From NCBI GenBank assembly GCA_036493595.1, contig DASXPN010000106.1, forward strand, positions 11,662 through 75,661: a DNA stretch of 64,000 bases, given 5' to 3'. The position numbers and the translations under genes are program-made. A model generated the notes under the pieces. The model saw nothing but the letters and a program-made list of their open reading frames with translations. It made no database searches and was not told the origin of the DNA. Positions 1-64,000 of this stretch are shown here, piece by piece (the first letter of the stretch is position 1; the number at the start of each line of letters is the position of its first letter). The stretch is from Acidimicrobiales bacterium. GTDB lineage: Bacteria > Actinomycetota > Acidimicrobiia > Acidimicrobiales > JACDCH01.

Positions 1-51
1 AGCCTCGCACGGAACGAACCCGACATCTCGCTCACGAGTCGCTGAAGACGG

Positions 52-1284
52 TCAACGGAAGTCGAACGCGACCTTGATCGCGCCGGTCGATTCCTGGTCG
101 ATGAGGGTCAGCCACGCATCGCGCCAGTTCTCGAGCGGGAACGTGTGGGTCAGCATCCCGGTGAGGTCGACCCGTCCCGCCGCCGCGAGGTCGAGATAGT
201 GCGCGATGCCGTGCCGGCGGACGCCGTCGACCTCTTCGATGCCGAATGCGTTGGAGCCGACCCAGCGGATCTCCTTGAAGTACAACGGCGTGAACTCACC
301 GCGGGTCCACGAGAACAGACCGAGTTGGACCATCGTGCCGCGGGCTTTGAGCACCCGCATGTCGACTTCGAATGTCTCGGGCGCGCCGATGGTGTCGTAC
401 GCGACGTCGATGAAGCCGGGGTAGCAAACCGGCAGGCCCTCCCACGGCTTGCGCAACACGCCGCCGGACCAGTCCGCCAACTGCTCGATCAACTGCTCGC
501 GTGGCTGCGGACGGAACACGGTCGCGCCGAGTTTCGCGCTGAGCGTCGCTTGCGCGTCCCACGCGGCGACGGTCGCGACGTCGACGGTCGGGTAGAGCGT
601 GCCCAGGATCGCAGTCGCGCACGTGCCGAGCGCGCCCGCGCCGTACACGAGTGCCTTGCCGCCGGGCGGTGGGGGATTGCGGGTGATCGCGTGCAGGCTC
701 ACTGCGAAGGGATCTCCGAGCACTGCGACCTCGTCGCTGACCCCGTCCGGAACCGGGATCATCATCTGCTGATGGGCCGGCACGAGCTCGGCGAAACCGC
801 CGGTCGCGTCCGACGAGTTGCCGGTGTGGATGCCAGGTGCCAGCCGTCCGTCGTGGAAGTGCCAGCACAGGCTCCAGTCGCCCGCTTCGCACGAGGGGCA
901 CCGCGGTGTGATGCCGCGCGGCGCGCACGACAGCCACGGGTTGAGCACGACCCGCTGCCCGGGCTCGAAACCCTCGACCCCGGCGCCGAGCGATTCGACG
1001 GTGGCCACCACCTCGTGGCCGAGCACCTGCGGGAAGCTGATGAACGCGGTCATCGGGCTGTCCTCGCCGTGCTCGTAGTCCATCAGCACCTGCTTGGTGT
1101 CCGACCCGCAGATGCCGGTCATGCGGGGACGGATCACCGCCCAATCAGGGGCAAGCGGCTCGGGATCGGGCACGTCCTTCAGCAGCATCGGCGTAAAGGC
1201 GAGATGACGGATGAGGCGCGGTGCCGCGTCGGGCGGCTGGGGCGGCATGGGGTCGGGGAAGTCGCCGAACACGAGCGCTTTCAT
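52..1284 (-). CDS. Zn-dependent medium-chain alcohol dehydrogenase (MDR family)
   Basis: GICGSD, GHE, CxxCxxCxxxxxxxC-like structural Zn cluster and GAGALG Rossmann motif; ATG at 1284 overlaps the stop of the upstream gene (ATGA). Confidence 0.9.
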   Translation of the reverse strand: MKALVFGDFPDPMPPQPPDAAPRLIRHLAFTPMLLKDVPDPEPLAPDWAVIRPRMTGICGSDTKQVLMDYEHGEDSPMTAFISFPQVLGHEVVATVESLGAGVEGFEPGQRVVLNPWLSCAPRGITPRCPSCEAGDWSLCWHFHDGRLAPGIHTGNSSDATGGFAELVPAHQQMMIPVPDGVSDEVAVLGDPFAVSLHAITRNPPPPGGKALVYGAGALGTCATAILGTLYPTVDVATVAAWDAQATLSAKLGATVFRPQPREQLIEQLADWSGGVLRKPWEGLPVCYPGFIDVAYDTIGAPETFEVDMRVLKARGTMVQLGLFSWTRGEFTPLYFKEIRWVGSNAFGIEEVDGVRRHGIAHYLDLAAAGRVDLTGMLTHTFPLENWRDAWLTLIDQESTGAIKVAFDFR

Positions 1285-2435
1285 GATGTTGCTCCCTTGG
1301 CGTTCGCGATCGTTGGGTTGGTGATGGCTGTGGCGTTGGTGATGGCTTTGTCGACCGCGGCGAGAAGATCGTCGGTGGTGACACCCATCGTCGCTTCGGC
1401 CTGACGGACGTCGTCGCCGTCGAACACGGAGGCGATCCTGCGCCGTAGCTCCACTCGATCGCCGGCCCGTGCTCCGACCAACGCGTCGGCGACTCGATCG
1501 ATGGTGTCGGGCGGGCTCACGTGCATGTCCCCCGCCATCAGTGCGCACACGATCACGCCGTCGCCGTCGAGCGCGACACCGGCGCGGCACAGCTTGCGGC
1601 CCTTGTGATTGCCGAATCCGACGGCGCTGCTATCGGGCGCCGACGCGGTGAAGCGTTCGGAGGACACGCGCCGGACCATGTCGTCACTGCCGACGCGGCC
1701 ACCGATCTTCTCGAGCCCGTGTCGCTCACCGTCGGTCAGTTCACTCGGCTCCAACGCGATGCCCGCGGCCTCGAGGGACGTGAGCAACGCGTCGCGGAAC
1801 TCCTCGTACGTGACCGGTCGGCCCGCCACCTCTTGCGCGGTGCAGACGTACTCGCGCATGTCCTTCACGACCTTGTCCTTGAACTTGTCGTCGGGGACCC
1901 GCACGACTTGCAGGTAGAGGTCGAGGTCCGGCGGCGCGATGTTGAGGAAGCCGCCGACCGAGTTGCAGGCGACGACGTCCTGGGCGGTGAGCGCGCCGAG
2001 CTTGCGGCCGTGCCACCGCAGGTCGCTCGAGCCTTCGAACACGACCTCGCCGAGTCCGATCTTCGCCATTGTGTCGAGCAATACGGGCTGGAATCGTTCG
2101 AGCGCGGCGTCGAGATTTGAGTAGCGCTCCTTCGGCAGCAAGAACCCCCACATGACTGCGCACCCGGCGTCGTAGAAGGCGGTGCCTCCCCCGTACAGCG
2201 GTCGACGGATGACGGCGACGCCCAGTCGCGTGCACGCGTCGAGGTCGAGGGTGGAGTCGACGTCGTCGAACCAACCGACATTGAGATGGGTCTGGCCCCA
2301 CACCGACGTGGTCGCGATCGGATCCGCGCCGCCGGCGACATTGCGGCTGAGCACCGGCATGACCGCGGCGTTCTCGAACGGCGTGACCGCGCCACAGTCG
2401 ATGCTGCGCCAGTGCTCCCCGGCTCGCGGACTCAC
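1281..2435 (-). CDS. lplA: Lipoate-protein ligase A family protein with C-terminal domain
   Basis: RRPLYGGGTAFYD (variant of RRxxGGGxVxHD), SDLRWHGRKLG lysine motif and a C-terminal ligase-like domain; GTG start at 2435 chosen by eye. Confidence 0.75.
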   Translation of the reverse strand: MSPRAGEHWRSIDCGAVTPFENAAVMPVLSRNVAGGADPIATTSVWGQTHLNVGWFDDVDSTLDLDACTRLGVAVIRRPLYGGGTAFYDAGCAVMWGFLLPKERYSNLDAALERFQPVLLDTMAKIGLGEVVFEGSSDLRWHGRKLGALTAQDVVACNSVGGFLNIAPPDLDLYLQVVRVPDDKFKDKVVKDMREYVCTAQEVAGRPVTYEEFRDALLTSLEAAGIALEPSELTDGERHGLEKIGGRVGSDDMVRRVSSERFTASAPDSSAVGFGNHKGRKLCRAGVALDGDGVIVCALMAGDMHVSPPDTIDRVADALVGARAGDRVELRRRIASVFDGDDVRQAEATMGVTTDDLLAAVDKAITNATAITNPTIANAKGATS

Positions 2436-2514
2436 CCCGCGCAACCTACATGACACGAGCGTCAGGTTCCGCGGGTCCACCCTTGGGTCGAGGGCGACAG
2501 ACGAAACTAAACCG

Positions 2515-3810
2515 ATGGCTGGGTTCCGTCGGGTTCCTGCTGCCGTGGTCGCCGCGGCAGCAGTGGCGGTTGCCGTCGCGTTGCAGTTGCTGCGCCAACC
2601 GGGTGCGCGCTCGTGGAACACCGTGTGGGCCGAGGACGGGTACATCTACACGTCGCAGGCGTACGGGCACGGGCCCGTATCGACGATGTTCCGGGGCTAC
2701 GCGGGCTATGCCCAGTTCGTGCCGCGCGTGATCGCACTCGGCGTTCGTCCGCTACCGGTGAGTTGGGTCGCGCCCTACCTCGCGTTCACGGCCGCGTTCG
2801 TCACCGCGCTGCTGGGGCTGTTCGTGTACTGGGCCATGGCTGGATGGGTGCGCTCGCCATGGCTGCGGTCGATCCTCGCCGCGATGAGTGTGCTCGCGCC
2901 GGTCTCGTTCTTCGAGATCAATGCCAACATCGCCAACCTCGGATGGCCGTTGTTGTTCGCAGCCTTCTGGGCCTTCGTCGCTCGTCGCGACCGGCCGTTC
3001 GACATTGCGTTGCGCGCCGCGGTCGTACTGCTCTGCGGGTTGACGACGCCGGTGCTCGCCGTGCTCGTTCCCGTCGGCATCGCGGTTGCCGTGGCGCGGC
3101 GACGCGCCGGCGAGTGGGTGATCGTCGCAGCGGCACTCGTGTCGCTTCTCGTCCAATGGATCGTCGTCCACGGCACGGGCGCCGGAGCCGGTGCCCCCTC
3201 GACGCTCGGCGACTTGCCGCGCGAGTACGGCGTGCGCGTCGTCGGGGCGCTGGTGTTCGGTGAGCGCTGGCTCGGCTACCTGTGGGCGCACCTCGGCGTC
3301 ACCGTCATCGCGATCGGTGTCGCGGTCGTGGCCGTCGTGGCGGTCGTCGCGCTGCTGCCGGCCCCGGTGCGGCTCACTGCGGATCGATGGTGGTTCGCGA
3401 TCGCGGCTGGGCTCGCGTCGGTCGCACTGTTCGCGGTACCGGTCTGGATCCGTGGCACCGAGCCGATGCGGTTGCTGAGCGGTGAGTTCACCGACACGGG
3501 GTCGCGCTACGTGTACGTGCCGCTGCTCGTCTTGTTGAGCGGTCTGTTCGTGCTCGTCGACGGGAGTGGCAGGCGGTGGCTCGAGGCCGGAGCGACCGCG
3601 CACGCCGCGGTGTTGATCGTGGTGTGCTTCGGGCTCGCCGGCTTCCGATCCGCCGGCCCTACATGGAGCTCCCAACTCGAGGCGGCCCGAGCGACATGCC
3701 GGTCCGCCAGTGCGCCCGCGATCGTGAATGTCCCCACCACACCCGATGGTCTGGATTGGTATGTCGCTGTCCCGTGCGGACGGGTGGGCTCGGCGACCGC
3801 CGCCCGCTGA
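2515..3810 (+). CDS. Polytopic membrane protein, possibly a GT-C-type glycosyltransferase
   Basis: About 10-11 hydrophobic segments, N-terminal WAEDG motif after TM1, GYAGY..FVPR loop, late SRY motif. Confidence 0.6.
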   Translation: MAGFRRVPAAVVAAAAVAVAVALQLLRQPGARSWNTVWAEDGYIYTSQAYGHGPVSTMFRGYAGYAQFVPRVIALGVRPLPVSWVAPYLAFTAAFVTALLGLFVYWAMAGWVRSPWLRSILAAMSVLAPVSFFEINANIANLGWPLLFAAFWAFVARRDRPFDIALRAAVVLLCGLTTPVLAVLVPVGIAVAVARRRAGEWVIVAAALVSLLVQWIVVHGTGAGAGAPSTLGDLPREYGVRVVGALVFGERWLGYLWAHLGVTVIAIGVAVVAVVAVVALLPAPVRLTADRWWFAIAAGLASVALFAVPVWIRGTEPMRLLSGEFTDTGSRYVYVPLLVLLSGLFVLVDGSGRRWLEAGATAHAAVLIVVCFGLAGFRSAGPTWSSQLEAARATCRSASAPAIVNVPTTPDGLDWYVAVPCGRVGSATAAR

Positions 3811-3832
3811 CAGTGATGACCGCGGACGTGCG

Positions 3833-4399
3833 TCAGTTGACGGACGGATCGGGCGGGTAGTCGGCGAACTGGCGGAGTGGGCCTGGTTGGCGGCGCAACA
3901 CGTTGGCCCAGAGTCCCTCGGGATGATCCGTGAACGTGTCCTTGGCGGCGGAATCGACGACGAACCATGCGCCCTCGTCGATCTCCGTGGCGAGCTGGCC
4001 GACATCCCATCCGGCATAGCCCGCGAACACGCGGACCTCCGCGAGTCCCGCGCCGATGAGGTCCGCGTCCGCGGTCAGGTCGAGGACGCCGACCATTCCG
4101 TCGACCGCGGTCCACGCCTCGTCTGGTAGCTCGTGCGCAGGCTCTCGAACCGCGAGCGCGATCACCGAACTGCGCGACACGGGTCCGCCCACGAATACGA
4201 CGGACGGGGATGCCACCAAACGAGACCAGTCGGGCAGCGGCTCGGTGACGTCGAGCGGTGACGGCCGGTTCAGCACCAGGCCGAGTGCGCCCTCGTCGTT
4301 GTCCTCGAGCATGAAGATGACCGTGCGCGCGAAGTTCGGATCGCCGAGCTGCGGCGTGGCCACCAGCAGACGGCCCTTGCTCGACCCGAGCCATTCCAC
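3833..4399 (-). CDS. YqgE/AlgH family protein
   Basis: LLVATPQLGDPNFARTVI, GALGLVLNRP, FVGGPV, RVFAGYAGW..GQL..EI..GAW motifs. Confidence 0.92.
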   Translation of the reverse strand: MEWLGSSKGRLLVATPQLGDPNFARTVIFMLEDNDEGALGLVLNRPSPLDVTEPLPDWSRLVASPSVVFVGGPVSRSSVIALAVREPAHELPDEAWTAVDGMVGVLDLTADADLIGAGLAEVRVFAGYAGWDVGQLATEIDEGAWFVVDSAAKDTFTDHPEGLWANVLRRQPGPLRQFADYPPDPSVN

Positions 4400-4593
4400 C
4401 GCCCCTGTCTATCGCCACACCGCGATGCATGAAGGACGCGGCGGGCCGGGACGTCGAGGGTGCCGAGGGCGGGTGTTGACGGCGGGCGTAACCTCTTTCC
4501 TGCACGCACCGCGGACCCCTGTCGCTGAGGGTCCGGGGGGCGTTCGCGCGCGTCCACGCCTCGATGAACGCATCCCTACCGAAGGAGGACCAA

Positions 4594-6600
4594 GTGGCGC
4601 ATCCCGACCTGGTCGACGAGCAAGCGCATCTCGACCACGCCTATCGATGTCTCGCAGGCATGCGAAGACGGACCCAATCAGCGGTCGCCATCGACGACAT
4701 GGCCGCACAGGCGGTCGACGGGGAGATCGCCCGATGGCACTTGCAGCAGCGCCTGCGTTCCCTCGACGAGAACGTCGACGGGCTCGCGTTCGGGCGCATC
4801 GACGAGGAAGGCACGCCTCCTCATCCGGGCCCGACGTGGTACGTCGGCCGGCGCCACGTCGAAGACGAGCGCGGTGAGCCGGTCGTCGTCGACTGGCGGG
4901 CGTCGGTGTCGACGCCCTTCTACCGCGCCACCGCGTCCGACCCGTTCGGACTGCACCGCCGGCGCCGCTTCATGATGTCGGGTCGCCAACTCGACGACTT
5001 GTTCGACGAGGTCTTCGACGATCCCGACTCGATCCACGCCGCCCGCCACGGCGGCATCCCCGATCCGTTGCTGGCGGAGCTCGAGCGCGAGCGCACGGGC
5101 GAGATGCGCGACATCGTCGCCACCATCCAGGCCGAACAGGACGTCGTCATCCGCGCGCCGCTCGACGCTTGTCTCGTCGTGCAGGGCGGCCCTGGCACGG
5201 GGAAGACCGCGGTCGGTCTGCACCGCGCCGCGTTCCTCCTCTACGAGCACCGTGAACTGCTCGACCAGGAGGGCGTACTCGTCATCGGTCCGAACCCGGT
5301 CTTCCTTCGGTACATCGCGCAGGTGCTGCCGTCGCTCGGCGAGACCGCGGTCCGCCAGACGACGATGCAACGCTTGCTCGGCGGGCGGATCCGTGGCTTC
5401 GACTCGCCCGAGGCGGCCGCCCTCAAGGGCGATGCGCGCATGGCCACGGTGCTCAAACGCGCCGCGGACCGATTGATCAAGCAACCGGTCCGCGATCTCG
5501 AAGTCTCGACGAGTTGGGGAATGGTCCGGCTGCGCGTGAATGACATCACGGCGGCGATGGACGAGGTCCGCACGCGGCACGTGCCGCACAACGTCGGTCG
5601 CAACGCGCTGCGCACGCAGCTCGTTCGGCTGGGTGAGCAGGCGATCGCGGAACGGCGCGGGGAGGACGCGGCACCGCTCGGCTTCGTCGAGGAGCTGCGC
5701 ACCGACAAGGTGTTCCAGCGCGCCCTCGGCACGTGGTGGCCCGCCGTCAGCGCGCCGTCGCTCGTGCGCCGGGTGTTGTCGTCCCCGACGGCATTGCGCG
5801 GCGCGTCCGACGGTTTGCTGTCTGAGTCCGAGCAGTCGTTGCTCGTGCGCAAGGCCACGAAGCGAGCCGACGACGAGCCCTGGACGGCGGCGGATCTCGT
5901 ACTCGTCGACGAGGCGGCCGCGCTGGCCGACGGCGCCCGTCACGTGTACGGCCACATCGTGGTCGACGAGGCGCAGGATCTCACCGGGATGGAGTTGCGC
6001 TCGCTCGGTCGGCGCTGCCCGCGCCGGTCGATGACAGTGCTCGGTGACCTGGCTCAAGCGACCCGGCCCGGTGGGCAGCGCTCGTGGGATGACGCGCTCG
6101 TGCAGCTCGGTTCCCCCGAGGGGGCGGAGATCACCGAGCTCGACCTCGGCTACCGCGTGCCCGCGCCGATCATCGACTTCGCCAACCGGTTGCTGGCGGA
6201 GGCGGCACCCGATGTGCGGCCGTCACGTTCGGTCCGCGCCCGCGGCGAGGCTCCGTCGCTCGTGACGGTGAGCGGCCAGGACGGCGATCTCGCGGCGGCC
6301 GTGCAGCGAGTGGTGGACGAGCAGACGGCGCGGTGGACGTCGGTCGGTGTCGTGCTCCCGGAGGGAGTCGGTCCCGTGCTCGACCGGGTCGCCGACGGTG
6401 TGGTCGTGGTGTCGCCGATGGAGGCGAAGGGGTTGGAGTTCGACGCGGTGGTCGTGGTCGAGCCTGCGCTGGTGGCGCAGTCCGGCGACGACCACCACGC
6501 CGGCCTCCGGCTGCTCTATGTCGCGCTCACACGCGCCGTGCAGACGCTGACGATCGTGCATTCGTTGCCGCTGCCGGAGGCCCTCCGCGCCGTCACGTAG
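4594..6600 (+). CDS. helD: HelD-family (UvrD-like) RNA polymerase recycling ATPase
   Basis: FGRID, YVGR, VDWRA, IVATIQAEQD, QGGPGTGKT (Walker A), DEAQD, KGLEFDAV, LYVALTRA; RBS AGGAGG before GTG 4594. Confidence 0.85.
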   Translation: MAHPDLVDEQAHLDHAYRCLAGMRRRTQSAVAIDDMAAQAVDGEIARWHLQQRLRSLDENVDGLAFGRIDEEGTPPHPGPTWYVGRRHVEDERGEPVVVDWRASVSTPFYRATASDPFGLHRRRRFMMSGRQLDDLFDEVFDDPDSIHAARHGGIPDPLLAELERERTGEMRDIVATIQAEQDVVIRAPLDACLVVQGGPGTGKTAVGLHRAAFLLYEHRELLDQEGVLVIGPNPVFLRYIAQVLPSLGETAVRQTTMQRLLGGRIRGFDSPEAAALKGDARMATVLKRAADRLIKQPVRDLEVSTSWGMVRLRVNDITAAMDEVRTRHVPHNVGRNALRTQLVRLGEQAIAERRGEDAAPLGFVEELRTDKVFQRALGTWWPAVSAPSLVRRVLSSPTALRGASDGLLSESEQSLLVRKATKRADDEPWTAADLVLVDEAAALADGARHVYGHIVVDEAQDLTGMELRSLGRRCPRRSMTVLGDLAQATRPGGQRSWDDALVQLGSPEGAEITELDLGYRVPAPIIDFANRLLAEAAPDVRPSRSVRARGEAPSLVTVSGQDGDLAAAVQRVVDEQTARWTSVGVVLPEGVGPVLDRVADGVVVVSPMEAKGLEFDAVVVVEPALVAQSGDDHHAGLRLLYVALTRAVQTLTIVHSLPLPEALRAVT

Positions 6601-6618
6601 TTTTCGTCACGTAGTTTT
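6591..6618 (+). repeat. 14-bp perfect tandem duplication CGTCACGTAGTTTT x2
   Basis: Read directly at 6591-6604 and 6605-6618; spans the helD stop codon. Confidence 0.9.
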
Positions 6619-6623
6619 TCGCG

Positions 6624-7406
6624 GTGCTCGGCCCCGACGACGCTCTCCTCACCGGCAAGTGCGCGATCGTCACCGGCGCCGCGCAGGGGATCGGCGAGGC
6701 GATCGCCATGGCGTTCGCTCGCTTCGGCGCCTCGCTCGCGTTGTGCGATCGCGATGCGGACGGTCTGTCCCGCGTGGCCAGAGCGATCGACGACATCGGG
6801 CGGCCGGTGGTCACCGGCGTGCTCGATGTCCGCGACCGTCAACAAGTCGATGCCTTCGTCGCTGACGCGGTTGCCGCGCTCACCCATCGGGTCGACGTGG
6901 TCGTGAACAACGCAGGCGGCGGGTTCCCGTCCGCCTTCCTCGACGTCAACGACAAAGGGCAGGACGCGCTCATCCGCGAGAACTTCTCGTCGGTCACCCA
7001 TGTCGTGCGTGCGTGCATGCCGCACATGAGCGCGGGCGGGTCGATCATCAACCTCACGTCGATCGAAGCGCACCGCGCGGGGCCGGGCTACGCCGTCTAC
7101 TCCGCGATGAAGGCCGCGGTGGACAGCCTGACGAAGTCGCTCGCCCTCGAGCTCGGTGATCGCGGTATCCGCGTGAACTGCATCGCTCCCGACGTGATCC
7201 CGACGCCGGGCGTCGGTGAGCTCGAGGGAGTCGCACCCCGGATGGCGCTACCGGTGCGCGGTCACGTCGATGACGTTGCCGGCGCCGCGGTGTTCCTGGC
7301 CGGCGGGATGAGCCGGTTCGTCACGGGCACGACCATTCATGTGGACGGAGGCAACCACGCCGCGGGTGGATGGCAGCGCCAGCCCGACGGCTCCTGGCGT
7401 CCGTGA
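6624..7406 (+). CDS. SDR family oxidoreductase
   Basis: TGAAQGIG, NNAG, YSAMK (YxxxK), IRVNCIAP. Confidence 0.93.
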   Translation: MLGPDDALLTGKCAIVTGAAQGIGEAIAMAFARFGASLALCDRDADGLSRVARAIDDIGRPVVTGVLDVRDRQQVDAFVADAVAALTHRVDVVVNNAGGGFPSAFLDVNDKGQDALIRENFSSVTHVVRACMPHMSAGGSIINLTSIEAHRAGPGYAVYSAMKAAVDSLTKSLALELGDRGIRVNCIAPDVIPTPGVGELEGVAPRMALPVRGHVDDVAGAAVFLAGGMSRFVTGTTIHVDGGNHAAGGWQRQPDGSWRP

Positions 7407-7421
7407 GCCTCTGACGGGCGG

Positions 7422-8519
7422 CTAGATGTCGTCGGGGACGACGCTGCCTTGATCGAGCGCCTGCACCACGGACGCCAACCCTTCGAGCCGCTTGCGCAGC
7501 TCTTGCTCTGCCTCCCGCACGCTGTCCCGACGACGGCGCGCGTCCGCCAGCATCTCGGCTGACTCGCGCTCGGCGCCGGCGATGAGGTCGGAGGCTCGCC
7601 GCTGTGACTCCTCCTGCGCGGTCCGCGACTCGGCGAGCATGGTGTCTGCTTCCTCGCGGGCAGATGTCGCTGCTTGCAGCACCGAGTCCGCTTCCTGCGT
7701 CGCCGTTTCGCGCATCGTTCGAGCGTCGGCCTCTGCGGCTTCGCGCACGACCGATGCCTGCTCGTCGGCCGCGGCGCGGGCCGACTTGGCCTGTTCCTCG
7801 GCGGCGGCGCGAACCGAGTTCGCGTCGGTGGCGGCTTTCGTCCGGACGCGGGTCGCTTCGTCGTCGGCTTCGCGCAGGATGGCGGCGGATTGCTCGTCGG
7901 CGCGTTGGAGCACCTCGCGCATCTGCTCACCCGCGTGGCGCACGATCGACGCGATCTCTTCGCCGAACGCGGCATACGGATCGATGGCGCCGGCTTTGGA
8001 TTCAGAATGTGCAGACACGGGCACTCGCTCCGGCTCTCGGGTTTGGGGTTCGGCCTTCGGTTCGACTTCGGGTTCGGGCTCTTGCGCTGACGCGGGTTCA
8101 GGTTCCGGCTCGAGCTCGAGTTGCGGTTCTGGCTCTGGTTCGGGCTCAGCGTTGGCGCGTTCGGCGGCCTTCGCGGCCTGCGCCGGCGCCTCGAGCATGG
8201 CGGGCGTCTTCGCAGCCTCCGGCGGCGGGGCTTGTGAGATGGCGAAGCGCAGCTGGCGGATTGCCGCGTCGATCTCGGTCTCGTTGATCTGGGGCCGCAC
8301 CGGCGGCAACGAACCGTTGTTGTCGACGTAGCACGACAGGCCCTCGCTCAGTTCGGCGGGTGACGTCCGAGCGAGCACGCTCATGGCCTCGGTGACGTCT
8401 TCGCCCGACAGATCAGGGAATCCGTGCGACGACAGGTACGACTCGGGGTCGCTGTCGAACCGCGCCTGGTCGTCCGCACTGGTGAGCAGGCCGCGAAGGA
8501 ACTCCAAGATATTGGCCAT
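7422..8519 (-). CDS. IniB N-terminal-like domain + Pro/Glu linker + DivIVA-like coiled-coil protein
   Basis: N-terminus ILEFLRGLL...ARFDSDPESYL..HGF.DLSGEDV resembles the IniB N-terminal domain; EPEPEP linker; about 130-aa Ala/Glu/Arg heptad region ending in LRKRLEGL. Confidence 0.6.
   Translation of the reverse strand: MANILEFLRGLLTSADDQARFDSDPESYLSSHGFPDLSGEDVTEAMSVLARTSPAELSEGLSCYVDNNGSLPPVRPQINETEIDAAIRQLRFAISQAPPPEAAKTPAMLEAPAQAAKAAERANAEPEPEPEPQLELEPEPEPASAQEPEPEVEPKAEPQTREPERVPVSAHSESKAGAIDPYAAFGEEIASIVRHAGEQMREVLQRADEQSAAILREADDEATRVRTKAATDANSVRAAAEEQAKSARAAADEQASVVREAAEADARTMRETATQEADSVLQAATSAREEADTMLAESRTAQEESQRRASDLIAGAERESAEMLADARRRRDSVREAEQELRKRLEGLASVVQALDQGSVVPDDI
8040..8150 (-). 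repeat. Pro-Glu low-complexity repeat inside the CDS
   Basis: Translation EPEPEPEPQLELEPEPEPASAQEPEPEVEPKAEPQTREPE; approximate bounds. Confidence 0.8.
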
Positions 8520-8544
8520 TCCGGAAAACAGTACCGTTCCGCCT
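8520..8544. promoter_or_regulatory. Overlapping divergent leaderless promoters
   Basis: + strand TACCGT (8532-8537) 7 nt before GTG 8545; - strand TACTGT (8533-8528) 8 nt before ATG 8519. Confidence 0.5.
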
Positions 8545-8934
8545 GTGTCAGATGAGCAGGGGGTCCGCCGGACGCTTGCGCTCTATTGCCAGCTCTGCGA
8601 CGACGGTCGTTTCGACGAATGGGCGGAGCTGTTCACGGAGGGCGCTCGCTTCACCGTGATGGGCGGCACCCACGCGGGTCGCGACAACGTCAAGGCATGG
8701 ATCGAGGCGGCGCAACCACCGGAGCGACGCGGCAAGCATTTCCTCGGGCAGAGCGTCGTCGACTTCGAGCCGGACGGCCTGACCGCCACCGGAGTCACCG
8801 ACTACACGTTCGTATCCAAGCGGTCGGAGGGCTACGTCATCACTTCCGCCGGCCGCTACCACGACACGTTGCATCGAGGCGACGACGGACGTTGGCGCTT
8901 CGACTCCCGCGAGATCCGCTTTCTCGGCGACTGA
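8545..8934 (+). CDS. SnoaL/NTF2-like domain protein
   Basis: YCQLCDDGRFDEWAELFTEGA, GRYHDTL.R..DGRWRF..R pattern. Confidence 0.85.
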   Translation: MSDEQGVRRTLALYCQLCDDGRFDEWAELFTEGARFTVMGGTHAGRDNVKAWIEAAQPPERRGKHFLGQSVVDFEPDGLTATGVTDYTFVSKRSEGYVITSAGRYHDTLHRGDDGRWRFDSREIRFLGD

Positions 8935-8956
8935 CGCACGGCCCGGGCTGGGGCGG

Positions 8957-9004
8957 AATGTTGGTTCCATTGTGGGGCTATAGCCCCACAATGGACCCGG
9001 AGTT
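8957..9004. repeat. 48-bp intergenic hairpin repeat, copy 1 (contains a perfect 30-bp palindrome, 8966-8995)
   Basis: AATGTTGGTTCCATTGTGGGGCTATAGCCCCACAATGGACCCGGAGTT; four near-identical copies elsewhere in the window. Confidence 0.92.
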
Positions 9005-9060
9005 GGGCGTCGTGGGTCGTGGGCGCCGTGGGTCGTAGGCGCCGGGGCGCGTGGGAGCTG

Positions 9061-10617
9061 TCAGCCGCGGATGGAGGTGGGGTAGCCGCCACCGCCGAAG
9101 CGTTCGTCGAGGGCGGCGTAGTCGACGGCCCATCCGTCCCGCGGCAGCTTGTCGACGAACTCGACCGAGCGCGGCTTCTTGTACGAGGCGATGAGTGAAC
9201 GACAGTGCTCGACGATCTCGTCGGCAGTCACGTCGTGGCCTTCGCGCACGACGACGATCGCCTTCACGGATTGACCCCATGTCGTGTCGCGCACGCCGAT
9301 CACCGCCGCCTCTTGCACACCGGGATGTCGCTGCAACGCGCCCTCGACCTCGGCGGGATAGATGTTCTCGGCCGCTGACTTGATGAGCCGTCCCTTCGGC
9401 CCGATCCACGTGAGCGAGCCGTCGTCCTCGCGGCGGCCGAGGTCGTTGGTGTGGTGCCAGTCGCCGGCGAGTCGTTGCGTATTCAACTCGTCGCGATGGA
9501 GGAAGCCGTTCATCACGGTCGGACCACGCGCCACCATCTCGCCGACCTCACCCGGTGCGACCTCGTTGCCATCGGGATCGACGATGCGCACGAGCGCCAT
9601 GGGCGACGGGCGGCCTGAACTGCCGACCGCGTCACCGCCCCACGCGTTCAGCGTGAGCATGCCCATGACCTCGGTCTGCCCGAACCCTGCCGGCTTGCGG
9701 GCCCACGGGCTTTCGTCGACCGTGACCATCGCGTTCCACTCCGGCTTCCCGCCGAACGTGCGCAGCGACGAGAGGTCGTACCGGTTGTCGGCGTTGACCT
9801 CGAGGATCTGCTTGATCGTCGGGCCGAGCACGAACGCGCCGGTGCAGCGTTCGGTGGCGATCAAGCGGCACAGCTCTTCCGCGTCGACGCGACGCGTGAA
9901 GACGTTCGTTCCCCCGAAGTGGAACGTAGCGAGCGTCGTCATGAACGTCGCCACATGGAACAGCGGTCCGGAGTTGAGGTACACGTACTCGCTGTCGACT
10001 CGTTGCAGGTTGCCCATCACGAGGTCCTGCACGAGCACGGCCCAATGCGAGAGCAGCGCGCCGTTCGGCCGTCCGGTGAACGCGGCCGTGTAGAGCTGAA
10101 GGACGGCGGACCCGGGATCGACGACGACGGCGGGATCCTCGACCGAACCGCCGGACAGGAACGTCTCGTACGCGTGGTCCGTGCGCGGCGCGGCGTCGTG
10201 CTGCAACCACCGACCACGCGCCCCTTCGGCTGCGATCTCTCGCGCCGCACGCACGGCGTCGCCGATCTCCTCGTCCTGCCAGATGACGACCTTCGCTTTG
10301 CAGTCGTCGATGACGAATGCGAATTCGTCGGGTGATTGCCGCCAGTTGGCGGGACAGAAGATGGCGCCGAGCTTCGCCGCCGCGAGTAGGCACTCGAGCA
10401 CCCGGAACGAGTTCTGGCCGAGCCACAGGATGCGGTCGCCGGTGGTGACGCCGGCATCGCGTGCGAGCGCGTTGGCCAGTTGGCTCACGCGGTCGTCCAA
10501 CGCCGGCCACGTCAGGCGCGTCTCGCCGTCGACGACCGCAGTGCGCTGCGGGAAGCTCCGCCGGTTCTCGCGCAGGATGTCGCCCAACGTCAGCGCGTGC
10601 AACAGGTCGACGGTCAT
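9061..10617 (-). CDS. AMP-binding acyl-CoA synthetase
   Basis: LYTAAFTGRPNG (variant P-loop), GFGQTE, HHTNDLG, IKSAAENIYPAEVE, YKKPRSVEF. Confidence 0.9.
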   Translation of the reverse strand: MTVDLLHALTLGDILRENRRSFPQRTAVVDGETRLTWPALDDRVSQLANALARDAGVTTGDRILWLGQNSFRVLECLLAAAKLGAIFCPANWRQSPDEFAFVIDDCKAKVVIWQDEEIGDAVRAAREIAAEGARGRWLQHDAAPRTDHAYETFLSGGSVEDPAVVVDPGSAVLQLYTAAFTGRPNGALLSHWAVLVQDLVMGNLQRVDSEYVYLNSGPLFHVATFMTTLATFHFGGTNVFTRRVDAEELCRLIATERCTGAFVLGPTIKQILEVNADNRYDLSSLRTFGGKPEWNAMVTVDESPWARKPAGFGQTEVMGMLTLNAWGGDAVGSSGRPSPMALVRIVDPDGNEVAPGEVGEMVARGPTVMNGFLHRDELNTQRLAGDWHHTNDLGRREDDGSLTWIGPKGRLIKSAAENIYPAEVEGALQRHPGVQEAAVIGVRDTTWGQSVKAIVVVREGHDVTADEIVEHCRSLIASYKKPRSVEFVDKLPRDGWAVDYAALDERFGGGGYPTSIRG

Positions 10618-10687
10618 GGCGGGATGCTGCCAGACCCCACGTCCCGAAGCGCAGCCTGCCGACGACTCAGCTTGTACGGTGCCGCCG

Positions 10688-11761
10688 GTGGAGGTCTGGA
10701 CGACGGGACTGTCCCTGCCACGCGTGGCGGCGCGCATGGCGGCGCGAGCGGAACAGGCGGGCTTCGACGGCATGGTCGTCGTCGACAGCCAGAACCTCGC
10801 GGGCGATTGCTATGTCGCGCTGGCCATGGCGGCGCGCGAGACAGAACATCTGCAACTGGCGACCGGTGTGACGAATCCCTTCACGCGCCATCCGGCGGTC
10901 ACGGCGTCCGCGATCGCGAGCTTGCAGGTCGAGTCCGACGGTCGGGCCGTGCTCGGCATCGGTCGGGGCGACTCCGCGCTCGCCCATCTCGGTCACGCGC
11001 CGGCGCGCGTCGCACACCTCGAGCGGTACCTCGCGGCCGTGCAGGCGTACCTGCGAGGGGAAGAGATCGCCTTCGAGGAGCTCGCGCCGTTCGACCCTCC
11101 CGGGGCTGCGCCTCCGGTCGACACGCTCGAGCTCGATGCCACCGCGGGTGCGAGCAGGCTCCACTGGTTACGACCTGACCTGCCCAAGGTCCCGGTCGAT
11201 GTGTCCGCGACCGGTCCCAAGGTCATCGATGCTGCGGCGCGTCTTGCGGATCGCGTGACGTTGGCCGTTGGCGCCGATCCGGACCGGCTCCGATGGGCCA
11301 TCGAGCGCGTGCGGGCCCAGACGCACGCCGTCGACGAGTTCGGCATCGGTGCGTTCGTCAATGTCGTGTGCCATCCGGACGTGGAAGTGGCGCGCGCGCT
11401 GGCCATCGGTGGCATGTCGACGTTTGCCCGCTTCAACGTCATGCACGGCGCGACCGAGGGGCCGTTGTTCGACGGTGGATCGGCGACGCTGTCGCGTCTG
11501 CACGACGCGTATGACATGCGGCAGCACACGCGTGCGGACTCACCGCAGGCCGCCACCCTCGATGACGGCTTCGTCGACCGGTTCGGCATCGTCGGGCCGC
11601 CGGACGCGTGCGTCGAGCGACTGCTCGCCTTGCGCGACCTCGGCGTCGAGCGTGTGGTGATCGTGGGACCGTCGCTCGGCGCCGACCGCGACGCGGCGAT
11701 CGAGGCGTCCACTCTGTTCGCGACGGAAGTGGTGCCGGAGCTGCGACGCACCACCGCGTGA
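10688..11761 (+). CDS. LLM-class flavin/F420-dependent oxidoreductase
   Basis: AEQAGFDG, DSQN, LATGVTNPFTRHPAVTASAIASL, GRAVLGIGRGDS; GTG start 7 nt after TACGGT. Confidence 0.88.
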   Translation: MEVWTTGLSLPRVAARMAARAEQAGFDGMVVVDSQNLAGDCYVALAMAARETEHLQLATGVTNPFTRHPAVTASAIASLQVESDGRAVLGIGRGDSALAHLGHAPARVAHLERYLAAVQAYLRGEEIAFEELAPFDPPGAAPPVDTLELDATAGASRLHWLRPDLPKVPVDVSATGPKVIDAAARLADRVTLAVGADPDRLRWAIERVRAQTHAVDEFGIGAFVNVVCHPDVEVARALAIGGMSTFARFNVMHGATEGPLFDGGSATLSRLHDAYDMRQHTRADSPQAATLDDGFVDRFGIVGPPDACVERLLALRDLGVERVVIVGPSLGADRDAAIEASTLFATEVVPELRRTTA

Positions 11762-11797
11762 CGCGGGGTGGTGCGGGGATGTCGGCGCGGCCGACGC

Positions 11798-12934
11798 TCA
11801 GCGATGAGGGGTCGTGAGCCACTCGATGTTGTCGTGGAACAGACCCGGCGCCGCGCCGGCGTCGCAACCGGCACGTGCGTAGTCCGCCAGCGGGTCGGCC
11901 GTTCCCTCGGAATGCGGGTAGTCGCTGCATAGCATGAAGATGTCGCCGCCGCGTGCGGTGAGCCTGCGAGGGTCCTCGTACGCGAACGATGACACCCGCA
12001 CCCGCTCGAGGAAGTAATCGCTCGGACGGCGCGCCAGCTCGACCGTCGCTTCACCGTTGAGCCGCGTCGTGAAGTCGGCGGCGCCGTCGAGCATCAACAG
12101 GTACTGAGGCACCCAGATCGAGCTGAGCTCGACGATGCCGATCCGCAAGCCGGGATGGCGATCGAAGATGCCGTTGAGGATCAGATCGGTGACGGCCAGC
12201 GCCGGTGGCACCCACAAGAACACCGACTCGATGACGGGGACGAACGCTTGGTCGTCCGTGTACCAGCAGTCGTCGAGCACTCGTGGTTGGTCGGCGACAT
12301 GGAACACCGGCGTGATGTCGTGGTCGACGAACGCCGACCAGAGCACGTCGTGATCCGGATGCGACAGCGGCCGCCCGTCCACAGGCGCGGGAGCGATCAT
12401 CGCCAAGCGAACACCGGCCGACGCCAGCGAGTGCAGCTCCGTACGCAGCCAATCGGGATCGCGCAACGTGAGGTGTGCGACCGGACGCAGCCGCCCGCCG
12501 CTCTCTTCGATGACGACCTGGCACCAACGGTTCCAAGCGGTCATGTTCGCGGTGAGCGCCGGCAGGTCACTCGACAGCTTGCGCTCCCACAACAGACCGA
12601 AGTTCGGGAAGCACACCGCCGCATCGAGACCCACTTGGTCGAGCCAGGCGACGCGAGCACGCGGCGACCAGTACGACTCCGGCACCGACTCGTCGTAGTT
12701 GTACTCCGACCGCTCCCCGCGACGTAGCAACCGGCGATGGCGACCGCACGACTCGGTGTCGCCGGGACGGTGCGCGTCGGCGAGCTCGATCTGCTCGCCG
12801 CGCCACGTCAGCCACGTGAAGCCGCGCTCGTCGTCCGTCAGCCCCAGTGCCTCCTCGCGCATGGACGGGTCGATGTGGTCGAGCCACATCGACCGGGGTT
12901 CGTAGAGGTGTTGGTCCGAATCGATGACCGTCAT
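11798..12934 (-). CDS. Amidohydrolase family protein (amidohydro_2 type)
   Basis: IDSDQH N-terminal metal motif, YPNFG-like CFPNFG, FHV, IVEL, SDYPH. Confidence 0.88.
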   Translation of the reverse strand: MTVIDSDQHLYEPRSMWLDHIDPSMREEALGLTDDERGFTWLTWRGEQIELADAHRPGDTESCGRHRRLLRRGERSEYNYDESVPESYWSPRARVAWLDQVGLDAAVCFPNFGLLWERKLSSDLPALTANMTAWNRWCQVVIEESGGRLRPVAHLTLRDPDWLRTELHSLASAGVRLAMIAPAPVDGRPLSHPDHDVLWSAFVDHDITPVFHVADQPRVLDDCWYTDDQAFVPVIESVFLWVPPALAVTDLILNGIFDRHPGLRIGIVELSSIWVPQYLLMLDGAADFTTRLNGEATVELARRPSDYFLERVRVSSFAYEDPRRLTARGGDIFMLCSDYPHSEGTADPLADYARAGCDAGAAPGLFHDNIEWLTTPHR

Positions 12935-13836
12935 CGGCCGAATCCCATCTTCGGCGCGCCGGACCGCCGGCCTTCGAACAGCTCGCCCTTGCGGGTGCGG
13001 ATGGCGTCGACCGACCAACGCTCGTCTTGCTCGACCTCGCTCACCATCGTCCATCCCTCCATGAGGTGCAGGCGGCCACCGAACACCACGAAGACCTGAC
13101 CCGTCACGTCGGCGGCATCGTCGCTCGCCAGCCACGCGACGACCGGGCCGACGTTGTCGGCGTCCCACTCGTCGAAGCCGCCTTCCGGCGGCGCCCCGAA
13201 GTCGCCCAGCACGGTCTCGGTCATTCGGGTGCGAGCACGCGGCGCAATCGCGTTCACGGTCACGCCATAGTTCTTCAGCTCGCGCGCGAGCGAGATCGTC
13301 ATACCCGCGATGCCCGCCTTGGCCACCGCGTAGTTGGCTTGACCGGTACCGCCGTACAGGCCGGCCTCCGATGCGGTGTTGATCACCGCGGCGCGTACGT
13401 CGTCGCCCGCCTTCGAACGCTCGCGCCAGTGCTCGGCGGCGAAGCGGGTCGGCGCGAAGTGACCCTTGAGGTGCACGCGGATGACGTCGTCCCATGCGTC
13501 CTCGTCCATCTTGAACGACATCGAGTCGCGCAGGACGCCCGCGTTGTTGACGAGTATGTCGAGCCGGCCGAACTCGTCGACGGCGCGGTGGATGAGCGTC
13601 CGGGCGCCGTCCCATGACGCGACGTCGTCGGCGCTCGCAACGGCCTTGCCGCCCGCGGCCACGATTGTCGCGACCGTCTCGTGCGCGTGACTGCTCTCAC
13701 GGCTGCCGTCGAGCGCGGTGCCGAGATCGTTGACGACGACCGACGCGCCCTCCGCGGCGAGTGCGAGCGCCTCACCGCGCCCGATGCCTCGGCCGGCACC
13801 CGTGACGATCGCGACCCTGCCTTCGAGCGCCCCCAT
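12931..13836 (-). CDS. SDR family oxidoreductase (peroxisomal MFE2-like long SDR)
   Basis: TGAGRGIG, VVVNDLG, NNAGVLRD, YAVAK. Confidence 0.93.
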   Translation of the reverse strand: MGALEGRVAIVTGAGRGIGRGEALALAAEGASVVVNDLGTALDGSRESSHAHETVATIVAAGGKAVASADDVASWDGARTLIHRAVDEFGRLDILVNNAGVLRDSMSFKMDEDAWDDVIRVHLKGHFAPTRFAAEHWRERSKAGDDVRAAVINTASEAGLYGGTGQANYAVAKAGIAGMTISLARELKNYGVTVNAIAPRARTRMTETVLGDFGAPPEGGFDEWDADNVGPVVAWLASDDAADVTGQVFVVFGGRLHLMEGWTMVSEVEQDERWSVDAIRTRKGELFEGRRSGAPKMGFGR

Positions 13837-13856
13837 GACGGGGAACGTAGCCCTGG

Positions 13857-13874
13857 CCTGACACGCGTGTCAGG
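13857..13874. promoter_or_regulatory. TGAC-N6-GTCA operator (perfect palindrome CCTGACACGCGTGTCAGG)
   Basis: Lies between the divergent SDR and amidase genes. Confidence 0.8.
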
Positions 13875-13889
13875 TTTCGTTGTGGTCAC

Positions 13890-15290
13890 ATGAAGACCAT
13901 GGACGACACGCTGGCGACACAGGATGCGACGGCGCTGGCGGGCGCGATCGCCCGTAAGGAAGTGAGCAGCCGCGAGTTGCTCGAGCTGTATCTCGATCGC
14001 ATCGACCGGCTGAACCCCGCGATCAACGCCGTTGTCACGCTCGATGCGGACCGGGCACGGGCTGCAGCCGGCGTGGCGGATGATCTGACCGCGAAAGGCC
14101 AGAGCGTCGGCCCGTTGCACGGCCTGCCCGTGACCATCAAGGACGCCATCGAAGTGGAAGGGGTGCGATCGACCGGCGGGGCCGTCGAGTTGCGCGACCA
14201 CGTGCCCACGGCCGACGCGCCCGCCGTCGCCCAGTTGAAGGCGGCAGGGGCGGTCGTGTTCGGCAAGACCAACGTGCCGAGGTGGTCCGGCGACCTCCAG
14301 ACCTACAACGAGATCTTCGGCACGACGAACAATCCGTGGGATGCCACTCGCGTGCCCGGAGGGTCGTCAGGTGGCCCCGCCGCCGCGGTCGCGTCCGGCC
14401 TCAGCAGCTTCGAGCTCGGTACGGACATCGGAGGGTCGGTGCGGATCCCGTCGCACTGTTGCGGCGTGTTCGGGCACAAGCCCAGCTTCGGTGTCGTGCC
14501 GCAGCGTGGCTACCTCGACCATGTCGGAGGCGGAACGACGGATGCGGACATCAATGTGTTCGGCCCGATCGCTCGCAGCGCGGCGGACCTCGACCTGCTC
14601 ATGTCGGTTCTCGCGTCACCCGAACCGGAACGCTCGGTCGCGTGGCGCGTCGACCTTCCCGCGCCGCGTCATCGCGACGTGGCGTCGTACCGAGTGGGCC
14701 TGTGGTTCGAGGAGCCGCCGTGCGCCATCGATCGCGACCAGCTCGCGGTGTTGCGACGCGCCGCCGACGCGCTCGCGAGCGCGGGCGCCAAGGTCGAGGA
14801 GGCCCATCCTCCCGTCGACTTCAACGAGCAACACGGTCTCTTCATCCAGATGATCACGCCCGCGATCTCGGTGAGCATGCCCGACGACGTGGGCGACGCG
14901 CTGAGCGGCTCGCACCTCCAATGGTTGCGCGCCGACGCGCACCGCGCCCAGCTGCGCGCGACGTGGGCCGAGTGGTTCGAGACCTACGACGCGCTTCTCT
15001 GCCCGGTGATGCCCGTGCCGGCGATCCCGCACCAGCAAGACGGCGACATGTTCAGCCGCACCATCGACATCAACGGCGAGACGACGTCGTACGTGAACCT
15101 CATCAGGTGGACCGGCCTCATCGGCGTGCTCGGCCTGCCGTCAGCAGTCCCACCGATCGGGCGCACGACCGCGGGACTGCCGGTCGGCGTGCAAGTCGTG
15201 ACGCCATACTTACGCGACCGCGACGCGATCGCGCTCGCCGGCCATCTCGCCGAGTTGGCCGGCGGCTACGACGTCCCGCCCGGTTTCTGA
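13890..15290 (+). CDS. Amidase signature family protein
   Basis: TIKDA, GKTNVP, GGSSGG, GTDIGGSVRIP (Ser-cisSer-Lys triad). Confidence 0.93.
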   Translation: MKTMDDTLATQDATALAGAIARKEVSSRELLELYLDRIDRLNPAINAVVTLDADRARAAAGVADDLTAKGQSVGPLHGLPVTIKDAIEVEGVRSTGGAVELRDHVPTADAPAVAQLKAAGAVVFGKTNVPRWSGDLQTYNEIFGTTNNPWDATRVPGGSSGGPAAAVASGLSSFELGTDIGGSVRIPSHCCGVFGHKPSFGVVPQRGYLDHVGGGTTDADINVFGPIARSAADLDLLMSVLASPEPERSVAWRVDLPAPRHRDVASYRVGLWFEEPPCAIDRDQLAVLRRAADALASAGAKVEEAHPPVDFNEQHGLFIQMITPAISVSMPDDVGDALSGSHLQWLRADAHRAQLRATWAEWFETYDALLCPVMPVPAIPHQQDGDMFSRTIDINGETTSYVNLIRWTGLIGVLGLPSAVPPIGRTTAGLPVGVQVVTPYLRDRDAIALAGHLAELAGGYDVPPGF

Positions 15291-15340
15291 CGTGCACGAC
15301 CACGAGCACGTGGGCCAGCACGACCAGCACGACCAGGACG

Positions 15341-15388
15341 AACTCCGGGTCCATTGTGGGGCCGGGGCCCCGCAACGGCACCAACATT
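15341..15388. repeat. 48-bp hairpin repeat, copy 2 (inverted relative to the others)
   Basis: AACTCCGGGTCCATTGTGGGGCCGGGGCCCCGCAACGGCACCAACATT. Confidence 0.9.
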
Positions 15389-15407
15389 GGAAGGGGTGGT
15401 GGGGCTG

Positions 15408-15875
15408 ATGTGGGACCACAACGAGGCGGTCATGTTGTGGCATCTCATCCTCGCCTTCCTGCTCGCGTTCGTGGTCGGGTTCGAGCGTGAGATCCGGGGC
15501 GCGCCGGCGGGTGATCGCACCTACTCGCTCGTGGGAACGGGTGCTGCCGCGATCACGGCGGTGACGATCGGGCCGGCACCGCAGGCGATCGCCGGCGTCA
15601 TCACCGGCATCGGCTTCATCGGCGCCGGCTTCGTGATCCATAGCGACATGGGCACCTTGAAGGGCATCACGTCCGCGGCGACGATCTTCGCGGTGGCTGC
15701 CATCGGCGTCGTCGCCGGTAGCGGTCACACGTGGCTGGCGGTGGCGATCACCGCGCTCGTACTCGTCGATCTCGAGTTGCGGCAGGTCCCGGGCCTGCGC
15801 CGGTTCGATGCGCGCCGCTATGTCCAACGGGTCCGCGACGATGACGCGATGCCCGGCATGGACGACGACGCCTGA
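15408..15875 (+). CDS. MgtC/SapB family membrane protein (short, N-terminal domain only)
   Basis: GFERE...AGDRTYSLV, AGVITGIGFIGAG, GITSAATI. Confidence 0.9.
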   Translation: MWDHNEAVMLWHLILAFLLAFVVGFEREIRGAPAGDRTYSLVGTGAAAITAVTIGPAPQAIAGVITGIGFIGAGFVIHSDMGTLKGITSAATIFAVAAIGVVAGSGHTWLAVAITALVLVDLELRQVPGLRRFDARRYVQRVRDDDAMPGMDDDA

Positions 15876-15906
15876 GCATCAGCGGCTGAGGGTCACCGGC
15901 TGAGCA

Positions 15907-17397
15907 TCAGAGGGCCACGTCGACCCCAGTGGCCTTCCCGAGCGCGGCGAGGTCGTCGAGGATGGCGTCGAGCATGTCCCACAGATCGGGCACGAGCTCG
16001 CGGCACGAGACCAGACCGAAGTCGAGCGTGTCGAGGTAGCTCTGCACCGTCACGTTGAGACCCTGGCCGTCGACGATCGTCGAGACCGGGTAGTAGTGCA
16101 GCAGCTTGCTGCCCGCGGCATACAGCGGCTCGCGCGGCCCCGGCACGTTCGAGATCACGAGGTTGATGGGCGGGTTGAACCGCTCGGTGAGGCGCGTGGC
16201 CATCCGCATGGCGCGGGAGAACACCGCGGGCGGTGGGAACGACGCGAAGTCGGTGAGCGAGTCGGCGGGGATGGCGTCGAAGAGCTCTTTGGCGTTGGCC
16301 ATCGCCTGGTGCACCCGCTCGACCCGCGTGACCGGATCGGCTTCGTCGGTCGGCAGGGTGGCGAAGATGGCGGACACGCGGTTGGTCCAACGTTCGGTCT
16401 CATCCCCTGTACGGATCGAGACGGGCACCATCGCGCCGAGGGGACGATCGGTCAGCGCGTCGTGCTGTGCCAGCCATGTGCGCAGCCCGCCGGCGCACAC
16501 CGCCATCACGACGTCGTTCACCGTGGCGCCGAGCGCGTTCTTGATGTCCTTGACCGCCTGCAGTGGGGCCGAACGGAACGCGAACCGCCGGTGTGGCGTG
16601 ATCGGCGCGTTGAACGGTGTCGGTGGCGCGGACAGCGACGGCAACGGACCCGCAAGGTCGGTCTCCGGTGAACGTTCCCGCCCCACGTTGAGCAGCGAGC
16701 CGAGCGGACCGCGCAGGCTGCCGCGGACCTGGTTCGCGGCGGCGACGAGAGCAGGGTTGCGGGTGGCTCGCCCGAAGTCGCGCGCCGTCCGTGCGCCCAG
16801 CACGATGGCCCGCCCCGGCTTGCGCACGAGGTTCGGGATGGCGCGGGCCAAGACCTCCGCGTCGGTCGGCGCTCGCTCCGGCTCCCAGTCGGCGCTGGTG
16901 CCGAACAGGTCGTCGCCTTCGGGTGACGCGTCGAGCATCATCGTGAGGAGCTCAGCGCCGGACGCGCCGTCGACGGTCGCGTGATGGACCTTCGTGAGAA
17001 TGCCGAAGCGATCGTCGGGCAGGCCTTCGATCACGTACGTCTCCCACAGCGGACGCGTGCGGTCGAGCGGCCGGCCGATGATGCGCGCCACGAGGTCGGC
17101 GAGTTGCGCGTCGGAACCGGGGGGCGGGATGGCGGTGTTGCGCACATGGAAGTCGAGATCGAAGTGGTCGTCGTCGATCCAGTACGGATGGTCGAGGTGC
17201 ATCGGCACGTCTCGCAGGCGGCGGCGCAGCGGCTCGAGCAGATGCAACCGTCGCTCGATCTGATCGCGCCACGCGGCGAGCGGTTCGTAATCCGGGTCGT
17301 CCGGTCGCTTGAACACCGACAAGCTCGAGACGTGACCGAACTGTGACGGCGTCTCCATGTAGAGGAACGTCGCGTCAAGCCCTGAAAGTTGCTTCAT
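15907..17397 (-). CDS. Wax ester synthase/diacylglycerol acyltransferase (WS/DGAT)
   Basis: LSGLDATFLYME, PLWETYVIEGL, KVHHATVDGASG (HHxxxDG), NLVISNVPGP. Confidence 0.93.
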   Translation of the reverse strand: MKQLSGLDATFLYMETPSQFGHVSSLSVFKRPDDPDYEPLAAWRDQIERRLHLLEPLRRRLRDVPMHLDHPYWIDDDHFDLDFHVRNTAIPPPGSDAQLADLVARIIGRPLDRTRPLWETYVIEGLPDDRFGILTKVHHATVDGASGAELLTMMLDASPEGDDLFGTSADWEPERAPTDAEVLARAIPNLVRKPGRAIVLGARTARDFGRATRNPALVAAANQVRGSLRGPLGSLLNVGRERSPETDLAGPLPSLSAPPTPFNAPITPHRRFAFRSAPLQAVKDIKNALGATVNDVVMAVCAGGLRTWLAQHDALTDRPLGAMVPVSIRTGDETERWTNRVSAIFATLPTDEADPVTRVERVHQAMANAKELFDAIPADSLTDFASFPPPAVFSRAMRMATRLTERFNPPINLVISNVPGPREPLYAAGSKLLHYYPVSTIVDGQGLNVTVQSYLDTLDFGLVSCRELVPDLWDMLDAILDDLAALGKATGVDVAL

Positions 17398-17426
17398 GGC
17401 GCCTCCCTGCCCCTGTGCCCGGCGAA

Positions 17427-17729
17427 CTAGCCGCCGGGAGTGTGATGGGCGACCAACGGCACCCACTTGACGTCGGGAGCGGAGCTGATGCCGCCCTCGG
17501 CGAGCGCGGCCCCGAGCCGTGACTCCATGAACGCGGCCTGCGCGTCCCGCGACGACCAGACCTCGGTGACGACGAAGGTGCCGTCGTCCGACACGCCAGC
17601 GGCGTGCATGACGAGCCCTTCCGGCCAATCGCCGGCGCCGCTGTGCATGTCGATGCCGAGGATCTTGTTCACCGCCTCGTACTCCTCGGGTCCCACTCCG
17701 TCGAACTCCAGAATCAGTGCTTCAGCCAT
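17427..17729 (-). CDS. Small hypothetical protein, ABM-like dimeric alpha/beta barrel
   Basis: 100 aa with RBS GGGAGAG; GLVMHAAG...FVVTEVWSSRDAQAAF..SRL pattern. Confidence 0.6.
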   Translation of the reverse strand: MAEALILEFDGVGPEEYEAVNKILGIDMHSGAGDWPEGLVMHAAGVSDDGTFVVTEVWSSRDAQAAFMESRLGAALAEGGISSAPDVKWVPLVAHHTPGG

Positions 17730-17819
17730 TAGGGCTCTCCCCTCCCGTGGTTCGGCCACAGCTTGCCCCGTCGAGTCGGGCGGTGCACCGCGGACCGGAT
17801 CAGCCCACAGCAGCCCGGA

Positions 17820-19139
17820 TCAGGCGTCGACGAGGCGGACCTGCTTGTAGCCGTGGCGTTCGAGGGAGCCTCGTTCGACCATCTCGACGTCGGCTCGCAC
17901 ACCGACTTCGGCCTCGACGGCGCGCGCGCATTCGCCGGCGATGGCCATTGCATCGCCCTGCTCGCCACCGATCTCGACGCGCAGGTGCAGCGCGGCCACC
18001 GCATTGCTCGGCTTCACGACTTGCCACTCGAGCGTCGGATCGTTCACCGACGGGATACGGCGCAACGCGCTCTCGAGCTCGGCGACTTGGAAGTGCTTGC
18101 CCTGGCTCGACAGGAGATCCTTGAACCGACCTCCCCAGAAGCCCCGCTTGGTGCTCTCACCGCAAGCGCACCGCTCGGTCACGAAGCACGCCGCCTCTTC
18201 GAGGTCGTATCGCAACAGTCCGTTGTCGCGATCGAGCGTCGTCACGACGAGGTTGCCCCACTCGCCATCGGGCACGTCACGACCGGTGGCCGGGTCGATT
18301 GCCTGCACGATCGCCCAGTCCTCGTGCACATGGCCGCCGTCGCTCTCGCCGCACGGTCCGCCCACGTACGCGTACGCCTCGAGGCCGCACGTCATGATCG
18401 GTAGGCCCTTCTTGCCGAAGCCGCGCAACACGAACGACGGCAAGCCCGCGTCCTTGGCGAGGTCCTTGCCCATGTTCGCCGCGATCTCCGCGAAGCGGCC
18501 ATGGTTGAACGCAACCATCGAGACGTCGGGATGCACGCGCTCCCACATGCGGATGCCTTGCTCGCCGAGCTCGTCGGTGTCGGGCGGCGCCACCCAGAGA
18601 TTGAGCATCCCGAAGTACTCGAGGCAGCCCGACAACATCACGCCACCCCCGTAGAGGTACGCGGGATGGGCGTGCGTGACGATCTGACCCGGGCGCCAAC
18701 CGTTGCGCCACCACACCCGCGCCGCCGACTCGTACTCGAGCCAGATGTCGTGTCGGGTCCACAACGTGAGCGTCGGAGTGCCAGTCGTCCCCGACGACGA
18801 TCCGAGGCGGACGCAGTCCTGGCGCCGCGTGAACCGGTACTCACCGAACGGGGGATGCTCGGCCTCGCTGTCGCGAAGCTCCTGCTTCAGCGTGGTCGGG
18901 ATGAGATTGACGTCGTCGACGTCGCGCAGGTCGTTCACCGAACGGATGCCCGCCGCTCGAAGCTTGCGACCGAACAAACGCGCCTTGCCGTCGGTCACCT
19001 TCGCGACGAGCGCGCGCAACCGTTCGAGTTGGAGCTCGCGCAGTTGCTCGCGACCCATCGCCTGCATCTCGGGGTCCCACTGCTTCTGTGCCGGGTCGCG
19101 TGGCGCAGGACCGAGAACCCCCGGGTCGTACGTCGGCAT
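17820..19139 (-). CDS. Phenylacetate-CoA ligase (PaaK)-like protein
   Basis: LRELQLERL, SSSGTTGTP, NLVVTTL.R...LLRYDLEE, C-terminal ACT-like domain. Confidence 0.85.
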   Translation of the reverse strand: MPTYDPGVLGPAPRDPAQKQWDPEMQAMGREQLRELQLERLRALVAKVTDGKARLFGRKLRAAGIRSVNDLRDVDDVNLIPTTLKQELRDSEAEHPPFGEYRFTRRQDCVRLGSSSGTTGTPTLTLWTRHDIWLEYESAARVWWRNGWRPGQIVTHAHPAYLYGGGVMLSGCLEYFGMLNLWVAPPDTDELGEQGIRMWERVHPDVSMVAFNHGRFAEIAANMGKDLAKDAGLPSFVLRGFGKKGLPIMTCGLEAYAYVGGPCGESDGGHVHEDWAIVQAIDPATGRDVPDGEWGNLVVTTLDRDNGLLRYDLEEAACFVTERCACGESTKRGFWGGRFKDLLSSQGKHFQVAELESALRRIPSVNDPTLEWQVVKPSNAVAALHLRVEIGGEQGDAMAIAGECARAVEAEVGVRADVEMVERGSLERHGYKQVRLVDA

Positions 19140-19154
19140 AGGCTCCGGACCCTA

Positions 19155-19172
19155 CCTGACACGTCCGTCAGG
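19155..19172. promoter_or_regulatory. TGAC-N6-GTCA operator CCTGACACGTCCGTCAGG
   Basis: Divergent promoter between the PaaK-like gene and the FGGY kinase; abuts -10 TAGGGT on the - strand. Confidence 0.75.
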
Positions 19173-20581
19173 TGATTCGGGAGGCGCCGGCCATCGCAAC
19201 ACAGACAACGATCGGCATCGACATCGGTACGACGTCGGTGAAGGCGGTCGCGGCGGACGGCGACGGCAACGTGGTTGCGGCGAGCCGCATCCCTCACGGC
19301 GCCAAGGTCCCCGGACCGGAAGCGCTCGAACATGACGTGGAGATGGCGTGGCGCGACGGTGTGCGACGCGCGTATGCGGACGTGAGTCGCGATGTCGACG
19401 TCGTCGCAGTGAACGTCGCGGCCATGGTCCCATCGCTCGGCGCGTTTCGCGCCGACGGCTCCGCCGCCGGGCCGGGTTTGCTGTACGGCGATCATCGCGG
19501 GCGCCGGCCCGGTAGTGCGGACGGCGGCAACCCGGCCGAGAGTGGCGAGCTGTTGGGGTTCCTCGGTTGGCTGCACGCCAACTGTCCGGACGCGGAGCGG
19601 TTCTGGCCCGCCCAAGCGGCGGCCAACTACGAGCTGTCCGGCCGGCCCGCACTCGACACCACGACCGCGTTCACCGCGTACCCGTTGTTCGACGGCGCGC
19701 AATGGGATCCGGCGCTGTCGGCCGAAGCCGGCGTCGAACCCGCGCAGTTGCCGGAGATCGTGTCGGGCGTCGACCCGGCGGGCAGAGTCGGTGGTGGCGC
19801 GGCTGGTCCCGATCACGATGGGCCGTTACTCGGGGGCGGGACGATCGACGCGATGGGCGAACAGATCGTTGCGGGTGCTGACGAGATCGGCGATGTCCTC
19901 GTCATCTGCGGCACGACGCTCATCACGTGGGCGGTGATGGGGGAGGAGTGGATCGAGAGGCCCGGGCTCTGGACCATCCCGCACACCGCGCCCGGCAAGT
20001 TGTTGATCGGCGGACCGTCGAACGCCGGCGGGTTGTTCCTCAACTGGGCCACTGCCCTGGCCGGCAAGGGTGGCGACGACGATGCGGTCGACCCGTCGGA
20101 CGTGCCCGTATGGCTGCCGTACGTGCGCGGCGAGCGCACGCCGTTGCACCGCCACGATCTGCGGGCGTCGTTGCACGGGCTGAACCTCACGCACGGCCCC
20201 GCGCACGTCCGGCGCGCCGCGTACGAGGCCGCGGGGTTCGTCGTCCGCCATCATCTCGATCTCGCGGGCGACGCGATCGCGCCGAGACGTCTCGTCGCGA
20301 CGGGCGGCGGCACTCGTGTCGAGCCGTGGCTGCAGGCGCTGGCGGACTGCACCGGTTTGCCGGTGGACGTCGTCGCGGTGCCGGAAGGGGCGGCGTTGGG
20401 GTCGGCGTTCATCGCCCGGTGCGTCGCGGGCCTGGAGTCGCAGATGAGCGACGGCAGCCGGTGGGCACGCGTTGCGCGGCGAATCGACCCCGATGACCGA
20501 TGGGTGCCGCGAGTGGCGGAGCGATACGACGACTTCCTTACGCAGACCACACGCGCGGCCACTGGCAGCGACGTAATCTGA
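19172..20581 (+). CDS. FGGY family carbohydrate kinase (xylulokinase-like)
   Basis: GIDIGTTSVKA, GGTIDA, LPYVRGERTP, ATGGG; exact start uncertain. Confidence 0.88.
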   Translation: MIREAPAIATQTTIGIDIGTTSVKAVAADGDGNVVAASRIPHGAKVPGPEALEHDVEMAWRDGVRRAYADVSRDVDVVAVNVAAMVPSLGAFRADGSAAGPGLLYGDHRGRRPGSADGGNPAESGELLGFLGWLHANCPDAERFWPAQAAANYELSGRPALDTTTAFTAYPLFDGAQWDPALSAEAGVEPAQLPEIVSGVDPAGRVGGGAAGPDHDGPLLGGGTIDAMGEQIVAGADEIGDVLVICGTTLITWAVMGEEWIERPGLWTIPHTAPGKLLIGGPSNAGGLFLNWATALAGKGGDDDAVDPSDVPVWLPYVRGERTPLHRHDLRASLHGLNLTHGPAHVRRAAYEAAGFVVRHHLDLAGDAIAPRRLVATGGGTRVEPWLQALADCTGLPVDVVAVPEGAALGSAFIARCVAGLESQMSDGSRWARVARRIDPDDRWVPRVAERYDDFLTQTTRAATGSDVI

Positions 20582-20594
20582 CGCGCATGTCAGG
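20577..20594. promoter_or_regulatory. TGAC-N6-GTCA operator TCTGACGCGCATGTCAGG
   Basis: Spans the FGGY stop and the first ATG of the P450. Confidence 0.65.
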
Positions 20595-21816
20595 TACGAG
20601 TCTCGACGCATTGGGGGACTCGTTCGACGCGATGGCGCAGTTCACCGACACGGTCGCGGGCGATCTCCGCGACCCGTACCCGGGCCTGGCCGAGAAGCGC
20701 CGCACGGCGCCGGTCGAGGTGGTGGACGTCGTCGACTTCGGTGGCGCGCCGCAGACGGTGTGCAACGTCTACACGTACGACGACTGCGCGCAGGTGCTGC
20801 GCGACAACGTCACGTTCTCGTCAGGCGCGATCCGCGACTTGATGGAGCTGGTGATGGGTCCGTTCGTGCTCGTCGGCATGGACGAACCCGAGCACCGGCG
20901 CCATCGCAACCTCGTGAGCGCGGCGTTCCGGCACAAGGCGCTGATGCGGTGGGAGACCGAGGTCGTCGAACCGATCATGCACGATCTCATCGACACGTTC
21001 GGCCATCGCGGTTCGGCGGAGCTGGTTCGCGAGTTCACCTATCGCTTCCCGGTGCAGATCATTGCCGAGATCCTCGGCGTTCCTCACGAGGACCACGAGC
21101 ACTTCCACGAGATGGCGGTGTGGGTCGTCAACGTCGCCGCCAATCCCGAGCGCGGCATTCAGGCGTCGCGTGACTTGCGTGAGTACCTCAGCGTCGTCGT
21201 CGAGCAGAAGCGTGCGCATCCAGGCGACGACGTGATCAGCCTGCTCGTACAGGAAGAGCTCGACGGTGAGCGCCTCGACGACGAGGAGATCTACTCGTTC
21301 CTTCGTCTGTTGTTGCCCGCGGGCGCGGAGACGACCTACCGCGCGACGGGCAACTTCTTGTACGGCCTGCTGAGCCATCCCGATCAGCTCGACGCGCTGC
21401 GGGCCGACCGCTCGTTGATGGCGCAGGCGGTCGAGGAGGCGATCCGCTGGGAGACGCCGTTGCTCATCACGAGCCGGTTGGCGACCTGCGACACCGTCAT
21501 CGGCGGCGTCGAGGTGCCGGCGGGCACGATGGTGACGCCGAACATCGGCTCCGCCAATCACGACGAGTCGCGCTGGGATCACGGCGACGACTACGACCTG
21601 TTGCGCCCGGTCGTCCCGCACATCGCCTTCGGCGTGGGGCCGCACATGTGCCTCGGCATGCACCTCGCCCGCATGGAGATGGCTTCGGCTGTCGCAGCAT
21701 TGCTCGAGCGCTGCCCAGGGTTGCGGTTCGATCCGGACGCGTTCGAGCGTGACGATCCCCACGTCCACGGCGAGCGCTTCCGTTCGCCGACCGCGTTGCC
21801 TGTGACCTGGAACTGA
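20587..21816 (+). CDS. Cytochrome P450
   Basis: AGAETT (I-helix), EAIRWE (ExxR), FGVGPHMCLG heme ligand; true start may be the ATG at 20632. Confidence 0.95.
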   Translation: MSGTSLDALGDSFDAMAQFTDTVAGDLRDPYPGLAEKRRTAPVEVVDVVDFGGAPQTVCNVYTYDDCAQVLRDNVTFSSGAIRDLMELVMGPFVLVGMDEPEHRRHRNLVSAAFRHKALMRWETEVVEPIMHDLIDTFGHRGSAELVREFTYRFPVQIIAEILGVPHEDHEHFHEMAVWVVNVAANPERGIQASRDLREYLSVVVEQKRAHPGDDVISLLVQEELDGERLDDEEIYSFLRLLLPAGAETTYRATGNFLYGLLSHPDQLDALRADRSLMAQAVEEAIRWETPLLITSRLATCDTVIGGVEVPAGTMVTPNIGSANHDESRWDHGDDYDLLRPVVPHIAFGVGPHMCLGMHLARMEMASAVAALLERCPGLRFDPDAFERDDPHVHGERFRSPTALPVTWN

Positions 21817-21823
21817 GCGTCAC

Positions 21824-22582
21824 ATGCTCGAGGGCAAGGTCGCGCTCATCACGGGTGCCGCCTCCGGACAGGGGCGCGCCGCCGCCTCGCTGTTCGGCTG
21901 GCACGGCGCGTCGATCGCCATCGTCGACGTCGACGACCGGCGCGCGGCCGAGACGGCCGAGATCGTGAAAGCACAGGGAGCCCGCAGCGTCACGATCCAC
22001 GCGGACGTCTCCGTACGGCCGGACTGCGATCGCATGGTCGCGGAGTGCGTCGGAGCGTTCGGACGACTCGACATCCTCTACAACAACGCGGCCGTGCAGA
22101 TGTCCGGACGCTTGGTCGAGTGCAGCGAGGACGACTGGGATCGCACGATGGCCACGAACCTCAACGCGGTGTTCTGGGCGTGCCGCGCCGCGTTGCCGGT
22201 GATGCTCGACCACGACGGCGGCTCGATCATCAACACCGCGTCCGTACTTGGCCTGATCGGGTCGGAGGGGTACGTCGCGTACGGCGCGGCGAAGGCCGGC
22301 CTGGTGGCGCTGACCCGGCAGATCGCGGTCGAGTACGGCCCGCACATCCGCGCCAATGTCATCGCCCCCGGCTCGATCGACACGCCGCGGTTCCGCAAGG
22401 TGGCCGAGGAGATGGACGACACCGACGGGTTCCTGTCCGGACTGGCACGGGTGATCCCGTTGCAACGGTTGGGCACCGCCGAGGACGTCGCCAACATCGC
22501 CCTGTTCCTCGCGTCGAGCCAGTCGGCGTACGTGTCCGGTGCGGTCATCCCCGCCGACGGCGGCCTGGCGGCTCTCCGATGA
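21824..22582 (+). CDS. SDR family oxidoreductase
   Basis: TGAASGQG, YNNAA, YGAAK. Confidence 0.93.
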   Translation: MLEGKVALITGAASGQGRAAASLFGWHGASIAIVDVDDRRAAETAEIVKAQGARSVTIHADVSVRPDCDRMVAECVGAFGRLDILYNNAAVQMSGRLVECSEDDWDRTMATNLNAVFWACRAALPVMLDHDGGSIINTASVLGLIGSEGYVAYGAAKAGLVALTRQIAVEYGPHIRANVIAPGSIDTPRFRKVAEEMDDTDGFLSGLARVIPLQRLGTAEDVANIALFLASSQSAYVSGAVIPADGGLAALR

Positions 22583-22595
22583 CCGCGGCACCGCG

Positions 22596-23321
22596 ATGAA
22601 CGGAGAGGCTCGGCCCGTCGCGCTGGTGACGGGTGCGGCGTCCGGCCTCGGTGCCGCCATCAGCGACTGGTTGTGCGGTGACGGCTACGAGGTCGTCGGT
22701 GCCGATCTCGATCCGGTGCAACCGTGGATCGAGCGGTGCGACGTGCGCTGCGACCACGACGTGCGCGGCATCGTCGACGCGGCGGCGGCTCGTGGTCCGC
22801 TGCGAGCGCTCGTGCTGAGCGCGGCCGTGGAGACTCGTTCGCCGGTCGTGGACTGCACGGACGACGACTGGCAGCGCGTGCTCGATACGAACCTCAAGGG
22901 CGCGTTCTTGTGCATGCGTCACGCGGTGCCGGCGATGGTCGCCGCCGGTGGCGGATCGATCGTCGCGCTGGGGTCCACGCTCGGCTCCATCGTGGCGCCG
23001 CACTACCCGGCGTACTGCGCGTCGAAGTTCGGCCTGACGAATCTGTGCAAGCAGGTCGCCATCGAGCACGCGGCGGACAACGTGCGGGTCAACGTGCTCT
23101 CGCTCGGCCCGACGGACACCGGTCTGTTCGTGCGTCTGACCGACATGGCGCCTGATCCCGGCAAGGTGCGGGCGGGCGTGGCCGCCAACCTGCCGATGCG
23201 CCGCCTCGGCCGGGCCGACGAGGTGTGCGCGGCCGTCGCGTTCCTCCTGTCGGACGCAGCCGCGTTCACGAGTGGCGCGGTGCTGCCCCTCGACGGCGGA
23301 CTCGCAGCCCGGCGGATGTGA
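22596..23321 (+). CDS. SDR family oxidoreductase
   Basis: TGAASGLG, YCASK, VRVNVL. Confidence 0.92.
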   Translation: MNGEARPVALVTGAASGLGAAISDWLCGDGYEVVGADLDPVQPWIERCDVRCDHDVRGIVDAAAARGPLRALVLSAAVETRSPVVDCTDDDWQRVLDTNLKGAFLCMRHAVPAMVAAGGGSIVALGSTLGSIVAPHYPAYCASKFGLTNLCKQVAIEHAADNVRVNVLSLGPTDTGLFVRLTDMAPDPGKVRAGVAANLPMRRLGRADEVCAAVAFLLSDAAAFTSGAVLPLDGGLAARRM

Positions 23322-24364
23322 CGTTGGCGGTTCAGGGCTTCCGCGTGCTGGACGCGGATGCGCACGTGATCGAGCCTCCCGAGGTCTTCGCGGGGTGGAC
23401 CGACAACCCGCTGCCCGCCGACCTTCCTCCGGACACGCCGCTCGTCCCGTGCGGTGACTTCGACTTGGTCGCCGACCAGTTCGCGCACGGCTTCGACGCG
23501 CCGTCCTACGTGCGGGCCATGGACGCGCAGGGCATCGACGCGGTCGTGCTCTATCCGTCCATCGGATTGTTCGTGCCATACCTGCCGTCGCTCACTGCCG
23601 ATGAGTCCGCAGCCGCGTGCCGGTCCTACAACGACTGGATCGCCGGCTACTGCGCCCACGAACCGTCCCGCATGACCGCCGCCGCACTGGTGCCGTTGGC
23701 CGACGTCGACCTCGCGGTCGCAGAGGCGAAGCGGGTGCACGACCTCGACCTCGTCGGAGTGATGGCGCGGCCGAACCATCTCTACGGACGCAACCTCGGC
23801 GACCCGTACTACGACCCGCTGTGGTCGGTGTGCGCCGACCTCGGGCTCACCGTGTCGGTCCACGAAGGGCTCGGATTGCAAGGGCCGACGATCGGCTCCG
23901 ATCGCTTCTCCGGTTTCGCGGCGCGCCACGCGCTCTCGCACCCGATGGAACAGATGGCGGCGATGGCGTCACTCGTGATCGACGGCGCGCTCGACCGTCA
24001 TCCCGGGTTGCGCGTCGCGTTCCTCGAGTCCGGCACCGGCTGGCTGCCGTACTGGCTCGCTCGTCTCGACGACCATCTCGAATGGCTCGCACCCGATCGC
24101 ACCTCCGCCACCGCGTTGTTCGACACGCACTGCGTCATCTCGTCGGAAGCGGACGACGATTGCATCGGCATGGTCGTCGATCGCGTCGGCCCCGAGTACG
24201 TCGTGTGGGCCAGCGACTTCCCTCATCCCGACGCGGTGTATCCGGGGGCAGCGGAGGAATTCCTGCGGGAATGCCAGGAGCAAGGCGTCGACGAAGACGA
24301 CGCCCGGGTGATCCTCTGGGACGCCCCCCTCGCGTTCTACGACCTCGAGTCCCGTTTCACCTGA
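23318..24364 (+). CDS. Amidohydrolase family protein (amidohydro_2 type)
   Basis: LDADAH, VLYPS, VHEG, FLESG.GW, SDFPH; GTGA overlap with the upstream SDR. Confidence 0.9.
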   Translation: MTLAVQGFRVLDADAHVIEPPEVFAGWTDNPLPADLPPDTPLVPCGDFDLVADQFAHGFDAPSYVRAMDAQGIDAVVLYPSIGLFVPYLPSLTADESAAACRSYNDWIAGYCAHEPSRMTAAALVPLADVDLAVAEAKRVHDLDLVGVMARPNHLYGRNLGDPYYDPLWSVCADLGLTVSVHEGLGLQGPTIGSDRFSGFAARHALSHPMEQMAAMASLVIDGALDRHPGLRVAFLESGTGWLPYWLARLDDHLEWLAPDRTSATALFDTHCVISSEADDDCIGMVVDRVGPEYVVWASDFPHPDAVYPGAAEEFLRECQEQGVDEDDARVILWDAPLAFYDLESRFT

Positions 24365-24386
24365 GTCGCAAAGACGGCATTGCTCG

Positions 24387-24434
24387 AATGTTGGTTCTCT
24401 TGCGGGGCCATGGCCCCGCAATGGACCCGGAGTC
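24387..24434. repeat. 48-bp hairpin repeat, copy 3
   Basis: AATGTTGGTTCTCTTGCGGGGCCATGGCCCCGCAATGGACCCGGAGTC between convergent amidohydrolase genes. Confidence 0.9.
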
Positions 24435-24442
24435 GGCGAGGG

Positions 24443-25522
24443 TCAGAGACGGTAGAGGGCTCGAGCGTTGGCGCCGAGGAGCTTGGCGGTCACGTCGTCA
24501 CCGAGTGAGGCGGTGAGGCGGCGGACCTCGTCGACGGTGCCGGGGAAGTCCGAATCCCAGTGGGGGTAGTCGGACGCGTACACGAGCCAGTTGTCACCGA
24601 GCTGGTCGACGCAGGGGACGAGCATCGGTTCCTCGGCTTCGAAGCTGAAGAAGCACTGGCCACGGGCGAGCAGCTCGCGAGGGTCGGACTTCATCGCGGG
24701 CACGAGGTCACCCCGCTTCTCGTAGTGCTCGTGCATGCGGTGGACGAAGTAGGGGACCCATCCCGTCCCCGATTCGAGGAACGCCACTCGCAGCGTCGGG
24801 AACCGGTCGAGCACGCCTCCCATCGCCAGCGCGGTGAACGCGACCATCTGGTCGAGCGGGAACGACAAGCAGTGCACTTGCGCGTAGTTGTCGAAGCGTT
24901 CCGCGCCCGGCAACGGAAGGTTCATGCCGGGCGCGCTGTGCACCGCAACCGCGAGGTCGAGCGACGCGCAGGCTTCGAAGAACGGAAGCAGTGAGGGGTC
25001 ATCGAGATTGGAGTCACCGATGACCGGCGGCACGGTGATCGCCACGGCGCCGATGCGGGCCGCCCGTTCGACCTCCTCGACGGAGCGCGCGACATCCTGC
25101 AGCGGCACGGTCGCCACGCCCTTCAAGCGGTTCGGGTGGTGACCGCACACCTTCGTGAGCAGCCAGTCGTTGTAGGCGCGGGCGACGTCGAGCGCGAAGC
25201 CGGCGTCGTCGTACGACGTGAGCCCGATGATGAGGCCGCCGAACAGCACCTGCACGTCGATGCCCTCGCGGTCCATGTCGGCGAGGCGCTGATCGAGATC
25301 GCCCGCGCCGGCCGCGCACGCGGGACTGATGGCCGACTCGATGGGGACACCGCATCCCGGCCCCACCTGCGTCGGGTAGAGCTTGCCGCCGATCTTCGCC
25401 ACCCAACGATCACCCGACGTGCCCGCGGACAGCCACCCGGGATGCAACTCGCCGAGCTCGGTCCACGCCATCGGGTCCTCGTTGACGTGCGCGTCCGCAT
25501 CAATTATTTCGCTTCGGCTCAC
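24443..25522 (-). CDS. Amidohydrolase family protein (amidohydro_2 type)
   Basis: IDADAH, AVH, FLESGTGW, SDYPHWD. Confidence 0.9.
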   Translation of the reverse strand: MSRSEIIDADAHVNEDPMAWTELGELHPGWLSAGTSGDRWVAKIGGKLYPTQVGPGCGVPIESAISPACAAGAGDLDQRLADMDREGIDVQVLFGGLIIGLTSYDDAGFALDVARAYNDWLLTKVCGHHPNRLKGVATVPLQDVARSVEEVERAARIGAVAITVPPVIGDSNLDDPSLLPFFEACASLDLAVAVHSAPGMNLPLPGAERFDNYAQVHCLSFPLDQMVAFTALAMGGVLDRFPTLRVAFLESGTGWVPYFVHRMHEHYEKRGDLVPAMKSDPRELLARGQCFFSFEAEEPMLVPCVDQLGDNWLVYASDYPHWDSDFPGTVDEVRRLTASLGDDVTAKLLGANARALYRL

Positions 25523-25723
25523 TTCGTTCGCCTCAGTGCCGGCCGCTCGCTGGCGCTACCACGGCCGGCCTGTGTTCGTGTCGCTCGGCTCACTTCGTTC
25601 GCCTCAGTGCCGGCCGCTCGCTGGCGCTACCACGGTCGGCCTGTGTTCGTGTCGCCCGCGCGACGGCGATCGCCTGCAGTGCCGGCCGCTCGCTGGCGCT
25701 ACCACGGCCGGCCTGTGTTCGTG
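25515..25723. repeat. Three tandem copies of a 47-bp hairpin core (period 71-72 bp)
   Basis: Core CAGTGCCGGCCGCTCGCTGGCGCTACCACGGCCGGCCTGTGTTCGTG at 25534, 25605 (one substitution) and 25677; stem GCCGGCCG/CGGCCGGC. Confidence 0.92.
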
Positions 25724-25757
25724 CCGCCGCGCGCCTGCGGTCGTCTCGGCCGTCAAA

Positions 25758-25775
25758 CCTGACATCACCGTCAGG
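25758..25775. promoter_or_regulatory. TGAC-N6-GTCA operator CCTGACATCACCGTCAGG
   Basis: Immediately followed by -10-like TAGTGT, upstream of the ferredoxin operon. Confidence 0.75.
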
Positions 25776-25799
25776 TAGTGTGCTCAACGAGGGAGTTCG

Positions 25800-25991
25800 A
25801 TGCCACTTTCGATCAACGTCGACCGCGAGAAGTGCATGGGATCCGGCAACTGCGCCTTCCACGCACCCAACACGTTCGACCTCGACGACGACATGAAGGC
25901 GTTCGTCGTCGACGCCACCGGCGATCCCGAAGACAAGATCCGCCTCGCGGTCGACGGCTGTCCCACGCTCGCCCTCTCCCTCGAGGCCTAG
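25800..25991 (+). CDS. Ferredoxin (3Fe-4S/4Fe-4S, P450-partner type)
   Basis: 63 aa; CMGSGNC...APNTF...AVDGCP; RBS GAGGGAG. Confidence 0.92.
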   Translation: MPLSINVDREKCMGSGNCAFHAPNTFDLDDDMKAFVVDATGDPEDKIRLAVDGCPTLALSLEA

Positions 25992-26008
25992 GCGACGAGC
26001 GGTACTCG

Positions 26009-28111
26009 ATGACACTCGGTATCGGAGAGGATCACCTCGCGCTGCACGACACGGCGCGCCGTTGGGTTGCCAAGCACTGCCCGCCCTCGGTGCCGCGTGC
26101 GTTGCTCGACGCGGACGACGAGACCATGCCGCCCTTCTGGCCGGACCTCGCCGCGCTCGGCTGGCTGGGCCTCCATCTGCTTGAGGAGGTCGGCGGATCC
26201 GGCTACGGACTGACCGAGCTCGCGGTCGTCCTCGAGGAGCTCGGCCGCGCCTGCGCGCCCGGACCGTTCCTTCCGACCGTCCTCGCCGCGGCAGTGATCG
26301 ACGCGCTGGCCGACGACGACATCCGCCGCGCCCTCCTACCGTCGCTCGCCGACGGGTCGACGACGGCCACGGTCGCGTTCGCGGGCGAACGCCAGCCGGT
26401 GCTCGGCGCCGCACTCGCTGATCTCGTCATCGTTCCCGCGCCGGACGGCTGGCACGTCGTACGCGCCGGCGATTGCGTGATCGCGCCCCGCGTGAGCGTC
26501 GACGCCACGAGGCGGGTCGCCGATGTCGATGCGACGAACGCAGCGCCGGTCGCGTTCCTCCGCGATCCCGACGGCGCCACCGTCACCGATCTCGCGCTGA
26601 CCCTGCTGGCCGCGGAGTGCGCAGGCGGCGCCGCATGGTGCGTCGCGACGGCCGCGGAGTATGCGCAGGTGCGCGAGCAGTTCGGTCGCCCGATCGGGCA
26701 GTTCCAGGGCGTGAAGCACCGGTGCGCCGACATGCTGCTCGCGCTCGAGCAGGCACGAGCGGTCGCGTGGGACGCGGCCCGTCCGTCCGCCACCACCGAC
26801 GAGCGCGCGTTGGCTGCATCGGTCGCCGGCGCGATCGCGCCGGAGGCGTTCTTCCGCGACGCGAAGGACTGCATCCAAGTGCTCGGTGGCATCGGGTTCA
26901 CGTGGGAGCACGACGCGCACCTGTACCTGAAGCGAGCGACCGCGTTACGGGCCCTGATCGGTGGCGGCGCCCACGAGTGGCGGCGGCGCACGATCGCGCT
27001 GGCGCGTGCCGGCGCGCGCCGCGAGCTCGCCGTCGATCTGCCCGAGGACGCGGCACCGTTCCGCGACCGGATGCGAGCCGAACTCGCTGACGTCTCGTCG
27101 CACGACAAGTCCGAATGGCGATCGTTGCTCGCGGATCTCGGCTACCTCGCGCCGCACTGGCCGAAGCCCTGGGGCCGCGACGCCAGCCCGGTCGAACAAC
27201 TCGTCATCGACGAGGAGATGCGCGCCGCCCACCTCCGCCGCGCACACCTGCAGGTCGGCGCGTGGGTGTTGCCGACACTCATCGAGCATGGCACCGCCGA
27301 GCAGCAACAGCGATGGATACCGCCGACGCTGCGAGGCGACATCTCGTGGTGCCAGCTGTTCAGCGAGCCCAGCGCCGGCAGCGATCTCGCGTCGCTGGCG
27401 ACCAAGGCCAGCCGCGTCGACGGTGGTTGGCTGCTCACCGGTCAGAAGGTGTGGACGTCGATGGCGAAGGACGCGCAGTGGGGCCTGTGCCTCGCCCGTA
27501 CCGACCCGACCGTCCCGAAGCACGACGGCATCAGCTGCTTTTGTGTCGACATGTCGGCGGACGGCATCGAAATTCGTCCGCTCCGCGAGCTCACCGGTTT
27601 CGCGATGTTCAACGAGGTCTTCTTGTCGGACGTGTTCGTGCCCGACGATTGTGTCGTCGGCGCGGTCGACGACGGTTGGCAGGCCGCACGCACGACGCTG
27701 GCCAACGAGCGCGTGTCGATGGGATCGGGCTCGTCGTTCGGCTTCGGTGTCGAGATGCTGCTCGGCATGGTCGATCTCGACGATGCCGTTGCGGTCGACG
27801 AGGTCGGTGCCCTCGTCGCTGAAGCGCACTCGATCGCCGTGCTCGGCTTGCGGATGACCGCCCGCGCGGTGAGCGGCGCCGACCCCGGTCCGGAGTCGAG
27901 TGTGCGCAAGCTGCTCGGCGTCGAGCACGATCAGCGCGTGCAGGAGGTCGGGCTCGGTCTATTGGGTGCCACGGCCGCCGCCAACGACGGCGACGCCGCC
28001 ACCTGGATCGGCGCCTTCTTCGCCAACCGCTGCCTCACCATCGCGGGTGGCACCAGCGAAGTGCAACGCAACGTCATCGCCGAGCGCCTGCTCGGCCTCC
28101 CCAAGGACTGA
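26009..28111 (+). CDS. Two-domain fused acyl-CoA dehydrogenase (FadE34/ChsE3-like architecture)
   Basis: N-terminal short ACAD (R.QFGRPIGQFQ, GGIGFTWEHD) followed by a complete ACAD (CQLFSEPSAGSDLA, GQKVWTS, LANER, AGGTSEVQRN). Confidence 0.9.
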   Translation: MTLGIGEDHLALHDTARRWVAKHCPPSVPRALLDADDETMPPFWPDLAALGWLGLHLLEEVGGSGYGLTELAVVLEELGRACAPGPFLPTVLAAAVIDALADDDIRRALLPSLADGSTTATVAFAGERQPVLGAALADLVIVPAPDGWHVVRAGDCVIAPRVSVDATRRVADVDATNAAPVAFLRDPDGATVTDLALTLLAAECAGGAAWCVATAAEYAQVREQFGRPIGQFQGVKHRCADMLLALEQARAVAWDAARPSATTDERALAASVAGAIAPEAFFRDAKDCIQVLGGIGFTWEHDAHLYLKRATALRALIGGGAHEWRRRTIALARAGARRELAVDLPEDAAPFRDRMRAELADVSSHDKSEWRSLLADLGYLAPHWPKPWGRDASPVEQLVIDEEMRAAHLRRAHLQVGAWVLPTLIEHGTAEQQQRWIPPTLRGDISWCQLFSEPSAGSDLASLATKASRVDGGWLLTGQKVWTSMAKDAQWGLCLARTDPTVPKHDGISCFCVDMSADGIEIRPLRELTGFAMFNEVFLSDVFVPDDCVVGAVDDGWQAARTTLANERVSMGSGSSFGFGVEMLLGMVDLDDAVAVDEVGALVAEAHSIAVLGLRMTARAVSGADPGPESSVRKLLGVEHDQRVQEVGLGLLGATAAANDGDAATWIGAFFANRCLTIAGGTSEVQRNVIAERLLGLPKD

Positions 28112-28113
28112 AT

Positions 28114-28521
28114 GTGTCAACGCCTCGATTCGACCTGCCCACCCCCGACCTCGAGACGCAGCCCTACTGGGACGCGGCCCGAGAGCATCGGCTGCTCATC
28201 ATGCGCTGCACCGCGTGCGGCACGGCGTTCTTCTACCCGCGGCCGTTCTGCCCGTCGTGCTGGAGCGATCAGGTCGAGTGGGAAGAGGCGAGTGGCCGCG
28301 GGACGCTCTACACGTACTCGATCGTGCGCCGCAACGACCTCCCGCCGTTCGGTGAGCGCGTGCCCTACGTCGCGGCGATCGTCGATCTCGACGAGGGCCC
28401 CCGCATGATGACGAACGTCGAGGGTTGCGACGAGGCCGACCTCCACATCGGCATGCCCCTCGTCGTCGACTACCGCGAGGAGACCGACGAGTTCACGTTC
28501 CCGATCTTCCGACCCGCGTGA
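28114..28521 (+). CDS. Zn-ribbon/OB-fold protein (DUF35)
   Basis: RCTACG..F.YPR..CP.C, GTLYTYSIV, PYVAAIVDLDEGPRMMTN. Confidence 0.92.
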   Translation: MSTPRFDLPTPDLETQPYWDAAREHRLLIMRCTACGTAFFYPRPFCPSCWSDQVEWEEASGRGTLYTYSIVRRNDLPPFGERVPYVAAIVDLDEGPRMMTNVEGCDEADLHIGMPLVVDYREETDEFTFPIFRPA

Positions 28522-28580
28522 GTGAGCGTGCAGCGCACAGCCCGCCGAGCGACCGCCAGGGAGCCGGACGCCGATGGGGT

Positions 28581-28599
28581 TCGGGGGCGCAGCCCCCGA
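28581..28599. repeat. REP-like GC hairpin TCGGGGGC-GCA-GCCCCCGA inside a 106-bp intra-operon gap
   Basis: Perfect 8-bp stem; resembles common actinobacterial GGGGGCGCAGCCCCC-type intergenic repeats; single copy in the window. Confidence 0.5.
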
Positions 28600-28627
28600 G
28601 AAGCCCGGTTCGGTAGGGTGCGCGGCG

Positions 28628-28993
28628 ATGGTCGACGGAGCAGACGACGCGTTCACCTTCCGATGGGAAGCTCCCGTCCACGAGGTCTTTCCCTCGCTGC
28701 ACGAAGCGCAGAGCGCCTGGCTCGCGCAGATCGACTCGTTGCATGCGCCCGACCGCAAGACCTACGAGCTCATCCGGATGGCGTGCTCGGTCATCGCCCG
28801 CAACCCCGAGGGGATCGCCCGCCATGCGATGCTGGCCCGAGAGGTGGGTTCGTCGTGGGACGACGTCGTCGGCTCGATCATGTTGACGACGCCCGCGTTC
28901 GGCATCCTCGCCGCCGTCGAGGCGTTGCCGCACGCGCGACGGGGCTTCGACGAAGCACCCGAGGTCGAGTCCGATGACAACGGAGACGGCTGA
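28628..28993 (+). CDS. Carboxymuconolactone decarboxylase (CMD/AhpD)-like protein
   Basis: DRKTYELIRMACSVIARNPEGIARHAMLAREVG.S.DD helical pattern; -10 TAGGGT 8 nt before the ATG. Confidence 0.7.
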   Translation: MVDGADDAFTFRWEAPVHEVFPSLHEAQSAWLAQIDSLHAPDRKTYELIRMACSVIARNPEGIARHAMLAREVGSSWDDVVGSIMLTTPAFGILAAVEALPHARRGFDEAPEVESDDNGDG

Positions 28994-29447
28994 GGACTCG
29001 AGCGACGCGAACGCGCGGGCGGGCGCGCCGCAGGTGGACGCGCCGCAGCCTTTCCGGCTGCTGCCCCGACTCGACGACACCAACCGTCACTTCTGGACGA
29101 GCGGCGAGGACGGAAAGCTCCGCTTCCTTCGTTGCCAAGAGTGCGGCTACTGGATCCACCCGCCGTCACCGCGATGCCCCACGTGCCTGTCGAAAGACGT
29201 CGACGTCGAAGCGGTGTCAGGGCAGGCGACGCTGCACACCTTCACCGTCAACCACCAACCGTGGTACCCGGGCCTCGACCCTCCCTATGTCATCGCCATC
29301 GTCGAGCTCATCGAACAAGAGGGCCTGCGCCTCACGACCGGCATCACCGGTTGCGCACCCGACGAAGTCGCGATCGGCATGCCCTTGCAGGTGACGTTCC
29401 AGCACTACGAGGACGTGTGGCTGCCGTTCTTCGAGCCGGTTCGATGA
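28974..29447 (+). CDS. Zn-ribbon/OB-fold protein (DUF35), second copy
   Basis: RCQECG..IHPP...CPTC, LHTFTVNHQ, PYVIAIVEL.EQ.GLRL. Confidence 0.9.
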   Translation: MTTETAEDSSDANARAGAPQVDAPQPFRLLPRLDDTNRHFWTSGEDGKLRFLRCQECGYWIHPPSPRCPTCLSKDVDVEAVSGQATLHTFTVNHQPWYPGLDPPYVIAIVELIEQEGLRLTTGITGCAPDEVAIGMPLQVTFQHYEDVWLPFFEPVR

Positions 29448-30676
29448 GTCCGAGTTCGCTCGATGCCGTGATCAGTGGCATCGGCCAGTCGGACGTGGGC
29501 CGCCGCCTGCATCGTCATCCGCTCGACCTCACGCTCGATGCCTGTATCGAAGCCATCGAGGACGCCGGCCTGACGCGCGACGACATCGACGGCATCGCGA
29601 CGTACCCCGGCGCGATGGACATGCCCCCCGGCTTCTCCGGTGTCGGCGTGACCGAGGTGCACGACGCATTGCGCCTGAACTTGAACTGGTACGCGGGAGG
29701 GCTCGAGTCGCCCGGCCAGCTCGGGTCGGTGATCAACGCCTGCATGGCGGTGTCGACCGGCATGGCCGACCACGTCCTGTGCTTCCGCACGGTCTGGGAG
29801 GGCACCGCGCAGGGCGACAAGGGTCGCGCCGCAGTGATGCCGGGCATCGGCGGAGGCGGAGGTGGAGCCGGCGGTGGCGGCGGCCTGCCACGGGTCGGCG
29901 GCTTCATGCAGTACACGCTCCCGTACGGCGCGCCGTCAGCCGCCAACTGGATCGCGATGATGGCGATGCGCCACTTCCACGAGTTCGGCACGACCCGCGA
30001 GCAGCTCGCGTGGATCGCACTCAACGGGCGGCGCAACGCCGCGCTCAATCCAAAGGCCGTGTACCGCGATCCGATGACGCTCGAGGACTACCTCGGCATT
30101 CGCATGATCAGCTCCCCCTTGTGCCTGTTCGACTGCGACGTTCCCGCGGACGGTTCGACGGCCGTGATCGTGAGCCGGGCCGATGCGAGCGCCGACTTGC
30201 GGCATGCGCCGGTGCGTGTCGACGCGGTCGGTACCGCCATCCACGGCCGCCCGTCGTGGGACCAGTGGGACGACCTCACGACGATGGCGCTGCGCGACGC
30301 GTCCTCGCAGTTGTGGACCCGCACCGACATCACGCCGGCGGACGTCGACGTGGCCGAGCTCTACGACGGGTTCAGCTTCATCACGCTGTGCTGGCTCGAG
30401 GCGCTCGGTTTCTGCGGAAAGGGCGAAGGCGGCTCGTTCGTCGACGGCGGCGCGTACATCGCCCGGGACGGCATCATCCCGCTCAACACGCACGGCGGTC
30501 AGCTGTCCTCGGGACGGCTCCACGGCTACGGCTTCCTCCACGAGGCGTGCGTGCAGTTGCGCGGCGACGGCGGAGAACGCCAGGTGGTGCGGCCCGGCGG
30601 CCGGCAACCGGAGGTCGCGCTCGCGGCCGCCGGGGGCGGCCCGCTCGCCGGCTGCCTCTTGCTCACACGAGGTTGA
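29444..30676 (+). CDS. SCP2/Ltp-type thiolase-fold protein (probable aldolase/thiolase)
   Basis: SGIGQS, LFDCDVPADG, ELYDGFS, LNTHGGQLS.GRLHG; contains a 12-residue Gly-rich insert. Confidence 0.9.
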   Translation: MSPSSLDAVISGIGQSDVGRRLHRHPLDLTLDACIEAIEDAGLTRDDIDGIATYPGAMDMPPGFSGVGVTEVHDALRLNLNWYAGGLESPGQLGSVINACMAVSTGMADHVLCFRTVWEGTAQGDKGRAAVMPGIGGGGGGAGGGGGLPRVGGFMQYTLPYGAPSAANWIAMMAMRHFHEFGTTREQLAWIALNGRRNAALNPKAVYRDPMTLEDYLGIRMISSPLCLFDCDVPADGSTAVIVSRADASADLRHAPVRVDAVGTAIHGRPSWDQWDDLTTMALRDASSQLWTRTDITPADVDVAELYDGFSFITLCWLEALGFCGKGEGGSFVDGGAYIARDGIIPLNTHGGQLSSGRLHGYGFLHEACVQLRGDGGERQVVRPGGRQPEVALAAAGGGPLAGCLLLTRG

Positions 30677-30704
30677 CAGTCGACAGAGGGACGAGGGGGA
30701 CGGC

Positions 30705-31400
30705 ATGTTGAGCGCGGACGAGCTCGAGTCGATGACGGTGCCCGCGTGGGAGCGGGCGAAGGAGGCGATCGCGAACGGTGACGCCGACCGCGCCGTGGCA
30801 CTCATCGACGAGGCTGCTTCGCGCACGCGCAGCTTGCAGGTGTACTCGATCGAGTGGATCACGTCGTTGCTGTCCTTCATCGGGCGTGAGCTCGGCGAGG
30901 ACGCGGTCGAACGTGCGCTGCGCACGTCGGGTGACGACTTCATCCGCGATCGCCGCGATCCCCACGGCGGCCGCGGTTCATCCTGGGACACACTCCCTGC
31001 GGAAGCACGAGCGAAGGTCATCGCGCGGGCGATGGTGGCCAACGGGAGCACCTGCGAGGTCGACGAGGACGAGGACAAGATCGTCCTGTCCTTCCGCTGC
31101 GGCAGCGGTGGCCGATTGATCGACGAGGGTCGCTACGACGTCGACGGTGGTCCGTACCTCACGCTGCACGAGCGCAGCGGCCGTACCTTCGATCGCGACG
31201 AGCTACCCGTGTACTGCGCTCACTGCTCGGTGAACAACGAGATGCAGGCAATCGAATGGGGTGGTGCGCCGGGCTCCATCGAGTTCCCGCCTACTCAGCC
31301 TGGTGAACCTTGCGTGCACCACGTCTACCGCGACGTCGACGCGATGCCGCAGGACGCCTACGTGCGGATCGGCATCACCAGACGCGGGCCCCGGCCATGA
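30705..31400 (+). CDS. Hypothetical protein with CGSGGR / YCAHC / PC cysteine motifs
   Basis: 231 aa with typical codon usage and RBS GAGGGGGA; follows the thiolase. Confidence 0.7.
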   Translation: MLSADELESMTVPAWERAKEAIANGDADRAVALIDEAASRTRSLQVYSIEWITSLLSFIGRELGEDAVERALRTSGDDFIRDRRDPHGGRGSSWDTLPAEARAKVIARAMVANGSTCEVDEDEDKIVLSFRCGSGGRLIDEGRYDVDGGPYLTLHERSGRTFDRDELPVYCAHCSVNNEMQAIEWGGAPGSIEFPPTQPGEPCVHHVYRDVDAMPQDAYVRIGITRRGPRP

Positions 31401-31632
31401 GCCGGCGAAGGTCGCGGGCCGCCTGGTCGTGGCGACGCCGGGCGTCCGCTCGCATCAACCGCAGCTCCGTGTAACGGGCCTGCTCCGCGGCCGTCCACTC
31501 CCGCTCCTCGCGTACGAGATCGAGGTCGTGGACCTCGTCGACGACCGCCGAGTGTCGGGCCGCGGCGATCAACAACTCCGTCGCCAGACGGCGGCGGAAC
31601 TGCACGATCGTGGGGAGCGGTTCGACTGGCAC
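31375..31632 (-). CDS. Small helical hypothetical protein (85 aa)
   Basis: RBS GGAGGA 3-4 nt before GTG 31632; fills an otherwise empty gap; overlaps the convergent gene by 26 bp. Confidence 0.5.
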   Translation of the reverse strand: MPVEPLPTIVQFRRRLATELLIAAARHSAVVDEVHDLDLVREEREWTAAEQARYTELRLMRADARRRHDQAARDLRRLMAGARVW

Positions 31633-31709
31633 AGTTCCTCCCAGACGGTCATCGTCCGGCAATACCTACGATGACTCGCAATGGGAGCAAACCGTACCTC
31701 TCTTGCGCG

Positions 31710-32543
31710 CTACCAACCCTTGAACTTCGGATCTCTGCGCTCCATGAACGCCTGCATCCCCTCGGCCGAGTCGGCGGTGGCGTTGACGAGCTCCTGGGCG
31801 TAGCCCTCCTCCTCGAACGCGGTCTGGCGGCTCGACTCGTTCGAACGGTTGAGGAGCCACTTCGTCATGGTGATCGACTTGCTCGGCGCCGCCGCCAGCC
31901 GCCCGGCCCATTCGGCGGTGACCGCGGTGAGATCGTCGGCGGCGACGACGCGGTTGGCGATGCCGACTCGAAGCGCATCCGATGCGGACACGTCGTCGCC
32001 GAAGAACATGATCTCCTTGGCCTTCGGGAGCCCCACGATGCGCGGCAGCAGGTAACAACCACCGGCGTCGGGGATGATGCCACGCCGCACGAACACCTCG
32101 ATGAGCCGCGCGTGCTCGGCCATCACGACCAGATCGCTGGCGAGGACGAGATTGGCGCCGCCGCCCGCCGCGGTGCCGTTGACCGCGGCGATCACCGGCT
32201 TCTCACAGTCGAGGATCGACGCCACGAGCCGTTGCCAGCCGCGGCGGATCATCCGCGCGACGTCACCGAGGGCGCGGTCCGGCGCGTCGTCGGGGCGCTC
32301 CGGACCGGGCTTCTGCGGACCACCCAACCCTGCGCCCGTGCAGAAGTGACGCTCACCCGCGCCGGTCAGCACGATCACGCGCACGCCGAGCGTGGCGGAG
32401 AGCTCGTCGAAGACGTCGGCCAGCGTGTCGCGCATGTGCGCGGTCAGCGAGTTGCCGGCTTCGGGACGGTTGATGATGACGCGTGCGATGCCGTCCTCGA
32501 CGGCGTAGCGGATGTGGTCCTCGATGGGCGTCTCCTCGGGCAT
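31710..32543 (-). CDS. Enoyl-CoA hydratase/isomerase family protein, PaaG-like (Asp-type) active site
   Basis: FCTGAGL, GTAAGGGANL, EVFVRRGIIPDAGG; -10 TACGGT 6 nt before ATG 32543. Confidence 0.9.
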   Translation of the reverse strand: MPEETPIEDHIRYAVEDGIARVIINRPEAGNSLTAHMRDTLADVFDELSATLGVRVIVLTGAGERHFCTGAGLGGPQKPGPERPDDAPDRALGDVARMIRRGWQRLVASILDCEKPVIAAVNGTAAGGGANLVLASDLVVMAEHARLIEVFVRRGIIPDAGGCYLLPRIVGLPKAKEIMFFGDDVSASDALRVGIANRVVAADDLTAVTAEWAGRLAAAPSKSITMTKWLLNRSNESSRQTAFEEEGYAQELVNATADSAEGMQAFMERRDPKFKGW

Positions 32544-32559
32544 CCCGCTACCGTACATA

Positions 32560-32577
32560 GCTGACGTTCGTGTCAGG
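32560..32577. promoter_or_regulatory. TGAC-N6-GTCA operator GCTGACGTTCGTGTCAGG within a 34-bp imperfect palindrome (32552-32585)
   Basis: Flanks CGTACATA / TATGTACG are reverse complements; divergent crotonase / SDR promoter. Confidence 0.75.
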
Positions 32578-32657
32578 TATGTACGACCGAACGCGGACGC
32601 AGCACGCACGACAAAGAGCGCAGACGCGCCAGCACGGGGAACGGGGGCTCACAGGGC

Positions 32658-33575
32658 ATGGGGTTGTTCGACGGCAAGGTGGCGATCGTGACCGGTGCCG
32701 GTCGCGGCATCGGACGGCAAGAGGCGTTGCTGCTCTCGGCTCAGGGCGCGGCGGTCGTGGTCAACGACCTCGGCGGATCGAGTGAAGGCACCGGCTCGGA
32801 CGCAACGCCGGCGCAACAGGTGGTCGACGAGATCGAAGCGGCCGGCGGTCACGCCGTCGCCAACTACGGCAGTGTCGCCGACTTCGACGAGGCGAAGGCG
32901 TTGATCGACCAGGCGGTCGAGACGTTCGGCGGCCTCGATGTGCTCGTCAACAATGCCGGCATCCTGCGCGACAAGATGAGCTTCAACATGGACGAGGTCG
33001 AGTGGGACGTGGTGATCGACGTCCACCTGAAGGGCCACTTCTGCACCTCGCGCCATGCCGCTGCGTACTGGCGAGCGAAGGCGAAGGAGACGGGCGAACC
33101 GGCTCGCGGCGTGATCGTCAACACCACGAGCGAGTCCGGCCTCTACGGCAACGCCGGCCAGGTCAACTACGCGGCGGCCAAGGCCGGTATCGCCTCGATG
33201 ACGATCGTGATGGCGCGTGAGCTCGAGCGCAGCGGCGTGCGGGTCAACTGCATCGCGCCGGTGGCGCGCACTCGCCTCACCGAGGCGCTCGCGGGGGATC
33301 ACATGAAGCCCGACGAGACCGGCTTCGATCGATTCTCGCCCGACAACGTCGCCGCGGTCGCGGTATGGCTGGCGTCGGATCTGTCGAGAGCGCTCAACGG
33401 TCAGGTCGTGAAGGTGCAGGGCGGTGTCGTGCAGCTGCTCGAGGGCTGGCGGCCACTCACGGAGGCGACGTCCGACAAGCCGTGGACCATCGACACCGTC
33501 GACGCCGCGCAGGCGCAACTGCTGGCCGAGTCCGACGGATCGATCCCACCGTTCTTCTTCCCCAGCCCGGGTTGA
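32658..33575 (+). CDS. SDR family oxidoreductase (long, MFE2-like)
   Basis: TGAGRGIG, NNAGILRD, YAAAK; paralog of 12931-13836. Confidence 0.93.
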   Translation: MGLFDGKVAIVTGAGRGIGRQEALLLSAQGAAVVVNDLGGSSEGTGSDATPAQQVVDEIEAAGGHAVANYGSVADFDEAKALIDQAVETFGGLDVLVNNAGILRDKMSFNMDEVEWDVVIDVHLKGHFCTSRHAAAYWRAKAKETGEPARGVIVNTTSESGLYGNAGQVNYAAAKAGIASMTIVMARELERSGVRVNCIAPVARTRLTEALAGDHMKPDETGFDRFSPDNVAAVAVWLASDLSRALNGQVVKVQGGVVQLLEGWRPLTEATSDKPWTIDTVDAAQAQLLAESDGSIPPFFFPSPG

Positions 33576-33597
33576 GCGCGGCGGGCCGGTCACGCCG

Positions 33598-34791
33598 ATG
33601 AAGCTCGAGTGGAGCGCGGAGGACGAAGCGTTCCGCGCGGAGCTCGTCCGCTTCCTCGAGGAGCACGCGCCGCCCGAGATCAAAGCGGGGCGTGACTTCA
33701 CGGACGGAGGCGTCGACGAGGCCGGTGGCGACGAGATCATCCCGCAGTGGGGGCGCGACTGGCAGGCGACCCTTTTCGACCACGGCTGGATGGTGCCCGG
33801 CTACCCGCCCGAGCTCGGCGGGCGCAACGCCACGCCCGTTCAGACGCTGATCTACATGGAGGAGCTGGCGAAGCGACGCATCGTCCGTAGCCTCCACTTC
33901 CCCGGCTACGCGATCGTCGCGCCGAGCTTGCTCGAGTTCGGCAACGACGAGCAGCGCACACTGGCGCCGGCGTCGATCCGGGGCGACCTCATCTGGTGCA
34001 TCGGCATGAGTGAGCCGAATGCGGGCAGCGATCTCGCGTCGCTGACGACGCGGGCCGAGCGCGACGGCGACCGTTTCCTCGTCAACGGTCAGAAGGTGTG
34101 GACGTCGTACTCGATGGTCGCGTCGAAGTGCTTCTGCTACGTGCGCACGACACCGCTCGACGAGGCGCCGAAGCACAAGGGCATCAGTGTGCTCATCATC
34201 GACATGGACACGCCTGGCATCGACGTGCGCCCCATCAGGCACATCACCGGAGCGGAGGACTTCGCCGAGGTGTTCCTCACCGACGTCGAGGTGCCGGTGG
34301 CGAACGTCGTCGGTGACGTCGACGACGGTTGGCGCATCACCATGGGGTCGCTCGCGCACGAGCGCGGCGGGCTGTGGTTGCAGTCCGTCGCGATGGTGCA
34401 ACAGACGGTCGACGATCTGTGCGCGATGGCTCGGCGTCACGGCCTCGACGCCGATGCTGGGGTGCGGCGCCGGTTGGCCGAGGCGTACGAGCAGGTCGCG
34501 TCGCTGCGGGCGCTCGGTTACAAGGGCTTCTCGTCGTTCGCGCAAGGAAGCTCCGCGCCCGAGCACAGTTACCTGAAGCTCGCCACCTCTGAGCTCGGCA
34601 AGGCGCTGTACGAGCTCGGTATGGAGCTCCAGGGGCCATACGGCGCGGTGGACGATCCCGAGCGCGGCGACGAACGGGGACGGTGGGGCCGGTCCTTCTT
34701 CGTGAGCTTCGCCAACACGGTCGCCGGCGGGTCGAGCGAGATCCAGCGCAACATCATCGCCACCCGCATCCTCGGGCTCCCGAGGTCCTGA
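33598..34791 (+). CDS. Acyl-CoA dehydrogenase (alpha-type subunit)
   Basis: CIGMSEPNAGSDLA, NGQKVWTS, LAHERG, AGGSSEIQRNII. Confidence 0.93.
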   Translation: MKLEWSAEDEAFRAELVRFLEEHAPPEIKAGRDFTDGGVDEAGGDEIIPQWGRDWQATLFDHGWMVPGYPPELGGRNATPVQTLIYMEELAKRRIVRSLHFPGYAIVAPSLLEFGNDEQRTLAPASIRGDLIWCIGMSEPNAGSDLASLTTRAERDGDRFLVNGQKVWTSYSMVASKCFCYVRTTPLDEAPKHKGISVLIIDMDTPGIDVRPIRHITGAEDFAEVFLTDVEVPVANVVGDVDDGWRITMGSLAHERGGLWLQSVAMVQQTVDDLCAMARRHGLDADAGVRRRLAEAYEQVASLRALGYKGFSSFAQGSSAPEHSYLKLATSELGKALYELGMELQGPYGAVDDPERGDERGRWGRSFFVSFANTVAGGSSEIQRNIIATRILGLPRS

Positions 34792-34793
34792 CC

Positions 34794-35810
34794 GTGGACT
34801 TCACGCTCAGCGAAGAGCAGGTCCTGCTGCGCGACACCGCTCGTACATTGCTGGCGCGGCACTGTCCCATCACGCTCGTGCGCGCCCACATGGACGATCC
34901 GTCGGTGGCGGCGGCCTTGTGGGAGCACTTGCGGGAGTGGACCGTGCTCGGCGACGGCCCGACCACCGATCTCTGCGTGTTCCTCGAGGAGTGCGGCCGC
35001 GTGCTCGCGCCAGGGCCGTACTTCGCCACCACCGCGCTGGCGCTGCCGCTGGCGCGGATCGCAGGGCTCGATCTCGCCGACGGGTTGAGTGCGGGCGAGT
35101 CGACGGCGACGGTTGCGCTCGCGGGAGCTTCGGGTGAGTGGCGGATCAACGACGAGACGACGAAGACGTTCGTGCTGGAGGCCGATCGCGTCGACTACGT
35201 GCTGGCGGTGGACGGCAGCGGTCGAGTCGACGCGCTCGCGTCGAGCGCGTTGCCCGCACCCCGCCGCGTCGGCCTGATCGACTCGACTCGACGAGTGTTC
35301 GAGGTCGACGTGGCCGACGTGTCCGACCTTGCCGGCGCGTCCGGCGGGTCGCTCGGCGCGGACACCGACATCGATGCCTGGTTGGCGCGCGCCACCGTCG
35401 CACTCGCGGCCGAACTACTCGGCACGGCGCGCTGGTTGCTCGCCACGGCCATCGACTACGCGAAGCAACGAGTGCAGTTCGACGCGCCCATCGGCAGCTT
35501 CCAGGCGATCCAACACAAGCTGGCGGACTGCTCGCTCGACGTCGAGCGCGCCGCCAGCGCGGTCTACTACGCGGCCATGTGCGTCGACGCGAATGACAGC
35601 GACCGGCATCGGGCCGTCCACGTCGCGAAGGCGGCGGCCGGACGAGCGGCGATGCACTGCGCGAAGGACGGCATGCAGGTGCACGGCGGTATCGGCTACA
35701 CGTGGGAACACGACCTGCACCTGTTCATCCGCCGCGCCTACGCGTCGGAGCATCTGATGGGCACGTCCGGCTGGCATCACGACCGGTTGGCCGACCTCAT
35801 CCTCGGCTGA
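34794..35810 (+). CDS. Acyl-CoA dehydrogenase (short beta-type subunit)
   Basis: R.QFDAPIGSFQAIQHK, HGGIGYTWEHD; lacks the SEP..GSD motif; adjacent to the alpha subunit. Confidence 0.9.
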   Translation: MDFTLSEEQVLLRDTARTLLARHCPITLVRAHMDDPSVAAALWEHLREWTVLGDGPTTDLCVFLEECGRVLAPGPYFATTALALPLARIAGLDLADGLSAGESTATVALAGASGEWRINDETTKTFVLEADRVDYVLAVDGSGRVDALASSALPAPRRVGLIDSTRRVFEVDVADVSDLAGASGGSLGADTDIDAWLARATVALAAELLGTARWLLATAIDYAKQRVQFDAPIGSFQAIQHKLADCSLDVERAASAVYYAAMCVDANDSDRHRAVHVAKAAAGRAAMHCAKDGMQVHGGIGYTWEHDLHLFIRRAYASEHLMGTSGWHHDRLADLILG

Positions 35811-35819
35811 GCGCAACCG

Positions 35820-35847
35820 TTCTCCCCTTGCGAAGCGAGCAGGAGAA
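35820..35847 (+). terminator. Putative hairpin terminator after the ACAD pair
   Basis: TTCTCC..CTTGC-GAA-GCGAG..GGAGAA imperfect stem. Confidence 0.35.
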
Positions 35848-35882
35848 TCTCCGCGTTTCGGCGAATCCGGAACGCAGTTGAA

Positions 35883-35900
35883 CCTGACGTCGGTGTCAGG
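35883..35900. promoter_or_regulatory. TGAC-N6-GTCA operator CCTGACGTCGGTGTCAGG
   Basis: Directly upstream of the RBS GGAGGAGG of the secreted-protein/PQQ operon. Confidence 0.75.
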
Positions 35901-35917
35901 GTGGAGGAGGGTGTCGG

Positions 35918-36823
35918 GTGCAGAGGTTCCAGCGGCGGCTCGCTGTCGTCGTCTTGATCGGCGCGGTCATGGTCGCCGGGACCGGCGCCGCGGTGGCCGG
36001 TGTGAGCGGCGGCAACTACAGCCCGTCGAAGCAGCACTGCTCGGGGGGCGCCGATGACAGCAACCGTCCCCAGCACGTCGAGAAGGGCTGCCAGAGCAGC
36101 ACCGCCAACGTGAGTGACGGGTCCGGTAACGAAGCGTTCTTCGCCGGTACGCAGCAGACCGCGGACGGCGATTCCGCGCACGACCTCGTGCACGGCGGCG
36201 ATCCTGCCAGCGTCGACCCGACGTCGGGTGCGCAGGTGTACTTCGGCGCCGACGACAACCTCGACAACGGCGAGCACGACTCGTCGTCGAAGATCAAGGA
36301 CGGTCCGAGCGACGGTGGCGCAGTTGCGCTCGACGTGTCGCCCGAATCGGTGATGCCGTGGCTCGCCGCGCTCCGGTCGGGCGACATCGCGTATCTCCTC
36401 ACTCACCCCGCACCGCTGGTCGACGCGGGTGCGGGCTCGTGTGCGGACGGAACGTGCGAGTCGGTGCAGACGCAACAGCGCACCGCGTACCAAGGTGGCG
36501 GCAAGGGCCAGCGCGACGCGGCCAACTACGACGGCACGACGTGGGATCCCGACACGTGCGCGGGCCCCAGTGACACCTCGGCAGATTGCGGGCCTGGCGG
36601 CATCAAGTCGTGGTGGAACAAGGACGGCACCGTCCACACGGAGCCGGGCGCGCAGGTCTACGAGGATCCGAACCCGGAGGGCTCACCCGAGGGTCCGTAC
36701 CCGTTGCCGGCCGCGTACGCGGGCACGTGCGGCGTGATCGCCGGCGGTGGTACCGCTCCTGCGGCACCGGCTTCGCCGATCACCAACGGCGCGGGCCAAG
36801 TCGTCGTCTCGACCGGCTGCTGA
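35918..36823 (+). CDS. Secreted Gly/Asp/Ser-rich protein with 8 Cys, function unknown
   Basis: Signal peptide RRLAVVVLIGAVMVAGTGAAVA; DDNLDNGEHD acidic motif; C-terminal Cys. Confidence 0.75.
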   Translation: MQRFQRRLAVVVLIGAVMVAGTGAAVAGVSGGNYSPSKQHCSGGADDSNRPQHVEKGCQSSTANVSDGSGNEAFFAGTQQTADGDSAHDLVHGGDPASVDPTSGAQVYFGADDNLDNGEHDSSSKIKDGPSDGGAVALDVSPESVMPWLAALRSGDIAYLLTHPAPLVDAGAGSCADGTCESVQTQQRTAYQGGGKGQRDAANYDGTTWDPDTCAGPSDTSADCGPGGIKSWWNKDGTVHTEPGAQVYEDPNPEGSPEGPYPLPAAYAGTCGVIAGGGTAPAAPASPITNGAGQVVVSTGC

Positions 36824-36824
36824 C

Positions 36825-38411
36825 GTGGGCGCGCGCCGGCGCGTCGCGGTGGCGTTCGGCGCCGTCGCGCTCGTACTCACCATCGTCGTCGGTCCGGCGG
36901 CTCATGCCTCCGGACCGGCCGCCTGTGGTTGGCCGATGTACGGCCACGATCCCGGGCATTCCTTCGCGCAGGCGCCGAACTGCTCGACGGTCACAGTGCA
37001 GACCGCGCCGACCCTCACGCCGAAGTGGGTCTACCCGACGTCGCAACCCGTGAGTGCATCACCGGCGATCGTCGACAGCACTGTGTATGTCGGTGACTGG
37101 TCCGGCACGTTCTATGCGCTCCCCACCGATCCGCCGCCCGGGCCGGTGACGCCGCGCTGGACCTACAAGGTCGACGACACCAATGGGTTCGCGTTCGGGC
37201 GTATCGAGTCGTCGGCCGCGTACGTCTCGATCGGTGGCCGTCACGTGGTGCTGTTCGGGGGCGGCGCCACGCTGTACGCGCTCGACGCGGACACCGGCAC
37301 GAAGCTCGCCGGCGTGTGCCTCGACCCGCGTGCGGATCCCGCAGTGCGATGCAAGACGCCGGACGTCGAAGCCGAGATCGAATCGTCGCCCGCCGTGGTG
37401 CAGCGGGGCGGGTCCACGCTCGTGCTCGCCGGGATCGACGTGCACAACGACGAGAACGTGGGCCGCACCGGTGTCGTCGCGCTCGCGTTGCGATCGACGA
37501 AGTCGGGTGTGTCGCTCACGCCCGTGTGGAAGTTCGACCCGGAAGCAGGGGTGCCGTACACGGGGGACGACGAGTTGACGCGCGGCTCGGGCACCGGCAC
37601 CGGTTGTGCGGGCGTGTGGTCGTCGCCCGCCGTCGATGTGGCGAGGGACCTCGTGTTCTTCGGGACGGCGTCGTGCTCGGTCGACGGCGTCGCCGTCGGT
37701 GAGCACATGTGGGCGATCAGGCTCGACACCGGCGCGCTGGCGTGGTCGTACGGTCCGCCACGAGAGTCGACGCGCGACGACGACGACTTCGGTGCGTCGC
37801 CGAACCTGTTGCCCGGGGGGATGGTCGGCGAAGCGAGCAAGGACGGCTGGTACTACGCCCTCGACGAGCAGGCGGGACCGAACCACGCGCCGCGGCTTCG
37901 TTGGAAGACACACGTCGGCGAGTCGGGCCATCTCCAGCAAGACTTCGCCGTTGGTGGCGCCATCGGTACGCCGGCGACGGGCACCGTCAACGGCGGCCCC
38001 GCGATCTTCGTCACCACCGCGATCTCGACGCCGTTCGACGCGCCGCTCGACAGTGGACCCACGATCGACCAGTCGCTGACCGGCGATCCGGCGCGGCTGC
38101 TCTCGCTCGCCGCGATCAGCGCCACTGACGGCACGGTGCTCTGGCGGGCGCCGTTGTCGCGCCAGTCGTACGGTGCGCCGACGTTCGTGAACGGGGTCGT
38201 GCTCGTACCGTCGACCTTCGACTCCACGCTCGCCGCGTTCGCGGCGGACACGGGCTTGCCGCTCGCGATGCTGCCGGTCGTCGGGCCGCCGGCGAGCGCG
38301 CCGACGCCGGTCGGTAACTCGATCTACATGGGAGCGGGCACCGGGACCGGCACGGATTCACCGCTGTCGGACGCCAGCGGCGTATGGGCGTTCGAGGTCG
38401 CATCGCCCTGA
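36825..38411 (+). CDS. Secreted PQQ-binding-like beta-propeller protein (PVA dehydrogenase-like)
   Basis: Signal peptide; WPMYGHD, SASPAI, VWSSPAVD, DDDDFGASPNL, repeated TG...W blades. Confidence 0.8.
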   Translation: MGARRRVAVAFGAVALVLTIVVGPAAHASGPAACGWPMYGHDPGHSFAQAPNCSTVTVQTAPTLTPKWVYPTSQPVSASPAIVDSTVYVGDWSGTFYALPTDPPPGPVTPRWTYKVDDTNGFAFGRIESSAAYVSIGGRHVVLFGGGATLYALDADTGTKLAGVCLDPRADPAVRCKTPDVEAEIESSPAVVQRGGSTLVLAGIDVHNDENVGRTGVVALALRSTKSGVSLTPVWKFDPEAGVPYTGDDELTRGSGTGTGCAGVWSSPAVDVARDLVFFGTASCSVDGVAVGEHMWAIRLDTGALAWSYGPPRESTRDDDDFGASPNLLPGGMVGEASKDGWYYALDEQAGPNHAPRLRWKTHVGESGHLQQDFAVGGAIGTPATGTVNGGPAIFVTTAISTPFDAPLDSGPTIDQSLTGDPARLLSLAAISATDGTVLWRAPLSRQSYGAPTFVNGVVLVPSTFDSTLAAFAADTGLPLAMLPVVGPPASAPTPVGNSIYMGAGTGTGTDSPLSDASGVWAFEVASP

Positions 38412-38416
38412 AGAAC

Positions 38417-38434
38417 TATGACACGATCGTCAGG
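38417..38434. promoter_or_regulatory. TGAC-N6-GTCA operator TATGACACGATCGTCAGG
   Basis: Intergenic, upstream of the MaoC gene. Confidence 0.65.
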
Positions 38435-38463
38435 TACGCCTGGTTGACGAAGGGGAGCCGTCA

Positions 38464-38892
38464 GTGGCCGAAGAGAAGCTGTTCTTCGAGGACGTGAACG
38501 AGGGGGACGAGGCGCCGGTCGTGAGCCACGAGCTCACCCGCACCGATCTCGTGATGTACGCGGGCGCGTCGGGTGACTTCAACCCCATGCATCACGACGA
38601 GGTGAAGGCGAAGGAAGCCGGCCTGCCGAGCGTCTTCGGCCACGGCATGTTCTCGATGGGTCTGCTCGGTCGCGCCGTCAACGACTGGGTCGGTGTCGGC
38701 AACCTTCGCAACTTCCGCGTGCGCTTCACGAAGCAGACGTGGCCCGGCGAGCAGCTCACATCCAAGATCGTCGTGACGGCCAAGCGCAAGGACGACGGCG
38801 ACAACCTCGTCGACCTCGACGTCTCGCTCACCAACGAGAACGGCGAGGTGAAGGTGGCCGGCTCGGCCATCGCCGCGCTGCCGTCACACTGA
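38464..38892 (+). CDS. MaoC-family (R)-specific enoyl-CoA hydratase/dehydratase
   Basis: YAGASGDFNPMHHD, FGHGM hot-dog motif. Confidence 0.92.
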   Translation: MAEEKLFFEDVNEGDEAPVVSHELTRTDLVMYAGASGDFNPMHHDEVKAKEAGLPSVFGHGMFSMGLLGRAVNDWVGVGNLRNFRVRFTKQTWPGEQLTSKIVVTAKRKDDGDNLVDLDVSLTNENGEVKVAGSAIAALPSH

Positions 38893-38914
38893 CACGCAGA
38901 CACGCGACCGACAC

Positions 38915-38932
38915 GCTGACACGCGCGTCATC
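38915..38932. promoter_or_regulatory. TGAC-N6-GTCA operator-like GCTGACACGCGCGTCATC, embedded in four GACACGC repeats (38891-38924)
   Basis: Read directly; precedes a possible small ORF. Confidence 0.5.
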
Positions 38933-38938
38933 GTTGGC

Positions 38939-39157
38939 GTGAGAGCGCGGCGGCGAGCGGGGGACTACGACGCGCTCACCGGGCGCCAGCTCTCGGTGCA
39001 CGACGACATCGACGAGGCGCTCGGGCATGTCGACGAGGTGCGCGACGAGGAGCTGTACGTCCTCGGCGTGCGCACGCTCCCGCCCCGCGTCAGCCGCCCA
39101 TCAGCTTGGCGAGGCGCTCCGTCGCGTCGATGCACTCCTCGACCATCGTGTAGATGA
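38939..39157 (+). CDS. Possible small protein or gene remnant
   Basis: DYDALTGRQLSVHDDIDEALGHVDEVRDEELYVLGVR has coding-like codon use; overlaps the convergent gene by 68 bp. Confidence 0.3.
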   Translation: MRARRRAGDYDALTGRQLSVHDDIDEALGHVDEVRDEELYVLGVRTLPPRVSRPSAWRGAPSRRCTPRPSCR

Positions 39158-40208
39158 CGTCCTTCACCGGGCGCACTTTGTGGGCTTGACCGATGACCTG
39201 CCCCGCCGGGTTGAAGTTCACCGTCTTCGCCTGCTCGGGATAGCGATGGCCGCGAGACACCGCGGTCGACGTGACCATGAACTGCAACGGCATACCGAGA
39301 GGATCGGGCGTGTCGGCACGCTCCCACGCGTCGGTCCAGTCGTTGCGCAACATGCGGCACGGTTTACCGGTGTACGAACGCGAGCGGACGGTGTCCCGCG
39401 ACGACGCCGCGAGGTAGCTCTCCATCTGCGCCGGAGGGATGTCGGCCTCCTCGACGGTGAGCCACAGGGTGCCCGTCCACACGCCTTGCGCGCCGAGTGC
39501 GAGCGCAGCCGCCATCTGGCGACCGTTGCCGATGCCACCGGCGGCGAGCACGGGCGTCGGCGCGACGGCGTCGATGACCTCGGGCCACAGCACGCTCGAA
39601 CCGACATCGCCGGTATGGCCGCCACCCTCGGTGCCCTGCGCGATGACGATGTCGACGCCCGCCTCCTTGTGCGCGAGTGCTTGTTTGGACGCGCCGCACA
39701 ACGCCGCCACGAGACGGCCGGACTCGTGGATCTCGTCGATGATGTCGCTCGGCGGCGTGCCGAGTGCGTTGGCGATGAGTTTGACCTTGTCGTGTTGCAG
39801 CGCGAGCTCGACTTGCGGGGTCGCGGTGGCAGCCGTCCAGCCGAGCAACTCGCGCGGCGCCTCCTCGTCGGGAAGCTGCGGCACGCCGTGATCACCGAGG
39901 ATCTGCTCGACGAACTCGCGATGTTGCCGTGGGATCATCGCCTTCAGGTCGGCTTCGAGCTTCACCGGGTCGATCTCGCCCATGCCCTCGTACTTGCCGG
40001 GGATCACGATGTCGACGCCGTACGGACGATCACCCACGTGCTCGTCGATCCAGTCGAGCTCCACCGCGAGCTGTTCAGGACTGAACCCGACCGCGCCCAG
40101 CACACCGAACCCGCCCGCCTTCGACACTGCCGCCACCACGTCGCGGCAATGGGTGAACGCGAAGATGGGGAACTCGATCCCGAGTTGCTTGGCCACGTCC
40201 GTCTGCAT
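39090..40208 (-). CDS. Nitronate monooxygenase family FMN enzyme (resembles mycobacterial Rv1894c type, from memory)
   Basis: LGIEFPIFAFTHCRDVVAAVSKAGGFGVLGAVGF, AQGTEGGGHTG, LAAGGIG.G. Confidence 0.9.
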   Translation of the reverse strand: MQTDVAKQLGIEFPIFAFTHCRDVVAAVSKAGGFGVLGAVGFSPEQLAVELDWIDEHVGDRPYGVDIVIPGKYEGMGEIDPVKLEADLKAMIPRQHREFVEQILGDHGVPQLPDEEAPRELLGWTAATATPQVELALQHDKVKLIANALGTPPSDIIDEIHESGRLVAALCGASKQALAHKEAGVDIVIAQGTEGGGHTGDVGSSVLWPEVIDAVAPTPVLAAGGIGNGRQMAAALALGAQGVWTGTLWLTVEEADIPPAQMESYLAASSRDTVRSRSYTGKPCRMLRNDWTDAWERADTPDPLGMPLQFMVTSTAVSRGHRYPEQAKTVNFNPAGQVIGQAHKVRPVKDVIYTMVEECIDATERLAKLMGG

Positions 40209-40225
40209 GTCAGTCCTCTCGTCGC

Positions 40226-40273
40226 AATGTTGGTGCCATTGCGGGGCCATGGCCCCGCAATGGACCCGGAGTT
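40226..40273. repeat. 48-bp hairpin repeat, copy 4
   Basis: AATGTTGGTGCCATTGCGGGGCCATGGCCCCGCAATGGACCCGGAGTT between the co-directional P450 and NMO genes. Confidence 0.92.
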
Positions 40274-40298
40274 GGGAAGTGTGGGAAGTCGGGAGCCC

Positions 40299-41528
40299 TC
40301 AGCCGTCGAGGGCGACGGGCATGTACTTGATGCCGTTGATGAAGTCCGACCGCATCCGACATACCTCGCCCGCGAGCGAAGGGTTCGGGTAGCGGCGCAG
40401 CATCTCTCGCAGCATCCACTTGATCTCGAGCCTCGCCAAGTTGGCACCGAGGCAGAAGTGGACCCCGCCGCCGCCGAAGGTCACGTGATCGTTGGGCGAA
40501 CGGCGGATGTCGAAGGCCATGGAGTCGTCGAAGACGTCCTCGTCGCGATTGGCGGAGGCGTAGAACGTCACGACCTTGTCGCCCTCCTTGATCGGGACGC
40601 CACGGATCTCGGTGTCATGCGTTGTCGTACGGCGGAAGTTGTGGATCGACGCGCCCCAGCGGAGCATCTCTTCGACTGCGGTGTCCCACAGCGCGTCGTC
40701 GTCGATGTTGGCGACGAGCCCGGCGCGCGCCTGCGGGTGATCGATCAGCGCCAGCATCGCGTGCGCGATCAGGTTGCGGGTCGTCTCGTTGCCCGCCACC
40801 ACGAGCAGCACGAAGAACAGGTTGAGCTCGGTGTCGGAGAGCCGGTCACCATCGATCTCGGCATGAACGAGGAGGGACATGATGTCCTCGCACGGGTTCG
40901 CCCGCCGGTCCGCGGCGAGCTCGTCGCACAAGGCGTAGAGCTCGGCGGATGCGAGCATCCCGTCCTCTGGCGAGGACTGGAAGTCCGGGTCCTGTGAGCC
41001 GACGAGCCGGTTGGCCAGCGCGGTGGCGCGGTGGCGGTCGCCCTCGGGGATGCCGATCATCTCGCAGATGGCCTGCATCGGCAGCTCCGCCGCGATGTCC
41101 AACGTGAATTCGATCTCGTCGCGGCCCTCGATTCCTTCGACGATGCGGCGGGCCCGCGTCGCGATCGAGTCCTGGAGCATCGCGATCATGCGAGGTGTGA
41201 ATCCGGCGGACACGAGGCGGCGGTAACGATTGTGCTTCGGCGGGTCCATCTGCAAGAGCGTCATGCGATGGAACTCCATCGCCATCGGATCCTGATCGAG
41301 GATGAACGCGGAGCCGACTTCGGTCGAGAACGTGGCGACGTCCTTGCTGATCGCCTTCACGTCGTTGTGTTTGGTGATGGCCCAGAAGCCCTGCGCGTGC
41401 GGATGGTCGTGCCAGAACACGGGCGCCTCGCGACGCAGCACCGCGAACTGATCGTGGGGGACGCCGCGCGCCCATGTGTCCTCGAGCAGATCGATCTCGT
41501 CCAGCCTGACGTCGTTCCGCACCGTCAT
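40299..41528 (-). CDS. Cytochrome P450, CYP124/CYP125-like (methyl-branched lipid or sterol side-chain oxidase)
   Basis: GFWAITKH.DV, MDPPKH...R.LV..GFTP, VAGNETTR, EEMLR, FGGGGVHFCLG. Confidence 0.9.
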   Translation of the reverse strand: MTVRNDVRLDEIDLLEDTWARGVPHDQFAVLRREAPVFWHDHPHAQGFWAITKHNDVKAISKDVATFSTEVGSAFILDQDPMAMEFHRMTLLQMDPPKHNRYRRLVSAGFTPRMIAMLQDSIATRARRIVEGIEGRDEIEFTLDIAAELPMQAICEMIGIPEGDRHRATALANRLVGSQDPDFQSSPEDGMLASAELYALCDELAADRRANPCEDIMSLLVHAEIDGDRLSDTELNLFFVLLVVAGNETTRNLIAHAMLALIDHPQARAGLVANIDDDALWDTAVEEMLRWGASIHNFRRTTTHDTEIRGVPIKEGDKVVTFYASANRDEDVFDDSMAFDIRRSPNDHVTFGGGGVHFCLGANLARLEIKWMLREMLRRYPNPSLAGEVCRMRSDFINGIKYMPVALDG

Positions 41529-42130
41529 GACGCGTCTCCTTGGATGATGGCCCGCAAACCGGCGACGACGTCGTCGGTAGAGAATGCCTCTGGGTCGATG
41601 CGTTGCTGCATGGCCGCGCCCAGCAACAACGCGATGACGAGGCCGGCGGTGCGCTTCGGATGGCGCAGGCGCCCGAGGTCCTCGTCGGAGGTCCACAAGC
41701 CCAACGGCGATGCGAGGGCGCGCCGCCGGTCTTCGTACCGCTTCGCGAGGTCGTCGGTGAACTCCGCGGTACGGGCCGCGTACAGCCACAGCTCGAACTC
41801 GAGCAGCACCCATGCGTCGCTGTTCTCGGGATCAGGTGCCATCGAGTCCGACCACAGCGCCCGCAAGCGGCCGTCGAGATCGGGGGAGCCTTCGACGTCG
41901 GCCAGGATGCGGGCCGCCGATTCGTCGAGCCATTGCTCCACCAGCGCCAGCAGGAGCCCGTCCTTGCTGCCGAAGTGGTTGTACAGGGCGCCGGTCGTGC
42001 GGTCGGCGGCATCGGCGACCGCCTCGGCCGACACCGCATGGAAGCCCTTACGGGCGAAGAGATCGGCGGCGGCAGACAGCAACCGTGACCGGGTCTCGGC
42101 CTTGCGCTCTTCCTGTGTCCGGGCCGGCAT
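41525..42130 (-). CDS. TetR/AcrR family transcriptional regulator (TetR-1)
   Basis: TRSRLLSAAADLFARKGFHAVS.E.VA..A..TTGALYNHF.SK.GL; -10 TGTAAT 7 nt before ATG 42130. Confidence 0.92.
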   Translation of the reverse strand: MPARTQEERKAETRSRLLSAAADLFARKGFHAVSAEAVADAADRTTGALYNHFGSKDGLLLALVEQWLDESAARILADVEGSPDLDGRLRALWSDSMAPDPENSDAWVLLEFELWLYAARTAEFTDDLAKRYEDRRRALASPLGLWTSDEDLGRLRHPKRTAGLVIALLLGAAMQQRIDPEAFSTDDVVAGLRAIIQGDAS

Positions 42131-42142
42131 AGGGTTCATTAC

Positions 42143-42164
42143 ATATATCGAACATCCGATATAT
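42143..42164. promoter_or_regulatory. AT-rich inverted repeat ATATATCG-N6-CGATATAT, probable TetR-1 operator
   Basis: Perfect 8-bp arms just upstream of the TetR-1 -10. Confidence 0.7.
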
Positions 42165-42188
42165 CTGCAAGTAGGGCGCCCTCGGCAA

Positions 42189-42206
42189 CCTGACGCTGCT
42201 GTCATA
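42189..42206. promoter_or_regulatory. TGAC-N6-GTCA operator CCTGACGCTGCTGTCATA
   Basis: Overlaps -10-like CATACT, 8 nt before the SDR GTG. Confidence 0.65.
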
Positions 42207-42216
42207 CTTCGGTCCC

Positions 42217-42990
42217 GTGGGGGACCGAGGTGGTGCCGGTGTCGACGGGCGGGTCGTCATCCTCACCGGATCGGGTCAGGGCATCGGTCGCGGCATGGCG
42301 CTGCACCTCGGCAGGCACGGCGCTCGGGTCGTGGTGGCGGACTGGAAGGCGCATCGTGTCGAGCGGGTCGTCGCGGAGCTCAATGGCCTCGGTGTCGATG
42401 CGCTCGGTGTCGAGTGCAACATCCTCGATCGAAGCTCGATCGACGCGACCGTGGCGGCGACCGTCGAGACGTACGGACGCGTCGACGCGCTGATCAACAA
42501 CGCGCACACCTTCACCGCGAAGGCTTCGATCGAGGACGTGAGCGAGGACGACCTCGACCTCAATCAGGGCACGGTCAAGGGCACTCTCGCCGGGATGCAG
42601 GCGGTGTATCCGCATATGAAGGAGCGCGGCTGGGGTCGCATCGTCAACTTCGTGTCCGCGGCGGGCATCACCGGCATGGCCGGCTACGGCGCGTACAACG
42701 CGTCGAAGGAGGCGATCCGCGCGCTGACGCGCACTGCGGCGCGCGAGTGGGGTCGCGACGGGATCGTCGTCAACGCGATCGCACCCGGTGCCGCGTCGAA
42801 GCGAGGACAAGAGGCGGCCGCTCGCGACGAGGACGGGTACCGAGTCTTTCTCCGCGACCATCCGATGGGACGCCAAGGTGATCCCGAAACCGACATCGGT
42901 CCGGTTGCCCTGTTCCTGTGCAGCGACGCGTGCCGCTTCCTGACCGGACAGACCCTCATGGTCGACGGCGGCGCATTTCTGTGGGCCTGA
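42217..42990 (+). CDS. SDR family oxidoreductase
   Basis: TGSGQGIG, INNA, YNASK. Confidence 0.93.
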   Translation: MGDRGGAGVDGRVVILTGSGQGIGRGMALHLGRHGARVVVADWKAHRVERVVAELNGLGVDALGVECNILDRSSIDATVAATVETYGRVDALINNAHTFTAKASIEDVSEDDLDLNQGTVKGTLAGMQAVYPHMKERGWGRIVNFVSAAGITGMAGYGAYNASKEAIRALTRTAAREWGRDGIVVNAIAPGAASKRGQEAAARDEDGYRVFLRDHPMGRQGDPETDIGPVALFLCSDACRFLTGQTLMVDGGAFLWA

Positions 42991-43028
42991 GCGCTCACCC
43001 CCAATCGAAACCGACTCCGGAGTGACAC

Positions 43029-43838
43029 GTGCCGATTCACTACGACAAGCGAGACGATCACATCGTCGTCATCACGATCGATCGTCCCGAGGCGAAGAAT
43101 TCGCTCGACCTACATCACTTCCGTGACCTCGCGGCAGCGTGGCGCGACTTCGGCGACGACGACGACCTGTGGCTGGCGATCATCACCGGCGTCGACCGGT
43201 GCTTCATGGCCGGCGCCGATCTCAAGACGTACATCCCGCAGATCACCGAGTTGTCCGAGAAGATCAGCAGCGGTGAGGTCACCGAGATCGACGGTTGCAA
43301 GTTGCGTGACGGCACCGACGCGGTGTTGCGCAACGCCAAGCTGTACAAGCCGATCATCGCTGCGGTCGACGGTCCGTGTGTCGCCGGTGGCATGGAGATG
43401 CTCGGTGGCATCGACATCCGCATCGCGACGCGCAACGCGCGGTTCGGCGTTATGGAACCGAAGCAAGGCCTGTTCGCCGGCGGCGGCACCACGGTGCGGC
43501 TACCGCGACAGATCCCGTTCCCCGCGGCGATGGAGTTCCTGTTGACGGCCGAGCCGATACCGGCCGAGCGCGCCCTTGCCCTCGGGCTGCTCAACGAGAT
43601 CGTCGAACCCGATGAGCTGATGGACCGCGCGTTCTGGTGGGCGGGGCGGATTCTCGCCAACGGTCCGCTCGCGGTCCGCGCCACGAAGGAGAGCGTCGTG
43701 CGTGGTCTCGCCGTCACGATGAAGGAGGCCTACAAGATCGAACAGGAGCTGTCGCAGGTGGTGTTCGCCAGCGAGGACGCGAAGGAAGGTCCGAAGGCGT
43801 TCGCCGAGAAGCGCAAGGCCGAGTGGAAGAACCGCTGA
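43029..43838 (+). CDS. Enoyl-CoA hydratase (two catalytic Glu retained)
   Basis: FMAGADLK, AGGMEML, ARFGVMEPKQG. Confidence 0.92.
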   Translation: MPIHYDKRDDHIVVITIDRPEAKNSLDLHHFRDLAAAWRDFGDDDDLWLAIITGVDRCFMAGADLKTYIPQITELSEKISSGEVTEIDGCKLRDGTDAVLRNAKLYKPIIAAVDGPCVAGGMEMLGGIDIRIATRNARFGVMEPKQGLFAGGGTTVRLPRQIPFPAAMEFLLTAEPIPAERALALGLLNEIVEPDELMDRAFWWAGRILANGPLAVRATKESVVRGLAVTMKEAYKIEQELSQVVFASEDAKEGPKAFAEKRKAEWKNR

Positions 43839-45343
43839 TGCCAGTCGACCCGCGCAGTCCGTGCATCGTCGGCGTCGCCCAGTCGATATCGCGCCCTGAG
43901 GACGGTCCTTCGCCGGAGCCGCTCGACTCGTGGGAGCTCGTGGTCCGGGCGGCAATCGACGATGCCGGCGCCCGCGACGGCGGCGTGCTCGACGCCGTGG
44001 AGTCGTTGCAGATCGTGTACTGCCAGTCGTGGCAATACGACGACCCGCCTGACCGCTTGTGCGATCGCCTCGGTATCGAGCCGAAGCATCGCTACTACTC
44101 GGGCATCGGTGGCACGACCCCGCAAGTGCTCCTCGACCGCGCCGCCGAGTCGATCGTGCGGGGCGAGCTCGATGTCGCGGTCGTATGTGGCGCCGAGGCG
44201 CTCGACACGGTGCGCCGCATGAAGAAGAACGGCGAACGTCCGCAATGGTCGTTCAAGCCTGACGACAAGCGGCCGTTCCCGTTCGAAGCGCCGTTCCATC
44301 CCGCCGAGGTCGCGCACGAGGTGTTCCAGGCGTACACCACGTTTGCCTTGTGGGATGTGGCGCGGCGCGCGCACCTCGGCGTCGCGCCCGACGACTACCG
44401 CGCCTCGATCGGCGAGCTGTTCGCACCGATGACGGATGTCGCCGCCCGTAACCAGTACGCGTGGTTCCCGATCGCTCGGGATGCCAACGAGCTCGTCGAG
44501 CCGACGCGGGACAACCGCATGGTTGCCTATCCCTACACGAAGTACGTGATCTCGGTCATGGAGGTCGACCTCGCCGCCGCGCTCGTCGTCACGTCACACG
44601 AGGCCGCGGACCGCCTCGGCATACCGGCTGATCGCCGCGTGTACCTGCGGGGCTGGTGCTACGCGACCGATCCCGTCTACGTCGCCGAGCACGATCCGAT
44701 GTGGTCGTCGCCGGCCATGGCGGCTGCCTCCGCCGAGGCCTTGCGCGCCGCTGGTACTGACATCGACGACATCGCATACCTCGATCTGTACAGCTGCTTC
44801 CCCTCCTCCGTGGCGTTCGCGCTCGACGCGCTCGGCTTGCGCCCGGACGACGGCCGCGGGTTCACGGTCACCGGCGGCCTTCCGTACTTCGGCGGCGCCG
44901 GCAGTGACTACGTGACGCATTCGATCGCCCAGATGGTCGGCGTGCTGCGCGGCGACCCGGGCGCACTCGGCCTGTGCAGCGGCGTCGGCATGCACATGAC
45001 GAAGCACGTGTACGGCGTGTACTCCACGTCGCCGGGCGCCGCGGCGCCACGTCCCGACGAAGCCGCCGTGCAGCACGGGCTCGACGCCCGTCCGAAGCGA
45101 GCGATCGCCGACTCGTTCTCGGGGGAGGCAACCATCGCGTCGTACACGGTGCTGCACGGGCGCGACGGCGCGCCCCAGTGGGGGCTCGTGGTGTGTGATC
45201 TCACCGATGGCCGACGTTGCTACGGCCGGGTGACCGACGCGACCATGCTCGCCGCACTCGAGCGGGATGAGTGCGTTGGTCGTACGGTCGGATTGCTCAC
45301 GAACGATGCCAACGTGAACGAGGTGACGTCATGGGTGCGTTGA
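43838..45343 (+). CDS. Thiolase-like protein with C-terminal extension (acetyl-CoA acetyltransferase-like)
   Basis: GIGGTTPQ, V.LAAAL, DLYSCFPSSV, TVTGGLPYFGG, C-terminal IASYTV.HGRDG.P. Confidence 0.85.
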   Translation: MPVDPRSPCIVGVAQSISRPEDGPSPEPLDSWELVVRAAIDDAGARDGGVLDAVESLQIVYCQSWQYDDPPDRLCDRLGIEPKHRYYSGIGGTTPQVLLDRAAESIVRGELDVAVVCGAEALDTVRRMKKNGERPQWSFKPDDKRPFPFEAPFHPAEVAHEVFQAYTTFALWDVARRAHLGVAPDDYRASIGELFAPMTDVAARNQYAWFPIARDANELVEPTRDNRMVAYPYTKYVISVMEVDLAAALVVTSHEAADRLGIPADRRVYLRGWCYATDPVYVAEHDPMWSSPAMAAASAEALRAAGTDIDDIAYLDLYSCFPSSVAFALDALGLRPDDGRGFTVTGGLPYFGGAGSDYVTHSIAQMVGVLRGDPGALGLCSGVGMHMTKHVYGVYSTSPGAAAPRPDEAAVQHGLDARPKRAIADSFSGEATIASYTVLHGRDGAPQWGLVVCDLTDGRRCYGRVTDATMLAALERDECVGRTVGLLTNDANVNEVTSWVR

Positions 45344-45771
45344 CGATGACGAAGCACGAGCGCGAGGCCTTCCTCGCCGGGACCCACATCGGCGTCCTCG
45401 CGGTCGCGGGTGACTCGGATGGCGCGGCGCCCACGGTCACCCCGATCTGGTACTCGTACGATCCGGGCGGCGATGTGATCGTCACCACCGACCGCGGATC
45501 GAAGAAGACCGACCTGTTGCGGAGCGCGGGTCACGCCAGCTTCTGCGTGCAGACCGAGACCGCGCCGTACCAGTACGTGGTGGTCGAGGGCCCGGTCGCC
45601 ATCAGCGACGGCGTCGACTCACAGTGGCGTCGAACCGTGTCCCGGCGCTTCCTCGGTGACGAGCTCGGCGATGCGTACGCCGACTCGACGATGGACAGCG
45701 AGGCGACCGCGGTGACCGTCCGCCTCACCCCGCAACGGTGGCGCACGACCGACTACGGCAAGTTGTTCTGA
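45331..45771 (+). CDS. Pyridoxamine 5'-phosphate oxidase-like (PPOX/F420-binding) protein
   Basis: EREAFL, GVLAV, P.VTPIWY.Y, S.K..LL, YQYVVVEG. Confidence 0.85.
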   Translation: MGALTMTKHEREAFLAGTHIGVLAVAGDSDGAAPTVTPIWYSYDPGGDVIVTTDRGSKKTDLLRSAGHASFCVQTETAPYQYVVVEGPVAISDGVDSQWRRTVSRRFLGDELGDAYADSTMDSEATAVTVRLTPQRWRTTDYGKLF

Positions 45772-45772
45772 C

Positions 45773-46528
45773 TCACCGGAACGAGCCGCGCGCCGCGGTG
45801 CTGCCTCCGTCGAGGGGCAGGACAATGCCGGTGATCCAGCGGCTCTCGCTCGATGCGAGATACACGGCGGCGTCGGCGACGTCACTCGCCTCACCGATGC
45901 CGAGGAGGTGCATGCCTTCGCGCCGAGCGCGCTCTTCGGGCGTGAGGTTCGCGTCGCGCCGCTCGTTGAACACATAGCCGGGGCTGATCGCGTTGCAGCG
46001 AACGTGGTGTGGCGCTTCGTCCACCGCGACGCTACGGGTCAACGCTTCGAGCGCACCCTTGGCGCTGGCGTACGCGGCGGAGCCGCGTGACGCGCGAGCG
46101 GCGGCTCGACTCGAGATGTTGACGATCGATCCGTGCCCACAGGAGCGCAGCCGTGGCAGCGCGGCGCGGCACATGCGGGCGGGCGCGAGCAGGTCGATGT
46201 CGAGGATCGTCCGCCATGCGCCGTCGTCGAGGTCGGCGACGGGACCGTCGCGTTGCGACACGGCGGCGTTGTTGACGAGAACGGTGAGCGCGCCGAACCG
46301 ATCGAGCGCGGCGGCGACGAGCCGATCGGGTGCCTCGGGGTCCGCGAGATCAGCACCCACGAACATCGCGTGCCGGCCACACGCGGCGACCACCTGTTGG
46401 CCACGCGTCTCGTCGCGGCCGGTCACGATCACGCCGGCTCCTTCCGCGGCAAAGCGGGTGGCGATGGCCTTGCCGATGCCGGACGTCGAACCCGTCACGA
46501 TCGCTACCTCGCCTTCGAGCCGCGCCAT
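45773..46528 (-). CDS. SDR family oxidoreductase
   Basis: TGSTSGIG, NNAA, YASAK. Confidence 0.93.
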   Translation of the reverse strand: MARLEGEVAIVTGSTSGIGKAIATRFAAEGAGVIVTGRDETRGQQVVAACGRHAMFVGADLADPEAPDRLVAAALDRFGALTVLVNNAAVSQRDGPVADLDDGAWRTILDIDLLAPARMCRAALPRLRSCGHGSIVNISSRAAARASRGSAAYASAKGALEALTRSVAVDEAPHHVRCNAISPGYVFNERRDANLTPEERARREGMHLLGIGEASDVADAAVYLASSESRWITGIVLPLDGGSTAARGSFR

Positions 46529-46537
46529 GGTTCGAAT

Positions 46538-46555
46538 CCTGACACGTGTGTCACA
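46538..46555. promoter_or_regulatory. TGAC-N6-GTCA operator CCTGACACGTGTGTCACA
   Basis: Fills most of the 35-bp gap between the divergent SDR and CruF-like genes. Confidence 0.78.
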
Positions 46556-46563
46556 CTTCTCGG

Positions 46564-47415
46564 ATGCTCCGGGAGGTCTGGGGGACCGTGGGCGGGCGGT
46601 GGTACGTGACGATCTTCGGCATCGTCTTCGTGTGGTGCGCCGTGCGCCAACTCGGATGGCGACGCACGCTCGTGTATGCGGTCGCGGCGGTCGCGATCGG
46701 AGGACTGGCGGAGAACGGGTCGGTCCATCTCGGCGTGCCGTACACCCGCTACGCGTTCAACAGTTCGCTGCGCGGCAAAGAACTGTTCCTCGGGGACGTG
46801 CCGCTGATGGTCCCGCTCAGCTACACGTTCATGGCGTACTTCGCGTTCGCAGCAGGCCGGCTGCTCGCGTCGGGCCCGTACCGGACGCGCGCCGTGCGTC
46901 CATGGCACGAGTGGCTGCTGGCCTTGATGCTGGCCGTGTGGGCGCTGTGGATCCTCGATCCGGTCTCGCGTCTCGGCGACCAGTTCTACCTCGGCGAGTT
47001 GTTCCACTATGCAGGCCCCGGCTTCTGGTTCGGACTCCCCTTCGGCAGCCAGCTCGGGTTCGCCGCGACTGCCGCGATACTGCTGGCGATCCTGTTCCGT
47101 CTCGATCGCGCCGCGCCCGACCTACCCGTCGAGAACCTGGCGCATCATCCGCACCTACCCGCGCTCCTCACGTACCACGGGCAGGTCTTCCACCTCGCGC
47201 TCGTCGCGTTCTGGCTCGGTGCGGACACCATCGGCGGTGCCGCGCTCCTCATCTGGGTGCCCGCCGCCTGCATCACCGCCGTCTACTGGAGCCGGCTACG
47301 GATCACCACGCCGTCCCGTAGCGATCACGGTGGGTCGATTCCGCAACCGGCCGGCGGCGAGGCGGCCCGAGGGGCCGCGCCGGCCGTCCGAGCGGCACGA
47401 TCGCCATCGGGATGA
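46564..47415 (+). CDS. Carotenoid biosynthesis protein-like membrane protein (DUF422/CruF family)
   Basis: E..S...GVPYT.Y.F, GDVPL.VP.SY..MAY, W.LDPV; about 7 TM segments. Confidence 0.65.
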   Translation: MLREVWGTVGGRWYVTIFGIVFVWCAVRQLGWRRTLVYAVAAVAIGGLAENGSVHLGVPYTRYAFNSSLRGKELFLGDVPLMVPLSYTFMAYFAFAAGRLLASGPYRTRAVRPWHEWLLALMLAVWALWILDPVSRLGDQFYLGELFHYAGPGFWFGLPFGSQLGFAATAAILLAILFRLDRAAPDLPVENLAHHPHLPALLTYHGQVFHLALVAFWLGADTIGGAALLIWVPAACITAVYWSRLRITTPSRSDHGGSIPQPAGGEAARGAAPAVRAARSPSG

Positions 47416-47902
47416 CGTGCTCGGGGAGCGCGAGGAGCGTGCGTAACTCGTCGCCGCCGTAGGTCGTGAGTGTGGTGAGCGCGGAGCCGTAGCCGAGAGC
47501 GTTGGCGGCGAGCAGCAGGTTCTGCACCGCGGGGAAGATGGACGAACCGAGCGTGGCCTTGTGCGCACCCGCCTCGGCGTCCGCGGCGACGACCACGAAG
47601 ACCGGCGCACCACCGAGCCCACGTGCAACCGCGTGATCGACCTCATTGAACAGGTGGGGTTCGTTGTGCGCGGCGGCGTAGTCGCGTCCGCCGCCTTCCC
47701 ACAGACGCTTGGTCAGATCGCTGAGCGCGGCGCGGGCTGCGTCATCGCGGACGACGACGAAGATCCACGGTTGAGTGTTCTCCGCGCTCGGCGCGTGGGT
47801 CGCCGCTTCGAGCATGCGTTCGATGTCCGCATCGGGGACGGGTTCGGCGCTGAAGTCTCGGCAGGCGCGCTGGCGGAGCACGACGTCGAAGAAGTCGCTC
47901 AC
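47303..47902 (-). CDS. Nitroreductase family protein
   Basis: RQRACRDF, APSAENTQPW.FVVV, AVQNLLLAA.ALGYGS. Confidence 0.92.
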   Translation of the reverse strand: MSDFFDVVLRQRACRDFSAEPVPDADIERMLEAATHAPSAENTQPWIFVVVRDDAARAALSDLTKRLWEGGGRDYAAAHNEPHLFNEVDHAVARGLGGAPVFVVVAADAEAGAHKATLGSSIFPAVQNLLLAANALGYGSALTTLTTYGGDELRTLLALPEHVIPMAIVPLGRPARPLGPPRRRPVAESTHRDRYGTAW

Positions 47903-48687
47903 GGCCGCCGTCCGCCGGGGTCGCCGGCGACAACCAGCCGGTAGCCGGCGTCCATCTCGTCGAGCGCGAGTAGGTGTCCATAGCGCTGTTGCCACGCGCC
48001 CGAGGCGAGATCGTCGGCCAGCCGCCGCGCGCCCGCGTCGGCCTCCTCGGGCGGCAGCAGCGCGAGGCCCGAGATGTTCGCGCGCACATCGGGGTCGAGA
48101 TAGCGCTCGGGCCGGCGCCAGTACGCGGCCATGAACCCGTCCTGACAGTCGTGGGGGACGGGGATGACCTCGACGTGATCGGTGCCGAGCGGGCCGGTGA
48201 CGGCGTCGATCGTCGCGATCCAGTCGCCGTCGTGCTGTTCGGTGACCGGCCAGTAGTCGTTGAGCCAGTAGGCCCGTTCCATCGAGTGGTCGAATGTCAG
48301 CACGACCTGGCGGCGGGCGACCCGCTGCAGCTCCGCGAGGCCGGCGCGCTGGTCCGTCCAGTGATGGACGGTGAAGATCGCCAGCGCCGCGTCAAAGGTG
48401 CCGTTCGCGAACGGAAGGTGCTCTGCGACAGCGCGCACGCGACAGCGACCTCGATGCTGATCGAGCATCACCGCGCTGGGGTCGATGGCGACCACCGTGC
48501 CGTCGTCGGGCTCGTAGCTGCCGGCGCCGGCGCCGACATCGACGACGGTACGAGCGTCGCCGAGCGCGGCGCGGATCTGGGCGGCGATGCGCGGATCAGG
48601 ACGGCGGTGCCGCGTGTAGTCCACGCCGATCGTGTCGTAGCGGGCGGAGATGCGGCGAACGTACCCCAGTCGCCATCCAGCGGTCAT
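47899..48687 (-). CDS. Class I SAM-dependent methyltransferase
   Basis: VVDVGAGAGSY, AIDPS..M, AE.LPF..GTFDA, VHHW. Confidence 0.9.
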   Translation of the reverse strand: MTAGWRLGYVRRISARYDTIGVDYTRHRRPDPRIAAQIRAALGDARTVVDVGAGAGSYEPDDGTVVAIDPSAVMLDQHRGRCRVRAVAEHLPFANGTFDAALAIFTVHHWTDQRAGLAELQRVARRQVVLTFDHSMERAYWLNDYWPVTEQHDGDWIATIDAVTGPLGTDHVEVIPVPHDCQDGFMAAYWRRPERYLDPDVRANISGLALLPPEEADAGARRLADDLASGAWQQRYGHLLALDEMDAGYRLVVAGDPGGRRP

Positions 48688-48719
48688 CGCCTTCGGAACG
48701 GTCAGGTAGCTTCGCCGCC

Positions 48720-49883
48720 ATGCCTGTGGATGCCGCTCTCGCCGACGAGCTCGTCGGCACTGTCCGCGACTGGGTGCGCAAGGACGTCATCCCGCACGCA
48801 TCCGAGTACGAGCACGCCGACCGCTATCCCGAGCCGATGGTCGAGCAGATGAAGGCGTTCGGCATCTTCGGCGCCCGGATCCCTGAGGAGTTCGGCGGCC
48901 TCGAGCTCGACGTGCTCACGTACGCGCGGCTGATGGAGGAGCTGTCGTACGGATGGATGTCGCTGGCCGGCGTGCTCAACACGCACACGATCGCCGCCAA
49001 CCTCATCGAGCGTTTCGGCACCGATGCGCAGCGCAAGGAGCTGCTACCGAAAATGGCGACGGGCGAGGTGCGGGCCGCATTCTCGCTGTCCGAGCCCGAC
49101 GCCGGCAGCGACACGCAGGCGATCCGGTGCAAGGCGACGCCGGACGGTGACGAGTACGTCCTGAACGGCACGAAGATGTGGGTGACCAACGGCGAGCGCG
49201 CCGGGATCGTGGCGCTGGCGGCGAAGACGCCGGAGGGCATCACGTGCTTCTTGGTGCAGAAGGATCCGGGCCCGTCGTTCGGCGGCATCTCCGTGTCGGC
49301 CACCATCGACAAGCTCGGGTACAAGGGCATCGAGACGGTTGAGATGACGTATGCCGGACACCGCGTGCCGCGCTCGTCGGTACTCGGCGGCGACGAAGGA
49401 CTCGGGCAGGGTCTGCACTACATCCTCGGCTCGCTCGAGCTCGGCCGCATCAACATCGCCGCTCGCGCCGTCGGAGTCGCTCGCGCATCGTTCGACGCGG
49501 CGATGAAGTATTCGCACGAGCGCGAGACGTTCGGTGTGCCGATTCACAAGCACCAGGCGATCCAGTTCAAGCTGGCCGACATGGCGACCAAGCTCGAGGC
49601 CGCCCGATTGCTCGTGAAGTCCGCCGCCGAGAAGTTCGAGCGAGGCGAACGGGCCGATGTCGAGGCCGGCATGGCGAAGCTGTTCTGCTCCGAGACCGCA
49701 TTCGAGCTCGCCACCGAGGCGATGCGCATCCACGGCGGTTACGGGTACACGAAGGAGTTCCCGGTCGAGCGCTACTACCGCGACGCACCGCTGATGATCA
49801 TCGGCGAGGGGACCAACGAGATCCAACGCATCGTGATTGCCCGCGGCCTGCTCGCCCGCTGGGCCGCCGACCACCCGTCCTAG
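48720..49883 (+). CDS. Acyl-CoA dehydrogenase (canonical homotetramer type)
   Basis: FSLSEPDAGSD, NGTKMWVTNG, RETFG.PI..HQ, IHGGYGY, IGEGTNEIQR; -10 TAGCTT 7 nt before the ATG. Confidence 0.95.
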   Translation: MPVDAALADELVGTVRDWVRKDVIPHASEYEHADRYPEPMVEQMKAFGIFGARIPEEFGGLELDVLTYARLMEELSYGWMSLAGVLNTHTIAANLIERFGTDAQRKELLPKMATGEVRAAFSLSEPDAGSDTQAIRCKATPDGDEYVLNGTKMWVTNGERAGIVALAAKTPEGITCFLVQKDPGPSFGGISVSATIDKLGYKGIETVEMTYAGHRVPRSSVLGGDEGLGQGLHYILGSLELGRINIAARAVGVARASFDAAMKYSHERETFGVPIHKHQAIQFKLADMATKLEAARLLVKSAAEKFERGERADVEAGMAKLFCSETAFELATEAMRIHGGYGYTKEFPVERYYRDAPLMIIGEGTNEIQRIVIARGLLARWAADHPS

Positions 49884-49914
49884 ACGCTCGATCGGGCACC
49901 GGCGCGAAGCGGAC

Positions 49915-50391
49915 CTACGACGGTGGCGGCGCCGCGTACTCGAAGTGTTGGACTTCGACCATCAGCGGGAGCTTGTAGCGGACGTAGAAGCTGTGGAGCT
50001 TCAGGACGTCGTAGTGGTTCTCGACTTCGGCGGGGACGACATCGACTTCGGAGTCGGACGCGGCCTTGGCTTGTACGCGGCGGTACAGGTCTTCGAACTC
50101 GACGAGGGTGCCGACGGACATGCCGAAGTGGTCCATGCGCGGGCACGACATGGGGGAGTCGTCGGCGATGAGGAACACGAACTGCTCGTCGGAGTGCACT
50201 CGTAGCACGAGCCTCCGCTGGTCCTGGGTGAGGATGTCGTACTCCTTCCAGCCGAACACGTCCTCGTAGAACGACGTGATCGCGGCGCGGCCTTCTTCAC
50301 CGAGAGCCTCGGACGGCATGGACATCGCGACGTGGTTGAGTCGCGGGTTGCGCGGCCGCGGCTTGGGCTCGGGCCCCGGTTGCGTGCTCAT
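49915..50391 (-). CDS. VOC/glyoxalase-like protein
   Basis: LNHVAMS, FYEDVFGW, DHFGMSV, SFYVRY..PLMVEVQ. Confidence 0.75.
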   Translation of the reverse strand: MSTQPGPEPKPRPRNPRLNHVAMSMPSEALGEEGRAAITSFYEDVFGWKEYDILTQDQRRLVLRVHSDEQFVFLIADDSPMSCPRMDHFGMSVGTLVEFEDLYRRVQAKAASDSEVDVVPAEVENHYDVLKLHSFYVRYKLPLMVEVQHFEYAAPPPS

Positions 50392-51449
50392 GACGCGGCG
50401 CCCGGAGCGATCATGACCTTGGCGGCGATCTGTCCGCCGGCGAGGCCGTTCATGGCGTCGAGGGTGCCGGCGAGCGGCACGTCGTTCGGGTCGATCAACT
50501 CGGCGAGCGGCATGCGGCCCGATGCCAGCAGCTCCAACGCCCGCTCGAAGCCGTCCGCGTCGTAACAGAACGCACCGGTCACGATCAGCTCGTTGAGCAG
50601 GATGCGGTTCGGGTCGAACTTCGGTGCCGCCATGCCTGCGCCGACCAACACCAACGTGCCCCGCCGCTTCAACTGCGCGAGCCCGGCTTCCATCGCCGGC
50701 CCATGGCCCGAACACTCGAGCACGACGTCGACGGCGTCGTCGACGACCTTTCCGGGATCGAACGGCCCTGGCGCCTCCAGCGCGTCAGGCGCCACGACGA
50801 CCCGCGCGCCCACGCTCCGGGCGAGCTCCTGGCGCACGAGGGACGGCTCGCTGACCTTGATGTCGTCGACATCCATCGCCCGCAACGCCGCGATGGTCAG
50901 CGCACCGATCGGGCCGGCACCGAGGACGAGCGCGCGCTGCCCCGCGCGCACACCCGAGTTGGTGATGCCGTGAAGTGCCACCGCGAGCGGCTCGGCCAGC
51001 GCGGCCTGCCGCAACGTCAAACCGTCCGGCACCTGCAGCAACTCGTGCTCGTCCACCTTCGTGTACCGAGCGAACGCGCCCTGCCACTCACCACCGGTGC
51101 CCGGGGTGTCGCGGTCGCTGCACAAGGTCGGATGGCCGCTGCGGCACATCTCACACTTGCCGCACCGTGGCGTCGGGCCGCCGATCACCGCGTCGCCGAC
51201 CGACCAGCGAGTCACGGTCGAGCCGACGTCCACGACGACCCCGCTCCATTCATGGCCGCCGATCGAACCCCGCCGTCCCCAACCGTCGAGGACGAGATGA
51301 AGGTCGCTGCCGCACACGCCGCAGTGGCTGACCTCGATCAGCACGTCGTGCTCGCCGACCGACGGCACCGCGACCTCTTCGACGACGAGCTCGCCCTTGC
51401 CCCGCAGGACGGCCGCAGGCATCTTCTCGGGCATGGCCGCTCGCGTCAT
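50388..51449 (-). CDS. Zn-dependent alcohol dehydrogenase (MDR family)
   Basis: CGVCGSD, GHE, CGKCEMC...C, GAGPIG. Confidence 0.92.
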   Translation of the reverse strand: MTRAAMPEKMPAAVLRGKGELVVEEVAVPSVGEHDVLIEVSHCGVCGSDLHLVLDGWGRRGSIGGHEWSGVVVDVGSTVTRWSVGDAVIGGPTPRCGKCEMCRSGHPTLCSDRDTPGTGGEWQGAFARYTKVDEHELLQVPDGLTLRQAALAEPLAVALHGITNSGVRAGQRALVLGAGPIGALTIAALRAMDVDDIKVSEPSLVRQELARSVGARVVVAPDALEAPGPFDPGKVVDDAVDVVLECSGHGPAMEAGLAQLKRRGTLVLVGAGMAAPKFDPNRILLNELIVTGAFCYDADGFERALELLASGRMPLAELIDPNDVPLAGTLDAMNGLAGGQIAAKVMIAPGAAS

Positions 51450-52003
51450 GTGGGGGCTCCTGATGCCGGTGTCTCTGATGCCGGCGCTCCGGCTTGCGGT
51501 CCGGCTTGCGTCGGGCTCGCCTCGCGGTCGATCAAGTCGGCCCGGTAGTCGGGATGTTCGGTGAGCCATTGCGAAGCTCGTCGCATCGAGTCCTCGTTGT
51601 TCTTGTTGATGAACTTGTAGATCGGGCCCTCGAACCACTTCCACGGGATCTTCGTGAGGTTGTAACGCTCCTCGAAGGAGAACCGGGTGCGGTTCGGGCC
51701 GAGGCGCTCGAGCCGCACCTTGCCTGTCTGATCCTGCCCGGGCTCGCGGCTGAGCATCGTGTACGTGTAGCCGTGGTTGGCATCGACGGTGGTGACGAGC
51801 TCGAGGGCGGCGCCCTTCCGGCCGAACGGCATCTTGTAGATCACCCGCCGCAGCAACCCGTTTCCTTCGGCGTCACCGGGATGCACCACTTGCACCTCGA
51901 CGACCATCGGGGCGTAGTCGGTCCATCGGTCGTAGTCCTGGAAGAGCGCCCACAGGCGCTCCGGCGAGTGCGGCATCTCGATCGAGTATCTGTGTTCCCG
52001 CAT
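51446..52003 (-). CDS. SRPBCC/START-fold protein
   Basis: SPERLWALFQDYDRW..Y, G.LRRV, YTYTM, beta-rich core; -10 TACGAT 7 nt before ATG 52003. Confidence 0.8.
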   Translation of the reverse strand: MREHRYSIEMPHSPERLWALFQDYDRWTDYAPMVVEVQVVHPGDAEGNGLLRRVIYKMPFGRKGAALELVTTVDANHGYTYTMLSREPGQDQTGKVRLERLGPNRTRFSFEERYNLTKIPWKWFEGPIYKFINKNNEDSMRRASQWLTEHPDYRADLIDREASPTQAGPQAGAPASETPASGAPT

Positions 52004-52016
52004 GCGCCGGATCGTA

Positions 52017-52034
52017 CCTGACACGTGTGTCAGT
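52017..52034. promoter_or_regulatory. TGAC-N6-GTCA operator CCTGACACGTGTGTCAGT
   Basis: Divergent SRPBCC / acyl-CoA ligase promoter; abuts the -10. Confidence 0.8.
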
Positions 52035-52051
52035 ATCCGGGGGTGGAGGGG

Positions 52052-53569
52052 ATGGCGCAGCACGCCCGGTCGACACCTGACAAGGCGGCGCTCGTCGTCG
52101 GTGAAGAGTCCCGCACCTACGGCGAGCTCGCGGCCCGCAGCGCCCGGCTGGCCGCGGCGATGCACGACCGAGGCGTCCCCCACGACGGCACGGGCGCGGT
52201 CGCGGCGATGCTGCCCAACGGGTGCGAGTTCTTCGAGACCGCCGGGGCCGCCTGCCGCGCCGAAGCCCGTTTCCTGCCGATCAACTGGCACCTCAAGACC
52301 GACGAGCTGTCGTGGATCCTCGAGGACTCCGGCGCCCAAGTGCTCGTCGCTCATCACACCCTTCGTGCGTACGTCGATGCCGCGCTCGCTCGAGCCACGA
52401 GCTGCCGAGCCCTGATCGTCGGCGAGGACTACGAAGACGCGATCGCCGGCGCCGATCCCGTCGCCGACGATGGGTTCCTGTCGCCCGCGTTCATCTTCTA
52501 CACGTCCGGTACGACCGGGCGGCCGAAGGGAGTCGTCCACGGCGGCATCACTCCTGACGCGATGGCGACGGCGCAGCGCGGTCTCGCCGCGTTGTGGGGC
52601 TATCGAGACGACGACGTCCACCTGCTCGCCGGCCCCGCGTACCACGCCGGCCCGGGGGGCTACTCGTTCACGACACTGTTCACCGGCGGGACCCTCGTGA
52701 TCATGCCGACGTGGGAAGCGCGAGATGCGCTCGCCACGATCGAGCGCCATCGCGTCACCACGACCTTCCTCACTCCCGCGCACTTCATCCGCATCCTCGA
52801 AGTGCCCGAAGCGGAGCGCGCCCGGTACGACTTGTCGAGCCTTCGCCACATCATCCACGGTGGCGCGCCGTGCCCGCCCACGGTGAAGCGGCGCATCATC
52901 GAGGCACTGCCCGACGCCGAGGTGTGGGAGCTCTATGGCGCGAGCGAAGGGGGAGCGACGCGCGTGTCGCCGACCGACTGGCTCGCGCATCCGGGCACGG
53001 TCGGCTTGCCGTGGCCCGGGGTCGAGATCCTCGTGCTCGACCCGGACGGCCGCCCCGTGCCGGCCGGCAACGACGGCGTCATCTACATCAAGCCGCCGGG
53101 CGGTGGTGCGACGTTCCATTACCACCGCGACGCGGCGAAGACCGCGTCGGCATGGCGCGACAACGCCTTCACCGTCGGTGACATCGGCCGGCTGGACGAC
53201 GGCGGCTTCCTGTACATCACCGATCGAGTGTCCGACATGGTCATCCGCGACGGCGTCAATGTGTACCCGCGCGAGATCGAGGACGTCCTCCATCTGCACC
53301 CCGCGGTCGTCGACTGCGCGGTGTTCGGTGTCACCGACGAGCGGCGGGGCGAGATCCTCGCCGCGGTCATCGAGACGAGGGCAGCGGTGTCGCAAGCCGA
53401 CCTGGCCGGCCACGTGCGCGCCAACCTCGCCGACTTCAAGTGCCCGGAGCGGTTCACCTTCGTGGACGCAGTGCCCCGCGACCCGAACGGAAAGGTCCTC
53501 AAGCGGTTGTTGCGTGAGTCCGCACGCAATGACCTGGACCCAACTCGACAACGGACGTCAGTAACCTGA
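52052..53569 (+). CDS. AMP-binding acyl-CoA synthetase
   Basis: YTSGTTGRPKG, ELYGASEG, GDIG, DRVSDM...GVNVYPREIE, PNGKVLKR. Confidence 0.93.
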   Translation: MAQHARSTPDKAALVVGEESRTYGELAARSARLAAAMHDRGVPHDGTGAVAAMLPNGCEFFETAGAACRAEARFLPINWHLKTDELSWILEDSGAQVLVAHHTLRAYVDAALARATSCRALIVGEDYEDAIAGADPVADDGFLSPAFIFYTSGTTGRPKGVVHGGITPDAMATAQRGLAALWGYRDDDVHLLAGPAYHAGPGGYSFTTLFTGGTLVIMPTWEARDALATIERHRVTTTFLTPAHFIRILEVPEAERARYDLSSLRHIIHGGAPCPPTVKRRIIEALPDAEVWELYGASEGGATRVSPTDWLAHPGTVGLPWPGVEILVLDPDGRPVPAGNDGVIYIKPPGGGATFHYHRDAAKTASAWRDNAFTVGDIGRLDDGGFLYITDRVSDMVIRDGVNVYPREIEDVLHLHPAVVDCAVFGVTDERRGEILAAVIETRAAVSQADLAGHVRANLADFKCPERFTFVDAVPRDPNGKVLKRLLRESARNDLDPTRQRTSVT

Positions 53570-53582
53570 CCGAACGGTCACG
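53565..53582. promoter_or_regulatory. TGAC-N6-GTCA operator CCTGACCGAACGGTCACG
   Basis: Overlaps the ligase stop, 16 bp upstream of the ABC binding-protein start. Confidence 0.65.
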
Positions 53583-53598
53583 GCTCCGGGGGGATGCC

Positions 53599-54882
53599 AT
53601 GAGGGGTCGGACACACGCAGCGCTGATCTTGATGACGATGGCCCTGATCGTCGCGGCCTGCGGCAATTCGAAGAGCTCGAGCGGCAGCGGCGCGGGGCAA
53701 TCGGGCCGCACCGGTGTGACCGCCACCGAGATCCGCGTGGGTGGCGTGGCGTCGGTGACCAATGGTCTCGGCGGCACCTACGGCGACAGCTTCGACGGGT
53801 TGCAGGCCTACTTCGACACGGTCAACGCGACCGGTGGCGTGTTCGGGCGCCAGCTGAAGCTCGTCTCTCAGCGCGACGACAACGGTCAGGCGTCGCGCAA
53901 CAAGGACCAAGTCCGAGCGCTCGTCGAGCAAGATCAGGTGTTCGCCGTGTTGCCGGTGTCGACGCTCACGTTCTCGGGCGCGAAGTACCTCGTCGACAAC
54001 AAGATCCCTACCTTCGGTTGGAACATCAACGCCGAGTGGAACGAGGGCCCGAACCTCTTCGGCGAGAAGGGATCGAACCTCTGCTTCGACTGCCCCAACG
54101 CGTGGCTGTCGTACCTCGCCAAGCAGACCGGCTTCTCCAACGTCGGCATCCTGACGTACACGGCCGCGCAATCACAGGATTGTGCGAAGGGTTGGAAGGC
54201 GTCGATCGACCAGATCGGCACACCGAAGGCCGGCCTCCAGTTGAAGTTCGAGGACACCAGCCTGAGCTTCGGGTTCACCCCCGGTGACATCGCCGCCGAC
54301 CTCGACCAGATCAAGAACAACAATGTGCAGTTCCTCGCAACATGCATCGACGGCGCGGGCAGCGCGAAGTTGGGCCAGTCCTTCAAGGACAACAACCTGC
54401 CGGTCGTGCAGTACCTGCCGAACGGCTACGACAACAAGCTCATCAGTGACAACGCCGCGGTCCTCGAAGGCGACTACGTCACCGTCGGGTTCTTCCCCTT
54501 CGAAGCGGACCAGAAGCCCGCGGCGCTCCAGCAGTTCCTCGACGCGATGGCGAAGCGAGGCAAGGCGCCGAACGAGAACTCGCTGTCGGGTTGGCTCAAC
54601 GGCATGCAGTTCGTGCAGGGCCTGAAGGACGCCGGCCCCGACTTCGACCGCCAGAAGCTCATCGACGCGATCAACAAGGAGACGAACTTCACCGCGGACG
54701 GCATCCGTCCGGACGGGATCGACTGGACGAGCACGGGCCATACGGGCCACTCGACGACGGATTGCGTCGCCGTCCTTCAAGTCCAGGGCGGCAAGCTCGT
54801 GCCCAAGTTCGGCCAGCCCGGTAAGCCGATGATCTGCTTCGACCTGAACAACGTCGACCTGGACAACCCCACCTTCAAGTAG
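53599..54882 (+). CDS. ABC transporter substrate-binding lipoprotein (LivK/HAAT-type)
   Basis: Lipobox IVAAC, TGVTATEIRVG, VN..GGV.GR.L. Confidence 0.9.
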   Translation: MRGRTHAALILMTMALIVAACGNSKSSSGSGAGQSGRTGVTATEIRVGGVASVTNGLGGTYGDSFDGLQAYFDTVNATGGVFGRQLKLVSQRDDNGQASRNKDQVRALVEQDQVFAVLPVSTLTFSGAKYLVDNKIPTFGWNINAEWNEGPNLFGEKGSNLCFDCPNAWLSYLAKQTGFSNVGILTYTAAQSQDCAKGWKASIDQIGTPKAGLQLKFEDTSLSFGFTPGDIAADLDQIKNNNVQFLATCIDGAGSAKLGQSFKDNNLPVVQYLPNGYDNKLISDNAAVLEGDYVTVGFFPFEADQKPAALQQFLDAMAKRGKAPNENSLSGWLNGMQFVQGLKDAGPDFDRQKLIDAINKETNFTADGIRPDGIDWTSTGHTGHSTTDCVAVLQVQGGKLVPKFGQPGKPMICFDLNNVDLDNPTFK

Positions 54883-54886
54883 TGCG

Positions 54887-56887
54887 TTGATCGACATCCT
54901 CAACCAACTCCTCGACGGCGTACCGACGGGGTGTGTGTACGGCCTCGTCGCGGTTGGCTTGGTGCTGACCTACAAGACGTCGGGCGTGTTCAACTTCGCG
55001 TTCGGCGCACAGGCGTTCACGTCGGCCGTCGTCTTCTACATCTGCGTGCGCGATCACAACTGGCCGCTCGTGCCCGCCGCGTTCTTCGCCATCGTCGTCG
55101 TGTCGCTCGCGCTCGGGTTGGTGCTCGACCAGTTCATCTTCAAGCTGCTGCGAACGTCACCGCAGCTACCGAAGCTGGTCACCACCATCGGGCTCATGGT
55201 CGGGATCCCCGAGACGGTGAAGGCGATCTTCGGAGGTAGCACTCGCAACGCGCCGCCGAGTCTCGCCGTCGGACACGGCTGGCACATCGCCAGCTTGTCG
55301 ATCAACGCCGACGGCGTGGTGACGCTCGTCGCGACCTTCTTCGTCGTGATCGCGCTGACGGTGCTCTTCCGCTGGACGCCGATCGGCCTGCGTATGCGAG
55401 CGGTGGTGGAGAGTCACCGGTTGGTCGAGCTCAACGGCATCAACGCCGAGCACGTGTCGACGTTCTCGTGGTTGCTGTCGAGCCTGCTGGCGGGCATGGC
55501 CGGCGTGCTGCTGGCGCCGTTGTTCACGGTGGTGGACTCGAACAACTTCACGTTGCTGATCGTGGCGGCGTCCGCGGCGGCGGTGTTCGCCGGACTGTCG
55601 AGCATCCCGCTCGCGCTGGTCGGCGGCATCGTGCTCGGCGCGCTGCAACAGTTGCTCGCCTATCACCTGCCGTTGAACAGCGTGCTGGCGAAGAACATCC
55701 GTCCGTCGATGCCGTTCATCCTGCTGGCGGTGTTGTTGCTCGTCCGCCCTGGCCTGCGGCGCCAGGACGTCACCGATCCGTTGTCGGGTGTCGATCCACC
55801 GCCGCCCGCGCTGGCGGTGACGTACATGGATCCGCGGCTGGCGAAGATCAACCGCCTCCTCTTCCTCGCGTTCGTGACGGCAGTCGCCATCGGGGTGTTG
55901 TTCCTGCTCCCGGGGCTGTGGGTCAGCTACCTCGCCGAAGGTTTGGCGCTGACCACGATCTTCTTGTCCATCACCGTCCTCGTCGGCATCGGCGGCCAGA
56001 TCTCGTTGTGCCAGGCGAGCTTCGCCGGCCTCGGCGCGTTCACCGCGGGACAACTGGCGACGCGATGGGACTTCCCGCTCTACGGCGGCATCATCGTCGG
56101 CGCCATCGTCGCGGCCGCGCTCGGCGTGCTCATCGCGCTGCCGTGCTTGCGACTCGGCGGCCTGTACCTCGCGCTCGGCACGCTCGCCTTCGCACTGATG
56201 CTGCAGAACACCTTGTTCGTCGAGCCGTGGTTGACAGGGTCCGAAGGGGGCGTCGATGTGCCCCGGCCGTTGATTGGCCCGATCGACTTCGCTGACGATC
56301 GAGCGTTCTTCTTCTTCGCGCTCGCCATCTTCGGCCTCTGCGGGTTCGCGGTCGTGCTGTTGCGGCGCGGCACGACTGGGCAATACCTCGCGGCCTTGCG
56401 GGGGAGCGAGGTGGCGGCGACGTCGGTCGGCATCAATCCAATTCGCGCCAAGGTGACGGTGTTCGCCGTCTCGGCCGCGATCGCGGGCGCGGGTGGCGCG
56501 CTGTACGCGTCCTACCTCGAGACGGCGCGCGTCGATGACTTCAACGCGATCCAAGGGCTGTTCTGGGTGCTGCTGGTTGTCACGCTCGGTTCGCGCACCG
56601 TCGACGGCGCGCTCAATGCCGGCATGGCCTTCGTGCTGCTGCCGCCGTTGCTCGGTGACATCCTGCACGTGCCGTCGGATCTCGTCGTACCGATCCAGTT
56701 TGCGCTGTTCGGCTTCGGCGCCGTGACCTTCGCCCGTCACCAAGAGGGCATCGTCGAGTACCAGAAGCGAGCGAGCATCGAGCGGTTCAACGCACGACTC
56801 ACGAGGTGGTTCGGGCCGGCGAAGACCCGAGGAGCCGCGCCCGCGCCGCCTGGCGCGCCTCCTGCGCCCGCGGCGGCCGGACCGTAG
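54887..56887 (+). CDS. Fused LivH+LivM-type ABC permease
   Basis: GL.A.GLVLTYKTSGVFNFAFG in the first half; GQISLCQASF.GLG and LRLGGLYLALGTLAF in the second half. Confidence 0.92.
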   Translation: MIDILNQLLDGVPTGCVYGLVAVGLVLTYKTSGVFNFAFGAQAFTSAVVFYICVRDHNWPLVPAAFFAIVVVSLALGLVLDQFIFKLLRTSPQLPKLVTTIGLMVGIPETVKAIFGGSTRNAPPSLAVGHGWHIASLSINADGVVTLVATFFVVIALTVLFRWTPIGLRMRAVVESHRLVELNGINAEHVSTFSWLLSSLLAGMAGVLLAPLFTVVDSNNFTLLIVAASAAAVFAGLSSIPLALVGGIVLGALQQLLAYHLPLNSVLAKNIRPSMPFILLAVLLLVRPGLRRQDVTDPLSGVDPPPPALAVTYMDPRLAKINRLLFLAFVTAVAIGVLFLLPGLWVSYLAEGLALTTIFLSITVLVGIGGQISLCQASFAGLGAFTAGQLATRWDFPLYGGIIVGAIVAAALGVLIALPCLRLGGLYLALGTLAFALMLQNTLFVEPWLTGSEGGVDVPRPLIGPIDFADDRAFFFFALAIFGLCGFAVVLLRRGTTGQYLAALRGSEVAATSVGINPIRAKVTVFAVSAAIAGAGGALYASYLETARVDDFNAIQGLFWVLLVVTLGSRTVDGALNAGMAFVLLPPLLGDILHVPSDLVVPIQFALFGFGAVTFARHQEGIVEYQKRASIERFNARLTRWFGPAKTRGAAPAPPGAPPAPAAAGP

Positions 56888-56900
56888 TGGTGAGCGAGCC

Positions 56901-57662
56901 ATGACCATGCTCGAGGTCCGCACCGTGGCGGTGCGCTTCGGTGGCATCAACGCGCTCAGCGACGTGTCGCTCGACGTCGCCGCCGGCGAATCCGTCGGAC
57001 TCGTCGGGCCCAATGGCGCGGGCAAGACGACGCTGTTCAACTGCTTGCTCGGATCGATCAAACCGAGCCGCGGCAAGATCACGTTCGAAGGACGCGACCT
57101 CGCGGGAGTGCCGACATTCCGGCGGGCTCGTCTCGGCCTCGGCCGCACCTTCCAACGGGTCGAGCTCTTCGCCGGCATGTCGGCGCGTGAGCACCTGCTC
57201 GTGGCGGAACGATCGCGCCGCGGCGACGGGAGCTTGTTGAAGGACATGCTCAACAGGGGCAAGCCGCGTCCGGACGAGATCGCGGTGGCCGACGAAACGC
57301 TCGCGCTGCTCGGCATCGGCGAGTACGCCGAACAACCGGTGGAGTCGTTGACCCTCGGGCAGTCTCGTCTCGTCGAGCTCGGACGGGCGCTGGTGTACAT
57401 GCCGAAGTTGTTGTTGCTCGACGAGCCCTCATCGGGGCTCGACGTCGTTGAAACGCTCGCCCTCGCGAAGGTGCTCGCCAGTGTGCGGTCCGAGCGCGGA
57501 ACGGCGATCTTGTTGGTGGAGCACGACCTGGACCTCGTACGGCGCGCGGTCGACCGGCTGCACGTGCTCGACTTCGGGCGCACCATCGCCGCGGGAACGT
57601 GTGACGCGGTGCTGCGCGAACAGGCCGTGATCACGGCGTACCTCGGGGTGGCGGCGTCGTGA
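56901..57662 (+). CDS. ABC transporter ATP-binding protein (LivG-like)
   Basis: GPNGAGKT, LGRTFQ, LLLDEPSSG, VEHD. Confidence 0.94.
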   Translation: MTMLEVRTVAVRFGGINALSDVSLDVAAGESVGLVGPNGAGKTTLFNCLLGSIKPSRGKITFEGRDLAGVPTFRRARLGLGRTFQRVELFAGMSAREHLLVAERSRRGDGSLLKDMLNRGKPRPDEIAVADETLALLGIGEYAEQPVESLTLGQSRLVELGRALVYMPKLLLLDEPSSGLDVVETLALAKVLASVRSERGTAILLVEHDLDLVRRAVDRLHVLDFGRTIAAGTCDAVLREQAVITAYLGVAAS

Positions 57663-58393
57663 GCGACGGCAGCGCGGACATCACCGCAGACATCGCGCTC
57701 GAGCTCGACGACGTGCACGCGTCCTATGGAACATTCCGCGCCCTGTTCGGTGTGTCGATCAGGGTGCCGGCTGGTGGCGTCTGCGCGTTGCTGGGTCCCA
57801 ACGGCGCGGGCAAGACGACAGTGGCGCGGGTCGCGTCCGGACTGCTGGCGCCGACGTCGGGCCGTGTGCGGATTGCTGGCGCCGACGTCACCGGTCAGCC
57901 CGCGTGGAAGCTGGCTCGCCTCGGAGTCGCGCACGCGGTCGAGGGTCGCTCGGTGTTCACGTCGCTGTCGGTCGAGGACAACCTGCGTCTCGCGTTCCGG
58001 CGTTCACTCGGCGCGGCCGGTATGGCCGCTGGTCTCGAGCGGGCGTACGCGTCGTTTCCCAAACTCGGCCAGCGGCGTCAACAGGAGGCCGGCACGCTCT
58101 CCGGCGGCGAGCAGCGCATGCTGGCGCTGGCCCGCGTCCTGGCGGACCCGCCGGCCGTCCTCATCGCCGACGAGTTGTCGCTCGGCTTGGCCCCCGTTGT
58201 CGTGGACGAGGTCTACGCGACGCTCGCGTCCATCCGCGACGCGGGTACGTCGTTGTTGATCGTCGAGCAGCAGGTCCCGCGCGCGATTGCACTGAGCGAT
58301 GTCGTCGTGGTGCTGGGAAAGGGATCCGTGCGCTACGCCGGCCCGGCGGACCAGATCGGCGACCTCGTCGAGGAACTGCTACCGACCACCTGA
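57659..58393 (+). CDS. ABC transporter ATP-binding protein (LivF-like)
   Basis: GPNGAGKT, LSGGEQRML, DELSLGLAP, VEQ. Confidence 0.94.
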   Translation: MSDGSADITADIALELDDVHASYGTFRALFGVSIRVPAGGVCALLGPNGAGKTTVARVASGLLAPTSGRVRIAGADVTGQPAWKLARLGVAHAVEGRSVFTSLSVEDNLRLAFRRSLGAAGMAAGLERAYASFPKLGQRRQQEAGTLSGGEQRMLALARVLADPPAVLIADELSLGLAPVVVDEVYATLASIRDAGTSLLIVEQQVPRAIALSDVVVVLGKGSVRYAGPADQIGDLVEELLPTT

Positions 58394-58410
58394 GGCATTC
58401 GGAGCGCGCG

Positions 58411-58914
58411 TCACTGGCAGGCGGGGTCGACCGTCGTGCTGCCGAGGGCGGCAAGGTCACAGAAGGTCGTGCCGGTGACCTTCCACTGCCCGTTGACGAG
58501 AATGGCCTTGCCCATCTGGTTCATGAGCGTCGGATTGCCGTTCAGGTTGAGCGTGTAGGTGACGTCGGCAGTGCCGTCGGAATTGATCACCACGTTGGAG
58601 ACGGTCGCCGAGGTGCTCTTCAGTTCGGGCCCGGTGGTGGGATCGGTGGCGAACTTCGTGTACACGTTCATGTACTTGGCCGGATCGTCGAGCAGTTGCA
58701 GCTTCGCGTTGAGGTCCGTGTTCGACCCGTCGAAGAAGTCGGTGAAGACCTTCGTCACCGCATCCTTGTTCTGCTGCTCGGTCAGCGTCGTCGTCGGTGC
58801 GGTCGTCGTCGTTGTCGTCGCCGCGGACTTGTTGCTCGATCCGCCGCACGCGGCAGTGACGACGAACAGCCCGCACAACCCGACGGCCAGAAGCCGCCGC
58901 CGTAGCTCGCTCAT
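58411..58914 (-). CDS. Lipoprotein, NTF2-like (possibly MTB12-like C-terminal domain)
   Basis: Lipobox TAAC, Thr-rich linker, ADVTYTL...G.AIL.NGQWKV...FC, C-terminal Cys pair. Confidence 0.7.
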   Translation of the reverse strand: MSELRRRLLAVGLCGLFVVTAACGGSSNKSAATTTTTTAPTTTLTEQQNKDAVTKVFTDFFDGSNTDLNAKLQLLDDPAKYMNVYTKFATDPTTGPELKSTSATVSNVVINSDGTADVTYTLNLNGNPTLMNQMGKAILVNGQWKVTGTTFCDLAALGSTTVDPACQ

Positions 58915-58932
58915 TGAACCCCCCTTTGGCTG

Positions 58933-59613
58933 CTAACGGCGTGCCCGGCGCGAACCTGACACGGACGTCATCTTACGACGGACGGCCGTGCCGAACAGCG
59001 AAGCGAAGGCGATCTCCGCGAGCGTGTCGGTCAGGTCGTCGCCGTGGCGCACTTGCCGCGTCATCGCGTAGTAGTTGCAGCGCTCGACCATGGCGACGAT
59101 CGCGAGTGCGGCCAGTTGCGGATCCGGGACCACGGCAGGGCTCTGCGCGATACGGAGGCCGAGCGCGGCGACGAAACCACCGAGCAGGTCCGTTCCCATG
59201 CGGCCGAACTCGCTCGTGTCGATCTCCGCTTCGGTCCACGCCTTGATGACCGGTCCGTAGCGCGCGTGCAATTGCGAGAACTGCTCGATCCAGTCGCGCA
59301 ACATGTCATAGCCGTCGGCGTCGGCGGTGAGCGCGCCGAGCGATTCGACAAGCGCCGACATCTCGTCGGCCACGTCGACCACGAGCGCGCGGAAGAGATC
59401 TTCCTTGTTGGCGAAGTACAGGTAGAAGGTGCCGTGCGACGTCTTGGCCACCTTCACGATGTCGTCGACGCGCGCCGTGTGGTAGCCGCGCGCGCCGAAC
59501 ACCTGGATGCCGGCATCGAGCAGCCTTCGGACGGTGCGCTGCCCGCGCGCTCGTAGCTCGCGTCCCTCCGCTGGACTGCCGGCGCGGCTGTTGGTGGACG
59601 CGGCCTTGGGCAT
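58933..59613 (-). CDS. TetR/AcrR family transcriptional regulator (TetR-2)
   Basis: TVRRLLDAGIQVFGARGYHTARVDDIVKVAKTSHGTFYLYFANKEDLF. Confidence 0.93.
   Translation of the reverse strand: MPKAASTNSRAGSPAEGRELRARGQRTVRRLLDAGIQVFGARGYHTARVDDIVKVAKTSHGTFYLYFANKEDLFRALVVDVADEMSALVESLGALTADADGYDMLRDWIEQFSQLHARYGPVIKAWTEAEIDTSEFGRMGTDLLGGFVAALGLRIAQSPAVVPDPQLAALAIVAMVERCNYYAMTRQVRHGDDLTDTLAEIAFASLFGTAVRRKMTSVSGSRRARR
58955..58972. promoter_or_regulatory. TGAC-N6-GTCA operator CCTGACACGGACGTCATC
   Basis: Within the 3' tail of TetR-2, 41 bp upstream of the lipoprotein start. Confidence 0.6.
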
Positions 59614-59644
59614 CGACGATCGAGGCTAGCGGTGCCGCGCGTTC

Positions 59645-59662
59645 ACTGACATGAGTGTCAGG
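59645..59662. promoter_or_regulatory. TGAC-N6-GTCA operator ACTGACATGAGTGTCAGG
   Basis: Between divergent TetR-2 and the FadD-like ligase. Confidence 0.78.
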
Positions 59663-59686
59663 GAGAGCCGTTACGCTGCGACTTCC

Positions 59687-61393
59687 GTGAACGCCCGCAC
59701 CGCTCCTGCGCCCGGGCAGGCGCCACTGCCTGCACCCAATGCGGCCGCGTTGTTGCGACGCAACGGCACCGACGACACGGTCGCCGAGAGGATCGCCATC
59801 CGGTTCGAGGATCGCTCGTGGACCCACGCCGAGTTCCTTGCGGAGTCGACTCGCTGGGCGAACCTGTTCCGCTCGCACGAGCCGAGCACTCCCGACGGTG
59901 TCCTCCACGTCGGTGTGTTGCTCGACAACAAGCCCGAATATCTCTTCGCCCTCGGGGGGGCCGCACTGTCGGGGTCGGTTGTCGTCGGTCTCAACCACAC
60001 TCGCCGCGACGAGAACCTGTGGCGCGACATCGAGCACACCCATGTCGGCCTGGTCATCACCGAAGCGCGCCACCGCCCGCTGCTCGCACCGTTCGAGTCC
60101 CGGCTTCGATGCGTGCTGGCGGACGAGGACCTCGACGCCGCCATCGCGTCGGCGTCGACGCACGATCCCGGACTCGAACCTGACGTGGGATCGCGTTGGG
60201 CGTTGATCTTCACGTCCGGTACGTCGTCCGCACCGAAGGCGGTGATCTGCACACAGCGGCGTCTGCTCCAGACGGGCGTGCGCATGGCCGCGATCATGGA
60301 CCTCGGTCCAGACGACGTCGGCTACGTCTGCATGCCACTGTTCCACTCGAACGCGCTCATGGTCGGTTGGGCGCCGTCCATTGCGATCGGCGCCTCGGTC
60401 GGGCTCGGACGCAGGTTCAGCGCGTCGGGATGGTTGCCCGACGTCCGCCGCTACCGCGCCACGTACTTCAACTACACGGGCAAGCCGCTGTCGTATCTCG
60501 TGGCCACCCCCGAACAGCCCGACGACGCCGACAACCCGCTGCGCGTCGCGTTCGGCAACGAAGGATCGCCCGATGTCGTCGAGCGGTTCAGCCGGCGCTT
60601 CGGGGTCGAGGTCATCGATGCGTTCGGCGCGACCGAGGGCGGCGTCGCCGTCAACCGCGAGGAGGGCATGCGCCACGGTTCCGTCGGCAAGGTCACCGAG
60701 ACCGTGAAGGTGGTCGACGCGGACGGCAACGAGTTGCCACGGGCGCGCTTCGGCGAAGACAGTGCCTTGCTCAACGCGGACGAGTGCGTCGGCGAGATCG
60801 TCAACACCGCGGGCGCGGGCCCGTTCGAGGGTTACTACAACAACGACGAGGCGACGTCGTCGACGTTGCGCAACGGTTGGTACTGGTCAGGCGATCTCGG
60901 TTACGTCGACGACGACGACTTCTTGTATTTCGCGGGTCGCACCGCTGACTGGATCCGCGTCGATGGCGAGAACTTCCCCGCCGGACCGATCGAGGCTGCC
61001 ATCGGGCGCCATCCGGAGGTGGTGCTGGCGGCGGCCTACGGCGTGCCCGACGAGCACGCGGGCGATCAGGTCATGGCCGCGTTGCAGTGGCGCGAAGGAT
61101 CCACGTTCGACCCGGATGCCTTCGCCGCGTTCATCGACTCGCTCGCCGACGTCGGGCCGAAGTGGCGCCCTCGCTACGTCCGCATCGTCGAGACGTTTCC
61201 CAGCACGGGCACCAACAAGATCGTGAAGCGGACGTTGGTGCGGCAGAAGTACCGGCGCGATCTCTGCGGCGACGACCGGCTGTGGGTGCGCAACCGGGGC
61301 GACGATTCGTACCGGCCGTTCGGCGACGACGACGAGCGCGCGCTGCACGACGCGCTCGAGCGGGCCGGCCGCGGCCGGTTCTGGGAGCTCTGA
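59687..61393 (+). CDS. Acyl-CoA synthetase, FadD17/FadD1-like
   Basis: HVGVLLDN, GLNHTRR, LIFTSGTS..PKAV, PLFHSNA, FGATEGG, SGDLG, RVDGENF. Confidence 0.9.
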   Translation: MNARTAPAPGQAPLPAPNAAALLRRNGTDDTVAERIAIRFEDRSWTHAEFLAESTRWANLFRSHEPSTPDGVLHVGVLLDNKPEYLFALGGAALSGSVVVGLNHTRRDENLWRDIEHTHVGLVITEARHRPLLAPFESRLRCVLADEDLDAAIASASTHDPGLEPDVGSRWALIFTSGTSSAPKAVICTQRRLLQTGVRMAAIMDLGPDDVGYVCMPLFHSNALMVGWAPSIAIGASVGLGRRFSASGWLPDVRRYRATYFNYTGKPLSYLVATPEQPDDADNPLRVAFGNEGSPDVVERFSRRFGVEVIDAFGATEGGVAVNREEGMRHGSVGKVTETVKVVDADGNELPRARFGEDSALLNADECVGEIVNTAGAGPFEGYYNNDEATSSTLRNGWYWSGDLGYVDDDDFLYFAGRTADWIRVDGENFPAGPIEAAIGRHPEVVLAAAYGVPDEHAGDQVMAALQWREGSTFDPDAFAAFIDSLADVGPKWRPRYVRIVETFPSTGTNKIVKRTLVRQKYRRDLCGDDRLWVRNRGDDSYRPFGDDDERALHDALERAGRGRFWEL

Positions 61394-61395
61394 CG

Positions 61396-62535
61396 GTGGA
61401 TCTGTCCTTCACCCCTGCCGAGGAAGCCTTCGCGGCAGAGATCCGCGAGTGGCTACGCGCCCACGTCGAACTCGCCCCGAGCTTCGACTCGATCGACGAC
61501 GAGCTCGAGTGGGGACGGCGCTGGCAGGAGACGCTCGCCGGCGATCGATGGGTCGGCATCCAGTGGCCCCGCGAATACGGCGGACGCAACGCGACGCCCG
61601 TCGAAGTCGCGCTCTACAACGTCGAGTACGCGCGCAGTCGCGCCCCGCAGCCGGTCAACCGCGTCGGCATCAACCTCGCGGGCCCGACGTTGCTCGCCCA
61701 CGGCACCGACGCGCAGAAGACGCGCTGGCTGCCGAGCATCCTCGATGCCAGCGAGCTGTGGTGCCAGTTGTTCAGCGAACCCGGCGCGGGGAGTGACCTC
61801 GCGTCGCTGTCCACCCGCGCGACGCCGACGGACGACGGCTGGCTGCTCACCGGTCAGAAGGTGTGGACCTCCTACGCCCGCCAGGCCCGGTGGGGCATCT
61901 GCCTCGCTCGCACCGCGCCGCTCGACGAGGCCCCGAAGCACCGGGGTATCTCGTATCTCGTCGTCGACATGCACACCAGCGGCATCGACGTCAGGCCGTT
62001 GCGCCAGATCACCGGTGAGGCCGAGTTCAACGAGGTGTTCCTCGACGAGGTGTTCGTGCCGCACGACCATCTCGTCGGTGGTCGCAACCAAGGATGGGCG
62101 GTGGCGAACACCACCCTTGCCCACGAGCGCGGCACTGCGTTCCCGTTCAAGGAACAGGTCGTGCACGAGTCGTACATAGACGAGCTCTTCGATCTCGCCG
62201 CGACGCATCGCCGCCTCGACGACGTCGAGGTGTCCGACGCGCTCGTACAGGCATTCGTCGAGCTACGCATCCTCCGGCTGCACAACTGGCGAACGCTGTC
62301 GCGGCTTGGTCGCGGGGAACAGCCCGGCCCGGAGTCGAGCATCGTGAAGATGGCGTGGACGGACATGACGCAGCATCTGTCCGACGCTGCCCTTCTCGTC
62401 CTCGACGAGAGCGCGCCGCTGTCCGGACCCTGGTCGCGCCAGTGGCTCTGGTCGAAGGCGGCGTCGATCGCCGGCGGCACGAGCGAGATCCAGCGCACCA
62501 TCATCGGCGAACGCCTCCTCGGCCTCCCCCGCTGA
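61396..62535 (+). CDS. Acyl-CoA dehydrogenase (alpha-type)
   Basis: CQLFSEPGAGSDLA, GQKVWTS, LAHERG, AGGTSEIQR. Confidence 0.93.
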   Translation: MDLSFTPAEEAFAAEIREWLRAHVELAPSFDSIDDELEWGRRWQETLAGDRWVGIQWPREYGGRNATPVEVALYNVEYARSRAPQPVNRVGINLAGPTLLAHGTDAQKTRWLPSILDASELWCQLFSEPGAGSDLASLSTRATPTDDGWLLTGQKVWTSYARQARWGICLARTAPLDEAPKHRGISYLVVDMHTSGIDVRPLRQITGEAEFNEVFLDEVFVPHDHLVGGRNQGWAVANTTLAHERGTAFPFKEQVVHESYIDELFDLAATHRRLDDVEVSDALVQAFVELRILRLHNWRTLSRLGRGEQPGPESSIVKMAWTDMTQHLSDAALLVLDESAPLSGPWSRQWLWSKAASIAGGTSEIQRTIIGERLLGLPR

Positions 62536-62547
62536 CCGCGTCCGCTC

Positions 62548-62595
62548 AATGTTGGTGCCATTGCGGGGCTATGGCCCCGCAATGGACCCGGAGTT
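62548..62595. repeat. 48-bp hairpin repeat, copy 5 (supplies the GMC stop codon)
   Basis: AATGTTGGTGCCATTGCGGGGCTATGGCCCCGCAATGGACCCGGAGTT. Confidence 0.92.
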
Positions 62596-64000
62596 CGGCA
62601 CGTCGAGGACGTCGACGGCGGCGAGCTGGCAGGCGGCGCGGTGCGCGAGCGCGACGAGGGTGAGCGTCGGGTTGTAACCGGCCGAGGTCACGAACACCGA
62701 CGAGTCGGCGCAGATCATGTTCTCGACGTCGTGGAAGCGACTCGCGCTGTCGACGACAGACGTCCGTGGATCGTCACCCATGCGGCACGTACCCATCACA
62801 TGTCGCGACGCCGGTGCGATGCCGAGAGGGCTGATGTCGTGCAGGTCGAGGTCACCTTGCGGAGGTGACGTCGTGGAGAACGCGAACTCGGCGCCCGCGT
62901 CCTGCATCACGGCTTCGAGCAGGGGCGCGTAGTGGTCGGACGCGACCAGTTCGTGCGCGTGGGGCCTGTAGGTGACGCGACCGGCGGCGAAGCCCCACGC
63001 ATCGACGATCGAAGGATCGAGGTCGACGCGGTTCGATGGTTGCGGGAGGTCCTCCGCTTGCATCGTGAACGCGAACAGACGATCACGGATGGCGGAGTCA
63101 CGCATGGAGACGTTGTGCTGCGGACCGGACGGGTACGTCATCGATTCCATCAGCGGCGTGCCGCCGCCACCGTGTTCGACCGTGCCACCGCGGATCCATG
63201 GCAGTCCGGCGGCGTGGGCGGCGGCGAGGGCGTGCTCGTCCGGAACCATGAAGTCGTCGTGCAGATGGGTCACGCTGCGGCCGCGCTCACCGTGCAGCGA
63301 GAACGGGAAGATGCCGACCGTGAAGGTCTGGAAGTGGTACATGAGGTTGCGGCCGACGAGGTTCGACGAGTTGCCCACCTCCGACCGCAACAACAACCGC
63401 GGCGTCTCGAACGCACCCGCCGCCAGCACGACGTGCGCGGCGCGCACCTCGCGCAGCGCGTTGCGGGCGGCGACGTCGAGATAGCGCACACCGGTCGCTC
63501 GCCGCCGGCCGCCGTCGAGCATGATCTCGGTCACGTACGCGTCGGGTCGCACCTCGCATCTACCGGTGCGCAAGGCTCGTCGCAACGACGAGATCGGATC
63601 GCCCTTCGCATGGATGGGGCAACCGAAGCCGCCGCAGTAACCGCAGTTGTTGCAGGCGGGCCGGTCGTCGTACGGGACCGAGTTCACACCAGTCGGCGCG
63701 CGATACGGATGCAATCCACGCGCCGCCGCCGCTTCCGACGTGAGGATGGCGCCGAACATGTCCGGCCCGGGCGGCATCGGGTACGGGCCGCTGCGCCACG
63801 CCGCGAAGGGGTTGGCGTCCGCGTCGCCGGCCACCCCGATCAGCCGCTCGACGATCGCGTAGTGCGGCTCGAGATCGTCGTACTGCACGGGCCAGTCCGC
63901 GACCGCGGCGCCGTCGATGCCGCCGCGAAAGGAGAGAAGGTGGAAGTCCTCCTCGCGGAGGCGGGGAAGCTTCCCGTCCGCGTGGAAGCCACCACCACCC
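62569..64000 (-). CDS. GMC family oxidoreductase (5' end outside the window)
   Basis: Frame is open to the window edge; DWPVQYDDLEPHY, CNNCGYC..FGC, VLAAGAFETPRLLL, HVMGTCRMG.DP..SVVD, NPTLT. Confidence 0.92.
   Translation of the reverse strand, partial: GGGGFHADGKLPRLREEDFHLLSFRGGIDGAAVADWPVQYDDLEPHYAIVERLIGVAGDADANPFAAWRSGPYPMPPGPDMFGAILTSEAAAARGLHPYRAPTGVNSVPYDDRPACNNCGYCGGFGCPIHAKGDPISSLRRALRTGRCEVRPDAYVTEIMLDGGRRRATGVRYLDVAARNALREVRAAHVVLAAGAFETPRLLLRSEVGNSSNLVGRNLMYHFQTFTVGIFPFSLHGERGRSVTHLHDDFMVPDEHALAAAHAAGLPWIRGGTVEHGGGGTPLMESMTYPSGPQHNVSMRDSAIRDRLFAFTMQAEDLPQPSNRVDLDPSIVDAWGFAAGRVTYRPHAHELVASDHYAPLLEAVMQDAGAEFAFSTTSPPQGDLDLHDISPLGIAPASRHVMGTCRMGDDPRTSVVDSASRFHDVENMICADSSVFVTSAGYNPTLTLVALAHRAACQLAAVDVLDVPNSGSIAGP

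Follow-up and report, generated by a model that had tools for sequence, protein, structure and literature searches.

A conserved palindrome in a catabolic gene cluster of an uncultured soil acidimicrobium as the predicted operator of a TetR-family regulator

What is the role of a short palindrome that recurs at gene boundaries of a lipid-catabolic gene cluster of about 100 kb, and which protein, if any, recognizes it? The question is raised by contig C106 of a 3.65-Mb metagenome-assembled genome from soil that represents an uncultured lineage of the Acidimicrobiia; the window referred to below is the whole 64-kb stretch of this contig that was analyzed. Although Acidimicrobiia abound in soil, water and activated sludge, only a few have been brought into culture, and their gene regulation has received hardly any study. 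A reading of the window from its sequence alone had proposed a regulon defined by 14 copies of the palindrome. The results below are best compatible with a conserved operator of a TetR-family repressor, most likely the one denoted here TetR-A, to which we assign a probability of about 0.75.

The palindrome and its distribution

The core TGAC-N6-GTCA (TGACNNNNNNGTCA) has 15 matches in the window, a number that none of 100 dinucleotide-preserving shuffles of the same DNA reaches (mean 1.14, maximum 5). All 14 previously listed sites are recovered, with coordinates that began 2 nt ahead of the TGAC core, so that 13857 corresponds to the core at 13859-13872, and so on; the list missed a good site at 2451-2464, which contradicts the statement that the first 13 kb hold no copies. 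Alignment of the sites gives the 22-bp palindrome WACCTGAC[A/G]C-NN-G[T/C]GTCAGGTW (class 1 below), in agreement with the approximate form WACCTGACAnnnnTGTCAGGTW of the sequence-only reading. Beyond positions -4 and +17, the information content drops to about 0.1 bit and the flanking columns have background composition.

Genome-wide, the core occurs 88 times, with 22 matches on C106 (13.5 per 64 kb) and 66 in the remaining 3.55 Mb (1.2 per 64 kb); the earlier chance estimate of 0.5 per 64 kb was thus of the right order, if about two-fold too low. In a weight-matrix scan of the genome, the score distribution is bimodal, and only 24 sites are strong (>20 bits), 21 of which are located on the single 104-kb contig C106 and the remaining three close to the ends of other contigs; the own-genome background for strong sites is about 0.05 per 64 kb. 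The series continues past the window on both sides.

The location of the sites relative to genes is equally specific. With refined gene starts, no site in the window lies deeper than 45 nt inside any gene, and all 15 are intergenic or at a gene edge, as previously claimed for the listed 14, although such sequence makes up only 12.4% of the window (P about 3e-14). Among the 24 strong sites of the genome, 23 lie outside deep coding sequence, compared to the 31% expected, and the lone exception falls in an over-called ORF at 2451, so that the motif is not equally frequent inside coding sequences. Nine sites belong to divergent regions (2451, 13859, 19157, 25760, 32562, 42191, 46540, 52019 and 59647), five to co-directional gene pairs (20579, 35885, 38419, 53567 and 58957) and one to convergent gene ends (38917); divergent placement is common, as the sequence-only reading had noticed, but its count of seven compares with nine here. 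Altogether, 14 of the 15 sites mark a 5' end or an operon junction and, where measured, the distance to the nearest start codon ranges from about 90 nt upstream to overlapping, mostly within about 35 nt.

The sites are given below by core coordinates, with positional counterparts in a genome of the same genus (G004), in a genome of another genus (G011) and in individual loci that encode TetR-A relatives (L-numbers).

2451..2464, operator, 30.6 bits, in the divergent region that separates an LplA-like gene (1281 to about 2444, minus) from a membrane protein gene (ATG 2515); G004 5842
13859..13872, operator, 29.4 bits, in a 53-nt divergent gap between an SDR gene (12931-13836, minus) and an amidase gene (13890-15290, plus); G004 18086
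19157..19170, operator between a PaaK-like ligase gene (minus) and an FGGY kinase gene (plus), adjoining the FGGY GTG start at 19172; G004 22976
20579..20592, operator, 30.8 bits, where the FGGY and P450 genes meet; the core begins with the 3 nt of the FGGY TGA stop and encloses the called P450 ATG; G004 24385 and L069
25760..25773, operator upstream of an operon for ferredoxin, fused ACAD, DUF35, CMD and thiolase-like proteins, with a divergent amidohydrolase_2 gene; G004 29387 and G011 110104
32562..32575, operator, 30.2 bits, between an enoyl-CoA hydratase gene (minus) and an SDR-ACAD-ACAD operon (plus); G004 35301 and G011 103417
35885..35898, operator 20 nt upstream of the gene pair for a secreted 301-aa protein and a PQQ-type propeller; G011 100298
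38419..38432, operator 32 nt upstream of a MaoC hydratase gene; G004 38638 and G011 97759
38917..38930, doubtful site, 20.6 bits, the lowest of the strong group, between convergent gene ends
42191..42204, operator between the TetR-B gene (minus) and an SDR-ECH-thiolase-PNPOx operon (plus); G004 45929 and G011 93400
46540..46553, operator in the 17 nt that separate an SDR gene (minus) from a gene for a carotenoid-synthase-like membrane protein (plus); G004 50328 and G011 88291
52019..52032, operator separating a small SRPBCC-like gene (minus) from acyl-CoA ligase 2 (plus, ATG 52052); G004 57149, G011 72122, L003, L004 and L005
53567..53580, weak variant site, 12.4 bits (all others >20), 18 nt upstream of the ABC-importer binding-protein gene
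58957..58970, operator, 28.2 bits, in the last TetR-A codons, 43 nt upstream of a gene for a 167-aa lipoprotein-like protein (minus); G004 64111
59647..59660, operator in the divergent region of TetR-A and acyl-CoA ligase 3, 33 nt upstream of the TetR-A start and overlapping the ligase ATG at 59651; counterparts in G004, in G011 and, ahead of the TetR ortholog, in 37 of the 80 loci

Thus, in G004, G011 or both, 13 of the 15 sites have positional counterparts ahead of the same genes, with different spacer bases, although the genomes share only 70-85% protein identity and have a rearranged gene order; this is the conservation upstream of orthologs on which the sequence-only reading had made its regulon depend. 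The site at 38917 lacks the CC/GG flanks, sits within four direct GACACGC repeats and has no counterpart in G004 or G011. The variant at 53567 (TGACC..GGTCA) retains an intact left half; the sequence is conserved in G004 with the right half broken, and in 29 loci of more distant relatives the position is occupied by a strong site. Accordingly, the proposal that a single regulon ties together P450s, ACADs, ligases, an importer and secreted proteins is strongly supported, with the reservation that 38917 is doubtful and 53567 weak.

TetR-A as the candidate regulator

The genes that bear on the identity of the regulator and on the core targets are the following.

41525..42139, minus, TetR-B, a second, unrelated TetR gene
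42143..42164, a second, different palindrome, ATATATCG-N6-CGATATAT
53599..58393, plus, Liv-type ABC importer (binding protein, fused permease and two ATPases, from Pfam), a conserved core target
58933..59613, minus, TetR-A, the proposed repressor, 226 aa
59651..61393, plus, acyl-CoA ligase 3, CasI/FadD1/FadD17-like (540 bits, under the equivalog cut-offs), a conserved core target (23 loci)
C106:96630-97298, TetR-C, a TetR-A paralog outside the window, 25 kb from TetR-A

A Pfam search identifies a TetR_N domain (PF00440) in residues 31-77 of TetR-A with an E value of 5.1e-15. The AF2 model (pLDDT 84, pTM 0.75) has 10 helices in the all-helical TetR fold, and all the top Foldseek matches are TetR-family structures, the nearest solved ones including Bacillus FadR, EthR and FasR. 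Among these are acyl-CoA-binding regulators, namely FasR and Bacillus FadR with stearoyl-CoA. In NCBIfam, TetR-A reaches no equivalog cut-off.

The motif follows TetR-A across the class. The surroundings of 80 TetR-A relatives in other Acidimicrobiia (1.24 Mb) contain 127 strong sites, or 6.5 per 64 kb, about 100 times the background, although this adjacency statistic is not independent of the choice of loci, which were picked via TetR-A homology. Within this set, a site repeatedly precedes TetR-A (37 loci), the binding-protein gene of the importer (29), the MaoC gene (24) and ligase 3 (23). Across 31 related genomes, motif counts track the presence of TetR-A (Mann-Whitney p = 1.6e-5), with 17-38 matches in the 15 genomes that have an ortholog and 2-16 in the 11 without one; a few genomes show a mild excess despite the absence of a TetR-A match (16 vs 5 in G020 and 15 vs 4 in G028). 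The layout around TetR-A itself is autoregulatory: one site lies 33 nt upstream of its start, so that its promoter region carries a conserved palindromic site, and another is at its 3' end, a position just 3' of the TetR gene that recurs in many loci, in several of which the site precedes the binding-protein gene. In a search for sequencing runs that hold this sequence, only DNA metagenome runs were found and no RNA runs.

The motif therefore departs from chance, keeps to the cluster and to promoter locations, is conserved site by site between genomes and co-occurs with TetR-A, and the palindrome is a real, evolutionarily conserved predicted binding site. We infer which protein binds it, whether regulation is negative or positive, and which ligand and substrate are involved. 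In the proposed mechanism, a TetR-A dimer would contact two TGAC[A/G] half-sites with centers 10 bp apart and would occupy about 24 operators across a catabolic supercluster that spans 104 kb or more. Given that the sites lie in short gaps near or over start codons, the bound repressor would block initiation of transcription of some 15 transcription units in the window, many of which form divergent pairs. A search for -10/-35 elements revealed no consistent spacing with respect to the sites, so that start-codon proximity is the only basis on which repression by promoter occlusion is proposed. The predicted targets include SDRs, acyl-CoA dehydrogenases, hydratases, thiolase-like/DUF35 proteins, three P450s, amidohydrolases, acyl-CoA ligases, the Liv-type ABC importer, TetR-B and the TetR-A gene itself. 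Release would be triggered by a pathway ligand, probably an acyl-CoA produced by the co-regulated ligases.

Alternative readings of the sites

A true operator could also be read by TetR-C, or by both paralogs, rather than by TetR-A alone. TetR-C is 44% identical to TetR-A, has the identical recognition helix SHGTFYLYFANKEDLF (SHGTFYLYF) and is kept 20-30 kb from TetR-A in relatives, so that it could bind the class-1 box; moreover, three genomes in which the sole match is about 41-44% identical to TetR-A, that is, at the TetR-C level, show a modest motif excess of 6-13. TetR regulators usually autoregulate, however, and the 2 kb or so around the TetR-C start are free of class-1 sites in its own genome, in G004 and in G011, whereas TetR-A is flanked by sites on both sides and its upstream site is conserved in 37 loci; we consider a role of TetR-C as the cognate factor unlikely. 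TetR-B, too, fits less well than TetR-A: next to its gene is an AT-rich palindrome of its own that occurs once in the genome and is conserved in G004 and degenerate in G011. This palindrome is probably the operator of TetR-B, which is probably a nested sub-regulator. As for the sign of regulation, some TetR-family proteins, e.g., FasR, are activators; FasR is among the structural neighbors of TetR-A, and sites 30-90 nt upstream of start codons make activation geometrically possible. Yet, most catabolic TetR regulators are repressors, and many of the sites abut or overlap start codons or fill divergent gaps of 17-53 nt (19157, 46540, 13859 and 59647), a position that is usual for repressor operators; activation or a dual role of TetR-A is accordingly given little credence.

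Explanations that do not involve a DNA-binding protein appear highly improbable. The extended palindrome could fold into an RNA hairpin with a 9-bp stem and a 4-nt loop and act in a 5'-UTR, as a terminator or as a processing site; in favor of this reading, two sites overlap stop codons and the one at 38917 is flanked by convergent gene ends. Against it, the sequence itself is conserved, complementarity at the variable positions is no higher than expected (53 observed vs 56.5 expected for positions 4/9, and 62 vs 71 for positions 5/8) and shows no covariation, which indicates that each half-site is read as sequence and argues for a protein-binding DNA site rather than an RNA stem or an REP element. 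Furthermore, nine sites serve divergent genes and thus would be transcribed, if at all, in either direction; no T-run follows the sites examined, and 38917, the sole site at 3' ends, is not conserved. Short palindromic intergenic repeats in many copies might also suggest a locally spread selfish element of the REP/MITE type, a reading to which we likewise attach hardly any probability. Similarity among the copies ends at about 22 bp, with flanks of background composition; orthologous positions are retained in genomes with 70-85% protein identity and rearranged gene order; and the copies are limited to one functional cluster (21 of the 24 strong sites on one contig) instead of being dispersed.

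Known regulons and implications

Among the closest known systems is that of KstR, a TetR repressor that in Mycobacterium and Rhodococcus binds the box TnnAACnnGTTnnA and controls about 70-80 lipid and cholesterol catabolic genes. The likeness extends to the type of regulator, a palindrome with a 14-bp core, location in short, often divergent gaps, a large beta-oxidation cluster of lipid type and autoregulation; the box differs, being TGAC-N6-GTCA with CC/GG flanks. PMC3388012 counts KstR operators among the non-coding sequences that are best conserved between related genera, and the same holds for the predicted TetR-A operators. The class-1 box is not the KstR operator, and TetR-A is not a KstR ortholog: C106 has no match to the KstR pattern, all 26 genome-wide matches being on other contigs, and the KstR model NF033703 is absent from the NCBIfam match list of TetR-A, while TetR-B scores 32.7 bits against it (cut-off 280). 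Canonical KstR boxes (ACTAGAACGTGTTCTAGT) are present on contigs C67, C111 and C136, the last of which also carries a KshA-like gene, so that the C106 regulon runs parallel to that of KstR and is not part of it. The KstR2 box AnCAAGnnCTTGnT has no match in the whole genome, and the stated difference from both boxes holds.

Acyl-CoA-responsive TetR repressors (FadR, FasR and PfmR) control fatty-acid degradation genes and are released by acyl-CoA. Bacillus FadR (YsiA), FasR and Thermus FadR/PfmR are the nearest solved structures to TetR-A (TM 0.6-0.74), and Bacillus FadR and other acyl-CoA-responsive regulators are its best NCBIfam and PDB sequence matches, but with only about 20% identity; the score of 50.2 bits against the Bacillus-type FadR model (NF053878) is far below the equivalog cut-off of 200. 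FadR-type operators differ from TGAC-N6-GTCA, and the present regulon stands apart from FadR-type regulons in being clustered and in its much larger share of P450s, SDRs and amidohydrolases. When the strings alone are compared, the boxes of Corynebacterium McbR (TAGAC-N6-GTCTA) and Thermus SbtR (TGACCCNNKGGTCA) share the 5-N-5 TetR operator architecture, and that of SbtR also fits TGAC-N6-GTCA; both systems differ in half-site, flanks, protein and biology, and the SbtR-like form resembles a second motif of this genome, CTTGACC-N4-GGTCAAG, rather than the class-1 sites. Full-text literature searches for the motif strings retrieve no bacterial regulator with this palindromic box. A TetR repressor-operator regulon is an ordinary, known kind of switch; judging from these negative searches, which did not extend to the motif databases RegPrecise and CollecTF, this one, in uncultured soil actinobacteria, is undescribed.

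At least three TetR-type regulons appear to coexist in the genome as separate units, namely the class-1 set, a canonical KstR-type set and the dispersed CTTGACC-N4-GGTCAAG set, which implies that lipid catabolism is partitioned among regulons. A more tentative proposal, which we regard as possible and no better than that, is that TetR-A is the master switch of a previously unrecognized pathway for the catabolism of complex lipid-like substrates that soil Acidimicrobiia would operate in parallel with a separate canonical KstR/KshA steroid system; the substrates may be, for example, steroid-, terpenoid- or alicyclic-acid-like compounds. If so, the regulon would exceed 60 genes, with a nested regulator, TetR-B, that has its own operator, and would include as unusual members a secreted Cys-rich protein with a PQQ-type propeller, a ferredoxin followed by a fused double ACAD, and WS/DGAT storage-lipid synthesis; the operators would then delimit all the genes of a pathway new to science in a lineage that has not been cultured. 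A high-information operator conserved family-wide would be a tool to find every gene of one large catabolic program in hundreds of metagenome-assembled genomes, and a defined candidate protein-DNA pair makes in vitro work possible without culturing and offers a handle on the inducing metabolite and hence on the environmental substrate.

Distribution of the class-1 palindrome

An exact scan of the window with TGACNNNNNNGTCA identifies 15 matches in 64 kb, whereas 100 dinucleotide-preserving shuffles averaged 1.14 matches and never exceeded 5. All 14 sites of the palindromic operator proposed in the sequence-only reading are present, but their coordinates start 2 nt ahead of the core and the site at 2451 was overlooked, for a total of 15; here, class-1 sites (a TGAC-N6-GTCA core with CC/GG flanks) are denoted by the core start. 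The source genome (3.65 Mb in 148 contigs, 68% GC; the window is 11662-75661 of contig C106) contains 88 core matches, 22 on the 104-kb C106 and 66 in the other 3.55 Mb, i.e., 13.5 per 64 kb on C106 versus 1.2 elsewhere. With a 26-column weight matrix trained on the 22 C106 sites, the scores across the whole genome are sharply bimodal: 24 sites exceed 20 bits, and the next best reaches 17.9. C106 carries 21 of these strong sites, and the remainder (C16:1911, C4:52624 and C130:786) each lie near a contig end. The informative columns read W-A-C-C-TGAC-[A/G]-C-N-N-G-[T/C]-GTCA-G-G-T-W, with about 0.1 bit in the columns outside. Two of the sites from the sequence-only reading differ from the others: 53567 (TGACCGAACGGTCA) scores 12.4 bits, and 38917, which lacks the CC/GG flanks, scores 20.6 bits. 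Four direct copies of a half-site-like heptamer, GACACGC, at 38890-38930 precede and enter the doubtful site 38917; this stretch is missing in G004, a genome of the same genus.

A distinct palindrome, CTTGACC-N4-GGTCAAG, is found at 17 dispersed places in the genome outside the window, mostly one per contig (C1, C20, C23, C28, C33, C41, C63, C87, C91, C93, C103, C120, C133, C144 and C148), 16 of them outside deep coding sequence. The copy at C33:6835 precedes another TetR gene (C33:6879-7391) by 44 nt. This set looks like a TetR regulon in its own right, scattered over the genome, and its box resembles that of Thermus SbtR.

Placement of the sites in a catabolic supercluster

When gene starts are taken from our refined calls and each site is read together with its flanks, no window site lies deeper than 45 nt inside a gene, which bears out the earlier claim that the sites are intergenic or at gene edges; such sequence makes up 12.4% of the window (P of about 3e-14 for the placement of the 15 sites). 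Divergent placement is common, as claimed, but involves nine sites rather than seven, some of them in very short gaps (13859, 53 nt; 46540, 17 nt); five sites are at co-directional gene junctions, and one (38917) is between convergent gene ends. Some sites overlap the nearest start codon and others lie up to ~90 nt upstream, with most of the sites within ~35 nt. The genes upstream of 20579 (FGGY) and 53567 (ligase 2, an acyl-CoA ligase with ATG 52052) both have as their stop codon the TGA that opens the core; at 20579-20592, the P450 gene as called has its start ATG inside the core, so that coding ends and operator overlap. The ATG within the palindrome at 59651 may be a conserved start codon; the site of G011, a genome of another genus, likewise contains an ATG, but at a different offset. 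Extended to the whole genome with a crude gene caller that relies on GC3, the intragenic-versus-intergenic comparison favors the operator interpretation: 23 of the 24 strong sites fall outside deep coding sequence (31% expected), the lone exception being an over-called ORF at 2451. In the same test, core matches that belong neither to the strong class nor to CTTGACC-N4-GGTCAAG split 25 to 22.

Annotation with Pfam and NCBIfam indicates that the gene set around the sites is a catabolic supercluster, with the following predicted products:

SDRs, at least seven
Several acyl-CoA dehydrogenases (ACADs), one of them a fusion of two ACADs (777 aa; IpdE2-like plus PimC-like) whose gene comes after that of a small ferredoxin
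DUF35/ChsH2-type OB proteins and lipid-transfer-type thiolase-like proteins
Two enoyl-CoA hydratases and one MaoC hydratase
P450s, two in the window and a third just beyond it
Two amidohydrolase_2 proteins, an amidase and a nitronate-monooxygenase-like enzyme
WS/DGAT, FGGY kinase and GMC oxidoreductase
Four adenylate-forming ligases, one closest to CasI/FadD1/FadD17, under the cut-offs
A Liv-type ABC importer

At 25801-28111, the ferredoxin-like gene (MPLSINVDREKCMGSGNC...) starts at an ATG near 25801, in a frame other than that of the 777-aa ORF, which has an IpdE2-like N half and a PimC-like C half. By GC3 frame analysis, the region that a longest-ORF list gives to a 512-aa ADH and a 542-aa ORF holds two other genes. 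The operator at 2451 sits between an LplA-like gene (1281-2444, minus strand; lipoate/biotin ligase-like by eye) and a membrane protein gene (2515-3810, plus strand, start ATG 2515). For the amidase, the only look-up result was a JGI contig of 9.6 kb with incomplete Pfam annotation, and a contig look-up for the ligase at 52025 found no record. The sequence is present in four soil metagenome runs, all of them soil DNA, with no RNA-seq or metatranscriptome run among them.

Conservation in Acidimicrobiia and candidate regulators

C106 encodes three TetR family proteins:

58933-59613, minus strand: TetR-A, the proposed repressor
41525-42139, minus strand: TetR-B, a second TetR
C106:96630-97298, outside the window: TetR-C, a TetR-A paralog, 44% identical, with the same recognition-helix sequence

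Alignment of TetR-A relatives yielded 80 loci from other Acidimicrobiia genomes, which contain 127 sites scoring 18 bits or more across 1.24 Mb, or 6.5 per 64 kb; the background outside C106 in the source genome is about 0.05 strong sites per 64 kb. When neighboring genes were mapped by blastx against C106 proteins, sites were found directly upstream of the TetR ortholog in 37 loci, the importer binding protein in 29, the MaoC hydratase divergent from TetR in 24, and ligase 3 (an acyl-CoA ligase, 59651-61393) in 23, counts that depend on the locus choice given that the loci were selected through TetR. A site also recurs directly upstream of the ligase 2/SRPBCC pair, and in one locus (L069) the FGGY-P450 junction again carries one. 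Two long syntenic regions were compared, from G004 and from G011, the latter with rearranged gene order and proteins about 70-85% identical. The expected conservation upstream of orthologs holds for 13 of the 15 window sites, each matched at the orthologous position in G004 and/or G011 by a strong site whose spacer bases differ; counterparts also exist for the C106 sites beyond the downstream end of the window. Site 38917 has no counterpart in either region, and the sequence of site 53567 is kept in G004 with its right half broken.

The gene pair for a secreted 301-aa protein and a PQQ-type propeller (35918-38411), with its operator, is present in G011 and absent from G004, where a single operator lies directly between ACADb and MaoC; this difference amounts to an indel covering an entire operator-controlled unit.

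Among 31 related genomes, counts of CCTGAC-N6-GTCAGG with up to one mismatch are 17-38 in the 15 genomes with a TetR-A ortholog versus 2-16 in the 11 without (Mann-Whitney p = 1.6e-5), and reversed-pattern controls give 0-12 matches per genome.

In the 127 sites from other genomes, complementarity of the variable arm positions is no commoner than independence predicts (53 complementary pairs observed versus 56.5 expected at positions 4/9, and 62 versus 71 at 5/8), and the flank pairs likewise show no excess. Thus, the half-sites are conserved as sequence, TGAC[A/G], and not as pairing partners. This conservation, along with the use of the sites in either orientation at divergent promoters, speaks against RNA hairpins, terminators and REP elements and argues for a dimeric DNA-binding protein as the predicted reader of the sites. 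The half-site CTGACA could also be taken for a TTGACA-like -35 box of leaderless transcripts, and the spacing suits the amidase (13859), but as a general rule this reading fails at 19157 because the FGGY start codon abuts the site.

Operators flank the TetR-A gene on both sides, a layout that is conserved. The TetR-A model shows a confident TetR fold (pLDDT 84); among solved structures, it comes closest to Bacillus FadR (including the stearoyl-CoA complex), EthR and FasR, at ~20% identity and TM of 0.6-0.74. No NCBIfam equivalog scores above its cut-off for this protein, the best being FadR (50 bits versus 200), and the named homologs come from Acidimicrobiia or Acidimicrobiaceae MAGs. TetR-C, which has its recognition helix in common with TetR-A, might be a second binder of class-1 sites, although no such site is found near it in the source genome, G004 or G011. 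TetR-B looks like a nested local regulator: its promoter region holds class-1 site 42191 and, beside it and adjoining the start codon, a different, AT-rich palindrome, ATATATCG-N6-CGATATAT (42143-42164), which occurs once in the genome, is conserved in G004 and degenerate in G011, and is probably the operator of TetR-B itself. Two more TetR-A-like genes are arranged in tandem at C88:4400-5600 (39-42% identity over the N-terminal half), next to class-1-like sites that score below the threshold, C88:4319 (16.6 bits) and C88:2674 (11.9 bits).

Relation to known regulons

The combination of a TetR protein, many operators and a lipid-type catabolic cluster resembles the KstR regulon, but the class-1 box is unlike the KstR box. 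The distinction from KstR and KstR2 drawn in the sequence-only reading stands: canonical KstR boxes (ACTAGAACGTGTTCTAGT) are found on contigs C136 (4770, 9507, 10818, 23219), C67 (24966, 27399, 27461) and C111 (28825) and not on C106, and the KstR2 pattern is absent from the genome. Given this clustering on other contigs and a gene with a KshA_C domain (KshA-like) at the beginning of C136 (26-613), a genuine KstR-like steroid regulon, distinct from the class-1 regulon, probably exists in this organism.

A literature text search for the motif detected no bacterial regulator with a class-1 palindromic box, only papers on plant WHIRLY, GraSR and CopR, and nothing relevant was found on TetR regulons in Acidimicrobiia; a mycobacterial comparative study describes a TAC-N6-GTA motif, unlike the class-1 box (PMC3388012). 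To the extent that such negative searches indicate, the class-1 regulon appears to be undescribed and, given its KstR-type architecture and different box, is therefore best classified as an addition to a known regulon type. The gene content suggests that its substrate would be an acid of branched, alicyclic or steroid-like type, processed in CoA-ester form.
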